Source: Candidatus Latescibacterota bacterium | GTDB lineage: Bacteria; Latescibacterota; UBA2968; UBA8231 | DNA: 64,000 nucleotides | Assembly: GCA_965215195.1 (NCBI GenBank) | Contig: CBDCDC010000002.1 | Location: forward strand, 3,648,001-3,712,000 | Direction: 5' to 3' | Part shown: positions 1 through 64,000 of the stretch, piece by piece | How the letters are laid out: each line of letters starts with the position of its first letter | How positions within the stretch are numbered: position 1 is the stretch's first letter | Made by a program: the position numbers and the translations under genes | The notes under the pieces: model-generated | What the model was told of the DNA's origin: nothing | What the model saw: only the letters and a program-made list of their open reading frames with translations | The model's database searches: none

Positions 1-7617: not shown

Positions 7618-9320
7618 CCACCCTCGTCCACGTCACGCACGAAGCCGTGCAGCAAGCCGGTGGAATCGGCGCGGTCCTGTGCGGCCTGATTACGACCCGC
7701 AGCTACCAAAGCCATTGCCAGCGCACCATCCTGCTCGGCCCCCTAGCCGACCCACACAGTGCCCAACCGCTCGGCCCGGACGGCGAGGTCCTCTACGACG
7801 CCAGCCGCAGCATCCGCGCCGCGCAAGTCGCCGACCGGCTCAGCGCGGTCGAGCGGGAGTTTGGCGTGCGGCTGGTCTATGGCCGGCGCTTGTTGACCCA
7901 AGACGGACGCCGAGCCTCGCCGGAGGTGCTGCTGGTTGATGTGAGCCATCCCCCCCGGCGGCTAAACGAATTCAAGCGCAACCTATTCCTCCACTTTGGC
8001 CTCGAATCGCAGCGCTACGAACAGCATTGGGAATACGAGCAATACATGCGCTTGGCCGAGCCGGGTTTCGCGGCCGTGCGCTCCCTAATCGGGGCCGAGC
8101 CCTTCTTGCTGTTGGCGCATGAATTCATGGGGCTAGGTACTGCCTTCAAGGCCCTGCTGAGCGATGCGGCGTGCAAGACCCTGTTCTACGCGCACGAAGT
8201 GGCCACTGTGCGGCCCTTGGTGGAGGAGCGGCCCGGGCGCGACATTGCCTTTTACAATGCGCTGCGCCAAGCGCGAGCAAACGGCCAGTACATCGACGAG
8301 CTATTCGGCCCGCAAGACGGCTATTTCAAACACGCCCTCGTCAGCCAAGCCCATCGTCTCGACGCAGTCCTCGCGGTCGGCGATTGGGTGGTGGAGGAAT
8401 TGCGCTTTCTCGGGCCGGAATTCGCCGCTCGTCCCATCGACCTCGTGTATAACGGGGTGCCGGCCGTCGAGTTGTCCGCGGCCGAGCGGGAGGCGGCGCG
8501 GGAAAAAGTGCAGGCCAGCGGGGCCGCGCTCTTGGGTTGGACCCCGGATCTGGTCTTCACGCACGTGGCTCGCCTAGTGGAGAGCAAGGGCTTGTGGCGC
8601 GATTTGCTGGTGCTCGCACACCTCGATCGCCCCCTGTGGGAGCGAGGGCAACGGGGGCTTTTTATCGCATTGGCGACCGAGACCGGTCGCCGCGATCCCG
8701 AGGACGTCCAGCGCATGGCTGCGTACGGTTGGCCGCTGGTCCACCGCGAGGGAGGGAGCGACCTCAGCAGCGGCGAGCTAAAATTCGACCTTTTAGTCCG
8801 CGCCTTCAATGCGCGGACGCGCGCCGTCAAGGTGCTTTTCGTCAACCAATTCGGGTGGAACCAACAAAGCTGCGCGTTCCTGCCAGCCAATGCGGAATTT
8901 GCCGATTTGCGCCGAGGTAGCGACGCGGAGTTTGGGCAGTCGATTTACGAGCCCTTCGGCATCTCCCAAGTCGAGTGCTTGAGTGCTGGCACCATCAGCG
9001 TGGTCAGCGATGTGTGCGGTTGCCGCGGCTTTGTGCGCCAAGCAGCCGGCGCGGCGGGATTGGGCGGCTTTATCGAAGGGGCCTATACCCAGCTCGACGA
9101 GACCGGCCGCGCCGGTCAGCCGATTGGAGCGCGGGAGTGCGCCCGGGCCGAAGCATTGCAAAGTCAGGTGGTAGCCAGCGCCTTGGCCAGCGAGTTGTCC
9201 GCGGGTGCGCCCGGCCGCAAACGGCTGCTTGACGAAGGCTATGCAGCGGCCCAGAAGATGAGCTGGGAGCGCGTGGCCGGGGATATGCTGTTGCCCGTTT
9301 TGCGGCGGCTGGAGCAGTGA
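7614..9320 (+). CDS. GT3-like glycosyltransferase (glycogen synthase-like)
   Basis: HEAVQQAGGIG (cf. EVxNKVGGI), HEFM, HEVAT, YNG, ARL.ESKG, SIYEPFGISQVE; ATG at 7614 overlaps the TIR stop codon. Confidence 0.7.
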   Translation: MTTLVHVTHEAVQQAGGIGAVLCGLITTRSYQSHCQRTILLGPLADPHSAQPLGPDGEVLYDASRSIRAAQVADRLSAVEREFGVRLVYGRRLLTQDGRRASPEVLLVDVSHPPRRLNEFKRNLFLHFGLESQRYEQHWEYEQYMRLAEPGFAAVRSLIGAEPFLLLAHEFMGLGTAFKALLSDAACKTLFYAHEVATVRPLVEERPGRDIAFYNALRQARANGQYIDELFGPQDGYFKHALVSQAHRLDAVLAVGDWVVEELRFLGPEFAARPIDLVYNGVPAVELSAAEREAAREKVQASGAALLGWTPDLVFTHVARLVESKGLWRDLLVLAHLDRPLWERGQRGLFIALATETGRRDPEDVQRMAAYGWPLVHREGGSDLSSGELKFDLLVRAFNARTRAVKVLFVNQFGWNQQSCAFLPANAEFADLRRGSDAEFGQSIYEPFGISQVECLSAGTISVVSDVCGCRGFVRQAAGAAGLGGFIEGAYTQLDETGRAGQPIGARECARAEALQSQVVASALASELSAGAPGRKRLLDEGYAAAQKMSWERVAGDMLLPVLRRLEQ

Positions 9321-9321
9321 C

Positions 9322-10386
9322 ATGGCTGGGCTGGTGATTGCACTCGTCCTCGCGCTTGGCGGCTGTGTGCCCTTTATCGGCGGGCGCGAGCAAAGCCGTC
9401 AACTGGCGGCAGTGGCCCAAGACCTCGTGGGGATCGTCGAGGCCCGGGAGGGCGAGCTCGACTGGCTGGGCCTGCGCGACCCCGCTGGCGTGCAGACCGA
9501 GGAAACCAAGGTACTCAACGACTACTTGCTGTCTGCGCTGCTGAGGGCCGAGGTCGCGGTGGGGCTGGCAGACACGACCGGGAAGCGGTGGCGCAACGAG
9601 GAGTTGGTCGGCCTAAAGCAAGGGGGGCGCGCCGCGCTCGCGTTGGGCGGGCGGCTCGAAGCAGACGCCCCGTGGATGTACGTGCGGATGTTCTTAGTCG
9701 AGCGGGCCAGCGGCGAACTCGTGGCGGCTCGCACCGCTCGCATCTTGGAGCGCGACGTGCGCCACGAGCTCGCCTCGCGCCAGCTTGGAACCGGCGCGAG
9801 CGATGAGCCAATTGAAGTGGATTTGCACCTGATTGCCAAGCGCGAAGAAGGAGGCGTCGCCAGCGCTGTCGAGCTAGCCGAGGGCGTGCAATTGCAGCAA
9901 GGCGACCAGCTACAACTGCGCTTCAAGCTAAGCCGAGACGCCGAGGTCCACGCCTTTTTGTGCAGTTCTGATGGTGCGTTAGAGACCTTGTTTGACGAAC
10001 AATTCGTCTATTCAGACATCGTCCAATACGGCCCCGGCGAGAACAATTGGATCACCTTCAACGAGATTGATCAGGTCTATACCCTGTACTTCCTCGCCGG
10101 CCCGCAGCTATTGGCCGAAAACGCCGATCCTTTTTACGAGCAATTCGCCACCCTTGTCCACGAGGGGCAAATCGACCGCTTTCTCGGGCTAGAACAGCTC
10201 GATCAGGCATTAATCGAATTTCTCCAACGCCCCGAACCCATCGAGGTTTTGCGCGGCGACGAGGGCATTTCCCGCGGCCGGCCACAGACCTTCGCGTACG
10301 ACGACGGCAACACCCTGTCGAGCCAAGCGGAAATCCTCACCGGCACTCCGGTGCTGGTGCGCGCCCTGAGTTTTTCCGTGCAGTAG
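9322..10386 (+). CDS. Lipoprotein with a DUF4384-like domain
   Basis: Lipobox LALGGC; L.EG..LQ.GDQLQLRF.LSRDA.VH.F..SSDG....LF segment typical of DUF4384. Confidence 0.65.
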   Translation: MAGLVIALVLALGGCVPFIGGREQSRQLAAVAQDLVGIVEAREGELDWLGLRDPAGVQTEETKVLNDYLLSALLRAEVAVGLADTTGKRWRNEELVGLKQGGRAALALGGRLEADAPWMYVRMFLVERASGELVAARTARILERDVRHELASRQLGTGASDEPIEVDLHLIAKREEGGVASAVELAEGVQLQQGDQLQLRFKLSRDAEVHAFLCSSDGALETLFDEQFVYSDIVQYGPGENNWITFNEIDQVYTLYFLAGPQLLAENADPFYEQFATLVHEGQIDRFLGLEQLDQALIEFLQRPEPIEVLRGDEGISRGRPQTFAYDDGNTLSSQAEILTGTPVLVRALSFSVQ

Positions 10387-10437
10387 GGGTGACCGCCCGG
10401 TCGCCCGCCCGTAGGGGCGATTCGCGCATCGCCCTAC
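10383..10437. repeat. GTAG-type REP doublet between convergent genes
   Basis: GTAGGGGTGACCGCCCGGTCGCCC followed by GTAGGGGCGATTCGCGCATCGCCCTAC; both are palindromic. Confidence 0.75.
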
Positions 10438-11618
10438 AAGACAGCAGCCACCGCTCCGCAGAAGTAATCGAGATTGTCCTCGGTCAGGCCGGCGACGTTG
10501 ATGCGCCCCCCCGCTACGATGTAGATCGCGTACTGTTCCCGCAGCACTTCGACCTGCGCGGCGTTCAAGCCCGAGAACGAGAACATCCCCCGCTGCCGCC
10601 CGATAAACGAAAAGTCGCGCTCCACGCCCTGCTCGCCGAGCCGAGCGACGAGCCGTTGGCGTACGCGGTTGATCCGCTCGCGCATCTGCGCCAATTCGCC
10701 CTCCCATTGGCGGCGGAGCACTGCGTCGCCGAGGATTTCGCGGACCATGGCCGCGCCGTGGGCCGGGGGATTGGAATAACTGGTGCGCGCTGCGATTTTG
10801 AGGTGACTCAAGGCCCTTTCCGCGGCCTCGGCGTCCGCGGCGATCAAAGTCAGGGCGCCGACGCGCTCGTTGTACAGGCCGAAGTTTTTGGAAAAGGAAC
10901 TGGCCACGAGCAGTGCGCAGCCCGTGTCGCAGAGTGTCCGCAGGCCCGTCGCGTCCTCCTGCAACCCGTCGCCGAACCCCTGATAGGCAAAATCGACTAA
11001 GGGCAACAGGCCGCGCTCGGCCACGACCTCAGCAATCTGCCGCCAAGTGTCCGGGGTAGGGTCGCAGCCGGTGGGGTTGTGGCAACAGCCGTGCAGCAGC
11101 ACCACATGGCCGGCGGGGATCTGCCCGAGCGCAGAGAGCAAGGCGTCGGCGTCAAGCCTGTTGGCGCGGGCGTCGAAGTAGGGATAGGTCTCGACCTGTA
11201 GGCCGGCCGCGACAAAGATCTTGGGGTGATTGGCCCAAGTCGGCTCGCTTATCCACACGGGCTGGTCGCCTAGGTGCTGGGCGAGGAAATCGCCGGCTAG
11301 GCGCAAGGCACCGGTGCCGCCGGGGCTTTGCACGGTGACGGCGCGCTCGGCCGCCTCGTGCCCGACGCCCAACATGAGCTCCCGCACGGCAGCACCGTAT
11401 TCCGAGCTGCCCTCAATGCTCAAATAGCTCTTGGTCTTTTCCGCGGCCAAGACGCGCTCTTGCGCCGTTTGCACCGCAGCCAAAACCGGCGTCTGGCCGC
11501 TCGCGTCCTGATAAACGCCGACGCTGAGGTTGATTTTGTTGGGATTCGCGTCGCTCTTGAACGCCGCGCTCAGCCCCATGATGGGGTCGGCCGGTGCCAT
11601 CGTTAGCTGTCTGAACAT
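10434..11618 (-). CDS. aspC: Aspartate/aromatic amino acid aminotransferase
   Basis: NLSVGVY, QSPGGTGALR, PTWANH, LHGCCHNPTG, DFAYQGF, SFSKNFGLYNERVG, GRIN. Confidence 0.92.
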   Translation of the reverse strand: MFRQLTMAPADPIMGLSAAFKSDANPNKINLSVGVYQDASGQTPVLAAVQTAQERVLAAEKTKSYLSIEGSSEYGAAVRELMLGVGHEAAERAVTVQSPGGTGALRLAGDFLAQHLGDQPVWISEPTWANHPKIFVAAGLQVETYPYFDARANRLDADALLSALGQIPAGHVVLLHGCCHNPTGCDPTPDTWRQIAEVVAERGLLPLVDFAYQGFGDGLQEDATGLRTLCDTGCALLVASSFSKNFGLYNERVGALTLIAADAEAAERALSHLKIAARTSYSNPPAHGAAMVREILGDAVLRRQWEGELAQMRERINRVRQRLVARLGEQGVERDFSFIGRQRGMFSFSGLNAAQVEVLREQYAIYIVAGGRINVAGLTEDNLDYFCGAVAAVL

Positions 11619-11624
11619 GCGTTG

Positions 11625-12374
11625 CTACCAGCCGGCTTTTAGGCTTCCCCAACTGATGGGGGCCACGGCCGTGGGACCGGGAACGCGGATGAGCTCGAAG
11701 GTGGCGACAGAGCCGTCTGTATCTGGGAAAGAGACGACGAGATTGCCGCTGTCGCTTGATAAAGTAGCGGCGATAGTCCATCCCCGTTCAGGCGTACCGC
11801 CGAAGATGGAAGTAATCCTTTCCACTAAATCGTCGGCGAGCTCGTCTGATCCGAGGACCTCAGCAAAGAAATTGATAAAGAACTCAACGGCCTCAGTATC
11901 ACCCAAGTACAGGGCAGCTTCGTCAAGAGCCATCCGCAAACTGTCACCCTCACTACTGTAGGTACCCATAAAGGCAAAAGTCATCGAATCCGCATGTAGC
12001 CTTGCAAGTCCATCATCAACTCGCTGACGCCAAGTGCTTAGCTGGTCGTTAGGCACCGAATCTACTGCGGTGGCGATTTCTACTAAACGCACTAAATTGG
12101 CCTCGTCGGCTCCGCCGCCGAAGAGCACTTCCGACCAAGCGACATCGTCGAAGCGCATCTTAATGTCAAGTTGGCAGGAGCTGTCTTCTGCAAAGGTGGC
12201 TCGGAGAGAAATTTCGCCCTCTAGCATTTCGCGATGGAGGGTGCCGTCTTCTTCGACGAACCCGAACTCAACTCCTTCTTCAATAGCTTTCCAAGTACCC
12301 AGCAGGGCTTCTTGACCAGCGGCGGGCAAGGCCCACAGGACTAGGGCGTAAAAAAGAGAAAGGCTGCGTTGCAT
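11625..12374 (-). CDS. Secreted protein with C-terminal PTAVAPISWGSLKAGW tail
   Basis: Signal peptide MQRSLSLFYALVLWALPAAG, AGGAGG RBS; acidic mature part of unknown function. Confidence 0.8.
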   Translation of the reverse strand: MQRSLSLFYALVLWALPAAGQEALLGTWKAIEEGVEFGFVEEDGTLHREMLEGEISLRATFAEDSSCQLDIKMRFDDVAWSEVLFGGGADEANLVRLVEIATAVDSVPNDQLSTWRQRVDDGLARLHADSMTFAFMGTYSSEGDSLRMALDEAALYLGDTEAVEFFINFFAEVLGSDELADDLVERITSIFGGTPERGWTIAATLSSDSGNLVVSFPDTDGSVATFELIRVPGPTAVAPISWGSLKAGW

Positions 12375-12407
12375 AATAGTTTCCCTCCTGATGAGGTAAG
12401 AGATGGG

Positions 12408-12531
12408 CTAAGTACACGACAGTGGGGCCTTAACCTCGGATCGAGGGCATCTTGCCCTCGTCGAGGGCGGGACGCCCGCGATCCCGGACTCATCGCCCAT
12501 CAACGACAAGTTATTGGTGTCGTGTAGTTAG
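12408..12531. mobile_element. MITE-like element, copy 2 (124 bp)
   Basis: TIRs CTAAGTACACGAC / GTCGTGTAGTTAG (12 of 13 match); internal GAGGGCATCTTGCCCTC and GGGCGGGACGCCC palindromes. Confidence 0.8.
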
Positions 12532-12548
12532 GGCGCGTACCATCAGTT
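12532..12548. repeat. Left 17-bp inverted repeat flanking fbp (GGCGCGTACCATCAGTT)
   Basis: Exact reverse complement of 13711-13727. Confidence 0.9.
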
Positions 12549-12642
12549 AGGTAGCATTGAAGACCGGCTGATTTGTTGGTCGCCGTTTATGGCGGCCAAT
12601 TTTTACGCTCTCGGCTTGCGCTTTTTTTTCGGCATCGCCTGC

Positions 12643-13632
12643 TCACGCCCGCTCGCCGCGTAAGAATTCCTCCAGCGTGGCTACGTCGTCTCGGCTGCCG
12701 ATGAACAGGGGCGTCCGTTGGTGTAGATCGATCGCCTGCAAGTCCATGATGGGCTGGGTTCCGTCGGAAGCGGCACCGCCGGCTTGTTCGACGACAAAGG
12801 CCAAGGGCGCGGCTTCGTACAAGAGCCGCAGCTTGCCGCTGGGCGACGTGATGTCGCCGGGGTAGAGGAAGATGCCGCCCTTGAGCAGGTTGCGGTGGCA
12901 GTCGGCCACCAGCGAGCCAATGTAGCGCGCCGAGTAGGATCGCCAGCCTTCTTTGAGTTGATGGATGTAGCGGCACACCGGCGCGGCCCATTTGAGATAG
13001 TTGCCCTCGTTGACGCTGTAGTACTGGCCGCGCTCCGGGATCTGGATGTGCTCGTGCGAGAGCAGGAATTCGCCGAGACTTGGGTCGAGGGTGAAGCCGT
13101 GGGTGCCGCTGCCAGTGGTATAGACCAGCATGGTGCTGGAGCCGTAGATGATGTAGCCGGCGCAGACTTGCTCACGGCCGCAGCGGAGAAAGTCTGCGAG
13201 GGTAACACCGTCGGTGCTTTTCTTGCGGTAGATGGAGAAGATGGTGCCGATGGAGACGTTCACGTCTATATTGGACGAGCCGTCAACCGGATCGAAGACG
13301 AGGATGTAGTTACCGCGCGGGTGTTTTTCCGGGATGGGGTAAATGTCGTCCATCTCTTCGGAAGCCATGCCGGCCAGCCGCCCGGTGTGGTCGGTGGTGC
13401 GGACGATGAGCGCATTGGCGAACTCGTCGAGTTTTTGCACCTCTTCGCCGTGGACGTTGGTGCGGCCGGTGATGCCCATTACCTCGGCTAGGCCGGCCTT
13501 GTTGACTTCGCGGGCGATGATTTTGGCGGCGATGCTCAGGTCGGTGAGCAAGCCGGTGAATTCGCCGGTGGCCTCGGGGTGCTGCCGCTCTTCTTCAATG
13601 ATGAAGCGAGTGAGGGTAGTGCCGATTTGCAT
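12643..13632 (-). CDS. fbp: Class 1 fructose-1,6-bisphosphatase
   Basis: GEEVQKLD, SEE, FDPVDGSSNID.NVSIGTIFSI, RYIGSLVAD.HRNLLKGGIFLYP, GKLRLLYEA; start placed at MQIGTT. Confidence 0.96.
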   Translation of the reverse strand: MQIGTTLTRFIIEEERQHPEATGEFTGLLTDLSIAAKIIAREVNKAGLAEVMGITGRTNVHGEEVQKLDEFANALIVRTTDHTGRLAGMASEEMDDIYPIPEKHPRGNYILVFDPVDGSSNIDVNVSIGTIFSIYRKKSTDGVTLADFLRCGREQVCAGYIIYGSSTMLVYTTGSGTHGFTLDPSLGEFLLSHEHIQIPERGQYYSVNEGNYLKWAAPVCRYIHQLKEGWRSYSARYIGSLVADCHRNLLKGGIFLYPGDITSPSGKLRLLYEAAPLAFVVEQAGGAASDGTQPIMDLQAIDLHQRTPLFIGSRDDVATLEEFLRGERA

Positions 13633-13710
13633 GAGGGACCTTGCATCAATTGATGTTTGACACGGGATGAGATAAAACAATACAATCCCGTCTATCCTGT
13701 CCATGTTAGG

Positions 13711-13727
13711 AACTGATGGTACGCGCC
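13711..13727. repeat. Right 17-bp inverted repeat flanking fbp (AACTGATGGTACGCGCC)
   Basis: Exact reverse complement of 12532-12548. Confidence 0.9.
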
Positions 13728-13746
13728 TTAAGGTTGTTTGGTCTAG

Positions 13747-14571
13747 TCAGTTAGTTACAAAAAACAGCCGCATGGCTGTCCCCCCCAATACCTGCTTCTG
13801 CTCGGCCGCGCTCAGCCCCAATTCCTCGGTGAACACTGCCAAGTGCTGGGCATAAGTCGATTTTTTTAACCAGTGCTCGCACGGGAAATCCGATCCCCAA
13901 ATACAGCGCTCGGGACCAAAGGCGGCGAGCAGGTGGCGCAGTTGCGGGTGCGTATCGGCGAAGGGGTACTCCTGCTGCGAGCTGGTCACCGCAAAAGTGA
14001 GCTTGGCGTAGAGCTGGTCAAAGCGCGCCAAATCCACTGCTTGGCGCACGGCCGCGTCCTCGATCCCGTTGGCCGCCACCGGATAGGCGCAGTGGTCCAG
14101 CACCACCGGGACGTGGGGGAATCGCTCTAACAAGGTCGCCAACTCGCCGAGTTGTTCCTGGCGCAAATGGGCGCAGATTACCGCGCCGACTTCGCCGGCC
14201 CGACGCCAGAGCCGCTCCGCTCCGGGCTGGTCGTACCCCGCAGGTGCGGATTCGACGCGGACCCCCTTGACGTTGTATCCGGTCACCAGCCGCTCCAGCT
14301 CGGCCGGGCTATCGTCTCCTGCTGGATCCAACGTGCAGACTCCGACCGTCCAGTCGGCATTGGCCCGGGCTGTATCGGCCAACAACCGATTGTCCCAGCG
14401 ATAGGCCGACCCGGTCTGGATCAGCACCACGCGCCCGACGCCATTGGCCTCGGCTTCGCGCCGCAAGTGTTCGATGGTCCCCACGCCTCGCTGCGGGCGA
14501 AAGGGGTCCTCTTGCATGGGGTATTGCGTCTCATCTGCGTGGTAAATATGTGCGTGCGTATCGACGATCAT
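13747..14571 (-). CDS. Amidohydrolase family 2 protein
   Basis: IVDTHAH, VVLDH, WGSDFP, GGTA..LF. Confidence 0.88.
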   Translation of the reverse strand: MIVDTHAHIYHADETQYPMQEDPFRPQRGVGTIEHLRREAEANGVGRVVLIQTGSAYRWDNRLLADTARANADWTVGVCTLDPAGDDSPAELERLVTGYNVKGVRVESAPAGYDQPGAERLWRRAGEVGAVICAHLRQEQLGELATLLERFPHVPVVLDHCAYPVAANGIEDAAVRQAVDLARFDQLYAKLTFAVTSSQQEYPFADTHPQLRHLLAAFGPERCIWGSDFPCEHWLKKSTYAQHLAVFTEELGLSAAEQKQVLGGTAMRLFFVTN

Positions 14572-14668
14572 GGCCAGCTCCTTTCCATTGTCCTATGCAG
14601 CGGTGGAACATAAAGAAGAAATGGACAGTTCAAAACTTGCCCGAATCCATTCACTAGGTACACTTATG

Positions 14669-14744
14669 GTTAGTGGTCAGTAGCCAGTTCTACCCCCGCC
14701 CCATAAGTGCGGTGCGGGAAACTGACCACTAACTACTGATCACT
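14669..14744. repeat. Palindromic element with heptamer-periodic arms
   Basis: GTTAGTGGTCAGT (14669-14681) is a perfect IR of ACTGACCACTAAC (14721-14733); the arm continues as TACTGATCACT. Confidence 0.7.
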
Positions 14745-14765
14745 TGCCACTATCCTACATAATCC

Positions 14766-15677
14766 ATGCGTCTATACCTCAAGCGGGCCTTGATCGCCTT
14801 GCTGCTTTTGGCACCGGTGTTGTACGGTGCCTTCGCCCTGACATCGCATCCTTTAGCGCCGCATCCCTACTTTGCCTCAGGAGATGTCTTGGTCATCGCC
14901 CACCGGGGCGGCAAGGGGCTGGCACCGGAAAACACGCTGGCGGCCTTTGCCCGCTCGGCCGCATTGGGGGTTGATGTGCTAGAAATGGACTTGCGCCAAA
15001 GCAGCGACGGCGCACTCGTCGTCCTGCACGACCGGCGCGTGGACCGCACGACCAACGGCCAAGGCCCGGTCGATAGCTTGCGCCTAGCCCAATTGAAACA
15101 GCTAGACGCCGGCTACCACTTCAGCTTAGACGGCCAAACCTTTCCCTATCGCGGCCAAGGGATTGCAATCCCCACCCTAGACGAGGTATTTACGGCCTTT
15201 CCCAACATGCGCTTTCTCATCGAAATCAAAGACGACTCCCCGGTGCTAGTACGCGACTTCTGCCGCGCGATCCAGCGCTTCGAGCTAAGCGAGCGCGTCA
15301 TCGCCGCCTCGTTCCGCAGCGGTCCCTTAGCCAGCTTGCGCCAAGCGTGCCCGGCCGTGGCGACTTCGGCTTCTTCATCCACAGGACTGTCCTTTGTCTT
15401 TCTCCACTGGCTGCGGCTCGACGCGGCTTACCACCCCACTAGCCAAGCCTTTCAGTTCCCGACCCGCTTCGGCGCGATCGACCTGATAGACCGGCGCTTC
15501 GTCGCCCGCGCCCACGCCCACAACATCCAAGTTCACGTCTGGACCATCAACGATCCCGACGCCATGCAGCACTACCTAGATCTAGGCGTCGATGGCCTAA
15601 TTACCGACTATCCCGACCGCCTGCTACGCATCCTGAACCGCCAACCCGCAGAGGAGGCACCATGGGCGACCCAGTAG
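14766..15677 (+). CDS. Glycerophosphodiester phosphodiesterase
   Basis: IAHRGG..LAPENT, EMD, HD..VDRTTNG, IEIK, WTIN, GVDGLITDYP. Confidence 0.93.
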   Translation: MRLYLKRALIALLLLAPVLYGAFALTSHPLAPHPYFASGDVLVIAHRGGKGLAPENTLAAFARSAALGVDVLEMDLRQSSDGALVVLHDRRVDRTTNGQGPVDSLRLAQLKQLDAGYHFSLDGQTFPYRGQGIAIPTLDEVFTAFPNMRFLIEIKDDSPVLVRDFCRAIQRFELSERVIAASFRSGPLASLRQACPAVATSASSSTGLSFVFLHWLRLDAAYHPTSQAFQFPTRFGAIDLIDRRFVARAHAHNIQVHVWTINDPDAMQHYLDLGVDGLITDYPDRLLRILNRQPAEEAPWATQ

Positions 15678-16351
15678 CCCTGAACGTACAGCACCTTACC
15701 AAAACCTACGTCAGCGGGGCAAACGCCCTGACGGTCCTCGACGATGTGAGCTTTGCCCTAGCGGCCGGTGCCACTTGCGCGGTCGTCGGCCCTTCGGGCA
15801 GCGGCAAAACTACGCTGCTCGGATTGTGCGCCGGACTGGATCGCGCCAGCTCGGGCTCAGTCGCGCTCAACGGCGTGGATTTGGGCGATCTCGACGAAGA
15901 TCAGCGCGCCCACCTCCGCAGCGAAAAGGTCGGCTTCGTCTTCCAAAACTTCCAGCTCATCCCCACTCTCAGCGCCCTCGAAAACGCCATGGTGCCGCTC
16001 GAATTGCGCCGCGAGCCCAACGCTCGCGAGCGCGCCGCCGACCTCCTCGACCGGGTCGGCTTGGGCGACCGGCTGCACCACTACCCAGCGCAGCTTTCCG
16101 GGGGCGAGCAGCAGCGCGTGGCCCTTGCGCGGGCCTTTACCAACCGCCCCGCCCTCCTCTTTGCCGATGAGCCTACCGGCAACCTCGACGACGGCACCAG
16201 CGGCAAAGTGCGGGACCTGCTCTTCAGCCTCAACGAAGAATCCGGTGCCACCCTAATTTTGGTCACCCACGATCTAGCGCTGGCCCGCCTCACCCAGCGC
16301 ATCATCCGCCTCCAAGGCGGCCGGGTGGCCGACGATCAGCTAATCCCATGA
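15662..16351 (+). CDS. ABC transporter ATP-binding protein (YbbA/LolD-like)
   Basis: GPSGSGKT, LSGGEQQRVA, ADEPTGNLD, VTHD. Confidence 0.95.
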   Translation: MGDPVALNVQHLTKTYVSGANALTVLDDVSFALAAGATCAVVGPSGSGKTTLLGLCAGLDRASSGSVALNGVDLGDLDEDQRAHLRSEKVGFVFQNFQLIPTLSALENAMVPLELRREPNARERAADLLDRVGLGDRLHHYPAQLSGGEQQRVALARAFTNRPALLFADEPTGNLDDGTSGKVRDLLFSLNEESGATLILVTHDLALARLTQRIIRLQGGRVADDQLIP

Positions 16352-18873
16352 TGGTCTGGCTCGGCAAAATGGCGTGGCGCGACAGCCGCAGCCACCGCCG
16401 CAAACTGCTGCTTTTTACCTCTTCGATCTCCATCGGCATTGGTGCGCTCGTCGGCTTGGGCAGCCTCAGCGCCACGTTGCAAGGGGCCATGGACCAACAA
16501 GCGGCCGCGCTCTTAGGGGCCGATATGGCCCTGACGAGCCGCCAGCCCTTCACGCCAGCCTCCGAGGCGCTCATCGACTCGCTCGGCGGAGTTCAGGCGC
16601 GCCAAGTCGCCTTCAATTCCATGATTTACCTGCCCAAGAGCCAGAGCACCCGCCTCGCCCAGATCCGCGCCCTCTCTGGCCCTTTTCCCTTTTACGGCGA
16701 GCTAAAAACAGAGCCTGCCACGGCCGCGCACAGCTTCCGCACCCAGCCCCAAGCCCTCGTTGACGAGGCCCTCATGCTCCAGTTTGGCGCGGCGGTCGGC
16801 GACTCAATTGAGATCGGCGACGCGGTCTTCCGCATTGGTGGGCGGCTCCTGCGCATTCCCGGCGAGAACGCCCTCTTTAGCGACATCCAGCCGCGCGTCT
16901 ATATCTCCATGTCGTACCTCGACCGCACCCACCTGATCCAACGAGGTAGCCGCGTCACCTACACCGCCTTCTTCCGCTTTGCCGAGCGGGACGTCCAAGC
17001 CCTAGCCAAATCCATCCGGCCGCGCATGCGCGCCGACCGCCTCCGGCTCGAAACCATCGCCAGCCGCAAGGCCCGCCTCGGCCGCACCCTCAACAATCTC
17101 TACCGCTTCTTAAACCTCGGCAGCTTTATCGCCCTGCTGCTCGGCGGCTTGGGCGTGGCCAGCGCCATCCACACCTATACGAAGCAGAAACTGTCCACCG
17201 TTGCCGTGCTGCGCAGCCTCGGTGCCACAGCCCGTCAGACCGTCTCGATCTATCTAATCCAAGCCGGGGGCATGGGTTTGGTCGGCTCGCTCGCCGGTGC
17301 CCTGCTCGGGGTTGGGGTCCTCTACCTGCTCCCCGATGTCCTCGCCGACGTGCTGCCCCTCCAAGTTGAGCCGCGCTTTGATCTTCCCGCTGTCTTGGAG
17401 GGGCTCGGGCTCGGCGTCGGCCTTTCGCTGCTGTTTGCCGCCCGGCCCCTGCTGGCCATTCGCAAGACCTCGCCGCTTTTGACCCTGCGGGCCTCCTTTG
17501 AAGAGGCCCAACCAGCCGACAGCGGCCTGCTGCGCTGGGCTTTGTACGTGGGGATCCTCCTGACGACCGCGCTCTTTGCCTACCGGCTCACCGGCGACTG
17601 GCCGCTATCCCTCGGCTTTGTCGGCGGGGTTGGCGCCGCCTTTGCCCTCTTGATCCTTACGGCCCGCGCAATCACCTATGGCACTCGGCGCTTCTTTCCC
17701 GCCTCTTGGAGCTATATCTGGCGTCAGGGGCTGGCCAACCTCTACCGACCCAACAACCAGACCACGCTGCTGATGTTGGGCCTCGGCTTGGGGACTTTTC
17801 TGCTCAGCACCCTGTTTCTGACCCAAACCAACCTGCTGTCCCACATCAAAAGCGTCGGCTCGGACCAAAATCCCAACGTCGTGCTCTTCGACATCCAAAC
17901 CGACCAGCGCCAAGAGCTAAACGAACTCGTCGCCGGGATGGACCTGCCGCTGTTGCAACAGATGCCCATCGTCACCATGCACATCCACAGCGTCAAAGGC
18001 CAACTCGCCCGCGCCATGCGCCGCGATACCACCGCTGGCAACCGGCGCGGCAATTGGGCCTTGCGGCACGAGTACCGCGCGACGTACCGCGATTTCCTCA
18101 CCGAGACCGAAGAGATCGCCGCCGGCACTTGGCGCAGCCAGCCCGCGGGCGATACCCTCTACGTCTCCTTGGAAACAGGCGTCGCCTCTTCCTTGGGCGT
18201 GGGCGTGGGCGACTCCCTGACCTTTGACGTCCAAGGGGTCCCCATCGAAGTGGTCGTCGGCAGTTTGCGCCGCGTCAACTGGCAGCGGATCATGCCCAAT
18301 TTTCTCGTGGTCTTCCCTCCCGGCATTCTCGAACCCGCACCGCAATCCCACGTCCTCGTCACCCGCGCCGCCACTGCGGAGCAAATGGCCGCCTTACAGC
18401 GGGCCACCGTGCGCCGGTTCCCCAATGTCTCGGTCATCGATCTCGGCAGCATCCTCAGCACGGTCGATACCATCCTCGACAAGGTCTCATTGGTGGTCCG
18501 CTTTATGGCCCTTTTCAGCGTCTCGGTTGGCCTGATCGTGCTCGTCGGCGTGATTGCCAGCAGCCGCTACCAACGCATTGAGGAAAGCGTCTTGCTCAAG
18601 ACCTTGGGGGCCAGTCGCCGCCAAGTGGCCGCGATCATGGCGCTCGAATACCTGTTTTTGGGAGCTTTTGCGGCCGCGACCGGGGTGATTTTGTCGCTAG
18701 GGGGCGTCTGGGCCTTGAGCCGCTATCTGTTCGCGATCGGCTTCGCGCCCAACTACCTGCCCGTGCTCTTCGCCTTTGCGGCGGTCTGTCTGCTGACAGT
18801 TGCCGTCGGCATGCTCTCCAGCCGCGGCGTCCACACCAAACCACCGCTCGAAGTCCTGCGCTCGCTCGGCTAG
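16348..18873 (+). CDS. ABC transporter permease (YbbP/FtsX-like, duplicated)
   Basis: Two FtsX-type repeats (VLRSLGAT, LLKTLGAS), GPFPFYG, PN..LFDIQ.DQ. Confidence 0.92.
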   Translation: MMVWLGKMAWRDSRSHRRKLLLFTSSISIGIGALVGLGSLSATLQGAMDQQAAALLGADMALTSRQPFTPASEALIDSLGGVQARQVAFNSMIYLPKSQSTRLAQIRALSGPFPFYGELKTEPATAAHSFRTQPQALVDEALMLQFGAAVGDSIEIGDAVFRIGGRLLRIPGENALFSDIQPRVYISMSYLDRTHLIQRGSRVTYTAFFRFAERDVQALAKSIRPRMRADRLRLETIASRKARLGRTLNNLYRFLNLGSFIALLLGGLGVASAIHTYTKQKLSTVAVLRSLGATARQTVSIYLIQAGGMGLVGSLAGALLGVGVLYLLPDVLADVLPLQVEPRFDLPAVLEGLGLGVGLSLLFAARPLLAIRKTSPLLTLRASFEEAQPADSGLLRWALYVGILLTTALFAYRLTGDWPLSLGFVGGVGAAFALLILTARAITYGTRRFFPASWSYIWRQGLANLYRPNNQTTLLMLGLGLGTFLLSTLFLTQTNLLSHIKSVGSDQNPNVVLFDIQTDQRQELNELVAGMDLPLLQQMPIVTMHIHSVKGQLARAMRRDTTAGNRRGNWALRHEYRATYRDFLTETEEIAAGTWRSQPAGDTLYVSLETGVASSLGVGVGDSLTFDVQGVPIEVVVGSLRRVNWQRIMPNFLVVFPPGILEPAPQSHVLVTRAATAEQMAALQRATVRRFPNVSVIDLGSILSTVDTILDKVSLVVRFMALFSVSVGLIVLVGVIASSRYQRIEESVLLKTLGASRRQVAAIMALEYLFLGAFAAATGVILSLGGVWALSRYLFAIGFAPNYLPVLFAFAAVCLLTVAVGMLSSRGVHTKPPLEVLRSLG

Positions 18874-19532
18874 CGGCGCAGCTTCTCCAGCACCGGCCCT
18901 AGCGTCGTCCACACGGTTTCGGCGACGATCCGGTGGCCTGCGGCGTTGGGATGATTGCCGTCGGGCAGGTTCAGGGCCGGTTGGTCGCCCACGCCTTCTA
19001 GGAGGAAGGGGATCAAGGCCGCGTCGTTTTTGGCCGCCAACGCCGGGAAGACGGCGGCAAACGCCCCTGCGTACTCCGCGCCCAAATTGGGCGGCATCTG
19101 CATCCCGGCGATGACCAAGGCTACTGCGGGATTTTTCGCTTTTACCCGCTCGACGATTTGTTGCAAGTTGGCGTGGGTGTCTTTGGGATCTATTCCGCGC
19201 AGGCCGTCGTTGGCCCCCAATTCGAGCACGAACACGTCGACGGGGCGGCGCAAGAGCCAGTCAATGCGGCGCAACCCCCCGGCCGAGGTTTCGCCGCCAA
19301 GCCCGGCATTAAATACTTCAAAGTTCCAGCCGAGCGAATCGATCCGCGCCTGCACCAAGGCCGGAAAGGCCTGTTCGCGGTCGAGGCCATAGCCAGCGGT
19401 CAGGCTATCGCCAAAAAAGAGAATGACGCGGCTGGAGTCCGCCTCTTCGGCAGAGACGCTGCCGCCGAGTAACGCTAGGGCCAACGCAATGTATTTCACC
19501 TTGTGCGTGATTTTGAAAAATACGAGTGCCAA
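18870..19532 (-). CDS. tesA: Arylesterase / acyl-CoA thioesterase I (GDSL/SGNH)
   Basis: FGDSLTAGYGL, GETSAGG, ELGANDGLRG, DGNHPN; usual neighbour of ybbA/ybbP. The start could also be GTG at 19499. Confidence 0.88.
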   Translation of the reverse strand: MALVFFKITHKVKYIALALALLGGSVSAEEADSSRVILFFGDSLTAGYGLDREQAFPALVQARIDSLGWNFEVFNAGLGGETSAGGLRRIDWLLRRPVDVFVLELGANDGLRGIDPKDTHANLQQIVERVKAKNPAVALVIAGMQMPPNLGAEYAGAFAAVFPALAAKNDAALIPFLLEGVGDQPALNLPDGNHPNAAGHRIVAETVWTTLGPVLEKLRR

Positions 19533-19604
19533 AATAGAGTACGCCTTCCTTCCTGTCGTGGTCTGAGTTTACTCCTATATTAAGCGCCGACCCCCGGAGC
19601 ATGC

Positions 19605-20534
19605 ATGCAAACCACCATCTTAGGCCGCACCAACCTAACCGTCTCGCGCATGGGCTTGGGCGCGGGCGGCCACAGCCGACTTGGACGCCACGCCGGCCTA
19701 ACCGACGCCCAATCCGCCGACCTCGTCCGCCGCGCCTTAGACTGCGGCGTCAACTTTGTCGATACGGCCGAAGGCTATGGCACTGAATCCATCGTCGGCC
19801 GAGCCCTACAGGGCCGCGACCGCACCGCCGTCGTCCTCTCGACCAAAAAATCCACCCGCCACCAGCACGTCACTCCCAACGCCTTGCGAGCAAGTCTCGA
19901 CCAGAGCCTAAAGCACCTGCACACCGACTACATCGACCTCTACAACCTCCACGGCATCGTGCCCCAAGACTACGCCTATCTCGTCAACGACATCTATCCC
20001 GCGCTGCAAAGGGCGCAAGAGCAGGGCAAAATACGCTTTGTCGGCCTCAGCGAGATGTTCAACGAAGACCTCGAACACACCATGCTCCAGCAGGCCCTTG
20101 CCGACGACCTGTGGGATGTCCTGATGGTCGGCTTCAATCTGCTCAACCAGACCGCCCGCGCCAACGTCTTCGCGCCGGCCATCGCGCAAAACGTCGGCAT
20201 CCTGATCATGTTCGCCGTTAGAAAGGCGCTTGGCCACCCCGACAGCCTACGTGCATTCACGGCCGCGCTCGTCGAAAAGGGGCAACTCGACCCGGCTGAC
20301 CTCAACGCCTTCCCCGATTTCCTGTTGGCAGAAGCCCCATCCCTACCCGACGCGGCCTACCGCTTCTGCCGCGACGAGCCCGGCGTCCACGTGGTCCTCT
20401 CCGGCACGGGCAACGCCGACCACCTCGCCGCCAATCTCGCGTCTTTCGCCCGGCCGCCGCTGACGCAAGAGACGCGCAACCGCCTCATCCACATTTTCCG
20501 CCGCGTCAATTCTACCACCGGGCAAGCCGTGTAG
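19605..20534 (+). CDS. Aldo/keto reductase
   Basis: LGRT.L.VSRMGLG, DTAEGYG, STK, SL..L.TDYIDLY.LH, GKIRFVGLS. Confidence 0.92.
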   Translation: MQTTILGRTNLTVSRMGLGAGGHSRLGRHAGLTDAQSADLVRRALDCGVNFVDTAEGYGTESIVGRALQGRDRTAVVLSTKKSTRHQHVTPNALRASLDQSLKHLHTDYIDLYNLHGIVPQDYAYLVNDIYPALQRAQEQGKIRFVGLSEMFNEDLEHTMLQQALADDLWDVLMVGFNLLNQTARANVFAPAIAQNVGILIMFAVRKALGHPDSLRAFTAALVEKGQLDPADLNAFPDFLLAEAPSLPDAAYRFCRDEPGVHVVLSGTGNADHLAANLASFARPPLTQETRNRLIHIFRRVNSTTGQAV

Positions 20535-20567
20535 GGAGCTAGCTTCGACCATAACGCGACGAATTCA

Positions 20568-20972
20568 TCAGGCACACCAGAGCTGAAGCGGCGTCCACTT
20601 TGTCATCTGGCTGAAATCGCGGTCGGTCGCCAACATAACCAATTGGTGGCGAATGCAGAGCTGGGCGAGTAGCGCGTCGATGGTGCCAATCTGAATGCCG
20701 CGGCGGCGACACTCGTTGCGCAACTCGGCTGCGTCAATATAGTCGTCGCGCACGGGCGCAATCATGGCGAGTGCCCCGAACCGTGCGACGATCCGCGTTT
20801 TGGCTCTCGGCCCTCGAAAGCCCTGCAACAACTCCTGCAAGACGATTCCGGTCGCGTAAATTGATTCGCCACCACCGAGCGCCTCCCGCAGGCGCTGGAC
20901 CTCGGGTCCTTCGGGTGCTGTATCCCGTCGCAAGGCCAGCGACCAGACGCTCGTATCTACAAACAACGTCAC
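20568..20972 (-). CDS. vapC: VapC PIN-domain toxin
   Basis: FVDTSVWS, ELLQG, IDALLA, TDRDF acidic PIN residues; GTGA overlap with the antitoxin. Confidence 0.92.
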   Translation of the reverse strand: MTLFVDTSVWSLALRRDTAPEGPEVQRLREALGGGESIYATGIVLQELLQGFRGPRAKTRIVARFGALAMIAPVRDDYIDAAELRNECRRRGIQIGTIDALLAQLCIRHQLVMLATDRDFSQMTKWTPLQLWCA

Positions 20973-21169
20973 TCGCGGCTCCGTTCGCGTTTGTAGTCAA
21001 AGCTGTCGTCCCAGTCGAATTTACCAAAAAGCTCTAAGAGCCGTTCCTGCTCTCGGCGCGCAATGAACTCCTGCAAGGCGCGGTTGACGGTCGCCTTCTT
21101 CGTCTTCTCGCCGCCGACTTTTAGTGCCTTGTCGAGCAGCTCTGGGTCTATCGCCAAGTTTGTCGCCAT
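20969..21169 (-). CDS. vapB: VapB antitoxin (ribbon-helix-helix type)
   Basis: MATNLAIDPELLDKAL..GGEKTKKATVN.AL.EFI, directly upstream of vapC. Confidence 0.9.
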   Translation of the reverse strand: MATNLAIDPELLDKALKVGGEKTKKATVNRALQEFIARREQERLLELFGKFDWDDSFDYKRERSRE

Positions 21170-21277
21170 TGTGTTACCTCCAACACATATAGTTACACAT
21201 AAACTAGTCGCAAACAGAGGACGCGGGCAAGTTCCTCATCATCGGTGCTGGCGACAACAAGCTCTGACGCGCCAAGA

Positions 21278-21667
21278 TCAAGGGTTCGTTTCGGGGCTAA
21301 AAGACGGGCCAGCTAACTCGTCCAGCGCCACATTGAGTACGCCCGCGAGTCGGCGGAACAGATCGAGCGTCCCAGGCTTCTGTCCGTTCTCAATTTGCGA
21401 CAGATACCCTTTTGAGACCCCTACTCGCTCGGCCAGCGCATCCAATGTGAGTTCGCGGTGCTTCCGCCACACGCGCAAGGGCGATTCGCCCGCGAGAATG
21501 GCCTTTACGACTTCGCCCGGAATCGTCTCGCTGGCCGCGTCTTCGGCCCATGCCCGTTCGGCCGCGTCCTCAAGTGCGGCGACCATGCGGCGGTACGCCT
21601 CAAATGGGACGACGGCGTATTCTGGCTCGCCGTCCTTCTCAATAATCTGCACATCCCGTTCGTTCAT
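21278..21667 (-). CDS. XRE-family HTH antitoxin (HigA-like)
   Basis: VQIIEKDG.PEYAVVP N-terminus plus PLRVWRKHR.LT...LA..VGVS..YLSQIE.G HTH. Confidence 0.88.
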   Translation of the reverse strand: MNERDVQIIEKDGEPEYAVVPFEAYRRMVAALEDAAERAWAEDAASETIPGEVVKAILAGESPLRVWRKHRELTLDALAERVGVSKGYLSQIENGQKPGTLDLFRRLAGVLNVALDELAGPSFSPETNP

Positions 21668-21711
21668 CGGTACGCTCGTCCTCTCTGGTCAATTTTCGCC
21701 ACCTCGTGGAT
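21664..21711 (-). pseudogene. 3' remnant of a RelE/HigB toxin
   Basis: ...IHEVAKIDQRGRAYR* ends in an ATGA overlap with the antitoxin start and matches the RelE-type C-terminus; the rest of the gene is missing. Confidence 0.6.
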
Positions 21712-21955
21712 GCTGCGTCGTCTGTGAGTATCCATGACCATCCATGCCCGTCTCGCTCGAATCAAAGAGGTCGTCGGGGCCTTGGGCATTGACGACTAAA
21801 TGCAGCAGTTGAAGAGCAGGAATACGTCGCGTCCCCGAGCGCATTGGTCCCCAGAGTTGGAAGGATAGCCCCCCAATCAAGCAGGGGCAAGCGCGATTGA
21901 CGGCTTCCGGTCGCCGCGCTATCCTCTAAAAAACGTAGGACTTGAGAGGTTTCCG

Positions 21956-22282
21956 ATGAATAAAATTGGAGAGCAAGAGATACGGCGCGTCGCCGAGCGC
22001 ATTGGTCGCCAAGCAGACGCCGAGCAGGTCATCCTATTCGGCTCCTATGCCCGAGGCGAGGCTACCGAGCACAGTGACGTCGATTTACTCGTGATCGCCC
22101 CAAGCGACCTACCTCGCTTCAAGCGCAGCCGCGCCCTATATAAATCGCTACGCCCGTATCCATTCGGCATGGACTTGCTGGTATATACCCCGGACGAGGT
22201 AGAAAAAGGCCAACAGTCGCCCCTTTCTTTTATTTCTACTGCGCTACGCGAGGGCAAAACCGTCTACGTCCGCCGAGACTGA
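21956..22282 (+). CDS. Minimal nucleotidyltransferase (MNT) antitoxin
   Basis: VILFGSYARG.A...SDVDLLVI, DLLVYTP.E, ALREGK..Y. Confidence 0.9.
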   Translation: MNKIGEQEIRRVAERIGRQADAEQVILFGSYARGEATEHSDVDLLVIAPSDLPRFKRSRALYKSLRPYPFGMDLLVYTPDEVEKGQQSPLSFISTALREGKTVYVRRD

Positions 22283-22304
22283 ACTATCCCGCCAGTGGCT
22301 GATG
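22266..22304 (+). pseudogene. 5' remnant of a HEPN toxin
   Basis: ACG-TCC-GCC-GAG-ACT-GAA-CTA-TCC-CGC-CAG-TGG-CTG reads (M>T)SAETELSRQWL, a HEPN-like N-terminus overlapping the MNT 3' end; similarity is then lost. Confidence 0.45.
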
Positions 22305-22353
22305 CCCCAAGCTACGCTCTCAAGCATTGTCAGTGTCGTCCAACGAAATTCCC

Positions 22354-23217
22354 CTACCCCTTAAGCGCCCCAACGGTAATCCCCTTCGTCAGGTATTGCT
22401 GCAAGAAAGCGTACACCAGCATCGTCGGGGCCATGATCAGCACCAACCCGGCAAAGGCCATGCCCCAATCGCTGCGATACTGGCTGACGATGGTGATGTT
22501 GGCCAGCCCCAACGGCAGGGTGCGCAACGCCTGCGACCCCTCCCCGGACAGGAACATAAAGGCCATGAAAAACTCGTTCCAAGTTCCCAAAAAGGCGAAG
22601 ATGCCCACCGTAATAAGCCCGGGCCGCGCCAACGGCAGCATAATCGACCAAAACGCCCGAAACTCCCCGGCCCCATCGATCAGCGCCGACTCGTGCAGCC
22701 CAGAAGGCAAAGACTTGAAAAACCCCGTGAGGATAAAGATGGCAAACGGCATCCCAAAGGCCACATAGACCATCAGGATGCCCAGCCGCGAGTTGAGCAG
22801 TCCAAAGTCCTTCATCTGAAAAAAGAGCGGCACAATAGACAGTTGCAACGGAATCATCAGCCCGGCCAAGAAGTAGAAAAACATCGGCCGCACCCCAAAG
22901 AAGCTAAAGCGCGCCAGCGCGTAGGCCGCCATGGCCGCCAGCAGCATGGAGACCGCCACGGTCGAGATGGTCAAAAAGACGCTGTTGAAGAAGTAGTCGC
23001 CAAAGTGCCCCTTAGTCCAAGCGTTGGCAAAGTTGATCCACTGCAAGGCATCGAACTCGGGCAGGCTGAAGGGGTTGAGGAAAATTTCGCGGTCCGTCTT
23101 CAGGGAAGTGTACAACAGCCACAGCATCGGATAGACCACAACCGTCAGATAGCCGCATAGCACCAGATAGACGAAGGGTTTGGCGAGAGAAAATTTGCCC
23201 TGCTCGGCCACGTTCAA
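22354..23217 (-). CDS. Carbohydrate ABC transporter permease (MalG-like)
   Basis: ESALIDGA EAA loop, PLARPG, WNEF, GITVGALKG; TTG start overlapping the upstream stop. Confidence 0.92.
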   Translation of the reverse strand: MNVAEQGKFSLAKPFVYLVLCGYLTVVVYPMLWLLYTSLKTDREIFLNPFSLPEFDALQWINFANAWTKGHFGDYFFNSVFLTISTVAVSMLLAAMAAYALARFSFFGVRPMFFYFLAGLMIPLQLSIVPLFFQMKDFGLLNSRLGILMVYVAFGMPFAIFILTGFFKSLPSGLHESALIDGAGEFRAFWSIMLPLARPGLITVGIFAFLGTWNEFFMAFMFLSGEGSQALRTLPLGLANITIVSQYRSDWGMAFAGLVLIMAPTMLVYAFLQQYLTKGITVGALKG

Positions 23218-25544
23218 AACTCCACAGCTTCGCGCTTCATGGCGCGCAAGGTCGCAGTAGTGCCAAAGAAGACGATCAAAAAGAGCAGCACTGCAATGGC
23301 CGTGGCCTCCCCCACCTTGAACTCGGTAAACATGGCCTGCACCATCCGCGTGCCGATCACGTGGTTGTCGGTCGTCGGCCGCTGATTGGTCAGCAGCCAA
23401 ATCACCTCAAACGCCTTCATGCCGCCGATGATCATAAACACAATCGCTATCGACAGCACCTCCCAAATCAGCGGCACGGTAATCGACCAAAACTGCCGCC
23501 AAGCCGAGGCCCCGTCGATGTCGGCCGCCTCGTACATGCTCTGCGGGATGCTCTCCATCGCCGCCAAAAACAGCACCATGTTGAACCCGGCCGCGCCCCA
23601 GATCGACATGGGTATCAGCGCCCAGTAGAGGTTGTCCTGCGCCAGCCAAGCAAAGCCATCAAACCCCTCCAAGCCCAAGGCCACCAACACCGTGTTGATC
23701 GGCCCGCCCTGTGGATTGTACAAATGCATCCACAGCAGGGTCGCCGCGACTCCGCCGAGGATGTTGGGAAAGAAGAAGACGATGCGGAAGAGCTTGGCTC
23801 CGACGAGCTCGCGGCTGATGCACACCGCCAAGAAAAGTGCCAGCGGCAACACGCAGAGCGGGATGACGAACATGATGAAGAGATTGTTCGACAGCGCGAT
23901 CCAGAACTCATCGCTCTCAAAGAGCAGCCGCTGGAAATGCAACAGTCCGACGAAGACCATCTCGGTCAGTCCGTCCCAGCGCATCGCGCTCCAGACGAAG
24001 GACTTGACGCTGGGTACGACCACAAAGAGCGTATAAAACGCCGCGGCCGGCCCCACGAAGAACACCACCCCAGCCCAGTTCAAGCGCACGGTGCTGGTAG
24101 GTCGGGGGGCTTGGCTGCGCCACTGCCGCACGGTCGTGTACAACCAATAGCCCATCGCCAGCGCCAAAAGCCCCAACAGCAGCGCGGGTTTCCACAGATG
24201 GCGGATGGTAATTTGGTCGGGACGCTGGCTGCGGTTGCGCACGGCCTCGGCGGCCGACTCCAACTCTCTGGCCCCCGCCTCCGGCGTTAGCTGCCCATTG
24301 ACGATCTTGAAGCGCACGTCGTTGAGGAACTGGTCCATCTCCGGGAAGCCCTCGCCCGGGGCCGTGCCATAGGTCGTCGTCGCTCGTTGCGCCAAGTTCA
24401 CCAAGTCCTGCATGTCCTCGGTCGTCCGCCCCTCCATCGCCCCATCGACAGCCACCAAAATGTCGCGCATCTCGGCGAAGGTGCCGGCCATCTCCCGCGA
24501 GGTCATAAAGCGCAAAAAATCCACGCCCAACTCGGGGTGGGCGCTGTTTTTGAAGACAAAGTAATACCCGGCACCTGTGTAGATGGCACCGGGTTCGCCG
24601 ACTCCGCCCTCAACCACGGGCAAATTAAACGCCCCCAAGCGGAAGCCGTCGGGGATTTTGCCCATCATCTCGCTTTTGAGCCAAGAGCCGCAAAAGACCA
24701 TGGCGGTGTGGCCCAAGAAAAACTCGAGCTGGGCCTCGGTGTGGCTCATGCCGAGGGCCCCGGGCTGGAAGTACTCCTGCGCCGTGCGCTGAATAAGCCC
24801 GAGTGCCGCCTCGTATTCGGGGTTGGCGAAACTGCCCGGCACCAGATCTTTCTGTTCGTAGAACCGGGTGCGGCCAGCGAGGTGATAATAGGCGTTGTCG
24901 GTAACGCCGCCGATATAGCCTGGATAGCGCCCCTGAAAGGCCAGCGGCCAGATCCCTGCTGCGCGGATTTGCTCGCAGAGGGCGAAAAACTCGTCCCAAG
25001 TGCGCGGCGGTCCCCAGCCGTGCTCCTCGAACATGTTCTTGTTGTACCACACGGCATAGACCGAATAGAGGAAGGGGATGCCGTAGACCTTGCCCTCGTA
25101 CTCATAGCGATCGAGACTGCCGGGCAGGAAGGACGTGCGCCAAGTCCGGTCCCCGTCCCAACTCGGCCCGTCCAAATAATCGTCGAGGGGCAGGATTTCG
25201 CCGTTGCGGATCAGCGCCCAGTAGTTGAGACCCGCGTTGCTAACTTCCGGGAACGTCCCTTCGAGAATCCGCACCCGCACCTTGTCGGCAATGCGCGGAT
25301 CGCCGTAGAGATCGACCTGCACCTCGGGACGGGCCTTTTCGTATTCGCGGGCGGCAAAAAAGAAAAAGTCCAAGCCGGCACCGCCCTCAAAAATGGGCAC
25401 TTCAACGCGAGTCGCCGCCTGCGCTGGCACCGGGCCGCAAAGCAGCCCCAGCACAACGGCCGTCCAGCCGAGGGCCTTATTGGGTGTTGTTATTTGCAAG
25501 CTGGTCACGAGTACCTTTGGGGCCTTGATCGTGGAGTTGTCCAC
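23214..25544 (-). CDS. Fused sugar-binding protein plus MalF-like ABC permease
   Basis: N-terminal SBP_bac_1 features (GKVYGIP, WYNK.MF, PRTWDEF) in frame with a permease (YEAADIDGAS.W..F..IT.P); start uncertain. Confidence 0.88.
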   Translation of the reverse strand: MDNSTIKAPKVLVTSLQITTPNKALGWTAVVLGLLCGPVPAQAATRVEVPIFEGGAGLDFFFFAAREYEKARPEVQVDLYGDPRIADKVRVRILEGTFPEVSNAGLNYWALIRNGEILPLDDYLDGPSWDGDRTWRTSFLPGSLDRYEYEGKVYGIPFLYSVYAVWYNKNMFEEHGWGPPRTWDEFFALCEQIRAAGIWPLAFQGRYPGYIGGVTDNAYYHLAGRTRFYEQKDLVPGSFANPEYEAALGLIQRTAQEYFQPGALGMSHTEAQLEFFLGHTAMVFCGSWLKSEMMGKIPDGFRLGAFNLPVVEGGVGEPGAIYTGAGYYFVFKNSAHPELGVDFLRFMTSREMAGTFAEMRDILVAVDGAMEGRTTEDMQDLVNLAQRATTTYGTAPGEGFPEMDQFLNDVRFKIVNGQLTPEAGARELESAAEAVRNRSQRPDQITIRHLWKPALLLGLLALAMGYWLYTTVRQWRSQAPRPTSTVRLNWAGVVFFVGPAAAFYTLFVVVPSVKSFVWSAMRWDGLTEMVFVGLLHFQRLLFESDEFWIALSNNLFIMFVIPLCVLPLALFLAVCISRELVGAKLFRIVFFFPNILGGVAATLLWMHLYNPQGGPINTVLVALGLEGFDGFAWLAQDNLYWALIPMSIWGAAGFNMVLFLAAMESIPQSMYEAADIDGASAWRQFWSITVPLIWEVLSIAIVFMIIGGMKAFEVIWLLTNQRPTTDNHVIGTRMVQAMFTEFKVGEATAIAVLLFLIVFFGTTATLRAMKREAVEF

Positions 25545-25561
25545 TGATCTCGTAAAACTAT

Positions 25562-25833
25562 TTATCCTGAAAGAAGACGGTCATATTCGGCATGTGAGCC
25601 AATCCAAAACCAGATCATTGTATTTTCATCGGCTTTATAGCCTAAAGCCCGCCAACTGCGTCCGATCCGCACAGAGTAGATAGGCACGGTTTCCCTTTTG
25701 ACCTGCTTAAAAAAAGCCCTCTTTGTTGAGGGTTTCTTCACCATCTCCGATAAGCAATGACGGCCTGGGCTTGAACGGACCGGGGAAGACGATAGAATGC
25801 CGCCCAGAAATCTGCGGTTGCTCTGGAGTTCAT
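25562..25833 (-). pseudogene. Inactivated RelE/HigB-like toxin
   Basis: MNSRATADFWAAFYRLPRSVQAQAVIAYRRW*RNPQ.RGL, then a frameshift in a T7 run (25709-25715) into FKQV...YSVRIGRSWRALG...WFWIGSHAEYDRLL; internal TGA at 25738-25740. Confidence 0.85.
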
Positions 25834-26087
25834 TGAGCCATATTGCCGGGATCAAAATTACTAACGTCCCCTCGTTCCACAGCTTTTTGTGCCTTTTTTA
25901 CCATCTTTTCGAGCAGAGCGTGGGAGCGGGCTGAGCCTACTAAGGTGTCCCATTCCGCCTCATCCGCCTCATCTTCTGGTCCCAGAGTGTTATCTACCAC
26001 TACCAAGAGGGCCGCGGCAATATCGTCCTGCTCTTCTGCGCTTAGACGCGAAGCCTTTTCAAAGGCGTCTTGAAGTTGGTTTGTCAT
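25830..26087 (-). CDS. Putative antitoxin
   Basis: MTNQLQDAFEKASRLSAEEQDDIA...W.....RS..LLEKM...A....G; ATGA overlap with the toxin pseudogene. Confidence 0.8.
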   Translation of the reverse strand: MTNQLQDAFEKASRLSAEEQDDIAAALLVVVDNTLGPEDEADEAEWDTLVGSARSHALLEKMVKKAQKAVERGDVSNFDPGNMAQ

Positions 26088-26279
26088 AGCAACCTTTCGC
26101 AAAGAATCAATACGGTCTGAAAAATCTATTCATCTAGGTGTCATAATAATATCTACTTCTCTAGGCTTCTCCGAGATATCGCCATACAAGGCGGTCTGAG
26201 TCTGTTTTTCGATAGGACGCGGTTCTTCGCGCAGAGGGCGGCGACGTGACAGCTTCTTAGTCTTTAAGGATGAAAGTAT

Positions 26280-26314
26280 CCCATGCAGGAGAGATAGCAC
26301 CTCTCTCGCATGGG
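26280..26314 (-). terminator. Stem-loop 3' of the CBM9-like gene
   Basis: CCCATGC..GAGAG-loop-CTCTC..GCATGGG. Confidence 0.55.
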
Positions 26315-26330
26315 CTAAAAAGCTGAGGAC

Positions 26331-27227
26331 CTACTCGCCAAAACTCGCCTTGATCCGCGCCCAAGACAGATCGGCAACCGCAGTGGCGTCGTTAGCACCG
26401 ACTAGCCGGGCATCGACGAAGCGGTCGGCAAAGCGGAAGGTCGCCGCTTGACCGGAGAGCGTGTGGTAGCCGCGGTACTCTTGGGGGGCGGTGTCAAAGT
26501 CCGGCATGGCGATCTGTAAGCCGATGATGTTGCCGGCCTCCAAGTCCGTGGCCACGCTGCCCGCTTGGTCGCTGAAGACGATATCGTCATAGGGCGTGAC
26601 GTAGATTTCGAGAATCGACGTGGTTGGCCCGCCGCCGACCGACCCGCCGCCGCCATCGCTCAGCGGTGTTGAGTTGAGCCACTCGGCGCGGCCCGGATAG
26701 CCCAGAATGCGCCCGTCGGGCGCGTCGAAGATAGCGTTCCACTTCTGGGCTTGGCGGTTCTGGTTGAGTGCCTTCTCCGCGTCGGTCATGGTCTCGTCGT
26801 TATTGAAATTGTACTGACCTCCAGAGTGATCGCCGTCCACCATGAACTCGACCGAGTCGTATTGCCACACCGAGGCGGGTGCGCCGCCGCTGTACTCATT
26901 GATATAGACGTCGTCGATGCGCTCGGCCGCTAAATAGAGCCGATTGTTGGTCTCGTTCCAGCCCAGCCAGAGCCGGTAATCCATATCGGCTGGGTTGTAC
27001 TGGGCACCGTCGCCAACGGTCGGGTCGGCGAAAAAGTCCTCAGGCGTGAGCGAAGCGTCGCCGACCACGTCCTCCCAGTCGGAGATATCCGCGTCGAAGA
27101 GGTTGATATCCTCCAAATCGGCATCCGGGATCTCGAAGATCAGATAGATCTTGTCGCCGATGTGGGCATGGGCACTGCCGGCCAGCACAAAGGCCAGCAT
27201 GAAGCAAAACGTACTGATGAGTCGCAT
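26331..27227 (-). CDS. Secreted CBM9/DOMON-like (sugar-binding-like) protein with ATAVADLSWARIKASFGE tail
   Basis: AGGAGG RBS, signal peptide ending AHA, WLGWN..NRLY....DD and DSVEFMVDGDHSGG; paralog of 42866-43759. Confidence 0.75.
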   Translation of the reverse strand: MRLISTFCFMLAFVLAGSAHAHIGDKIYLIFEIPDADLEDINLFDADISDWEDVVGDASLTPEDFFADPTVGDGAQYNPADMDYRLWLGWNETNNRLYLAAERIDDVYINEYSGGAPASVWQYDSVEFMVDGDHSGGQYNFNNDETMTDAEKALNQNRQAQKWNAIFDAPDGRILGYPGRAEWLNSTPLSDGGGGSVGGGPTTSILEIYVTPYDDIVFSDQAGSVATDLEAGNIIGLQIAMPDFDTAPQEYRGYHTLSGQAATFRFADRFVDARLVGANDATAVADLSWARIKASFGE

Positions 27228-27289
27228 AAAAGCACCTCCTTTGGGTTTGCTTTTAAGTGTGCGAGTCGCCTGTACATAGGCGCTCTTGG

Positions 27290-28042
27290 TTAGTGTTCCC
27301 CAATCACATCCCCACTCTCTACGCTGGGGCACCAGAACTTTTCGATAAACTCAACTACTAAGCCCGTGCCCTCGTCGTGGCTGACGTAGGGCGGCATGGC
27401 CGGATTGTACATCGCGTCAGTCAAGTCGCGGATCAGCGCCACATCCACCCCCCAACGCACCATCTGCTTGATGGCAAAGGTGCGGTGCAAAACGCACATA
27501 TTGGTGTGGACGCCCATAATTAGCAGATGTGCAATCCCTTGGTGTTGTAAATAGCTATACACCTCCGTCCCCTTATCCGAAATAATATCCCGCTCTTGGT
27601 CGATTCCAATCCCCGGATGCTGCCGATTCCAAGCCTTGAAGGTTTCGGTCTCGCCCGTGTCCGCCCCGTGATCAGAGGCATCCACCGGCAGCGGCGGATC
27701 CGGGTGCTCGGCCTCGGGCGGCGGCGCAACCTCGGGTGCTGCGAACGCACGCTGACGCGCTGGCGCATCGGCGTAAAAATCCATGGTATCCGAAGGCGAG
27801 TGAACGATCAGGCCACCGGCCGCACGCATCGCCCGGACCACCGCGTCCATCCGCTCGACCATAGCGTCGAGACGCTCGACCGCACCGCGGCACCAGTGGC
27901 TGTTCCACACGTCGCACAGCAAGAGCGCGGTTTGGTCCGCCGCCCATTCTTGGGTGCTGATTTGCACCTGCCAGATAGCGTGGCCGCCCTCGTCCTGTGC
28001 AAGGCGCTGAGAACGCAAATTGAGTCGCAAAAAGTTGCTCAT
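27290..28042 (-). CDS. Isochorismatase/cysteine hydrolase family protein
   Basis: TALLLCDVW..HWC, HSPS, MGVHTNMCVL.R.F, RDLTDAMYNP. Confidence 0.85.
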   Translation of the reverse strand: MSNFLRLNLRSQRLAQDEGGHAIWQVQISTQEWAADQTALLLCDVWNSHWCRGAVERLDAMVERMDAVVRAMRAAGGLIVHSPSDTMDFYADAPARQRAFAAPEVAPPPEAEHPDPPLPVDASDHGADTGETETFKAWNRQHPGIGIDQERDIISDKGTEVYSYLQHQGIAHLLIMGVHTNMCVLHRTFAIKQMVRWGVDVALIRDLTDAMYNPAMPPYVSHDEGTGLVVEFIEKFWCPSVESGDVIGEH

Positions 28043-28064
28043 ATTGCCCTCATTTTAAGGAGTT

Positions 28065-28652
28065 CTAACGCTCGATCGTCCAAGGCATAGAATCGGTTTC
28101 AATGGCTCGCCAGACATTGCCCAGCCAAATTGGCCAAAACCACGCCGTATTTTGCCCATCAGGAAGAAGCGTCCCTGCAATGGGGTATCTTTCCTCGTAG
28201 TTGACCGGGCCTTTTAAGTATTTGTCGAGTTCTGAGTACGGAATCCAAGCGTATGGCCCTCTTTCCATGTAGGATTTGTCGTCATTTGGGAGCGGGTTGT
28301 TGGTCACACGTTGCGCTGGAACAAATGGGATTTCCGCGAAGTACAGGGCAAAGCCATTGCGATCTATCACTGGTTGCTGTCCTTGGATCATAGCCAGCAA
28401 ATCATCGCGCAGAAAGTATCCCCGCGTCTCTTCCTCGGTTTCTCGCGCCGCCGTTTCCGCGGTGCTTTCGCCCTCGTGGGAACCTCCTCCGTACGCGGCC
28501 CAACCTCGGTCACTGGCGCGGTGATCGGCGAGCAGCAGAAATACATCGTCGCCAGACTTGAAATAGAGCACCATTCCGGCCGGACGTTCCGCTTGGCATC
28601 CGGCACATAAGCCGACGACAAGTGCGCATACGACAAAAAGTTTGCTGAGCAA
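28065..28652 (-). CDS. NUDIX hydrolase, predicted lipoprotein
   Basis: Nudix box GG.SHEGESTAETAARETEEETRG; lipobox LCAGC. Confidence 0.8.
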   Translation of the reverse strand: MLSKLFVVCALVVGLCAGCQAERPAGMVLYFKSGDDVFLLLADHRASDRGWAAYGGGSHEGESTAETAARETEEETRGYFLRDDLLAMIQGQQPVIDRNGFALYFAEIPFVPAQRVTNNPLPNDDKSYMERGPYAWIPYSELDKYLKGPVNYEERYPIAGTLLPDGQNTAWFWPIWLGNVWRAIETDSMPWTIER

Positions 28653-28816
28653 CGGCTTTCTCCTTTAGCGTTATGAACTAGCTTCCGCGCATACAACGCG
28701 AACTCAAAGCAATTTCAGCTAACGGTACAGAAATTCTTGCTGCTTCCATAAGTGAGTGAACGAAGAGCCTCATTTACCGACTCGTCCGCGGGCAATGCCT
28801 TCCACCTCTTTTCGCC

Positions 28817-29968
28817 TTAAAACGTCCCCTGCACATCCATTACCTGCCCGCCCCCCTCCTTCACCTTGGAGGTGGCCACCCGCTTTTGCAGCTCTTCGCA
28901 GTACAAATCCTCATCCACCGGAATAGGTACCCAATCTTCCGTCCACGTCGAAAGCAACATGGCATTGGCCAACTCCACGCCGTTGATCCCCTCGGTCCCC
29001 GCGGCCAACAGCGGCGACCCAGTGCGGATGGCCTGCACCCAGTTTTGGGTAATGCCCTTGTGCTCTTCGCCGCCGCCGCTTGGTATCTCGCATTTCCAAA
29101 TCTCCGGGCTGCCAAACCCATGCGGCCACTCCACGAGGAATTTGCTCGCCGACTCGGTCGTGCGCCAAAAGGTGATTTTGCCGCCTTCCAACACCACCTT
29201 GCCGCGATCCGCTGAAATCTCCAGCCGATTGGTCCCCGGGGCCTCGCCCGTAGAAGTGATAAAGACGCCCGTGGCGCCGTTCTCGTATTCGACGTAGGCC
29301 GTTACGTCGTCTTCGACCTCAATGTCGTGGTATTGCCCAAAGCGACAAAAGGCCCGCACTCGCTGCGGCATTCCGCAAATCCACTGCCACAGGTCGAGAT
29401 TGTGCGGGCACTGATTGGCCAACACGCCGCCGCCTTCGCCAGCCCAAGTCGCCCGCCAGCCGCCCGAATCGTAGTAGCTCTGGGCGCGAAACCAATTGTT
29501 GATGATGTAAATCGTGCGCCGGATCTGCCCCAATTCGCCGGAGGCGACGAGCGACTTGAGCTTCTGGTGCTCGCCGCGCGCGCGCTGGTTGAACATCACG
29601 CCAAAAACCCGGTCGCTTTTGGCCGCAGCCTCGTTCATCTCGCGGACTTGGCGCGTATAGACCCCAGCCGGCTTCTCGCTCATGGCGTGCAGGCCGTTTT
29701 CCAGCGCGGCGATCACCAGCGGGGGGTGGAAGTAGTGGGGGGTGGCGACGATCACGGCGTCCACGCATTGGGCCGCCAACAGGGCATCGGCTGCGGCGAA
29801 GGCTTGTACGCCCGCGCCGTATTGGTCCTGCACATCCGCGAGCCGAGCCGGATCGATGTCGGCTACGGCCGCGAGTTCCGCACCGGCAATTTGACCTTGG
29901 GAAAGATAGGTGGCGTGGCTGCTGCCCATGCCGCCGAGGCCGATAATGCCAATTCGCACCTTGTCCAT
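28817..29968 (-). CDS. Gfo/Idh/MocA family oxidoreductase
   Basis: IGIIGLGGMG, ATPHY.H, SEKPAG, GGGVL.NQCPHNLD; start MDKVR after a GGAG RBS. Confidence 0.92.
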   Translation of the reverse strand: MDKVRIGIIGLGGMGSSHATYLSQGQIAGAELAAVADIDPARLADVQDQYGAGVQAFAAADALLAAQCVDAVIVATPHYFHPPLVIAALENGLHAMSEKPAGVYTRQVREMNEAAAKSDRVFGVMFNQRARGEHQKLKSLVASGELGQIRRTIYIINNWFRAQSYYDSGGWRATWAGEGGGVLANQCPHNLDLWQWICGMPQRVRAFCRFGQYHDIEVEDDVTAYVEYENGATGVFITSTGEAPGTNRLEISADRGKVVLEGGKITFWRTTESASKFLVEWPHGFGSPEIWKCEIPSGGGEEHKGITQNWVQAIRTGSPLLAAGTEGINGVELANAMLLSTWTEDWVPIPVDEDLYCEELQKRVATSKVKEGGGQVMDVQGTF

Positions 29969-30226
29969 TTCGCGCTCCTTGTCGTTATCTAGCTCTGAGG
30001 AATTTGCAAAAAAAGGAAATGAGTCGCCGGCCGCGCCGACGGAAGATCGCCGCGATTGCCGCAGCAGGTTTGTCCCGTGCGCAGCCTGTTGCGCCGCTGC
30101 TCCGCACGTTGGCCGAGAAAGGATCAGCGATTGTCTCGATGCTGATGAGCACACCTAGGCCGCAATATACCTCGAAATCCGCCGAGCGGTCAAACTCGTC
30201 GGGATCGGACAGGCTGCGGCGGTCGT

Positions 30227-31459
30227 TCAGCGATCATGCGATTCCTCCGCGTGCTGTAGTATCTGTGCGGATCTGAGGTTGTCGGCGAACGTTTGGTTCG
30301 CGGAGTCCAATTCGACTGCGCGCTCAAAGGCCTCCATAGCCCCTATCCTATTCCCCGCGAGCAGCCTGACGGTGCCGATCCCATTGTGGGCGAAGGCGTA
30401 GGTAGAGTCGGCGCGCAACGCAGCTCGATAGGCTCGGGCCGCCTCTTTGGGTCGATTCTGCTGCAGCAGGAGGTTTCCCAAGTTGTTGTGGGCGGCGGCA
30501 AGTTCGGCATCTCGTGAGATAGCCTGTCGATAGAACTGAATCGCTCTGTCCGTCTCACCCCGTCGCGAGTATAGGCGAGCCAGCGCCTGATAGAGAGCCG
30601 GATCGGTGGGATCGTGGCGGATCGCCTCGCGGTACTTGGCGATGTCCGCGTCGATTGCTCTCAGCATCTCGAACCGACGCAACATCTTTCGCCCGCTCTC
30701 CTTGTGATCCAGCCGCATCAGGCAGTTGGCCAGATCGAAGTGCGCCTTCGCGTGGTACGCATTGAGCTGAATGGCTTTCTCGAGCTGCTGGCGGGCACTC
30801 GCGAAGTCCTTGGCGGCGAGCTGTAGCGCACCCAAGTGCGCCCAAGTGTCTGCATGGGTCGAGTCGATCCGCAGCGTTCTCTGCAAAACCGCTTCGGCCG
30901 CGTCCGGTCGCCCCTGCTTCCCCAGCAGGTAGCTTAGCTGGTTGCGCGCCTCCACATCGTCGGGACGGATTCCCACTGCAATCTCCAGCGATTCGATGGC
31001 TCCGTCGTAGTCGCCTCGCCGTTCCCGTAGCTGCGCCAAAGCCTTGTGGGCGGGCTGATAACCGCTGTCGGCCTCGATCGCGCGCGCCATCAGTTCTTCC
31101 GCCTCTTCGTGCCATCCCGCCGCAGAGCGCACGGAGGCCAAGTTGTAATGGGCGGCCGCGTATTCGGGCTCGAGGGATAGCGCCCGTTGGTACGATGCAG
31201 CGGCTTGGTCGAGACGCCCCTGCCGCGCCAGATTGTTGCCGAGATCGTAGTGGATGACTGGATCCCGTGGATCCAGCTGCGCCGCACGGCGCAGCAGCAG
31301 GATCGCTGCGGCGGATTCACCGCGAGCCGAGTGCTCGAACGCACTGTCGAGGAGGGCTCGTGCGGCTTCTCCCTGCCGAACCGCCTGTTTTTCGGGCCTA
31401 GGCCCTTCGCAGGCGCTCAGTAGGAAGAAGACGAGAACGGCAGGCATGACACTCTTCAA
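30227..31459 (-). CDS. TPR-repeat lipoprotein
   Basis: Lipobox LLSAC; many TPRs (HYDLGN, HYNLA, HNNLGN); start TTG 31459 or ATG 31447. Confidence 0.88.
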   Translation of the reverse strand: MKSVMPAVLVFFLLSACEGPRPEKQAVRQGEAARALLDSAFEHSARGESAAAILLLRRAAQLDPRDPVIHYDLGNNLARQGRLDQAAASYQRALSLEPEYAAAHYNLASVRSAAGWHEEAEELMARAIEADSGYQPAHKALAQLRERRGDYDGAIESLEIAVGIRPDDVEARNQLSYLLGKQGRPDAAEAVLQRTLRIDSTHADTWAHLGALQLAAKDFASARQQLEKAIQLNAYHAKAHFDLANCLMRLDHKESGRKMLRRFEMLRAIDADIAKYREAIRHDPTDPALYQALARLYSRRGETDRAIQFYRQAISRDAELAAAHNNLGNLLLQQNRPKEAARAYRAALRADSTYAFAHNGIGTVRLLAGNRIGAMEAFERAVELDSANQTFADNLRSAQILQHAEESHDR

Positions 31460-33045
31460 TTCCGGGCATCCTCTTCGCCATCCCCCCAATCGGTCAGTAC
31501 GGATCCCAGCGCGTCTTCGCGGACCACGATCTCGTCGGCAAAGTCCACGCGGAGTTGGACGAGCAACGAGTCCATCTTCTGATGCTCGGCGCGCAGACGG
31601 AGGATTACTTCAATGTTTCGCTTCACTGCCTCATAGGGTCGCGCCGGCGTCTGACTCTTTTCGGCGATGCGCAAAACGGAATATCCGCCAGGTACTTCGA
31701 GGGGTCCTAAGAGCGCACCCACTTCCGAGTCGAGGGCGCGAGGCGCGAGGGGCCCCAAGAGCGGGTTGTCTCTGGTGACGAGCCACATTGACCCGCCTCT
31801 CTTCTTCGTCACCTCGCGAATGCTGTGTACCCGCGCCAAGGAGTCGATGGGAGCACCCGCTTCTGCTTGGCCTCGAAGCCGTTGCGCCAGCGTGCGGTCC
31901 GCGACGAGCACCTCATCGACGCGAACCGTTGGACGTGGACCATACAACTCAGGATGTTCGGCGTAGTACGCCCGTTTCTCGGCATCCGAGACCTCGACGC
32001 GGCCGACGACGACCCGCCGGAGGCTGTCGATCATCATTTCTTCCCTCAGCGCATTGACCTGATCGCGCACCGCGGGTTCGCGGTCCATGCCACGACGCTT
32101 GGCCTCCTCCACGACCAGTCGCTCCCGGGCCTTCGTGCGCAACCAGCTCTGAGGATCGCCCTCGGCCGCGGCCAAGTCGACGTCGGATGCCAAGAGCTGG
32201 CCGCTCGCCCAAGTGCAGGGCGGGTCGGCCAGTGGCTCACAGACTAGGCCATGCGCCTTCGCCAAGCTGTCGGCGAAGGCCTCGAAGACGCGCGTCCGCT
32301 CGCGTACGCGGAACTCCTCGAGCACAACATCCCAGCGGCTCGCAATGTCGGCGGGGCGGCGGTCGACGAGGCGAAACACGTGAACCCCGTAGCGGGAGAT
32401 CAGCGGTTCCGGGTAGGTTTGACCAAGCTCCAGAGACAGCACTTGCTCCCTGACCTCCGGGAGCACTTGGGATACAGACATGTAGCTAAAGTAGCCCCCC
32501 AAGCCCCCGGTCTCGTGGTGGATTGAACGTTCGACGGCGAGAACATCTAGCGGCTCTCCCGCAGCGAGAGCCTCGAGGACACTCCACGCATCGGCCTCAC
32601 TCGCCAGCATCACGTGCTGGAGCAGCACCTCTTCGGTGAATCCCGCTTCGATGGCGAAGGTCTGGAGGCCCGACGTGTCGAGCCCCGCGTCGCCAGCGAC
32701 CTCGTCGAACAGGGTGCGCCAGAGGAGTTTGCTCTGTTCCTGCTCAAGAGCAGCTGCGATTCTCGGTGCTGCGGCCAGCTTCCTGCGTTGTCCCTCCAGC
32801 ACCAGAAGCTGTCTGTCTATCATCGCATCGAGTAGCTGACGTCTCGCGTCGAGACTGGCGGGATCTTTGCCGCGATGGGAAGAAGCGAGCAGCGTTGGCG
32901 CCATCTTGCTGTATGCCTCAACATCGATCGTATCTCGGCCAATGATGGCGACGACGATGGGCTCTGGATCGTATTGTTCGGTCTGTTCGCAGGCCAGCAG
33001 TCCCGCGGTTAGCAAGATAACGGCGCGCGATAAGACGCTCATCAT
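31456..33045 (-). CDS. Peptidyl-prolyl isomerase / foldase lipoprotein (two parvulin-like domains, SurA/PrsA-like)
   Basis: Lipobox LLAC; LQHVML..E..A, LA.E.S.H..T...GG, SRYGVHVF, then a second LAR.HS......GG domain; ATGA-coupled to the upstream gene. Confidence 0.82.
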   Translation of the reverse strand: MMSVLSRAVILLTAGLLACEQTEQYDPEPIVVAIIGRDTIDVEAYSKMAPTLLASSHRGKDPASLDARRQLLDAMIDRQLLVLEGQRRKLAAAPRIAAALEQEQSKLLWRTLFDEVAGDAGLDTSGLQTFAIEAGFTEEVLLQHVMLASEADAWSVLEALAAGEPLDVLAVERSIHHETGGLGGYFSYMSVSQVLPEVREQVLSLELGQTYPEPLISRYGVHVFRLVDRRPADIASRWDVVLEEFRVRERTRVFEAFADSLAKAHGLVCEPLADPPCTWASGQLLASDVDLAAAEGDPQSWLRTKARERLVVEEAKRRGMDREPAVRDQVNALREEMMIDSLRRVVVGRVEVSDAEKRAYYAEHPELYGPRPTVRVDEVLVADRTLAQRLRGQAEAGAPIDSLARVHSIREVTKKRGGSMWLVTRDNPLLGPLAPRALDSEVGALLGPLEVPGGYSVLRIAEKSQTPARPYEAVKRNIEVILRLRAEHQKMDSLLVQLRVDFADEIVVREDALGSVLTDWGDGEEDARN

Positions 33046-35720
33046 TGACCAGTTCCGAGACCCGCAAACACGTCCACGAAGATCATCGTATTCGTGTCGG
33101 CATGTTCTCCGCGAACGCTGCGTCGCGTCCACCGCATGCCGATGTTCGCGGTCAGCTCGTAGCCCAGATACGCCGCCTGATTGGAAAACTGCGAGGCCAG
33201 CGTTAGGCGACTGAAGTCGTCTTGGTAGTCGACGGCACCACCCTCAGGGCGGCTCTTCAGGTTATTGAAAAGCTCGTACTCGGTGCCAAGACCGAGAGTC
33301 AGCTTCGGAGAGATGCGATAGCTGACGAGGAAGAAGAAGAGTTCCGCAAGATCGCGCGTGTGGCGCTCGCGTGGGTTGGTCGGCGTACGGGAAGAGAACA
33401 CCTGCTTCCACTGAGGCCACAGGAGCACAGTCGGTGTTGCCCAGAATTGACGATCGGCCCGGTTGATCAGGCCCAAGAACCGCTCGTCCTGCGTTCCCTG
33501 CGCCGCATCCCCCTGCTGATTGTAGGCGTCGTACTTGAGCTTCGTCTGCGTCGTGACGAACGGATTCCAGTCAACCTGAAGGTAGAGGGTGTTGATGAAG
33601 GTATCCTGCGCGATCAATGGATCGCTAAAGTCCTGCAGCGCACCGGCAGAGAAGGCCGGCTGCACCCATTGGATGAGATGGTCGGGGATGTCGTCCTTGA
33701 CTTTGCGGACGAACTCCATTAGCTGGATCGACAGACTGCGCTGTGGATACTCCTTCTTCAGCGTCAGCAGACCGTATGTGGAGACCGCCCGGCGGTCGCT
33801 GGAGTGCTGTTCCATCTGCAAGCGCCCCAACATGAGGCGGCTTTTCGGCATCAGTTCGACACCAGCGTAGAAGTTGCATCCTTTGCTGTCCCGCTTGTAC
33901 GGGTAGTCCGGTTCGGTGTCGTTCTCGAAACGGTCGATGATTGTATTGTTGTTCATGTCCGTGCCGAAGAGGAATTCGGGCGAATCGACGTGGTAGCGGA
34001 AGAACGGCTCGCTGTAGTCGGGCTGGTTGTTCTGGTTCTGATTGAAGTCGGAGATAAAGTCTTGGTTCTCGTCGAGGCCCGGAAACACCTCCCGATCGGG
34101 GAATTGATTCTGGTTTGGAAACAGGGCACTCAGATTCGCGCTGCGGCGGATCCAGTCCGGGAAGCGATCTTGGTCGTCGTTATCATCGACGAGTTCGTAG
34201 AGGTAATTCTCCTCGTTCTCGTAATCGATGAAGCCCTGCGAGTCCGGGATGAACATAGACGTCGAGTACCCCGGCTCAACGCTGAAGAGCTCCCCGTAGC
34301 CGAAGAAGGGGTACGCGATCTGCGATGCCGTGGCGTAATAAGCCTCGGACTCGTCGTGAGCGAGGGCTTGGTTGCTGCGAATGGTCTGGTTGGGGAACCG
34401 TCGGTTGCGCCGATTGCTCACGTACTCAGATCGGAGATTGAAGCCCCCCACGTCGCTGATCGCCAAGTTTACCCCTCGCAGCTCGTTGCTCGAAGGGATC
34501 CCGTACTGAAAGCGGATGAATCGCTGGTTGGAGGCATCGGTGACGTTGCCCTGCGCTTGGGCGACGGGCAGGAAGGCGGGTTCCAGCGTCGCGTTGGTCT
34601 GCAGGTTCGAGGCGACTTCTACGAGGTAGTCGTTGGCTACGACCAGCCCCACCTCAATTCGCTCGATCTCGCGGAAATCGGTGATCTCCTCATCGGGACC
34701 CGGCCGAAAATCCGTCTCAATGTTATACGTCAGGGTGACCGTATTGGAGCCACTGGCCTCTAGCAGGCCTTCGCGCGCGACCCCCCCTTCGATGATCGGG
34801 TCGATCTCGGGATGCTCGACGCCGTCGATGAAGATCTGCTCGCGGAGCAGCAGGGCGCCGCCGACGCCATCCTCGGGTGAGTCGTCTGACAGTCGCACGA
34901 TGAGCCGCTGGACATTGCCCGCATTCAGGCGACCGCCGAGGACGCCACGCAGCGAATTTTCGTCGAGGGAGAGGGCCGAGTTCTGGTGAAAGGTCGTCAT
35001 ATACCTTCCACCCAATGTCGCGAAATCGCCGACGGCCACGCTTCCGTTCAGGCCAACGAGTTGCGTGAAGGTCGTTTGTCGCGCCGGTCCTTGGTCGACG
35101 GCCACGGCCACGCGCCCAGGCGAATCGGCCCGCGCCGCTAGGACGCTTACTTGGTATTTATCGGTCTGGAAGTCCCACTGCAAACCGTCGAAAAGGGGCT
35201 TGGAGAAGGTGAGCGGCGTCATCGTAGTGCGAATGCCCTCGCCGATGGTCAGAGCGGTGTGGAACTGCCCCTTGGCCCCGGAGACCACGATGAGGCGATT
35301 GAACCACTGGCTGAAGTTTGGATCTTTCCAGATTCCGCTACCGAAATCCCGCGGATACTCATTCGTGAAGTTGTAGATGTTCCAGCCCTTGGTGAAGTAA
35401 TTGCCGTAGAGGTCGTAGTAGCGGTCGCCTTCGAGCTCGGTTCGCACATAGCGCCGGTACTGGTCCCGAGCATAGTTGGTGTAAGCACTCCCCTGCCAGC
35501 CGTATAGGGAGTAGAGTGCCTGGGGCAGATACCACTTCCGCAACGTTGGAACCAGTGTCTCGGGACTGATTCGGGCCCCTTCCGTGATGTAGGGATTGAA
35601 CAGACCAACTTCGACAGCTCGGCCTGGCGTCACTTGCAACAGCAGGACGGCTATAATGGAGCCGACCCAGTTGCGCTTCACGTCTAGCCCTTCCGTTATC
35701 TTACCGCCACGTATTGTCAT
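33042..35720 (-). CDS. Large exported protein, probable outer-membrane beta-barrel with Ca-binding-like loops
   Basis: Signal peptide (alternative GTG start at 35681); alternating amphipathic strands, ending MIFVDVFAGLGTGQ; D/N-rich motifs DDNDDQDRFPD, DENQDFISD, DMNNNTIID. Confidence 0.6.
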   Translation of the reverse strand: MTIRGGKITEGLDVKRNWVGSIIAVLLLQVTPGRAVEVGLFNPYITEGARISPETLVPTLRKWYLPQALYSLYGWQGSAYTNYARDQYRRYVRTELEGDRYYDLYGNYFTKGWNIYNFTNEYPRDFGSGIWKDPNFSQWFNRLIVVSGAKGQFHTALTIGEGIRTTMTPLTFSKPLFDGLQWDFQTDKYQVSVLAARADSPGRVAVAVDQGPARQTTFTQLVGLNGSVAVGDFATLGGRYMTTFHQNSALSLDENSLRGVLGGRLNAGNVQRLIVRLSDDSPEDGVGGALLLREQIFIDGVEHPEIDPIIEGGVAREGLLEASGSNTVTLTYNIETDFRPGPDEEITDFREIERIEVGLVVANDYLVEVASNLQTNATLEPAFLPVAQAQGNVTDASNQRFIRFQYGIPSSNELRGVNLAISDVGGFNLRSEYVSNRRNRRFPNQTIRSNQALAHDESEAYYATASQIAYPFFGYGELFSVEPGYSTSMFIPDSQGFIDYENEENYLYELVDDNDDQDRFPDWIRRSANLSALFPNQNQFPDREVFPGLDENQDFISDFNQNQNNQPDYSEPFFRYHVDSPEFLFGTDMNNNTIIDRFENDTEPDYPYKRDSKGCNFYAGVELMPKSRLMLGRLQMEQHSSDRRAVSTYGLLTLKKEYPQRSLSIQLMEFVRKVKDDIPDHLIQWVQPAFSAGALQDFSDPLIAQDTFINTLYLQVDWNPFVTTQTKLKYDAYNQQGDAAQGTQDERFLGLINRADRQFWATPTVLLWPQWKQVFSSRTPTNPRERHTRDLAELFFFLVSYRISPKLTLGLGTEYELFNNLKSRPEGGAVDYQDDFSRLTLASQFSNQAAYLGYELTANIGMRWTRRSVRGEHADTNTMIFVDVFAGLGTGQ

Positions 35721-35733
35721 TGGATCAACTTTC

Positions 35734-38085
35734 CTAGTAGGCTACGCTCACCAGCAGGGTTTCGGCCTCCGGCCCTGCGTCTGCCGGCACCTCTACGCGG
35801 CAGACGTAGACCCCGGGTAGCGCAGGCCGCTCGTTCACCATTCCATCCCACACTAGCTCCTGCGTCTCCCCTCGCCGACCGGAGACGACCCGGAGCAGGT
35901 GCCCTGCCAAGTTGTAGAGCCGTAGCTCAGCAGCGACTCTGGTGCGAAACAGATCAAAGGTAATGCGCAAATTGTCGTTGATTGCGTCGCCGTTTGGCGT
36001 GATGACGCGGCTCGATACGACGAGATTGCGGATAGTACCTCCTGTGGCTACATCCGGTAGGAAGACGAAGAGGGCCTCTCGGTCGGTGCGATCGGACTCG
36101 CCATCGCCGTCGTCGTCGACGTCCGGTGGCCTCACCTCTTGCCGATTATCCGGTTGTGCCGAGTTGGCCACAGATGCGAGGAAGCGGGTGGGATTGCTCA
36201 GCGGCCGCGCCGTGAACAGCACCTCTACCGAGTCCCGCAGCACGCGTCCGGGCATAGCGACGACGAGCGTGTCCGCGGTGGACTCGACCGATCCCGTGCG
36301 CTCTTCCCCATCAATGCGCAGCGACACATTCCGCACTTGTCCTGGCACGGGCAGAATCACGCGATCGAAGCCTCGATCCCGCGCCGTAAAGATCGGTTGC
36401 AGCACGTAGCGAAAGTCCTGCCACTCACCGGCGATCGCCTCCCGTGGATAGATCGCGGCCTCAACGCCTTTTTGCACCAGTGCTTCGTCGAAGTGAAGAG
36501 TCACTGACTTGAGTACCGGAGTGATTTGGGGATCGTCGGTCTCCAGACTCACCCGCATTCGCAATAGCTGTCTAGGGGTGGGCGACCGAAAGGGCTGGCC
36601 CGACGAAAGGTGCGGCTCACTCCAACCACTCCAGTCCGCACCTTCCTTGGGCACTTCGACGATCTCACCCCGCACCACTTTGGGCAGCTTGTTGTACTGG
36701 GCCTCGGTGATCGGCTCACCGTTTTTCTTAAAGAAAAACTGCTCCACATCGAGTTCGTTGCCCGTTCGAGTCTGCACGGTGATTCGGGTCCCCGGCGGGG
36801 TGTCGGCATCCCACGAGATCCCGGTGATGCTCTTGGTCCCCCCGAGGTCGATGAAGTCGGATGTCAAGGCCGCTTGTGCCGGGTAGCCAGCGGAATAGAT
36901 GAATACTTCCAGCATGATATAGCCAACCCTTCTGTCCTCGACGTCCATGTGGTTCCAGAACAAATAGCGGCCGACCCGATCTTGTAGCTGGTGGTCGAAG
37001 ACATAGCGTCCCGGTGCTTGGCTGTTGTCGACCAGCGAAACGCGCGTGTAGTCAAAGGGGCTGCGGAATGGATCGTCCCGGGCAATCGGCGTTCCGTCCG
37101 TCATCTCCAGATTATAGCCGGTGTTGGTACCGCCGATTCCGAACGTCGTTCGCCCTAGATGATTGGGAGGCCACTGGTAGAACACGATCCGGCTGACGTG
37201 GAAGAGGGCACCCAGATCCCACTCGAACCACATCCCCCCATCCTGCCAGAAGCGATTGAGGTTATTTGCAATCAAGGGCCATGCATTGTCCACGGTTCCA
37301 TCGCGCAGCTCCTCCACTTTTGGGCGTCCCGAGCGGATCGTCCCCCCCCGCTCAAAGGTCGTCAACGCGATATTATCGCCGATCGCGGTTACCTCGATCT
37401 CGGCCAGCGCCGCGTTTTCCCCGACCTCGTGGGGAAGGAAGCGGATGTAGTGTACGGGCATGAAGTCCAGCGACTTGCCCGTCACCAGATTCTCGCCGGT
37501 CGCAATGTCCCCGAAATCTTCAATCGACAAGGGAATGACGATCTCGACCAACTCGTTGGGCTCGGTGGTCGTGAAAACGCGCTGGAACCGCCAGACATCT
37601 GCGGATGAAGACACCGTGGAACCTTCGCTGACAAAAACCGAGAAATCCCGGAAGGGGCGTACGCCGAGGGTATCCGGAAAGACCAAGCGGATCTCCTTCA
37701 TCAGGACGAGGCGGCCCAAGTCGATGTGTATCCACGCATTGTCGGGATCGGCACCGGCGTCGGGCTGCCACCACGTCTCGCGGTCGTTATCGGCGAGCAA
37801 CCGGGCGTCGCGGTTGTTCGACTGTGCCGTCAGCCCGCCGAAGACCTCGCCACTTTTGCGGGTGGGATGCGAAAACAGGGACATGTCATCCATCGGATCG
37901 GTGTCCGTTCCGTACCACCCCAGCTCAACCTGCCCGTCTGGCCGCAACTGAATGGCCCCAATCGGGCTCGTCCACTCCTGCCAATCGCTGCGACGATCGA
38001 AGCGAAATTCATCGGCCGCGGCGCGACTGGACAGCAGCCATGCGGCCATGGCGATGATGCACAAGCTCGTTTTTGCCATAGTCAT
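35734..38085 (-). CDS. Secreted multidomain protein with discoidin-like regions and a FlgD/CHU_C-like C-terminal tail
   Basis: Signal peptide; WIHIDLG, WFEWDLG, TRTG...WSGWS.P...SP.PR; tail ITPNGDAIND...LYNLAG..LR...WDG...PGVY. Confidence 0.75.
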   Translation of the reverse strand: MTMAKTSLCIIAMAAWLLSSRAAADEFRFDRRSDWQEWTSPIGAIQLRPDGQVELGWYGTDTDPMDDMSLFSHPTRKSGEVFGGLTAQSNNRDARLLADNDRETWWQPDAGADPDNAWIHIDLGRLVLMKEIRLVFPDTLGVRPFRDFSVFVSEGSTVSSSADVWRFQRVFTTTEPNELVEIVIPLSIEDFGDIATGENLVTGKSLDFMPVHYIRFLPHEVGENAALAEIEVTAIGDNIALTTFERGGTIRSGRPKVEELRDGTVDNAWPLIANNLNRFWQDGGMWFEWDLGALFHVSRIVFYQWPPNHLGRTTFGIGGTNTGYNLEMTDGTPIARDDPFRSPFDYTRVSLVDNSQAPGRYVFDHQLQDRVGRYLFWNHMDVEDRRVGYIMLEVFIYSAGYPAQAALTSDFIDLGGTKSITGISWDADTPPGTRITVQTRTGNELDVEQFFFKKNGEPITEAQYNKLPKVVRGEIVEVPKEGADWSGWSEPHLSSGQPFRSPTPRQLLRMRVSLETDDPQITPVLKSVTLHFDEALVQKGVEAAIYPREAIAGEWQDFRYVLQPIFTARDRGFDRVILPVPGQVRNVSLRIDGEERTGSVESTADTLVVAMPGRVLRDSVEVLFTARPLSNPTRFLASVANSAQPDNRQEVRPPDVDDDGDGESDRTDREALFVFLPDVATGGTIRNLVVSSRVITPNGDAINDNLRITFDLFRTRVAAELRLYNLAGHLLRVVSGRRGETQELVWDGMVNERPALPGVYVCRVEVPADAGPEAETLLVSVAY

Positions 38086-38094
38086 CGCAAACTC

Positions 38095-40164
38095 CTAGTA
38101 GACGACGGGAACTGTCAGCAGTCGCCGTGCAGTCTCCCTTTGGGTATTTACCTCGACCAACAGCAGATACAGGCCTGGAGGGACTAGGTTGCGGTCATCG
38201 TCGAGACCATCCCAAGACACCTGCTGGGCCGATCGGCCCCGATCCTCAGCGGCCAAAATCGCAATATAGCGTCCGGCGACATCGTAGACCTTTACTGTCA
38301 CGTCTGCTTCGTCCACGAAGAGGACACTGAACTCGACTCGGATCTCGTCGTTCACCCGGTCCCCATTCGGGGTCAGGGCCGACTGCATCAGGCGGACCCC
38401 ATCGAGAACGGTCGTCCTCGCATCGCGCGAGAAGACCTGCAGACTGTTGGTGGAGACATCGTCCCTCGCGTTCCCCCCGTTCACCGACTGGGGCAGGTTG
38501 TCGCTGGCAGAGTCGAGGACCTCCCCGGCGAAGATCGTGGAAGAGGTAAAGAGAGAGGTCTCGAGGTCAATGCGGACGGGGCTATCATTGTTGCGCGACA
38601 CTCGGTTGGAGGTGAAGAAGATAAAAAGCTCACCGTCGGTGGCGATCCCATCCCCGGGCCACACGCTGTCGGGAGCCACCGAAACGAGGTCCGCATCGCC
38701 CATCCTCAGCCCCTCGAAACGAGTGCCAAAGGGGACCGTCAGCCGCACGGCATCAAATCCCTGTGAATCGCTGGCGAAGTCGGCCGCGATGTCGAAGTAT
38801 AGCTGACGGCGCTCTCCAATGGGGAATTCCGCCGGCTGGGCCTCAGGCGTCAGATCCGTCGGGGCCGCATCCGCCAAGGAGACCTCGCCGACGAGCGACG
38901 AGGCGAGCAATGGGGAAACTTCGAACTGGAGTGAATCGAGACGACCGATGGACAGCACATCGTCGGTCAGGAACGTCGCCCGGAACTGCAAATACTGTCG
39001 GCCGTCTGGGGATCGGTTCAACTGATTAGGGGAGCGATAGGGTGAAGACCACGGGGACCAGTTGGTCTCGTCGTCGAGGATGACACTGCGCTGATTGGGA
39101 TAGCGGACGGAGAGACTCTCCCGTCGGGGCAGGGAAGCTCGCTGCCATTCCGACGCTGTTACCTCCTTGTCGCGCCCGAAATCGTCTACGATGTAGTAGG
39201 ACCGGGGCGTGTCGTCGGTGCCGGAGCGCGTCTCCAAGAGCAGTCGGGCGACGCCTTCGGGGTCTTCGACGAGCGCGTCCGCTTCCCGGTCTCGTCGAAG
39301 CGAGCGGAAGGAGTAGGTGATCTCGCCGAAGTTGACGGGCTCATCGAGTGGAATGGCGGTGGAAACGTAATGTACGTGCGTCGGAACGCCCTCGCCGTAG
39401 ACCTGAAACTCGGCCATGCTGTAGAACTGGTCCGCCAAACTCAGATCGAGTCGGATGAATCTGGCCGGCTGCAGCGGAAAGCTGACATCGACTTGGCTTC
39501 TCGTATTGGACTTGGTTTCCTCGATGACGGTGGCGAGCGTCCGCTTGGGAATCGGCTCGGAGCCTTCGAGGAGAAATTCCTCGGCCTCGTTCTGTATTGA
39601 CAGACGATACGCCTGCGGCGACCCCTGCTTGTTGGGGATGCCGCGCTTATCGACACCCGATTGCCGAGGAAAAAATAGGATCCGGTTGATCGGCGTCTCT
39701 AAGACTAGATCGAAGGTCCAAATTTCTTCCTGCAGGCGCAGGATCTGGTTGAAGGTACTTATCGGCCCGTCTCCGACTAGCTGACGCAGTGAGATCGCTG
39801 TTTCGGGATCGCCGTCGATGATCACAGCCTCCTCGCGGCTGTAACCACCGTGCCAGAAACGCGGGTCAACGCCGGCTTTGAAACCAAAGGCCTTGCCTGT
39901 TGTCTGTCCCTCTGCCCAAGAGAGGCCGAATATATTGGCGAAGACCCCGGGGCCGACCATGATGTTCTCCCATGGCCGCAGCTCTCTGGGCTGCAATGCG
40001 CCCGGAGCGGTCGTGTCATCGAGGGCGACGGCCTCCTGACGCACTTGGGACCACGAGAAATCCCCTGCCACCCCGCCGATCTGCACGACGCGGGGCTGAC
40101 CGTAGGCCGCAACTGCTGGCGCGACCAGCAGGATCATTGCGGTAAGCATCATTCGCGTGTGCAT
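38095..40164 (-). CDS. Secreted multidomain protein with a FlgD/CHU_C-like tail (paralog)
   Basis: Signal peptide; AEFQVYGEG, TRSGTD...WSPWS...SP.GRQYLQF; tail LTPNGDRVND...VYDVAGR...WDG.D....VPPGLY. Confidence 0.78.
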   Translation of the reverse strand: MHTRMMLTAMILLVAPAVAAYGQPRVVQIGGVAGDFSWSQVRQEAVALDDTTAPGALQPRELRPWENIMVGPGVFANIFGLSWAEGQTTGKAFGFKAGVDPRFWHGGYSREEAVIIDGDPETAISLRQLVGDGPISTFNQILRLQEEIWTFDLVLETPINRILFFPRQSGVDKRGIPNKQGSPQAYRLSIQNEAEEFLLEGSEPIPKRTLATVIEETKSNTRSQVDVSFPLQPARFIRLDLSLADQFYSMAEFQVYGEGVPTHVHYVSTAIPLDEPVNFGEITYSFRSLRRDREADALVEDPEGVARLLLETRSGTDDTPRSYYIVDDFGRDKEVTASEWQRASLPRRESLSVRYPNQRSVILDDETNWSPWSSPYRSPNQLNRSPDGRQYLQFRATFLTDDVLSIGRLDSLQFEVSPLLASSLVGEVSLADAAPTDLTPEAQPAEFPIGERRQLYFDIAADFASDSQGFDAVRLTVPFGTRFEGLRMGDADLVSVAPDSVWPGDGIATDGELFIFFTSNRVSRNNDSPVRIDLETSLFTSSTIFAGEVLDSASDNLPQSVNGGNARDDVSTNSLQVFSRDARTTVLDGVRLMQSALTPNGDRVNDEIRVEFSVLFVDEADVTVKVYDVAGRYIAILAAEDRGRSAQQVSWDGLDDDRNLVPPGLYLLLVEVNTQRETARRLLTVPVVY

Positions 40165-40177
40165 AAATACTTCCTTG

Positions 40178-42046
40178 TTAGTAGGACACCGCCACTATCC
40201 GCAGACGCTCAAACGTTTCGGTCTGTGTTTCGACGCGCAGGCGGACGATGTAGTGCCCCGGAGGCAGTTTGTGGGCCTCGGTCCATGTGGTTAGGTAGCT
40301 GCCTGCCGCCTGATCCTCTTGCAGGAGAGTGTGAATGAGCCGACCCGATAGGTCGTGCATCGAGACGCGTACTTGCGCTGGTTCGATGAGGAATACGAGG
40401 TCGTACTGCACTGTTAGGTCGTCGTTTAGCTCGTCTCCATTCGGGGTCACAACCCCGGCATCCAGATCGAATCGGCCGAGCGGGGCACCGAGAGAACCGA
40501 AGACGACGACGGAATTCGTGCCGAGCAGATTGGTGGCATCACCGGGAGCAACCCGCTGCGGAACTGCGCCGGCTGAATCCAAGAGCCAACCCTCGAACAG
40601 GGTTGTGTACCGCAAGGGCGTTGCTGTAAACCGCACAAAGAGCGTGGCGTTGCTCTCGGCCGTGATTCGGCGGCTCGGAAAGAAGAAAGACATGCCGCTG
40701 TCAGCGAAAACGATGCTGTCGACGGCCACTTCCTCTCGGTCCTCGCCGATCAACACCGATTCCAACTGAGCCGTGCCCGGCGTTGCGATGCGCAAGCCAT
40801 CGAACCCCTCGTCGCCGGACAGATCCGCAGCCAAGGCGTACTCGAAGGTCGCCGGCTGCCCCGTAGCGACGGTGGCCACACCTGCCTGCGGGAAGGGATC
40901 GCCGCTGCGCACGACCTCGGCTCGCGTCCTCTGGGCAAGGGGTGCCGAGTGGGTGAACTCTAGTGCATCTATGCGGATTACGTCGGTCGCAGTGCCCTCG
41001 AAGAAGAATCTGAACTGGAAGAAGGGCCTCGGCATCGGCAGAAAATCGAGGCTAATCTCGTAGGAACCCGTCGAATCAATTGTCACCGGATTTGACCACG
41101 CACTCCAGTTTGCGGCATCGTATCTCGTCGTGCGCTCGCGGTCGATGAGGTTCTGGTACGCCTCCTCTGAGATCTCCGTCTCACTGCCGGTTTCGAGATC
41201 GATCTGGAAATAGGACTCGGGAGAGGTGTCGTTGCCCGCCCGCACCTGGAACACCGCCTGCACCGGATCGTCCGCAGCCGCGTCGGGCTCGGTGGATACG
41301 CGGGTCGAGTGGACCGTTAGGCGACCAAAGTTGCGCACACCTCCTCCAGCGAAGTCAATGAAGTTGGAGACGTACTGAGCACGGGGCACAAACCCCCGGC
41401 CAAACACCTCAATCTCGGCGATGTCAAAGGGGTTCGGTTCCAGCGTTTCCAAGCGGATGTACCTGACGAGCTGGCGTGGAAACTCGGCCTCCGTCCGAAC
41501 CTCGTTGGAAATCTCGACCCGTGCCAAGGTCTCGTAGATCGGCCGCTCGTCTGCTCCAAAAGAGCGCCCGTCGCTAACCTTGACCTCGTAAGCCCGCAGG
41601 AAGGCGGTGCTATCTGTCGGGTTGGGAAAAAAGGCAATCCGTTCGACGGGAAACGAGGCACCTAAATCGAAGACGAAGATCCGGCCGTCCTGAGACTGGC
41701 CAGGAATCTGAAACCGCTCCCCAGTGGATGTGTTTGGGTTGCCGTCGACGAGAACGTTATTCGGCTGACCGTCGGCAACGCGCGCCCACACCCGTGCCCC
41801 GCCCTCGGGGATGAACTCGTCCGGGCCCGTTCCAACATCTGTCCAGCGAACAGTGGCGACGATGTTCTCGTCGGCTGTGAAGCCGGCCGGTAGCAGCAAA
41901 TCGGCCGCGACCTGCGCCCCCGCAGCCACTAGCTCCACGCTCTGCCAAGTGTCGCCGCCCCGTCCGATGCGCACGGTCTCGATCTGGCCGCCCGCATCAA
42001 TGCTCAGGAGAAACGTCAGGACAAGCGGGATGGCTGTCAGGAGCAC
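40178..42046 (-). CDS. Secreted multidomain protein with a FlgD/CHU_C-like tail (paralog)
   Basis: FDLGASFPV.RI.FFP, AEIEVFGRG, RAGND...WSAWS; tail VTPNGDELND...HDLSGR...PPG.Y. Confidence 0.78.
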   Translation of the reverse strand: MLLTAIPLVLTFLLSIDAGGQIETVRIGRGGDTWQSVELVAAGAQVAADLLLPAGFTADENIVATVRWTDVGTGPDEFIPEGGARVWARVADGQPNNVLVDGNPNTSTGERFQIPGQSQDGRIFVFDLGASFPVERIAFFPNPTDSTAFLRAYEVKVSDGRSFGADERPIYETLARVEISNEVRTEAEFPRQLVRYIRLETLEPNPFDIAEIEVFGRGFVPRAQYVSNFIDFAGGGVRNFGRLTVHSTRVSTEPDAAADDPVQAVFQVRAGNDTSPESYFQIDLETGSETEISEEAYQNLIDRERTTRYDAANWSAWSNPVTIDSTGSYEISLDFLPMPRPFFQFRFFFEGTATDVIRIDALEFTHSAPLAQRTRAEVVRSGDPFPQAGVATVATGQPATFEYALAADLSGDEGFDGLRIATPGTAQLESVLIGEDREEVAVDSIVFADSGMSFFFPSRRITAESNATLFVRFTATPLRYTTLFEGWLLDSAGAVPQRVAPGDATNLLGTNSVVVFGSLGAPLGRFDLDAGVVTPNGDELNDDLTVQYDLVFLIEPAQVRVSMHDLSGRLIHTLLQEDQAAGSYLTTWTEAHKLPPGHYIVRLRVETQTETFERLRIVAVSY

Positions 42047-42047
42047 G

Positions 42048-42770
42048 TCAGCGCACCGAAACGGTAGCGGGTGGCCGGTATCCCTTGAAGACGTCGCGTT
42101 GGAACCCGTAGGTCAGATCTACGGTCTCCACCGGCTCATCAGCGTAGTTGAAACGAACGGCAACGTCGTTGACGTGGACGGCCAACTCGGCCACGTCCGG
42201 GGGCATGGGTGGAAATACGATAAAGCCTTCGTACTCTTGGCCGCTGAAGATCATCTCGTCGGCATACATGTGGAGACGCAGCAGATCTTCACGCTCGCGC
42301 ATGCGCACATAGTAGTTCCCGGCCCAAGCCAACGCATACGCTCGGTAGTACTCACTGATTTCGAGGAATGTCAGGGGCTTGTAGAAACGCTCGCTGGCGG
42401 ATCGCAACTCAATTCTAGACGGATCGATCTTGACCTTCGGATACGCATAGTTTTTGATCCGCAGAAGGAATACGGTAAATCGCTGGGGCGTAAATGACTC
42501 TCCTGGGGGGGTCCAATCGCCGAATGTAAAGGGGTTAGTGGAGCGTGCTCCGTTGGCCGACTTTGTGGCGAAACTGCGGTTGAGCTCCGCGTCCGTCATG
42601 GGTCGCAGCGCGATATCGAGCCTCTCGAAGACGTAGGCCACCGATCCATCGTCGTGGACCACCATGTGTTCGCCTTGCTCGGACTTGGGCTTGGGCTGGA
42701 GAGGCCCCGGGAAGTAGCGCCCACAGCCGGACACAATCAGAATCAGCAGGCAGCTACAAATCGCTCTCAA
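42048..42770 (-). CDS. Lipoprotein of unknown function
   Basis: Lipobox IVSGC; beta-rich Ig-like pattern (FLLRIKN...GQEYEGFIVF). Confidence 0.75.
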   Translation of the reverse strand: MRAICSCLLILIVSGCGRYFPGPLQPKPKSEQGEHMVVHDDGSVAYVFERLDIALRPMTDAELNRSFATKSANGARSTNPFTFGDWTPPGESFTPQRFTVFLLRIKNYAYPKVKIDPSRIELRSASERFYKPLTFLEISEYYRAYALAWAGNYYVRMREREDLLRLHMYADEMIFSGQEYEGFIVFPPMPPDVAELAVHVNDVAVRFNYADEPVETVDLTYGFQRDVFKGYRPPATVSVR

Positions 42771-42804
42771 AACGATCTCTCCGCGCAGTGCAGTTTAGAT
42801 AAAA

Positions 42805-42833
42805 TAAGGAGGGAGGACCGTCCTCCCTCCTTA
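42805..42833. terminator. Perfect hairpin between the first and second genes of the operon
   Basis: TAAGGAGGGAGGAC-C-GTCCTCCCTCCTTA. Confidence 0.7.
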
Positions 42834-42865
42834 GATGGAACAAGAGCTGTGGAGCGTTTCCCTAC

Positions 42866-43759
42866 TTACCGCATCAGGGCTTTCACCGCACCCCAGCTAC
42901 TCCCCTCGACGGCTGTGGCGAACTCACCGGTGCTTAGCAAGGTAAATTCGGAGGAGAATTCCGAGCTATGGGCACCGCCGTTTTGGATGTGCGTCGTGAT
43001 TTGGTGCGTTCGGCCTCCACTGTCCGCCTCATTGAGGCTCAGTGACATGCCGATCGTCTGGCCTGCTTCAAATATCCAGCGGACGCTTGCGTCGCGGCCA
43101 TCTGGCTGGTACGGATCGTAGGCCTCCATGCGAACTTCGTAGTTCACCGTCACGTCAGCGGCCAAGTGCCCGGCACCCGCTGGCGAGACCACGACGGCCC
43201 CCTCAACAGCACCCGACTCGGGACCCCACTGCATCTCCGCAGGCTGGTTCCAGCGCAGGAAGGACACGAGGGGGTAACCTCCGGGACGGGCGTAGTGGAA
43301 GGTCCACTGCTGGTGTCCGGTGCGGAGGGCGTCAGCCGCCTCGTTCCACACGCCGTGGTCGGGATCCAGAATGAGCTCGAGATCGTCGTCATGCCAACCA
43401 TCGTTTGGCTCGGTGACATCGGCGTTCAGCGTGTCGTCGACGACGCGCGTGAATACGTAGAGCCGATTGTCCGGCTCCGGTGTCCAGCCGACGTGGTGAG
43501 CGATGTCGAGGTCGCTGCGCGCTGGAAACTCACCCTCGCCGATCACGTCGCACAGTTGGTCGCGACCGATGATGAAGTCCGGATCGTACCAGGCCCAGTC
43601 GCTGTCGTCGCCATCGGGGTTCATGGATTCTGGGTTTGGCACCTGCAGGGCAAAATAGCCGATACCGTTGCAGTTTTCGTATGCCGCTACCGGAGCCGCG
43701 AAACCTGCCAGCAGCACAGTGCCGAGGACTAGTGTGCTGAGAACTGCTTTCTTGTGCAT
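42866..43759 (-). CDS. Secreted CBM9/DOMON-like protein with ATAVEGSSWGAVKALMR tail
   Basis: GAGGAG RBS, signal peptide, VGW...NRLYVF..VVDD, DDLELILDPDHG; paralog of 26331-27227. Confidence 0.75.
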   Translation of the reverse strand: MHKKAVLSTLVLGTVLLAGFAAPVAAYENCNGIGYFALQVPNPESMNPDGDDSDWAWYDPDFIIGRDQLCDVIGEGEFPARSDLDIAHHVGWTPEPDNRLYVFTRVVDDTLNADVTEPNDGWHDDDLELILDPDHGVWNEAADALRTGHQQWTFHYARPGGYPLVSFLRWNQPAEMQWGPESGAVEGAVVVSPAGAGHLAADVTVNYEVRMEAYDPYQPDGRDASVRWIFEAGQTIGMSLSLNEADSGGRTHQITTHIQNGGAHSSEFSSEFTLLSTGEFATAVEGSSWGAVKALMR

Positions 43760-43884
43760 GAGATCTCCTCTCGTTCATGTCTTCACTTCACCCTTTGGCC
43801 GAAGGAAGACGGTAGATTGGCGCGGAAAAATGAACATCTACGCCGCTTGTGAATCAACCTATTATACAGGTTAGCGAAGGCAGT

Positions 43885-43913
43885 AATCTATGACGCGAGA
43901 GCAAAAATTTCAA
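43885..43913 (-). promoter_or_regulatory. Sigma70-type promoter of the leftward operon
   Basis: Minus strand TTGAAA-N17-TAGATT in an AT-rich divergent intergenic region; TGACT-N4-AGTCA palindrome just upstream at 43923-43936. Confidence 0.55.
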
Positions 43914-44177
43914 GACCTTTTTTGACTGGTGAGTCAGTAAGGTGCAAGGCGTACCTAAAAACAATAACATCTTTTATAAACAACTATTTGTCGTTTCTTC
44001 TATTGGAAGCCACTGGAGGTGAAAGGGCCTATCGCATCGCGGCTCCGCAGTCGCAATTGATACGACCAAATTTAACCTCTACACGCGCTTGACTGCGTCT
44101 TTGAAAGGTGAGTAACTTGAATCTCCGCTTGGATTCGGAGTATCGACGCTCCACGGATTAACTTATGATGTACTGTG

Positions 44178-45890
44178 ATGCACAGCAGCGATCCAAATGC
44201 ACAGACAAAGACGAGTCGATATCGTCGATGGATCCGTCGGGTGCTGCGAGTTGCTTTGGTGGCAGCACCCGTTTTGTCGGGCTGCAGCGACGATAGAAAA
44301 TCGGCTCTTACCCTCCCTCGATTCAGCGAGGTCGCGGCCGAGTCCGGGATCGAATTCCGCCACTTCAATGGTGCTGCCGGGTCCTACTACTATCCCGAAA
44401 CCCATGGCTCGGGTGCGGCATTTGCCGACTTCAACGGCGACGGCTTTCCCGATCTCTACGTCGTGAACAGCGCTGCTATCCACGGCGTACTCACCGCTCA
44501 TCTGCCTGCCAATGCCCTATTCGCGAATCAGACCGACGGGACCTTCGTCGATAGAGCAGCGGAGGCAGGGGTCGCCGACACGAGCTTTGGCATGGGGGTC
44601 GGCGTTGGGGACATCGACAACGACGGCCACGCCGATCTCTACGTCGCGAACTGGGGTGCCAATCGGCTCTACCGAAACTTGGGCCATGGCCGCTTTGCGG
44701 ACGTGACCGAACGGTCGGGAACCGGCGATCTGCGGGTATCGACGAGCACGGCCTTCGCCGACATCGATCTCGACAGTGATTTGGATCTGTATGTCGCCAA
44801 CGACGTGCGGATTGTCGGAGACGATCTCCCAGAGTGCTACCGCGGACTGATTCGGATCTACTGTGGCCCCGGTGCCTACCCCGGCGATTCCGGGTCTCTG
44901 TTCCGCAACGACGGCGACCTCCGTTTCACAGATATCACCGACTCAATGGGTGTCTGGAGCGAAGAAGGTCGGCAGCTAGGCGTGGCCTTCGCCGACTACG
45001 ACGATGACGGCGACCCCGATCTCTATGTCGCCAATGACCACGAGCCAAACTTCCTGTTCCGCAACGACGGGTCCCGATTCGCCGAGGTCGGTGTCTCCGC
45101 TGGCGTCGCCACGAGCCCCGATGGTGCCGCGGAAGCGGGCATGGGCACCGATTGGTCCGACTACGATCGCGACGGTCGCCTCGACCTAGGCGTGTGCAAT
45201 TTCCAGTGGGAGCCCTGCCGGCTGCTGCACAATGCCGGGGCGGGTCAATTCGCAGACCACACCGCGCAGAGCGGACTGGGAGGGCCGACCTATCAAACCC
45301 TCACCTTCGGGGCAGATTTCATCGATGTCGACAACGACGGATACCCCGATCTGTTCCTCGCCAACGGCCACGTTGAGCCCAACATCGAGATTCTCGACAG
45401 CGCCGGCCCGCGCTATGCGCAGCACGACCAGCTCTTCCTGAACAATCGCGACGGCACATTCACCGACGTGACCGCGGCGAGCGGTCTGACGGCGTTCTCC
45501 GCGGGCGTGGGGCGAGGCTCAGCCGCGGCCGACTACGACAACGACGGCGATGTCGACCTGTTCGTGTCAAACAACAACCAACGCCCGCACCTTCTCAGAA
45601 ACGACGGTGGAAACCGAGCCAACTGGATTTCAGTCGAGGTACAAGGTACGCGGAGCAATCGCAGTGGAATCGGCGCGCGCGTCACCGTGTTCTCCGCTGA
45701 TCTACAGCAGATGGCCGAGGTACGGGGGGGTAGCAGCTACCTGTCGCACAACGATCTGCGACTGCACTTCGGCCTTGGTCGCAGGACAACGGTGGACCGC
45801 ATCTTAGTTCGTTGGCCATCGGGTGGATTGCAGACTGTGGGCCCCGTGCCGGCAAGGCGCTTTGTGCGAATCGTAGAAGGCGAGCTGTGA
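44178..45890 (+). CDS. CRTAC1 family protein (FG-GAP repeats plus ASPIC/UnbV), lipoprotein
   Basis: Repeated DxNxDGxPDLYV motifs; C-terminal SNRSGIGARV...GGSSYLS.NDLRLHFGLG...VRWPSG; lipobox LSGC; start uncertain. Confidence 0.92.
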   Translation: MHSSDPNAQTKTSRYRRWIRRVLRVALVAAPVLSGCSDDRKSALTLPRFSEVAAESGIEFRHFNGAAGSYYYPETHGSGAAFADFNGDGFPDLYVVNSAAIHGVLTAHLPANALFANQTDGTFVDRAAEAGVADTSFGMGVGVGDIDNDGHADLYVANWGANRLYRNLGHGRFADVTERSGTGDLRVSTSTAFADIDLDSDLDLYVANDVRIVGDDLPECYRGLIRIYCGPGAYPGDSGSLFRNDGDLRFTDITDSMGVWSEEGRQLGVAFADYDDDGDPDLYVANDHEPNFLFRNDGSRFAEVGVSAGVATSPDGAAEAGMGTDWSDYDRDGRLDLGVCNFQWEPCRLLHNAGAGQFADHTAQSGLGGPTYQTLTFGADFIDVDNDGYPDLFLANGHVEPNIEILDSAGPRYAQHDQLFLNNRDGTFTDVTAASGLTAFSAGVGRGSAAADYDNDGDVDLFVSNNNQRPHLLRNDGGNRANWISVEVQGTRSNRSGIGARVTVFSADLQQMAEVRGGSSYLSHNDLRLHFGLGRRTTVDRILVRWPSGGLQTVGPVPARRFVRIVEGEL

Positions 45891-47431
45891 GAGCACGTGC
45901 GTGGTTCCTTGCCTTAATGGCTCTCGTCGGGTGCGAAAGCCAACGCCCTGCTGCGGACGCGCCGCCCACAGCGGACGAGTTGGGGCGGTTGCGGCTAACG
46001 CATGAAAAGCGACTGCGCGAACGCCCCGGCGATCTCGAGACCCGGGTGTTGCTTGCCCGCGTACTGCTCGACTTGGGTCACCTCGATCAATCAATGGATC
46101 AGTTCCAAATGGTTCTTCGCTCGGATAGTCTGCACGTGGGGGCCCTGATGGGTCTCAGCGAGGTTCTAGCTCGGATCCGCGATCACGCGATGGCTCTCTC
46201 CTTGGCGAAGCGGGCTGTCGCGGCCAAGCGCAATGCGGAGACTTTGGAGAGGCTAGCGGTGGCGTGGCTGGAGGTCGGACAGCTCGCGAACGCCCAGTTT
46301 GCGCTCGCCGAAGCGATCGCGCTGGATCCGGCCCGCCCGACGCTTCACAAGTTGATGGGGGTGCTACTGGCCGCTCAAGGTGATGTAGCGGCAGCGCAGA
46401 CTTCGCTGGAGCGAGCGGTGGAACTGGATCCCACATCGCACGAGGCCAGCTTCGCATTGGGCGTTCTCCAGTGCGAGCGCCTACGTAGCTGTGCGGAAGG
46501 TTTGCACCTCCTCCAGCGAGCCATCGCCTTGGCACCGGACAGCGTCCGATACGAGGTAGCGGCAGGCCGCGCCCTCCTGCAGGTAGGACGGACCCGCGAG
46601 GCCCTACAGGCATTCTCCACAGCGGTCGATCTCGACCCCTCTTCGGTGGAGGCGCACGTCGGTCTGGGCGTGTCCCGAGCCAAGCTAAAAATGTACGTCG
46701 AAGCGGCCACCGCTCTTGAGAGGGCACTCGAACTCGACCCGGTGCATCCCGATGTCCGTCTTCAGTTGGCTTCCGCGTACCGCCATCTGGGTCGTACCCG
46801 GGACGCCGAAGAGCAGGACGCCGCCCATCGGAGAATCGAACCGCACGTGGCTAAAATCGAAAGCCTGCGTGCGCTGGCCCAGCGAGGCCGCAATCCCAAT
46901 GCACACTTCGACCTCGCTCGTCTCTACGCCCGCCTCGGTCACGACGCGGGAACCGTAAAACACCTGCGCGACGGCTTGTCCCTCCAGCCGGACAACGCCC
47001 GAGCTTGGCAGAACCTCGGCAATGCCCACGTCCGCTTGGGTCGTCCCGGCGAGGCGATCTCGGCGTACCGCCAAGCCCTGAACCTCGAGCCGGACTATGG
47101 CTTGGCGTGGTACAACTTAGGTACGGCCTACGCTACCAGAGGCTACATCAACCTAAGTCGCGAGGCGTACGAACGGGCTTTGGAGTTGTCCGAGCATTCG
47201 GCGGATGTTTTCATCGCGCTGGGGAACCTCGAATTGCAACAAGGCGATGCCCATGCAGCGGCCGAGCGCTACGAACAGGCGCTGGCCCAAGATCCCGATC
47301 TGCCATCGGCACAGCGGGGTCTCGTGCTCGCGTACCGGCAGGCCGGTGACTGGGCAGCGGCAGCTCAAGCCATCGCAACATTCAGGAACAAGGCGTCTCC
47401 GCCCTCTCCGCCACCGATGAAGGGCCCCTAG
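45887..47431 (+). CDS. TPR-repeat lipoprotein
   Basis: GTGA-coupled start; lipobox LVGC; many TPRs. Confidence 0.88.
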   Translation: MRARAWFLALMALVGCESQRPAADAPPTADELGRLRLTHEKRLRERPGDLETRVLLARVLLDLGHLDQSMDQFQMVLRSDSLHVGALMGLSEVLARIRDHAMALSLAKRAVAAKRNAETLERLAVAWLEVGQLANAQFALAEAIALDPARPTLHKLMGVLLAAQGDVAAAQTSLERAVELDPTSHEASFALGVLQCERLRSCAEGLHLLQRAIALAPDSVRYEVAAGRALLQVGRTREALQAFSTAVDLDPSSVEAHVGLGVSRAKLKMYVEAATALERALELDPVHPDVRLQLASAYRHLGRTRDAEEQDAAHRRIEPHVAKIESLRALAQRGRNPNAHFDLARLYARLGHDAGTVKHLRDGLSLQPDNARAWQNLGNAHVRLGRPGEAISAYRQALNLEPDYGLAWYNLGTAYATRGYINLSREAYERALELSEHSADVFIALGNLELQQGDAHAAAERYEQALAQDPDLPSAQRGLVLAYRQAGDWAAAAQAIATFRNKASPPSPPPMKGP

Positions 47432-47436
47432 ATCAA

Positions 47437-48798
47437 ATGATGACTCAACCCCGCATCCTTCCCCTCCTAGTCCCCCTGATTCTGGTGCTGTCGGCGAGTT
47501 CCTCAGGCGCAGCCACATCGCTTGTCGTCGACTACGTCGCCATCCCTCAGATCGACTACGAACCGGCGATCTACTACGATGATGGAGACCCCCTGCCGCA
47601 TCTGGCTTTCGAGCGCATCGACTGGACGCGCATCGTCGCCAAGCGGCACAGACGCGTGGTATTAGAGTCCAACTATGTGCGCGTGGAGGTGCTGCCGGAG
47701 ATGGGACGGGTGTACTCCCTTATCGACAAGCGGACCGGGCACGACGCGCTGTGGAAGAACGACATCGTGCGCCCCGGCGGGGCGAACAACCCCACTGGCT
47801 GGTGGCTCTGGATCGGCGGGATCGAGTATACGCTTCCAGGCTACGAGCACGGCACGACCTTCGCGCTGCCTTGGACGTGGAAAATTTTGGAAGATTGCCC
47901 AGAACGGGTATCTATGTCGATGGCAACCACGGAGCCGCTGACGGGCCTGACCCAGAGAATCAGGCTGACGGTCCATCAAGGCTCGGCCGCGATGGAGGCC
48001 CAGATCCGCCTCCACAATCCAGGAGCCGATACCGTTCAGTTCGCCCACTGGATCAATCCCATGTGGGCCCCTGGAGGCGAGAACGAGCTGACCGACAACA
48101 CCGAGTTCATCATCCCCACCGCGCGCATCCTGATCGCTGACCGCTGGCAGAAAAACCTAGGACCGAGTCCACAGGTCTGGAGCGCGAGCCCGCTGCGCTA
48201 CCTCCGCGGGTGGAAGGCCGGGGATATCATGGCCGACGGATTGACGGCCGGCTATTACAGCGCCTACTCCCACGACGCCGAAGAGGGCGTGGTCCGAGTC
48301 TTCGATCCCGTCCTCAACCCCGGTGTCGACGTATGGACCTACGGCTTCCATCCGACGGGGATTCCCATGGGATCTGGCCAGCCCAACAAGGGCTATGTCG
48401 AGATGTGGGGTGGCACGTCGGTGCTTTTTCCCGATGAGACACGGCCCCTCCCACCCGGAGGCTCGCTTGCGTGGACAGAGTGGATGTATAGCTACCGGGA
48501 AACGAAGGGGATGAGTGCGGCATCGCAGATCGGCGCGATTCGCGGCAGCCTAGACGACGGGTTGCTGGACATCGCCCTTTCGCCCGCTCTCGAGGTGCCC
48601 AATGTCGCCATCGAAGTGTCGGTGGGTGGTGAAGTGACCGTTCGAGACTCGGCCTCGCTGACTCCGGCGAGGGTCCTGCACCGCTCCTACCCGATTGAGG
48701 CCGCGGAACCACCGGACGATCTCGCCGTCGAGGTGCGACAAGGGGCCCTTCAGCTCCTGTGGTTTCCGATTACAGGGGAGAATCGGCGTCTCAAATAA
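47437..48798 (+). CDS. Secreted DUF5107-like (galactose mutarotase-like fold) protein
   Basis: VLE.NY..V.VLPE.GRVYS..DK.TG...L..N..V.P.......W..GGIEY....HG; YVEMWGG. Confidence 0.7.
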   Translation: MMTQPRILPLLVPLILVLSASSSGAATSLVVDYVAIPQIDYEPAIYYDDGDPLPHLAFERIDWTRIVAKRHRRVVLESNYVRVEVLPEMGRVYSLIDKRTGHDALWKNDIVRPGGANNPTGWWLWIGGIEYTLPGYEHGTTFALPWTWKILEDCPERVSMSMATTEPLTGLTQRIRLTVHQGSAAMEAQIRLHNPGADTVQFAHWINPMWAPGGENELTDNTEFIIPTARILIADRWQKNLGPSPQVWSASPLRYLRGWKAGDIMADGLTAGYYSAYSHDAEEGVVRVFDPVLNPGVDVWTYGFHPTGIPMGSGQPNKGYVEMWGGTSVLFPDETRPLPPGGSLAWTEWMYSYRETKGMSAASQIGAIRGSLDDGLLDIALSPALEVPNVAIEVSVGGEVTVRDSASLTPARVLHRSYPIEAAEPPDDLAVEVRQGALQLLWFPITGENRRLK

Positions 48799-48912
48799 CT
48801 TTTTTACAACGACCTGCCCCCTTCTCTTACTGTCTGATCACTGACTCGGCGGCGGCCCTTTGTTATCTACCCCTTGCGATGGAAGCGATGTTTGCACTCA
48901 GGGGTCATTTTC

Positions 48913-48928
48913 CTTACTTTCAAGTAAG
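48913..48928. promoter_or_regulatory. Palindromic operator of the AbrB-type TA operon
   Basis: CTTACTT-TC-AAGTAAG perfect IR 30 bp upstream of the antitoxin. Confidence 0.6.
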
Positions 48929-48957
48929 AAATAAACATTCAACAAGAGGATCATAGC

Positions 48958-49212
48958 ATGGCAACAGCAACGCTGACAAGCAAGGGGCAAGTCACAATTC
49001 CCAAAACCGTTCGCGAGGCTCTTCAACTCCGTGAAGGCGATAAAGTCGATTTTATGCTTACGGAAAATGGTGAAGCGCTCCTAACACCTATAGTTAAAAA
49101 AATAAAAGTAGATGAAATTTTCGGGAAGTTATATAAATCTAGCCGAAAGCCTGTTTCGGTTCCCCAAATGAAGTCTGAAATTAAGCAAAAAATGAAGGCA
49201 CGTTTTAAGTGA
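48958..49212 (+). CDS. AbrB/MazE/SpoVT-family antitoxin
   Basis: ATLTSKGQVTIPK.VRE.L.L..GD; AT-rich. Confidence 0.92.
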   Translation: MATATLTSKGQVTIPKTVREALQLREGDKVDFMLTENGEALLTPIVKKIKVDEIFGKLYKSSRKPVSVPQMKSEIKQKMKARFK

Positions 49213-49607
49213 AAGCATTAGACACAAATGTGCTTGTTCGCTTTCTCGTACGGGATGACAAAAAACAAGCAGAAATTGTGTACAGGCTTTTTAAGCGAGC
49301 AGAAGGCAAAAACGACTCCTTTTTTGTTCCTTTGCTCGTCGTGCTCGAAACCATCTGGGTATTGGAATCTGCATATGAAATTCCACGAGAAGAAATCCGC
49401 ACGTCTCTTCAGGAACTTCTTCTCATGCCTATTTTGATATTTGAGGCCCAATCTGCTCTGCAAAGTACTCTCTCATCTGCTCAGACAAACAAAATAGATC
49501 TTGCGGATTTGTTAATTGCACACTCAGCAAAATTTTCAAATTGTGATAGTGTTCTCACTTTTGATAAAAAAGCATCTAAATTCACGCTGTTTGAGCAGTT
49601 AAGGTAG
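49209..49607 (+). CDS. vapC: VapC PIN-domain toxin
   Basis: LDTNVLVRFL..DD..Q, VLET.WVL, DLADLLI, TFD; GTGA overlap. Confidence 0.9.
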   Translation: MKALDTNVLVRFLVRDDKKQAEIVYRLFKRAEGKNDSFFVPLLVVLETIWVLESAYEIPREEIRTSLQELLLMPILIFEAQSALQSTLSSAQTNKIDLADLLIAHSAKFSNCDSVLTFDKKASKFTLFEQLR

Positions 49608-49707
49608 TCCACATATTATGGTGTCCGACAGCGCGAGGATGGATATATACACGCCGCTGTCGAAATGCTGCCACCCAACCCTTTAATCATGCGGAGAACC
49701 TCACCTC

Positions 49708-50535
49708 ATGTACAATCTCAACGGCAAGGTCGCCCTCGTCACCGGCGCGGGCGGCGAACGCGGCATTGGCCGCGCCATCTGCCAGCGCCTCGCACGCGAA
49801 GGCTGCGACCTCGTGGTCAATGACTTGCGCGCCCAGCCTTATAGCGCGTCTAGCTGGGGCGGCCTGCCCGCCCTCGTCGCCGAAGTCGAAGCGGCCGGGC
49901 GGCAGGCCCTCGCGGTGGAGGCCGACGTGTCCAACGCCGCCCAAGTCGAGGGCATGGTACAAGACGCGCTCGCCCGCTTTGGCCGCATCGACCTGCTGGT
50001 CAACAACGCCGGCTCGCGCCCCGGGCCAGACCGCGTCCCAGTCGTCGATCTAAGCGAAGCCGCCTGGGACCAAGTGCAAAGCGTCAACGTCAAGGGCACC
50101 TTTCTCTGCTCGCGCGCCGTGGCCCGGCACCTGATCGACCGCGGCGACGGCGGCAAGATCATCAACATGTCCTCTACGGCCGGCCGCCAAGGATTGCCGC
50201 GCTACGCCGCGTACTGCGCGTCCAAATTCGCCATCATCGGCCTTACCCAATCCCTCGCCGGCGAGCTCGCCCCCCACCGGATCAACGTCAACGCCGTCTG
50301 CCCGGGCAATACCCTCACCGAGCGCACCCACTACATCGCTGCGGGCCTCGCCGAGCGCGACGAGCCAGACGCCCACACCACGGCCGCCCTAGTCCACGAC
50401 CTCGAAGCGCAAACGCCCTTGGGCCGCGTGGGCACGCCCGAGGACGTGGCCCGCGCCGTGGCCTTTCTCGCCTCGGACGAAGCCGAGTACCTCACGGGCG
50501 TGTCGCTGTTGGTGGCTGGCGGCTTTCAGATGTGA
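49708..50535 (+). CDS. SDR family NAD(P)-dependent oxidoreductase
   Basis: TGAGGERGIG, NNAG, YCASK, VNAVCPG. Confidence 0.94.
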   Translation: MYNLNGKVALVTGAGGERGIGRAICQRLAREGCDLVVNDLRAQPYSASSWGGLPALVAEVEAAGRQALAVEADVSNAAQVEGMVQDALARFGRIDLLVNNAGSRPGPDRVPVVDLSEAAWDQVQSVNVKGTFLCSRAVARHLIDRGDGGKIINMSSTAGRQGLPRYAAYCASKFAIIGLTQSLAGELAPHRINVNAVCPGNTLTERTHYIAAGLAERDEPDAHTTAALVHDLEAQTPLGRVGTPEDVARAVAFLASDEAEYLTGVSLLVAGGFQM

Positions 50536-50547
50536 AATCGGGCTCGT

Positions 50548-51426
50548 TTACTCCTTGACACTGCCTAGCATAATCCCGCGCACGAAGTACTTCTGCACGA
50601 ATGGATAGACCAAAAGCATCGGCAGGATGGTGACGACCACGGTCGCCGCCTTGATCGTCTCGGGCGTGAACTCAGTGATGTTTGGATCAACCAATCCCTG
50701 CTCGATCAACTCGACGCTGTTTTCGATGACGATCCGCTGTAAAAAGGTCTGCAACACCTGATTTTCGTCCGACGCGATATAGAGCATGGCGTCGAACCAG
50801 TGGTTCCAGTGCGCCACCGCCGTCCACAACCCAATCGTCGCCAGCACGGGCTTGGAGAGAGGCACGTATATTCTAAAGAGGATATTGAACTCGCTGGCCC
50901 CGTCGATCTTGGCGGACTCGGCCAGACTTTCGGGAATGGCTTGAAAGAAATTCTTGACCACGATGATGTTAAACGCCGTCAGCATCTGCGGCAGCACCAG
51001 CGCCCAGATTGAGTCAATCAGACCGAGGTTCTTGACCAGCAGGTAGTTGGGCACAATGCCACCGCTAAAGAGCATGGTGAAGAGCACCAAGAACAGCAGC
51101 GGGCTGCGGTGCGGCATTTCGCGCCGCGCCAGCGGATAGGCCGTCAGGCAAGTAAAAAAGAGGGTCAGGGCCGTGCCCAAGGCCGTGCGCAGGATCGAGT
51201 TGGTGAACCCGGTGACGATCTCGGGATTGGACAGCACCATGCGGTACGAGGTCAGGGAAACGTCCCGCGGGTAGAGGTGCAAGCTGGCGCGCATGGCCTC
51301 GGCCGCGCTGCTCAACGACATCGAAATAGTGTACGCGAACGGATAGAGCGCCATCAGCCCGACTAAGCCCAACAGCGTCAGGTTAAAGACGTTGAACACC
51401 TTCTCGCCTCGCGTGCGGCTTACCAT
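50548..51426 (-). CDS. Carbohydrate ABC permease (LplC/YtcP-like)
   Basis: FSGGIVPNY, ESAKIDGA, YPFVQKYFV.GIMLGSVKE. Confidence 0.92.
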   Translation of the reverse strand: MVSRTRGEKVFNVFNLTLLGLVGLMALYPFAYTISMSLSSAAEAMRASLHLYPRDVSLTSYRMVLSNPEIVTGFTNSILRTALGTALTLFFTCLTAYPLARREMPHRSPLLFLVLFTMLFSGGIVPNYLLVKNLGLIDSIWALVLPQMLTAFNIIVVKNFFQAIPESLAESAKIDGASEFNILFRIYVPLSKPVLATIGLWTAVAHWNHWFDAMLYIASDENQVLQTFLQRIVIENSVELIEQGLVDPNITEFTPETIKAATVVVTILPMLLVYPFVQKYFVRGIMLGSVKE

Positions 51427-52325
51427 ATTCCCTGCTCCCCTCGGCTGAGCCGCCGGGCCAGCGAGTTGGCCAACACCACCATCAACAAGCCGACCACGGC
51501 CTTAAAAAGCCCGGCCCCGGTCGCCAGCCCAAAGTCCATCAGCACGATCCGCCGCAAAACGTAGGTGTCGATGATGTCGGCCGCGTCGTACACCATGGGA
51601 TTGTACATGTTGTAAATCTGGTCGAAACCAGCATTGAGCACATGGCCGAGATTGAGGATGAAAAGCGTGATAATCGTCGGCACCAGCCCCGGGATCGTAA
51701 CGTGCAAGGTCTGCTTCCAGCGCCCGGCCCCATCAACGACAGCCGCCTCGTACAGGTCGGGAGAAATCCCGGCTAGTGCCGCCAAGTAGATCACCGCCCC
51801 ATAGCCGGCCGCCTGCCAGATCCCGGTGGCGATGACCACCGCGATAAACCAGAAATCGTCGGTGAGGAACTCAATGGCCGAAACGCCGAAGATCTGGGCG
51901 AGCTGATTGGCCGGCCCGTTCTGCGAGAAAATCATTAGGAAGATGCCGCCTAGGATGACCCACGAGAGGAAATAGGGGATATAGGTCACCGTCTGCACGG
52001 TGCGCTTGTACCAAGAGACGCGGATCTCGTTGAGCATCAGCGCCAGCGCGATCGGCGCGAAGAAGCCGAACAGCAAGCGCAAGAAACTGATGGTGATCGT
52101 ATTGCGCAGGGCATTGGGAAAGTCGGCCCCGCCAAAGAGGCGGGAGAAATTCTCCAACCCGCTCCACTCGCTGCCTAAGATGCCGGCACTCAGGCGAAAT
52201 TCCTTAAAGGCGAGCACCAGCCCGAACATGGGCAGGTAATTGAAGACGAGGAAAAAGGCCAGCCCCGGGGCCACCAGTAGCAACAGCCCCTTGTGCTTGC
52301 GGTACTGCGTCAGTACTTCGCTCAT
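51420..52325 (-). CDS. Carbohydrate ABC permease (LplB/YteP-like)
   Basis: YLPMFG..LAFK, PYFLSWV, LYEAAVVDGA, DIIDTYV; start MSEV after a GAGG RBS. Confidence 0.92.
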   Translation of the reverse strand: MSEVLTQYRKHKGLLLLVAPGLAFFLVFNYLPMFGLVLAFKEFRLSAGILGSEWSGLENFSRLFGGADFPNALRNTITISFLRLLFGFFAPIALALMLNEIRVSWYKRTVQTVTYIPYFLSWVILGGIFLMIFSQNGPANQLAQIFGVSAIEFLTDDFWFIAVVIATGIWQAAGYGAVIYLAALAGISPDLYEAAVVDGAGRWKQTLHVTIPGLVPTIITLFILNLGHVLNAGFDQIYNMYNPMVYDAADIIDTYVLRRIVLMDFGLATGAGLFKAVVGLLMVVLANSLARRLSRGEQGIW

Positions 52326-52554
52326 GGTATCCTCATTGACCAAACAGGGCTTGACATCCTAGGCACCTTTTTTAGGGAACCAAGGCAAACGAACGGTTGG
52401 CTCTTTTTGGCGTCGCCAATGTGGACAACCGCACCGGCGACACCAGCGTATGGGTAGCGTATGTCTTGGTTCATATGTAAACTCTTTGGTGCCCACCTAG
52501 TTAGAAAGGTCGGCACTTTCGCATATAATCCCCTTTCTTTACTTCACCTGCGCC

Positions 52555-53427
52555 ATGCAAAACTCAACCGCCTCAGCCTTGCTCTGCGGCCCAGCCGCGC
52601 TCCTCTACCTAGTCTTTTTCGCACTGCCGACCCTGCTCGGGTTTGCCTACGGCCTGACCGACTGGTCTGGCTGGACCAAAGACCCGCGCTTTATCGGCTT
52701 GGACAACTTCCGCGAGTTGCTCGACGACGACCGCTTCTTTGCCGCTTTGCGCTTCACGCTCTTTGAAACGGCCATGATCGTGGTTGGCTACACCGCGCTG
52801 TCGCTAATTTTAGCCGTGCTGCTAGACCGCATGCAGGTCATGCGCGGCCTAGTGCGCGGGCTGTTTTTCTACCCGTTTATCCTCAGCATTCTCGTCAGCG
52901 CCCTGCTCTTCCAGTATCTGGCCAACTACCGCACCGGCGCCATAAACACCTTGCTGCGCACCTTTGGCTTCGACGCGCTGGCCCAAGACTGGATGGGCGA
53001 CCCGGCGCTGGTGCCCTACTTCATCCTCGCCTTGGTCCTCTGGCACGGCCTCGGCTTCTACACGACCATCTTCCTCGCCGGGCTACAGACCATCCCCAAC
53101 GAACTCTACGAGGCCGCGCAGATCGACGGGGCCGGACCTGTGGCGACCTTCTACCGCGTCCAAGTCCCGGTGCTCATGCCGATGATTAAGACCAACTCGG
53201 TCATTGCCCTAATCACCGGCATCAACCTCTTCCCGCAGATTTTGGTCACCACCCAAGGCGGCCCTGGCTACCGCACGTTTACGGCTGGCTACTACATCTA
53301 CTGGCTCGGCACGGAAAACGACCGCCAGGGCTATGCTTCGGCCATCGCCTTCGTCGTCTTCGCCTTCTTGGTCTTGGTCGCCGCCCTGCAAGTCGCCTTT
53401 TTCCAGCGCCGCGAGACCGACCTGTGA
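52555..53427 (+). CDS. Sugar ABC permease (MalF-like)
   Basis: FIGLDNF, LYEAAQIDGA, TQGGPG, GYASAIA. Confidence 0.92.
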   Translation: MQNSTASALLCGPAALLYLVFFALPTLLGFAYGLTDWSGWTKDPRFIGLDNFRELLDDDRFFAALRFTLFETAMIVVGYTALSLILAVLLDRMQVMRGLVRGLFFYPFILSILVSALLFQYLANYRTGAINTLLRTFGFDALAQDWMGDPALVPYFILALVLWHGLGFYTTIFLAGLQTIPNELYEAAQIDGAGPVATFYRVQVPVLMPMIKTNSVIALITGINLFPQILVTTQGGPGYRTFTAGYYIYWLGTENDRQGYASAIAFVVFAFLVLVAALQVAFFQRRETDL

Positions 53428-54242
53428 AGCGCCGCCGGCCCCTCTTTGAGATCGGGATGCTGCTCTTAGGGCTGCTCTACGTGTCGCCCTGTTTGCTGGC
53501 GCTGCTCAATTCCTTCAAGACCTTGCCGGAAATCGTCCGCTCGCCCGTGGCACTGCCCGCGGCACCGACCCTCGAAAACTACCACTACATCTTCACCGGC
53601 ATCAACCTCGCCGCGCCGATGTTCAACAGCCTGCTGATGTGCGTTGCGGTCATTGCCACGCTCATCGTCGTCTCCTCCATGGCCGCGTACTCCCTCACGC
53701 GCCGCCGCATGCGCACGGGCAGCTTCTGGCGCATCTTCTTCCTAGCCGGGCTCACCGTGCCGTTCCAGATTCTCATGTTGCCGCTTTTGCGCCAGTTCAA
53801 CTACCTCGGCATCGGCTACACGTACTTTGCCCTCTGGCTGCACTACGTGTCCTACGGCCTGCCATTGTGCCTGTTCATTTACAGCGGCTTTATGCGCTCC
53901 ATCCCCCGCGACCTCGAAGAAGCCGCCCTGATCGATGGCTGTACGCCCTTGGGCACCTTCTGGCGCGTGATTTTCCCACTGCTAACTCCCTGCACGGTGA
54001 CGATCATCATCTTTTGGGGCCTCTTCACTTGGAACGACTTCCCGCACGCCTTCATCCTCATGGGCACCAACAAGGGCGAACTGGCCTTTGTGCAGCTATG
54101 GCGCTTTCTCTCGGACAAGTACGTCAAGAACTGGAACTACATCTTCGCCGGCGTCGTGGTCTTGTCGCTACCCGTCACCATACTCTATCTTGCCATGCAG
54201 CGCCGCTTCGTCAAAGGACTGACCGCTGGTTCCACACGCTGA
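53424..54242 (+). CDS. Sugar ABC permease (MalG-like)
   Basis: NSFKT, LEEAALIDG, WNDF, QRRFVKGL.AG. Confidence 0.92.
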   Translation: MKRRRPLFEIGMLLLGLLYVSPCLLALLNSFKTLPEIVRSPVALPAAPTLENYHYIFTGINLAAPMFNSLLMCVAVIATLIVVSSMAAYSLTRRRMRTGSFWRIFFLAGLTVPFQILMLPLLRQFNYLGIGYTYFALWLHYVSYGLPLCLFIYSGFMRSIPRDLEEAALIDGCTPLGTFWRVIFPLLTPCTVTIIIFWGLFTWNDFPHAFILMGTNKGELAFVQLWRFLSDKYVKNWNYIFAGVVVLSLPVTILYLAMQRRFVKGLTAGSTR

Positions 54243-54254
54243 GGACTCCGCCCC

Positions 54255-55556
54255 ATGCCCCTCGCCAAACTCGCAACTTTTGCCCTTGCCGCCCTCCTCG
54301 CTTTTGGGGCCTGCGCTGGCCAAGAAGACGCCCGCGTCGTGCGCGTCACCCGCAATATCGGCGGCCGACCCGGCTTCCAAGTCCACTGGGACATCTGGAA
54401 GGCCACCTTTGAGCGCCAAAACCCCGGCTGGACCCTCGAGCTGATCGACTTGGGCAACGAGGACGCCGGCGCGTACTACCGCCGCGCCATTGCCACCGGC
54501 GACCTGCCCCACGTGGTAATGACCCTCGACTACACCAAATTCTTGGCCAACGGCGGCCACCTGCTCCCCATTCCCCGCGCGCTCTACGACCGAGTAGGGC
54601 AAAACTTGCCGCCGTTGCACAACAGCCAGTACTACACGGCTCAAGTAGGCCGCCAGATCACCGGCATCGCCGTCAACAAGCGCATCTGGACCGAGGCCGG
54701 CATTGCCGAGCCGCCGCAGACTTGGGACGCCTTTATCGCCGCCTTGCACGAGATAAAAGCCGCCGGGTACAAGCCGCTCGTCTATGGGGGCCGCGAGTGG
54801 TCGGCCGGGGTGCCCCTCTCCTACGCGATCCAGACCAACCTCTACGACCCGACCCGCCCAGCCGACGCGCCCTCCTGGACCGTGCGCCGCGACCGCGGCG
54901 AGATCGCCTTTGCCACGGACCCGCTGATGCGCACCATCATGGCAAACATGATCGCGCTTCTCGACAACTTCGTGGAGAAAGGCTCGCTGAGCGACGGGTA
55001 CAACGAGGAGCAGCGCGACTTCTTCAACGAGCACGCCGCCACTTGGATGATGGGCTGCTGGATGAGCGGCGATGTTGAGCCGCTACAGGTCGACTTTGAA
55101 ATCGAGTACTGGCCCATTCCCTCCATGACCGGCCACCAGCCCCTCTTCATCAACACCTCCAACCAGCAGCGCGGGTGGGCCATGACCTCCAGCGCCCAAG
55201 GCCCGTACTACGACAAAGCCCTCGCCGTGCTCCATGCGTACTACCACCCGGAGGTCTATCAGGCGTACCTCAACGCCGAGGGCATGCTGCTCAACGCCAC
55301 TCAAATCAAAGGCGTCAATGGCCCGAAAAGCACCCATGGGCCGACCCAGCGCCTCTTTGAGCGCATGCACACCAATCTCGACCACTGGGGCTGGACGCCC
55401 GGCTACTTCATCTCCATTGAGGACTATCCCCCCACCGGCTTCGTCCTCACCTTGGCCCGCATCATGCAGGAAATCCAAGCCGGCAACCGCGACGTGGACG
55501 CGCTGCTCAAAATGCTCGACGACGACTGGGAGGCCGGGCGCAAGGGCAACAAGTGA
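54255..55556 (+). CDS. Extracellular sugar-binding protein (lipoprotein)
   Basis: Signal peptide with a Cys, FE..NPG, IA.GDLP, PQTWD.F, F....A..WMMG.W. Confidence 0.85.
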   Translation: MPLAKLATFALAALLAFGACAGQEDARVVRVTRNIGGRPGFQVHWDIWKATFERQNPGWTLELIDLGNEDAGAYYRRAIATGDLPHVVMTLDYTKFLANGGHLLPIPRALYDRVGQNLPPLHNSQYYTAQVGRQITGIAVNKRIWTEAGIAEPPQTWDAFIAALHEIKAAGYKPLVYGGREWSAGVPLSYAIQTNLYDPTRPADAPSWTVRRDRGEIAFATDPLMRTIMANMIALLDNFVEKGSLSDGYNEEQRDFFNEHAATWMMGCWMSGDVEPLQVDFEIEYWPIPSMTGHQPLFINTSNQQRGWAMTSSAQGPYYDKALAVLHAYYHPEVYQAYLNAEGMLLNATQIKGVNGPKSTHGPTQRLFERMHTNLDHWGWTPGYFISIEDYPPTGFVLTLARIMQEIQAGNRDVDALLKMLDDDWEAGRKGNK

Positions 55557-57451
55557 TGCGCCCCGCCCTCGAATGGACGCTGGCCATGGCCCTGTGCGTT
55601 GGCCACAACTTCATCGGGGTGCGCAGCTACATCCTGCTCGACCACTACTCGGGCTACGCCGACCACTTCAACACGGTCGGCGTGATCTTCGCCCTGTTCT
55701 GGGTCGCGCTTACCGCCTTGCTGCTCGCGCTGCTGCGGCCCTTCCTGCGGCTGCCGACTTCGACTTTCGCCCTCATCTACGCCGCGCTAATGGTGGCTAC
55801 GGTCCTGCCGACCATGGGTTTTGGCGGCTATTTCATCCCCCTGCTCGCCGGCGTCTTCTACTACGCCACCCCGGAAAATAACTGGCGCGAACTGCTGTGG
55901 GATCACATCCCCGACTGGGCCGCCCCGCGCGACTTGGAGATGATCCGCAACCTCTTCGAGGGGGCCCCAGCAGGTGCGCCGCTGCCGTGGGATGCTTGGC
56001 TCGGCCCGTGTATTTTCTGGGGCCTCTTCATGGTCGCCTTCTTCTTGGTCAGCTTCTCGCTCATCGCCCTGCTCCACCACCAGTGGGTGCGCGGCGAGCG
56101 CTTGGTCTATCCCTTGGCCGTAGTGCCGACGGCCATGGTCGAAAGCGTGGAAAACCCGGGCCAAAGCCTCTTTAAGAACCCCCTGTTCTGGGCCGGGTTT
56201 TTCATCGCTTGGAGCATCCCGACCGTCAACATGCTCGACCAAGTGTTCGACTTTGAGACCATCCACAACTTCGGCATCCCGTCCACGCGCATCTTTTTGC
56301 GCCGCATCGGCATCTCCTACGGGATCAACGTCAACTTCCTCGTCGTCGGCTTGGGCTACTTGCTCAACCTCAATGTGCTCTTGAGCGTGTGGCTCTTCCA
56401 CATCCTCGTCTATCTCGAACACGGCCTGTTGGGCTTTTTTGGGGTTGTGGTCAACCTCCCGGCCCAGCCACACCAGCAGGTCTCAGTGCTGATGTCGCAT
56501 CAGCAGATGGGGGCGCTCGTCTTTCTGCTCGTCTCGTCGCTGTGGATGTCGCGCAACTTTCTCAAAGACCAGTGGCGCGCTATCGCCAGCGGCGCAAGAG
56601 GCCCAGACACGCACCTGCCCTCGCCGCGCACCTCGGCGCTGATGGGAGTCGCCGGGCTGAGCTATATGGCGTACTTCCTCCACGCCACCGGCCTTTCCCT
56701 CGGCTGGAGTCTGGCCTTGCTGCTGGTCGCGCTGTTGGTCTTTTTGGGCACGGCGCGCTTGCTGGTGCAGACCGGCTTGGGGCGGTTGCGCGCACCCCAT
56801 TCCATCCCGCCGCTCTTTACCAATGTGTTCGGCACGGCCTATTTCGGCGCTAAGGGACTTACCGCCATGGGGCTCAACATGGTGTGGGCCGCGGACGTGC
56901 AATTGTTCTTCATGGGCACGATGGCCCACGCCTTTAAGGTCTGCGAGGAGGTCAAGGAAAAGATCAGCGCCCGCAAGCTGCTGTTCTTCCTCACCTCGGC
57001 CCTCGTCGTCAGCGCGGTTACCACCATCGCGGTCTATATATGGCTGGGCTATCAGCACGGCATGATGCACGGCTTCCGCTGGTACTACATTGCCTCGCCC
57101 CTGAGCAAGTGGGGTTGGGTCGCCAAAACGGTCAACAACCCGCACCCGCCCCAGCATCTGACCACCCTGTTTACCGGCATCGGCGCTGGGCTCGCCGGGC
57201 TGCTTTCCTTTGCCCAGCACCGCCTCGCCGGCTGGCCCCTGCACCCGGTGGGGCTAGCTGTGGCCCTGACCAATACCGTGCGCGGCGATTGGTTTGGGAT
57301 GTTCCTCGCTTGGCTCGTTAAGTCGATTCTGATTAGCTACGGCGGGGTCATTCTATACCGGAAAGTGCGGCCGCTCTTTTTGGGGTTTATCGTGGGGGCT
57401 TGCGTCGGCGTGGGCGGAGCGTCGCTGGTCTATTCGTTCTACTACTTCTAA
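55553..57451 (+). CDS. Polytopic membrane protein, DUF6785/DUF6784-like (putative peptide transporter)
   Basis: YYATPEN.W, W..W..P...W, QW...ERL.YPL, WPLHPVG, .YGG..LYR...P.FLG; many TM helices. Confidence 0.75.
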   Translation: MMRPALEWTLAMALCVGHNFIGVRSYILLDHYSGYADHFNTVGVIFALFWVALTALLLALLRPFLRLPTSTFALIYAALMVATVLPTMGFGGYFIPLLAGVFYYATPENNWRELLWDHIPDWAAPRDLEMIRNLFEGAPAGAPLPWDAWLGPCIFWGLFMVAFFLVSFSLIALLHHQWVRGERLVYPLAVVPTAMVESVENPGQSLFKNPLFWAGFFIAWSIPTVNMLDQVFDFETIHNFGIPSTRIFLRRIGISYGINVNFLVVGLGYLLNLNVLLSVWLFHILVYLEHGLLGFFGVVVNLPAQPHQQVSVLMSHQQMGALVFLLVSSLWMSRNFLKDQWRAIASGARGPDTHLPSPRTSALMGVAGLSYMAYFLHATGLSLGWSLALLLVALLVFLGTARLLVQTGLGRLRAPHSIPPLFTNVFGTAYFGAKGLTAMGLNMVWAADVQLFFMGTMAHAFKVCEEVKEKISARKLLFFLTSALVVSAVTTIAVYIWLGYQHGMMHGFRWYYIASPLSKWGWVAKTVNNPHPPQHLTTLFTGIGAGLAGLLSFAQHRLAGWPLHPVGLAVALTNTVRGDWFGMFLAWLVKSILISYGGVILYRKVRPLFLGFIVGACVGVGGASLVYSFYYF

Positions 57452-57642
57452 CCGCGCACCTGCTTGACCCGGCCGACTTCGCCCGTCTCCAAGCGCACCT
57501 TAATCCCGTGCGGATGTGTCGCCGACTTGGTCAGAATATCCCGCACCACGCCCTCGGTCAGCCGACCCGTGCGCTGATCCTGCTTCTGCACAATGGCAAC
57601 GCGCATCCCGCGCGCTATATCGGCCCGTCTCGTTCCGTTCAC
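57448..57642 (-). CDS. YwbE family protein (DUF2196)
   Basis: R.DI..GM.V.IVQK.DQRTG.LTEGVV.DILT.S..HPHGIKVRL..G.VGRV; GTGA-coupled start. Confidence 0.85.
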   Translation of the reverse strand: MNGTRRADIARGMRVAIVQKQDQRTGRLTEGVVRDILTKSATHPHGIKVRLETGEVGRVKQVRG

Positions 57643-59456
57643 ACCCGATCCAACCACACTGGACTCAACCACGCCCGGTGCCCGTCCTTCTGCCGCAGCC
57701 GCAAATAGTAATAGGACCACGCGCCCGCTGGCGCAGGCAATTCGGCCCCGTCGATCTCCACGTCCCAAGCATTGGGTGCGTCCTGCCAGACGCACTGCCC
57801 GTTGGCCATGATCTCCACCCGCTCAATCGGCGCAGTCCCGTGCAGGCTGGCCGAGAAATGCACCTTTTCGCCCTCGGCCAACGCGCCCTCCGCGCCCGAG
57901 CGCACGCCGTTGACCGCATAGTCGCAGACGATTGGCACGCCCGAAGTCGCGTAGGTCCAGCGCTGGTCCATGGCCTGCCACACGGCCTCGCGGGTCAATT
58001 CCGTCGCCCGGAAACAGGTCATCCCCACGTAGCCTCCCGGTTTTTGCGTCGGATACCCTTGGTGGTTGTCGGTCCCGGCGACAAACCCCAAGCGCCAGCC
58101 TTGGGCAAAGGCATCCTGCACCGCAGCACCCAACCCCCCTAAGCGAATACCCCAGTACTCGTCGGGCGCGTCGGCTTCAAAATTGCCCCGGCCTTGGACG
58201 ATTTCCACCAGTCTGGCCCGCTTGTTGGGGAACTCCCAGTGGTATTGCGACCAGTAAAACGTCTTGCCCATGACCGCGCGGTGCTTGCCGTATTCAATGG
58301 GTTGTCCGCAGTTGGGGTGGTGCGGCACCATGACCACGTCTTTGTCCCAAACCACTTCCGAAGGGCAAAGCTCCGGTTTCCAGTGCCAAGTGCCGCCATC
58401 GACCTCCGGGGTGCGCAGATAGAGGTTGGCGTGCCCGTAGGCATTGGAGCTTTCCCACGCCGGGATCGTCACAAAGCGGCCCGGCTCGTAAAATGCTTCA
58501 TTGACCGCCAAGCACTCGGCCCAGCCGGGGCCGATCGGGGCGTGGTCGGTCATCGCGATCACGTCGAGGTTGAGAAAGTCGCGGGCATAGGCGTAGGCCG
58601 CGTGCGGTTCGCGGTCGCCATCCACTGAAAGCCGCGTGTGGAAGTGGATGCCGCCGAAGTAGTGGCCGCGCTCGCCGATCGCTTGCGCCGGACCGCTCTG
58701 CGCTGCTAAACCGCGCTCTGCATCGCGCACTGCAATGCGGACGGGACCGTCGGCCGGCACTTCAATACCCTCGACCACGCCCCGGCCGTCGGCACCAATT
58801 TCCACTTCATCGGGCAGCCCCGCGACCGCTCCGTCGGCCTGCACAGTCACCGTCCCCCGGTAGCTCGGTATTGGATTGAGATGATCGTCCGTCGCGAAAA
58901 CCACGACCCGGCGCTTTCCCTGTGCATCCGCTGCCGCAGACACGCGCCCTTCCAGCCGCGTCAGGGGGCCGGGGGCATTGAGCAGCGGAATCGGGTCGCC
59001 CACCTTCTCGAAAACTTCGGCTGCGGGTCGCCGCACCCGCACTTGCAGGGCCCCGCTTATATCCGCGTGTGGCGACGGCACCGCACCAAAGGGAAAGACC
59101 AGCCGCGCCCCTGCGCTTAGCGACTTAGTGACCTGAATGGTACACAAGTAGAGTTCGTTGATCGGCCTTCCCACCAACCCACCGCCGGCCGGCCCATCGC
59201 CGCCCCGCGTCATATCGGTCCAGTCGCGGGGCAGCCCGTGTCCGAGCACCACCACGCCCTCGCCCCCTTCGACAAAAGGGTCTGCAAGCGTCCACTGGCG
59301 AGAATAGGAATGGAACGCGCTGATCGAAACCCGTACATCGGCTCCAGCTTCTAGGCCCGCCGGACAAGTGACGAACAGCCGCAAGGGTTTGCGCTGCTGG
59401 TCCGTGGCGACGAATTCCGTCTGTCCTTCGTAGTGTACCTCTAATTGTTCGTACAT
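57639..59456 (-). CDS. PHP-fold metallohydrolase (DUF3604/CehA-like)
   Basis: G.IHFHT..S.DG, MTDH, WE....GHAN, PHH, GFVAGTDNH, LTREAVW.AM..R.TYATSG. Confidence 0.8.
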   Translation of the reverse strand: MYEQLEVHYEGQTEFVATDQQRKPLRLFVTCPAGLEAGADVRVSISAFHSYSRQWTLADPFVEGGEGVVVLGHGLPRDWTDMTRGGDGPAGGGLVGRPINELYLCTIQVTKSLSAGARLVFPFGAVPSPHADISGALQVRVRRPAAEVFEKVGDPIPLLNAPGPLTRLEGRVSAAADAQGKRRVVVFATDDHLNPIPSYRGTVTVQADGAVAGLPDEVEIGADGRGVVEGIEVPADGPVRIAVRDAERGLAAQSGPAQAIGERGHYFGGIHFHTRLSVDGDREPHAAYAYARDFLNLDVIAMTDHAPIGPGWAECLAVNEAFYEPGRFVTIPAWESSNAYGHANLYLRTPEVDGGTWHWKPELCPSEVVWDKDVVMVPHHPNCGQPIEYGKHRAVMGKTFYWSQYHWEFPNKRARLVEIVQGRGNFEADAPDEYWGIRLGGLGAAVQDAFAQGWRLGFVAGTDNHQGYPTQKPGGYVGMTCFRATELTREAVWQAMDQRWTYATSGVPIVCDYAVNGVRSGAEGALAEGEKVHFSASLHGTAPIERVEIMANGQCVWQDAPNAWDVEIDGAELPAPAGAWSYYYLRLRQKDGHRAWLSPVWLDRV

Positions 59457-59479
59457 GTTACCTCCTCGATTCTTGTTGA

Positions 59480-60160
59480 TCAGGATACCATACCTTCAAG
59501 TTGATGGAATAGACCGTCGATCTCGTCGATGACAATCAATTCTGCTGTGGCATTCCATTCGATCTCTCGCGCATAATACCACCGGGCTTGTACAGGCCGC
59601 ATACCAACTTCTGCAGCCCCCTGCAGTTCGTCAAATCCTCCATCTCCGACGAACGCGGTTTTGCTTGGCGAAATGCCGAGACGCTCGCAGGCCAAATTGT
59701 AAATTTCAGGATCGGGCTTCACATAGCCTATTTGACATGAAAAGACAGCATCATCCACTACATTGCGGAGCGGGCACTCTGGCCAACTGATTACCTCGTC
59801 TGGAGTAGCATTGCTAACAATCCCAATCGTCCAGCCATTTGAACGAAGCCGCGAAAGTACATGCAGCATTTCAGCTTCTACTCCGAGCAGGTATTCCCGC
59901 TTGCGCCGCAGTCGATCGCGGCTGATTTCTTCAACAGTCGCACTTTCAACGGAAGCTCCCAGCGAGTTGCACAATGCCGACAACATTTCCCGATAGGTAG
60001 CAAACTTGCCCGTCATCCGATCTCTAGCACTATCCTTCCACCACGCTCGCACATCATCCAAACTCAACCCCAGTTTATCGACAAACGCCTGTTCAGAGGG
60101 ACGATCTGCATACTTCTGCGTCACGAGCGTTTCAAACAAATCGAATAGAACCGCTTTCAC
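59480..60160 (-). CDS. HAD family hydrolase (subfamily IA)
   Basis: VKAVLFDLFETL, VSN, KPDPEIY, FVGDGG.DEL.GA; GTG start at 60160 (the ORF extends in frame to 60226). Confidence 0.85.
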   Translation of the reverse strand: MKAVLFDLFETLVTQKYADRPSEQAFVDKLGLSLDDVRAWWKDSARDRMTGKFATYREMLSALCNSLGASVESATVEEISRDRLRRKREYLLGVEAEMLHVLSRLRSNGWTIGIVSNATPDEVISWPECPLRNVVDDAVFSCQIGYVKPDPEIYNLACERLGISPSKTAFVGDGGFDELQGAAEVGMRPVQARWYYAREIEWNATAELIVIDEIDGLFHQLEGMVS

Positions 60161-60226
60161 GGCGTTCTCTCCCCGTTCCACGAGCATTCCAGCAGCGACG
60201 ATATGTTTTGGCGGATTTAAGTGCAT

Positions 60227-61093
60227 TTATCCGTACCAACGGGCACTTATATAGCGGGCCACCCCGTCCTCTTCATTGGTATCAATGATCCCAGTAGCTT
60301 GTTCCTTAAGAGCGGGGATGGCATTGGCCACGGCTAGGGCCTCGTCAGCCATCTTGAACATGTCCAAGTCGTTTACTTCGTCGCCAAAAACGATCACGCG
60401 GCGGTCTTCCATTTTTTGCATGCGCTTGAGACTCAGGATGCCCTGCTCTTTGGTGGCGCGAGCATCGTGGATGGTCAGCCAGTGCCACTTAGGCGAGTAC
60501 TGATTCTCGTAGCAATGGGTCTGAACCCGTTTGGCATGTCGTTGGTTGATCGCCTCATCCAATTTCTCCAGCTCTGGTCCCGGGCCGATAACGGTGAGAC
60601 AAACCACTTGGTCGCCGAGGCCGCGTTGCAAGTCGGCTAAATAGCACAGGCGCGGATCTTGGTGGAGCTGCCTATTCCGCAGATACCAAGCCATGCCGTC
60701 GTTGGTGATGTCGCAGTAGTAGAGACGATCGGCAGTGCCGTCGTAGGTCGAGATGAAGGGGATGTAACCAGCGTCGGTTATCTGTTGCCACAGCTCAGGC
60801 AGAATGTCGCCGGGCAGGTCGTGGATCAGGTAGTGTTGGCCGCTGGCCAGATCGGAAACAAAGGCACCGTTGAATTCGACCACCGGCAAGCGCAGAGGTA
60901 CATCGGCCAGCAAGTGGCGCATGGAAGCTATGCTGCGGGCGCTGGCTACCGTGAAGAGCAACCCCTGGTCCAACAGCGCGTTGAGGGTATCCCTGCTGTA
61001 CTGAGATAGCGAAGTATCGTCGCGCAGTAGAGTGCCGTCCAAATCGGAAATGTATAGGGGAGAGCCAGCATTAGCTTTCACAGTGAGATTCAC
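60227..61093 (-). CDS. Cof-type HAD-IIB hydrolase
   Basis: ISDLDGTLL, ASAR, FNGA, ATK, FGDEVND..MF, AVANA, N.EDGVA. Confidence 0.92.
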   Translation of the reverse strand: MNLTVKANAGSPLYISDLDGTLLRDDTSLSQYSRDTLNALLDQGLLFTVASARSIASMRHLLADVPLRLPVVEFNGAFVSDLASGQHYLIHDLPGDILPELWQQITDAGYIPFISTYDGTADRLYYCDITNDGMAWYLRNRQLHQDPRLCYLADLQRGLGDQVVCLTVIGPGPELEKLDEAINQRHAKRVQTHCYENQYSPKWHWLTIHDARATKEQGILSLKRMQKMEDRRVIVFGDEVNDLDMFKMADEALAVANAIPALKEQATGIIDTNEEDGVARYISARWYG

Positions 61094-61156
61094 ACCTCCA
61101 AGCTGATCAGAATAACGGTAGGCAAAATCAATAACTTATTACACTAGCAGGCGGTA

Positions 61157-62596
61157 CTAGGCGTAATTCGCCGCGTTCCACGCCCCCACCAAAAACGCCG
61201 TGCGATACTGCCGCGTCGAGATCAGCCAATGGCACAGGCGTTTCTCGCACTGCGCGACGATCTCTCGGTACGCCGGCTCGCCGTACAAATTGCGGGCCTC
61301 GTGCGGATCGGCCTCCAAGTCGTAGAGCTCGCCGCAGTCGGCCCCGAAATCCTCCGGCTGATAGTGGACATAGCGCCACTTGCCCCAGCGCAGCGCCTTG
61401 CTGTGCCGATGCTCGGTGACCGCCACCTCGTGTACGGGATTAGTGCCGCCCTGCAAAAGCTCGCTGATATCCGCCCCGTCCATGCCCTCCATTGCCGGCA
61501 GACCGCACAATTCCATAAACGTCGGAGCCAAATCGACATTTTCCACCAGCGCATTGCAAACCCGGCCCACAGCCGCAACGCCCGGCACTCGCCAGAGCAT
61601 CGGCACCCGACACACGGCCTCTGAGCATATCCCGGGGGCCTTTTCCTGAATGCCAAAAGCAGTGCTGTACGCGCCGTGGTCGGAATTATAGACGACGATT
61701 GTATCTTCGGCCAAGCCGCGTTCGTCGAGGTAATCCAGAAGACGACCAATGCAGTAGTCAACCTGCGTCACGCAGCCCAGATAGCCGCGCCAGATGTTGC
61801 GCGCCCCCTCCTCCGGCGACCATGCCTCCCCCTCCCAAGCCCGCTGGAACCGCGCGTGCATGTCGCGGAAGTGCGGCGGGCGTCCCGACGGATCTTGGTA
61901 GTAGGTCTCCGGCAACGCGATGTCGTCTGCATACATATCCCAGAACTTCTGATCCGGCGTATAGGGCGCGTGCGGTCGCGGCAACGAGACCTGCATACAG
62001 AAAGGGTCTCCCGCGCAGCTATCCATAAATTCAATCGCCCGATCCACGCACCAGCTCTCGACATTGTACTTTAGCGGCAGGTCCGATGGCCGGGCGCGGA
62101 ACTGGTTTTGGGGCAGGCCAACCGGGTGGCGGGCTGGGTAGCCGGTGATGCGGAAGTTGTCGTTTTGCTCCAACAAACCGGCACCCGCCAGAAACGTTTG
62201 ATACGGCGACAGACCACCCGCGGCCGGCACCGGGGTTGAGGTGCCAGACATCCAGTAGTCAACGTGGTGCAAAAGCCAATCGCGCGGCTGGTTGGGCACG
62301 TGCGTCTTGCCGATCACCGCCGTCTTGTACCCGTGCTTCTTAAAATGCCCGAGAAAACTCTGCATCCCCTCTGGACGCGGCCCGCCCAAACCGAAGAAGC
62401 CGTGGTTGTGGCAGTACTGTCCCGTGTAGATACTCATGCGGCTCGGAGTGCAGATCGGATTCTGGGTGTACGCCCCTGAAAAGCGCATACCTTCGCTGGC
62501 CAGCCGATCCATGTTGGGCGTGAGTGCCTGCGCGTGGCCTTCGCAGCCCATGCAGGCCGCTTGGTGCTGGTCGGAGAGGATGTGCAGTACATTCAT
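61157..62596 (-). CDS. Sulfatase (Cys-type formylglycine-dependent)
   Basis: NVL.ILSDQH, TPNMDRLA, CTPSR, GKTH, PH.P, SDHG, ELYDL..DP.E..NL. Confidence 0.93.
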   Translation of the reverse strand: MNVLHILSDQHQAACMGCEGHAQALTPNMDRLASEGMRFSGAYTQNPICTPSRMSIYTGQYCHNHGFFGLGGPRPEGMQSFLGHFKKHGYKTAVIGKTHVPNQPRDWLLHHVDYWMSGTSTPVPAAGGLSPYQTFLAGAGLLEQNDNFRITGYPARHPVGLPQNQFRARPSDLPLKYNVESWCVDRAIEFMDSCAGDPFCMQVSLPRPHAPYTPDQKFWDMYADDIALPETYYQDPSGRPPHFRDMHARFQRAWEGEAWSPEEGARNIWRGYLGCVTQVDYCIGRLLDYLDERGLAEDTIVVYNSDHGAYSTAFGIQEKAPGICSEAVCRVPMLWRVPGVAAVGRVCNALVENVDLAPTFMELCGLPAMEGMDGADISELLQGGTNPVHEVAVTEHRHSKALRWGKWRYVHYQPEDFGADCGELYDLEADPHEARNLYGEPAYREIVAQCEKRLCHWLISTRQYRTAFLVGAWNAANYA

Positions 62597-62642
62597 AGAA
62601 AAGCTCTTCTTTGCGAGGGTGGGAGGCAATTCCTAATTCCTA

Positions 62643-62900
62643 AATGCCGCCATCCGCATCGGTCCGTGGAAACTAGTCTGCGAAACCAGTGGCCAAGGCG
62701 GTTGGGATCTCTACAACATGAAAGAATTCAACGATTTAGCGGAGCGGAAAAGCGAGAGTTGCAGAAGTGGAAAAGCGCTACCGCGAATGGGCAGAGCGCG
62801 CCGATGTCCTGCCTTGGCCCATCAGCCCTGGCGCGTGGAAATTCCCCGGTATGCAGCGGGCCGGCACCTTCTACATGCGAGACCGGCACGGCCATAAGAT
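62643..62900 (+). pseudogene. 3' remnant of an arylsulfatase
   Basis: NAAIRIGPWKLVC....WDLYNMKEFNDLAER, then a frameshift to RVAEVEKRYREWAERADVLPWP, matching arylsulfatase C-termini; no N-terminal part; end approximate. Confidence 0.7.
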
Positions 62901-62950
62901 AGCGGCGGTTGGCTCCAAGCCGATGTCCAAGAATCATGGCGGCTCTCTCG

Positions 62951-64000
62951 TCAGTGCAACAGCGTCAGCTTGTGCGTCTCGATAGCCCCATCGACCGAAA
63001 GCACCAACAGATACGTGCCCGACGCTTGGAACTGGCCAGTCTCGTCGCGCCCATCCCAGACGAATTGGTAGGAACCCGCCGGACGCCGTGCTTCTGTGGC
63101 CAGCACCCGCACTTGTTGCCCCAGTTCATTGTAGATACGCACCGCTACGGATGCCGAGTGTTCCAAGTCGAAGGCGACGGTGACGGCGGCATTGAACGGA
63201 TTGGGATACAGGCGCAGGGAGGGCAACGCTTCTTCAGCAAGGCTCGCCGACGCCTGCGCCTCGACGGCCTCGACGGCTGTGGGCACTCCCCGCTCGCTGA
63301 CCCCACAGATGCGGCGCAACTGCGAAAACTCTCCCCCGCCCCAATAGATGCTCCGAAAAGACTCCAGCATCAAGACTAGAAGATCGCCTTCGGGCGTCAG
63401 CAGCAGGCGAAAAGGCCACCAAATCGGGGCCTCCAAGGCCGGACCGCCGTCGCCGATATGGTCTTGGCAGCGATGCTCCGACAACCGCTTTCCAGCGACC
63501 ACCCGTTTCTCAACAGCCGCACAGCCTCGAACAGAAAAGTAATCTCGTCCGTTGCCAGCGATGGTTTCGATGATGCCGGCCGGCCGGACCCGATGAATGC
63601 GGTGGAAATTAAAATTGGCAATATACAGGGCACCCTGTTCGTCAATCACTAGGTCCGCTGGGAAGTGGAAGGGGGCTTCAGTCGCCGGTCGTCCTTCGGC
63701 CCCAAAGTAATACCGGCCGCCTTCCACGACGAGGCTATCCGGGTCCCTCCCCGAACCGGCCACGACGTCAATGACACCGTCGGCCGACCGGCGAAAGACC
63801 TGATTGCCCCGCGTAAAATACAGCCTCCCTTGCTCATCCATGATCAAGGCCGTTACCGACTCGGCTTTCACTAGCGTAGAGACCATCCCTTGCCCATCAA
63901 TGCGCCGGATCCCCCCGGTGCCGGCAACCAACAGGTGGCCTTCAAGATCGAACACCAGCGAACCGATGTAGCCAAACTGCGCCTCTTTCGCTGGACCGCC
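62951..64000 (-). CDS. NHL/teneurin-like repeat protein with a FlgD/T9SS type-A-like tail (5' end outside the window)
   Basis: G.I.TIAG.G, GDGGPA.EA, P.DL..D..G.LYIA repeats; PTAVE linker then YPNPFN...IYNELGQ.VR.L...WDGRD..G...ASG.Y. Confidence 0.88.
   Translation of the reverse strand, partial: GGPAKEAQFGYIGSLVFDLEGHLLVAGTGGIRRIDGQGMVSTLVKAESVTALIMDEQGRLYFTRGNQVFRRSADGVIDVVAGSGRDPDSLVVEGGRYYFGAEGRPATEAPFHFPADLVIDEQGALYIANFNFHRIHRVRPAGIIETIAGNGRDYFSVRGCAAVEKRVVAGKRLSEHRCQDHIGDGGPALEAPIWWPFRLLLTPEGDLLVLMLESFRSIYWGGGEFSQLRRICGVSERGVPTAVEAVEAQASASLAEEALPSLRLYPNPFNAAVTVAFDLEHSASVAVRIYNELGQQVRVLATEARRPAGSYQFVWDGRDETGQFQASGTYLLVLSVDGAIETHKLTLLH

Follow-up and report, generated by a model that had tools for sequence, protein, structure and literature searches.

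A multi-copy Latescibacterota gene cassette around a predicted giant outer-membrane barrel, possibly serving surface glycan capture

Organisation of the locus

The window, the 64,000-nucleotide stretch of Latescibacterota DNA analysed in this work, contains a divergent locus of 11 open reading frames, eight on the minus strand and three on the plus strand, and the coordinates and domains assigned to them by an earlier sequence-only reading agreed with our ORF check and domain searches. The leftward genes begin with CBM297 (42866..43759, minus strand, 297 aa), a CBM9-like secreted protein with a C-terminal TAVE..SWG.(I/V)K tail, followed on the same strand by LP240 (42048..42770, 240 aa), a lipoprotein of no known family. 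Next comes P622 (40178..42046, minus strand, 622 aa), a secreted protein combining a discoidin (F5/8 type C) domain, Ig-like beta-sandwich domains and a TPNGD-type C-terminal domain (CTD); its paralogue P689 (38095..40164, minus strand, 689 aa) shares this architecture, and the third paralogue, P783 (35734..38085, minus strand, 783 aa), has an extra discoidin-like domain at its N-terminus. They precede OMP892 (33042..35720, minus strand, 892 aa), a predicted outer-membrane beta-barrel of very large size whose family is undescribed, PPI558 (minus strand, a 558-aa ORF at 31456-33132), a double-parvulin PPIase lipoprotein, and TPR420 (30227..31489, minus strand, 420 aa), a TPR lipoprotein. The OMP892 stop codon overlaps an ATG of PPI558 as ATGA, and this ATG, at 33045, is likely the true start, giving a gene at 31456..33045.

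These genes had been described as a tightly coupled eight-gene operon, which fits the gaps of 1-13 nt that separate most of them, but not the 95-nt gap between CBM297 and LP240. This gap holds a terminator-like hairpin (42805..42833, minus strand), with a 13-bp stem and a 3-nt loop, followed by TTATTTTAT. Upstream of CBM297, the divergent intergenic region (43760..44174) contains, at 43913..43885, a site resembling a promoter of the leftward genes, which is a consensus match only, such sites being no more frequent in the region than in shuffled sequence. On its other side lie FGGAP571 (44175..45890, plus strand, 571 aa), a CRTAC1-like lipoprotein with an FG-GAP/VCBS beta-propeller and a UnbV_ASPIC domain, TPR539 (45812..47431, plus strand, 539 aa), a second TPR lipoprotein mostly paired with the FG-GAP gene, and a 453-aa DUF5107 protein (47437..48798, plus strand). 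Signal peptides or lipoboxes were seen on essentially every product, as previously noted, by eye and with a crude regular expression.

A conserved gene set

At least 575 relatives of the barrel were found in species-representative genomes. Eighty loci were fetched and kept, all 80 from Latescibacterota-type MAGs, and the 52 with full 10-kb flanks formed the basis of the membership counts. LP240 and P622 relatives each occurred in 50 of these 52 loci, P689 in 49 and CBM297 in 47. TPR proteins, counting both types together, were found in 46, and the PPIase, P783 and the FG-GAP protein in 42, 41 and 31, respectively. Locus types differ in the order of their genes but retain the membership, and there are several copies per genome, up to five of the 80 loci lying on one chromosome (OZ242361.1). 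It is therefore highly improbable that these are neighbouring envelope genes without a functional link, a reading contradicted by the synteny: of the 52 full-flank loci, 41-50 have the same eight or nine families around the barrel gene, with identities of 25-50%, in several different arrangements and on either strand. The genes form a genuine conserved unit. Many Latescibacterota-type genomes harbour this multi-copy cassette, and the locus represents one of the copies. Both the co-occurrence across genomes and the existence of paralogous copies were among the checks that the sequence-only reading had proposed, and its view that the gene set matches no named system was supported: no described system mapped onto it gene for gene in Pfam, NCBIfam, PDB or literature searches, and no published description of it was found in the literature.

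The facing arm fared less well as a fixed entity. The FG-GAP/ASPIC and TPR proteins, like the PPIase, are members of the set, but their positions vary among loci, the FG-GAP gene is frequently duplicated, and the divergent layout is one of several. The DUF5107 gene (60.6 bits), previously counted as part of this arm, is a neighbour outside the conserved cassette, with a relative in one of the 80 loci (L013) and in none of the 52 with full flanks; in the ten orthologous loci the gene would fall outside the fetched flank. A downstream oxidoreductase was likewise rejected as a member, being outside the conserved set.

Cassette members differ in how fast they diverge. OMP892, LP240 and the FG-GAP protein are among the slowest-evolving, with median identities to paralogous loci of 49%, 46% and 49%, respectively; CBM297 and the P paralogues have values of 32-35%.

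The barrel and its lipoprotein neighbours

OMP892 had no Pfam or NCBIfam match. Its AlphaFold2 model (pLDDT 70.2, pTM 0.70) is a very large beta-barrel, with 26 strands of at least eight residues between residues 143 and 888, as counted from the DSSP line, an inserted beta domain at approximately residues 272-390, and an Asp/Asn-rich loop at approximately 513-600 that includes invariant D/N columns. The top Foldseek matches to this model were all large outer-membrane barrels, at low TM scores (0.13-0.34): SlpA, MtrB, LptD, the FimD/PapC ushers and TonB-dependent transporters. Hence the earlier identification of the 892-aa protein as a beta-barrel is borne out as a prediction. The family is extensive, with 602 homologous clusters, and 959 clusters at 50% identity in a profile search.

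The barrel is not of the PorP/SprF kind with which the earlier reading had compared the locus. Pfam and NCBIfam searches revealed no PorP/SprF relationship, no TonB plug or TonB box, and no usher, Omp85/POTRA or TpsB signature in OMP892. Comparisons with SusCD and PorP are therefore analogies only.

LP240 had no significant match in Pfam, NCBIfam or the PDB, and a protein atlas search returned only LP240-type relatives. Its lipobox cysteine, Cys16, is invariant and followed by G-R-Y-F-P, with a lipobox-like site in 55 of 59 homologues. PPI558, which has the lipobox LLAC in this window, contains two parvulin stretches (Rotamase at 179-256 and Rotamase_2 at 381-504, the latter at 67.7 bits), with Rotamase_3 matching too; its EpsD- and PrsA-like matches in NCBIfam were below cut-offs. 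Pfam and NCBIfam identified TPR domains on both the 420-aa and 539-aa proteins, and FGGAP571 matched FG-GAP_3 (162.6 bits) and UnbV_ASPIC (77.8 bits).

CBM297 and the hairpin that follows it

The Pfam match of CBM297 to CBM9_1 is marginal (23.5 bits; cut-off 23.4), and its family profile matches a Thermotoga xylanase in that enzyme's CBM9 module (1i82, E 1.8e-4). The TAVE..SWG.(I/V)K tail is kept in 55 CBM297 homologues from loci that are otherwise approximately 32% identical, and the TAVE..SWG.IK form is present on unrelated secreted proteins too. In orthologous and paralogous loci, a strong hairpin always lies directly 3' of the CBM9-like gene. Its stem occurs once in the window, and all 11 of the orthologous sequences retain it, with a compensatory change at one pair; in paralogous loci the hairpin is at the same place with a quite different sequence. 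The median energy of the best hairpin is -32.1 kcal/mol after CBM297, compared with -20.7 kcal/mol in random windows. Because the hairpin follows its gene, CBM297 is proposed to be made in excess, and is probably the most abundant cassette product. Rather than attenuating transcription, the hairpin may stabilise the mRNA.

The tailed paralogues

The three secreted proteins are paralogous, as had been claimed: P622 and P689 align over their full length at 29% identity (E 2e-56), and P783 aligns with its paralogues from residue 281 onwards. F5/8 type C domains were identified in P622 and P783, and CHU_C, FlgD_ig or both at the C-terminus of all three proteins. The AlphaFold2 model of P622 is all-beta and multidomain (pLDDT 86.7, pTM 0.77); Foldseek related it to the galactose-oxidase N-terminal domain and to arrays of Ig/macroglobulin domains, and a PDB profile search found FlgD and discoidin domains. 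Discoidin domains bind lipids and proteins too.

Further resemblances of the P622 model are to pilins and adhesins (BcpA, CfaB, PrgB and an ice-binding adhesin). The cassette might therefore build an envelope structure, in which an SlpA-like outer-membrane scaffold and adhesin-like Ig/discoidin proteins form a coat, or attach cells to particles or a host, rather than serving nutrition, with the multiple copies providing antigenic or adhesive variety. The best fold matches of OMP892 are Deinococcus S-layer-associated SlpA complexes (7zgx, E 1.4e-8; 8agd; 8ae1), among distant relatives of the barrel (P0161, profile E 1.5e-105) there are SlpA_C matches that are weak (5 of 22 scanned) or precomputed by Pfam (41 of 120 listed), and CBM297, judged by its hairpin, is like an abundant structural subunit. 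Yet OMP892 itself has no Pfam match to SlpA_C (PF21620) at E <= 0.01, its TM scores to the Deinococcus-Thermus SlpA structures are 0.21-0.23, and Pfam found neither an SLH domain nor a coiled-coil stalk. SlpA is not known to occur in such a cassette. As a nutritional role better fits the carbohydrate-uptake neighbours described below, an envelope or adhesion function appears rather unlikely.

The tails proved to belong to the CHU_C/T9SS CTD superfamily, as had been recognised from their sequence. All 150 P-family CTDs tested matched PF13585 (CHU_C; best E 1.2e-11), although P689 only equalled the CHU_C cut-off as a whole protein (27.0 bits), compared with 31.9 bits for its isolated CTD. The motif [TS]PN[GN]D, present in 59/60 P622, 51/66 P689 and 52/59 P783 members, recalls the TPNGD that is a hallmark of type-B CTDs. 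Nevertheless, the type-B model TIGR04131 was matched by 115 of the 150 and the type-A model by 113, and the CTDs from this window scored 19.2-24.1 bits against TIGR04131, under its cut-off of 35. Only six other CTD-bearing ORFs were found in approximately 1.7 Mb, one of them within the window (62951-63955); all have NYPNPFN and exceed the type-A cut-off (24.9-36.0 bits against 23). In the same sample, the TPNGD-type CTD was found in cassette proteins only. By sequence, these genomes thus have two CTD classes, a special TPNGD type on the cassette paralogues and the canonical T9SS type A elsewhere. Our literature search found no mention of a T9SS in Latescibacterota, and its presence in these genomes is judged probable from the type-A CTD proteins alone.

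This distribution bears on how the paralogues reach the surface. OMP892 could itself be the translocon, usher-like or two-partner-like and independent of a T9SS, through which the P proteins, and perhaps CBM297, pass by virtue of their TPNGD domain and SWG tail, with the PPIase and TPR lipoproteins as dedicated periplasmic chaperones; this equates to the dedicated secretion module first proposed. The barrel is large enough, with ushers, LptD and MtrB among its nearest folds, a chaperone-type PPIase gene overlaps its stop codon, TPR lipoproteins occur in 46 of 52 loci, and the cassette-restricted CTD is unlike the general type-A CTD. However, TM scores to ushers are only approximately 0.2, the usher, Omp85/POTRA and TpsB signatures are missing, neither an energy source nor a plug domain is evident, and the CTD fold falls within the T9SS CTD superfamily. 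As type-A cargo occur in the same genomes, a T9SS is probably available; indeed, since canonical type-A CTD proteins are encoded even within this window, a general T9SS is the more economical export route. Of the suggestion that the barrel exports or anchors the tailed proteins, export thus found no support, whereas an anchoring or partner role is more likely, and a self-contained export machine seems improbable.

A candidate glycan-capture complex

The window encodes sugar-type ABC importers, a sulfatase and GFO/IDH/MocA oxidoreductases. Related loci are accompanied by DUF6785/6784 membrane proteins (16/80), ABC permeases (16-17/80) and sulfatases (5/80), raw counts from sugar-rich genomes and a minority of loci in each case. 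One PL4 lyase was found among 22 hand-picked neighbour ORFs scanned, and in one locus type a DUF6785 gene separates the barrel gene from P622. The core cassette itself contains neither a glycoside hydrolase nor a lyase. The discoidin/CBM32-like and Ig-like domains of the P proteins and the CBM9-like domain of CBM297 suit a role in binding at the surface.

With this context, the cassette most likely builds an outer-membrane polysaccharide-capture complex, a functional analogue of the polysaccharide utilisation loci (PULs) of Bacteroidota that is assembled from other parts. Our preferred reading, to which we assign a probability of roughly 40%, is a PUL-like surface complex in which the T9SS exports the binding proteins and the barrel encoded with them is their docking site; here we infer the export, the docking and the ligand. 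Firstly, judging by the signal sequences, every product would leave the cytoplasm through the Sec or lipoprotein pathway. Secondly, OMP892 and LP240 would form the conserved membrane core. Thirdly, the two or three discoidin/Ig-like paralogues would cross the outer membrane via the general T9SS, and their TPNGD-type CTD would then dock them on the barrel, as Bacteroidota type-B CTDs dock on a cognate PorP/SprF. Fourthly, the CBM9-like protein would be overproduced and placed at the surface by its TAVE..SWG.IK tail. Fifthly, the parvulin PPIase, TPR lipoproteins and FG-GAP/ASPIC lipoprotein would act as periplasmic folding, assembly or binding factors. Divergence of the binding subunits between copies within a genome could then give each copy a distinct ligand specificity, and captured or degraded sugars would pass to inner-membrane ABC importers, often encoded nearby. 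The sequence-only reading is partly upheld, in its unit, barrel, CHU_C tails and novelty, and not in its DUF5107 member, fixed arm or barrel export.

A variant that overlaps this reading, differing only in the barrel's role, makes OMP892 a substrate-specific oligosaccharide import pore, a TonB-independent counterpart of SusC, with LP240 closing it as a lid or plug, while the P proteins and CBM297 bind glycans at the surface and feed it. It would suit the PUL-like multi-copy pattern with divergent binding subunits, the DUF6785/ABC importer genes adjoining or lying within some cassettes, and the invariant acidic Asp/Asn loop and inserted domain, which could gate a pore. Earlier genome analyses of this phylum (PMC4454575) assumed only non-specific outer-membrane porins. 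No TonB box or plug was detected, such a large passive pore would require tight gating, and the LP240-barrel contact is supposition; we regard a dedicated uptake channel as doubtful.

The capture complex has partial parallels among known systems. Like SprB-SprF and PG1035-PorP of the Bacteroidota T9SS, the cassette combines Sec-exported surface proteins bearing a CHU_C-type CTD of approximately 90 aa, different from the type-A CTD in general use in the genome, with an adjoining outer-membrane barrel gene; PMC9143113 and PMC12618676 give precedent for CTD docking on such a partner, a PorP/SprF-like protein that anchors or shuttles cargo. In contrast, the cassette barrel has 892 aa and belongs to another, undescribed family without a PorP_SprF match, and each barrel is accompanied by two or three cargo paralogues. 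Additional conserved members are LP240, the CBM9-like protein with its tail, the PPIase, and the TPR and FG-GAP proteins, and the CTDs match type-A models equally well. As there is no PorP/SprF homologue and OMP892 bears no relation to PorP/SprF, docking is proposed purely by analogy.

Bacteroidota PULs similarly occur in several paralogous copies per genome, with a conserved barrel core, divergent CBM/Ig-like surface proteins, and sugar importers, sulfatases and lyases as neighbours. Unlike them, the cassette has no match to a TonB-dependent plug/barrel family and no SusD, its surface proteins bear CTDs rather than lipid anchors, and its core includes no enzyme or regulator, the carbohydrate link being a proposed one. 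Finally, although LptD-LptE and MtrB-MtrA/C, whose barrels enclose a partner, have no sequence relationship to the cassette, and the placing of LP240 within its barrel is supposition, LptD and MtrB are both among the fold matches of OMP892, and these systems too pair a large barrel with a small, conserved, co-encoded lipoprotein.

A conserved cassette in multiple copies

All eight leftward and three rightward open reading frames (ORFs) that the sequence-only reading placed at 30227-48798 are present in the window. The leftward genes encode a 297-aa protein with a marginal match to the Pfam family CBM9_1 (CBM297); a 240-aa lipoprotein (LP240) with the lipobox IVSGC and no Pfam or NCBIfam family; three paralogues of 622, 689 and 783 aa (P622, P689 and P783, collectively the P proteins), with an F5/8 type C (discoidin) domain near the N-terminus and CHU_C or FlgD_ig at the C-terminus; an 892-aa protein (OMP892), also of no Pfam or NCBIfam family; a 558-aa PPIase lipoprotein with two parvulin stretches (PPI558); and a 420-aa TPR lipoprotein (TPR420). 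On the opposite strand are an FG-GAP_3 and UnbV_ASPIC protein (FGGAP571), a second TPR protein (TPR539) and a DUF5107 protein. Genes are separated by 1-13 nt, the exception being a 95-nt gap after CBM297, the first gene, and the stop codon of OMP892 overlaps the likely start of the PPIase gene as ATGA (33045-33042). The assignment of signal peptides and lipoboxes rests on inspection by eye and a crude regular expression, rather than on a dedicated predictor, and a promoter scan found sites to be no more numerous than in shuffled sequence.

With GTDB sampled at one genome per species, relatives of OMP892 are encoded by at least 575 stretches. Eighty loci were retained, with full 10-kb flanks available for 52, and gene order was established by comparing the window proteins with all 80 using tblastn and phmmer. 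By label, 65 of these loci are from Latescibacter- names, and 15 from Gemmatimonadetes, Gemmatimonadota or Gemmatimonadaceae (L005, L016, L019, L024, L027, L032, L033, L037, L043, L047, L050, L054, L057, L067 and L071). The latter labels are probably outdated or artefacts of submission, because some of these loci, such as L005, encode barrels 93% identical to those of Latescibacterota-labelled chromosomes.

The cassette is conserved, and present in multiple copies: the families co-occur, and a single chromosome holds up to five of the 80 loci, bearing out the synteny and paralogous copies that the sequence-only reading had proposed as its test. The order CBM297-LP240-P622-P689-P783-OMP892 is found in ten orthologous loci, the cassette proteins of which are 78-96% identical, and recurs across numerous paralogous loci, where identities are 25-56%. 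One alternative arrangement has P689 at the far end, after TPR-FGGAP-FGGAP-TPR-PPIase, and another is divergent, with the barrel facing CBM297-P689-LP240-PPIase-FGGAP-TPR. Among the 52 loci with full flanks, LP240 and P622 are each found in 50, P689 in 49, CBM297 in 47, a TPR protein of either kind in 46, the PPIase in 42, P783 in 41 and the FG-GAP protein in 31. Two neighbouring genes were rejected as members on the same counts. The downstream GFO/IDH/MocA gene is found at 11/52 loci, which are orthologues plus one distant match; DUF5107 is found at 0/52, with a single sighting in L013, although the orthologues' copy would fall outside the flank.

The components differ in how quickly they appear to have diverged. 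Median identities to the paralogous loci are highest, at 49%, for OMP892 and the FG-GAP protein, followed by LP240 at 46%; CBM297 and the P proteins reach 32-35%, and the PPIase and TPR proteins 25-30%. Hence, on these alignments, the barrel and lipoprotein can be read as a constant core, at 46-49%, and the proteins with CBM or discoidin domains, at 32-35%, as the parts that diversify.

A family of giant barrels and a partner lipoprotein

OMP892 represents an undescribed family of giant barrels, and LP240 is its conserved partner. The AlphaFold2 model of OMP892, built on 32 homologues (pLDDT 70.2, pTM 0.70), consists almost entirely of long beta strands from approximately residue 143 to the C-terminus, with 26 strands of at least eight residues, although these were counted on the DSSP line without coordinates, making the number in the barrel wall uncertain. 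An inserted beta domain is placed, with similar uncertainty, at about 272-390. The N-terminal 130 residues are conserved and were modelled with low confidence, as was the stretch at 513-600, which coincides with invariant Asp/Asn motifs resembling calcium-binding loops. Searching the PDB with this model, using Foldseek, returned large outer-membrane barrels only: Deinococcus SlpA complexes (7zgx, E 1.4e-8; 8agd; 8ae1), MtrB (6r2q, E 1e-7), LptD, FimD and PapC ushers, and TonB-dependent transporters, with TM-scores between 0.13 and 0.34 throughout. On the predicted structure, the fold class is therefore clear, that of a large outer-membrane barrel, with no family matched; the earlier suggestion of a probable beta-barrel agrees with both analyses.

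There are three alternative interpretations. Firstly, OMP892 could be an uptake pore. TonB-dependent transporters are among the fold matches, at TM-scores of 0.14-0.27; none of the TonB plug or TonB_dep_Rec models in Pfam and NCBIfam matched it. Secondly, the barrel could itself be the translocon, and FimD and PapC are among its structural neighbours; these are generic large-barrel matches, with TM-scores of about 0.2, and no usher family model in Pfam matched OMP892. Thirdly, the whole cassette could be an SlpA-like envelope or adhesion structure. SlpA has an N-terminal SLH domain that tethers the protein to the cell wall, and Pfam detected neither this domain nor SlpA_C (PF21620) in OMP892. 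Of 22 distant full-length relatives, five had weak matches to SlpA_C (best 30.2 bits, relative to a cut-off of 35) and 17 had none, while precomputed PF21620 annotation was present on 41 of the 120 listed relatives of P0161, a distant relative of OMP892 recovered by profile search. SlpA-type barrels are thus possibly the nearest known kin of OMP892, through what would be a distant superfamily link. At least 13 clusters of this SlpA_C-annotated branch (P0299, P0309, P0327, P0334, P0338, P0347, P0348, P0351, P0355, P0358, P0366, P0370 and P0388) are on contigs of 5,870,491 bp, presumably a single contig, in which case this branch would be even more expanded per genome.

PorP/SprF proteins, the barrels associated with type-B sorting, are approximately 300-400 aa, compared with the 892 aa of OMP892. 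No PorP_SprF match was obtained at E ≤ 0.01, in Pfam or NCBIfam, for this or any other of the 11 proteins. Profiles of OMP892 and LP240 found nothing meaningful among PDB sequences, and no entry in the PDB, Pfam or NCBIfam names either. In the protein atlas, both fall into their own unnamed clusters only; the nearest named families, DUF6029 to OMP892 (0.89), and LssY_C (0.82) and DUF4352 (0.79) to LP240, are leads only. Within a set of 5.8 billion proteins, OMP892 has 602 homologous clusters, the best 120 of which have no source name or are called 'hypothetical protein', with several MAGs each contributing two different clusters to these 120. When 1.84 billion cluster representatives were searched with a profile, 959 clusters matched at E ≤ 1e-3, of which 311 did so at E ≤ 1e-30.

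Complex prediction, combining residues 135-892 of OMP892 with mature LP240, scored 0.00 in each of two runs without controls, where the mark was 0.32, and speaks neither for nor against binding. The remaining lipoproteins of the cassette are accessory proteins of periplasmic type. PPI558 contains Rotamase_2 (67.7 bits, 381-504) and Rotamase (38.0 bits, 179-256) domains, and is predicted from this content to be a parvulin PPIase; it scored below the cut-offs of the SurA, PrsA and EpsD equivalog models. FGGAP571 matches FG-GAP_3 over eight stretches (162.6 bits) and UnbV_ASPIC at 498-563 (77.8 bits), and fits the CRTAC1-like pattern of FG-GAP/VCBS repeats with a C-terminal UnbV_ASPIC domain.

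Surface proteins with a cassette-specific C-terminal domain

The P proteins are diversifying, carbohydrate-binding-like surface proteins that share a class of C-terminal domain (CTD) specific to the cassette. P622 and P689 are 29% identical over their whole length (E 2e-56), and P783, which has one extra N-terminal domain, aligns from its own residue 281. The model of P622 (54 sequences; pLDDT 86.7, pTM 0.77) is a string of beta-sandwich domains. Its fold and profile matches include the discoidin/CBM32-like N-terminal domain of galactose oxidase and b1-type domains of neuropilin, as well as Ig or macroglobulin arrays, pilins and adhesins, with FlgD matching the C-terminal domain. By eye, the translations have hydrophobic N-termini with Ala-X-Ala-type sites, and the crude regular expression found a hydrophobic N-terminal run in 46/60, 62/66 and 43/59 members of the P families; the P proteins thus have an apparent N-terminal Sec signal peptide.

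Aligning the C-terminal 110 residues from 150 members of these families gives the consensus V-x-TPNGDGxND ... IYDLxGR ... WDGRD ... PPGxY ... VAY. The resemblance of these tails to CHU_C, originally noticed in the window alone, extends across the family: all 150 CTDs matched PF13585 at E ≤ 0.01 (best E 1.2e-11), and 136 matched FlgD_ig. The NCBIfam sorting-domain models discriminated little, with 115 CTDs matching type-B TIGR04131 and 113 matching type-A TIGR04183. Against PF13585, the window's own P proteins score 27.0 bits (exactly at the cut-off), 23.0 bits and 17.3 bits as whole sequences, and the isolated P689 CTD 31.9 bits; against TIGR04131 the window proteins reach 19.2-24.1 bits, below the cut-off of 35.

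An HMM of this tail was used to search all ORFs in the loci and the window (approximately 1.7 Mb), and found the P families and six other proteins only. The six begin their CTD with NYPNPFN, and all pass the type-A cut-off (24.9-36.0 bits, relative to 23), whereas [TS]PN[GN]D is present in 59/60 P622, 51/66 P689 and 52/59 P783 members. Hence, judged from their motifs, these genomes carry ordinary type-A T9SS cargo and, within this 1.7 Mb, a separate TPNGD class confined to the cassette. TPNGD is typical of type-B domains in Bacteroidota. Public names of P689 relatives are mostly absent or 'hypothetical' among 80 matches, which include two entries named 'T9SS type A sorting domain-containing protein' and one 'gliding motility-associated C-terminal domain-containing protein'.

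One of the six is in the window: a 334-aa NHL-repeat protein at 62951-63955 (-) that ends in a canonical type-A CTD (LYPNPFN; TIGR04183 34.3 bits, cut-off 23), an indirect sign that the organism may have a T9SS. In one locus type, proteins of 943-948 aa related to the Omp85 family are encoded a few kb downstream of the barrel (L056:15707-18538 (-) and L072:12975-15821 (+)), with scores of 78.5 and 66.2 bits against NCBIfam Omp85_fam, below its cut-off of 200.

The first gene: a C-terminal tail and a hairpin

The first gene of the cassette encodes a tailed protein, and is followed by a hairpin. CBM297 only just exceeds the cut-off of CBM9_1 (PF06452; 23.5 bits, relative to 23.4), over residues 97-156 only, and its family profile matches solved CBM9 modules (1i82, E 1.8e-4; 7nwn, E 2.4e-4). 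At the extreme C-terminus, 55 homologues share the tail TAVE-xx-SWG-x-(I/V)K-xx-F, even where the remainder is approximately 30% identical, often preceded by a Gly/Thr-rich linker. The same tail, as TAV(E/A)..SW(G/A).(I/L)K, ends a distant CBM9-like paralogue at 26331-27332 (-) (CBM9_1 E 0.009), an unrelated 249-aa protein of no family at 11625-12374 (-), and PD40/TolB-type propeller proteins inside the cassette in L014, L023, L024 and L036. The tailed proteins outside the CBM297 family in these loci are at L014:439-1380, L014:1426-2397, L023:2590-3114, L024:455-1411 and L036:2684-3598. The tail has no hydrophobic anchor, we know of no named equivalent, and it is a candidate for a general docking or sorting signal.

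Directly 3' of CBM297 is a perfect 13-bp hairpin, then a T-rich run (42833..42805). That it might be a dispersed repeat was rejected, as the stem occurs nowhere else in the window. Across 11 orthologous sequences the stem is kept, despite variation in the loop and flanks, and shows one compensatory change from an A-U to a G-C pair, and paralogous locus types have hairpins of quite different sequence at the same place (-25 to -41 kcal/mol). In a like-for-like scan, the best hairpin after CBM297 had a median energy of -32.1 kcal/mol, with 52/56 at or below -24, compared with medians of -17.3 to -25.1 after other cassette genes, and -20.7 in random windows, of which 45/150 were at or below -24. 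This arrangement would fit a CBM297 product needed in excess, through either partial termination or protection of the 3' end.

Interpretation and significance

The most economical reading is a PUL-like surface capture complex, in which the P proteins travel through the T9SS and are held on the co-encoded barrel, although we infer every mechanistic step. The P proteins would use the general T9SS for export, and the special CTD would then hold them on the barrel, by analogy with the Bacteroidota, in which type-B CTD proteins are described as binding cognate PorP/SprF proteins (PMC9143113; PMC12618676). The T9SS has been placed in the FCB superphylum (PMC11205867). The cassette differs from the type-B pairs of Bacteroidota in that its co-encoded barrel is of a different family, rather than a PorP/SprF homologue. 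We regard the cassette as T9SS-type cargo of a specialised kind together with an outer-membrane partner encoded alongside, arranged in multiple PUL-like copies, with a probability of roughly 0.3 left for something more distinct. It is less likely to be a categorically new machine, in which the giant barrel, aided by a lipoprotein, PPIase and TPR factors of its own, both exports and displays the TPNGD- and TAVE..SWG.IK-tailed proteins, or else imports glycans without TonB; either would be a Latescibacterota answer to SusCD, combined with an unrecognised C-terminal sorting signal.

Latescibacterota, a widespread group without cultured members, degrade polysaccharides from algae and other sources. 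A Latescibacteria genome paper assumes non-specific porins at the outer membrane (PMC4454575). The cassette is a concrete candidate for the missing substrate-handling step at this membrane, given its several copies per genome, conserved core and divergent binding subunits. Literature searches, with most subscription journals outside their reach, found no description of the cassette, and nothing on T9SS in these bacteria. Four aspects are testable. The barrels form a large family, of 959 clusters at 50% identity, in which no member has been described. The cassette adds a second case, from beyond the Bacteroidota, of a specialised CTD class with a barrel encoded alongside, and is relevant to how type-B T9SS cargo are sorted. 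Secreted proteins that are otherwise unrelated share a short conserved C-terminal tail, which may serve in sorting or docking. Finally, a conserved stem-loop should set the ratio of subunits.

Genomic surroundings

Around the cassette, the window contains genes for sugar-type ABC importers, a DUF6785/DUF6784 membrane protein, a sulfatase, GFO/IDH/MocA oxidoreductases and HAD phosphatases. Across the 80 loci, ABC permeases are found in 16-17 and sulfatases in five, and one PL4 lyase was seen among 22 hand-picked neighbouring ORFs; as these counts lack a background frequency for these genomes, the link between carbohydrate-related neighbours and the cassette is suggestive only. The DUF6785+DUF6784 protein, at 55553-57451 (+), directly follows an ABC sugar-importer operon of permeases and a binding protein. 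Its relatives occur in 16/80 loci (for instance L040:12515-14455, L014:15808-17808, L050:3848-5785 and L080:3271-5109), with the gene flanked by those for the barrel and P622 where the locus is of the divergent type, and a literature search found no paper mentioning DUF6785. A 776-aa ORF at 23214-25544 (-) combines a solute-binding-protein domain (SBP_bac_1) and an ABC permease domain (BPD_transp_1), as a result of gene fusion or of reading through two separate genes, and has relatives in 17/80 loci. Also near the cassette are a TIR-domain protein (TIR_2, 37.3 bits) at 7027-7617 (+) and a PIN-domain protein (56.5 bits) at 49209-49607 (+), which may be defence or toxin-antitoxin genes unrelated to it.
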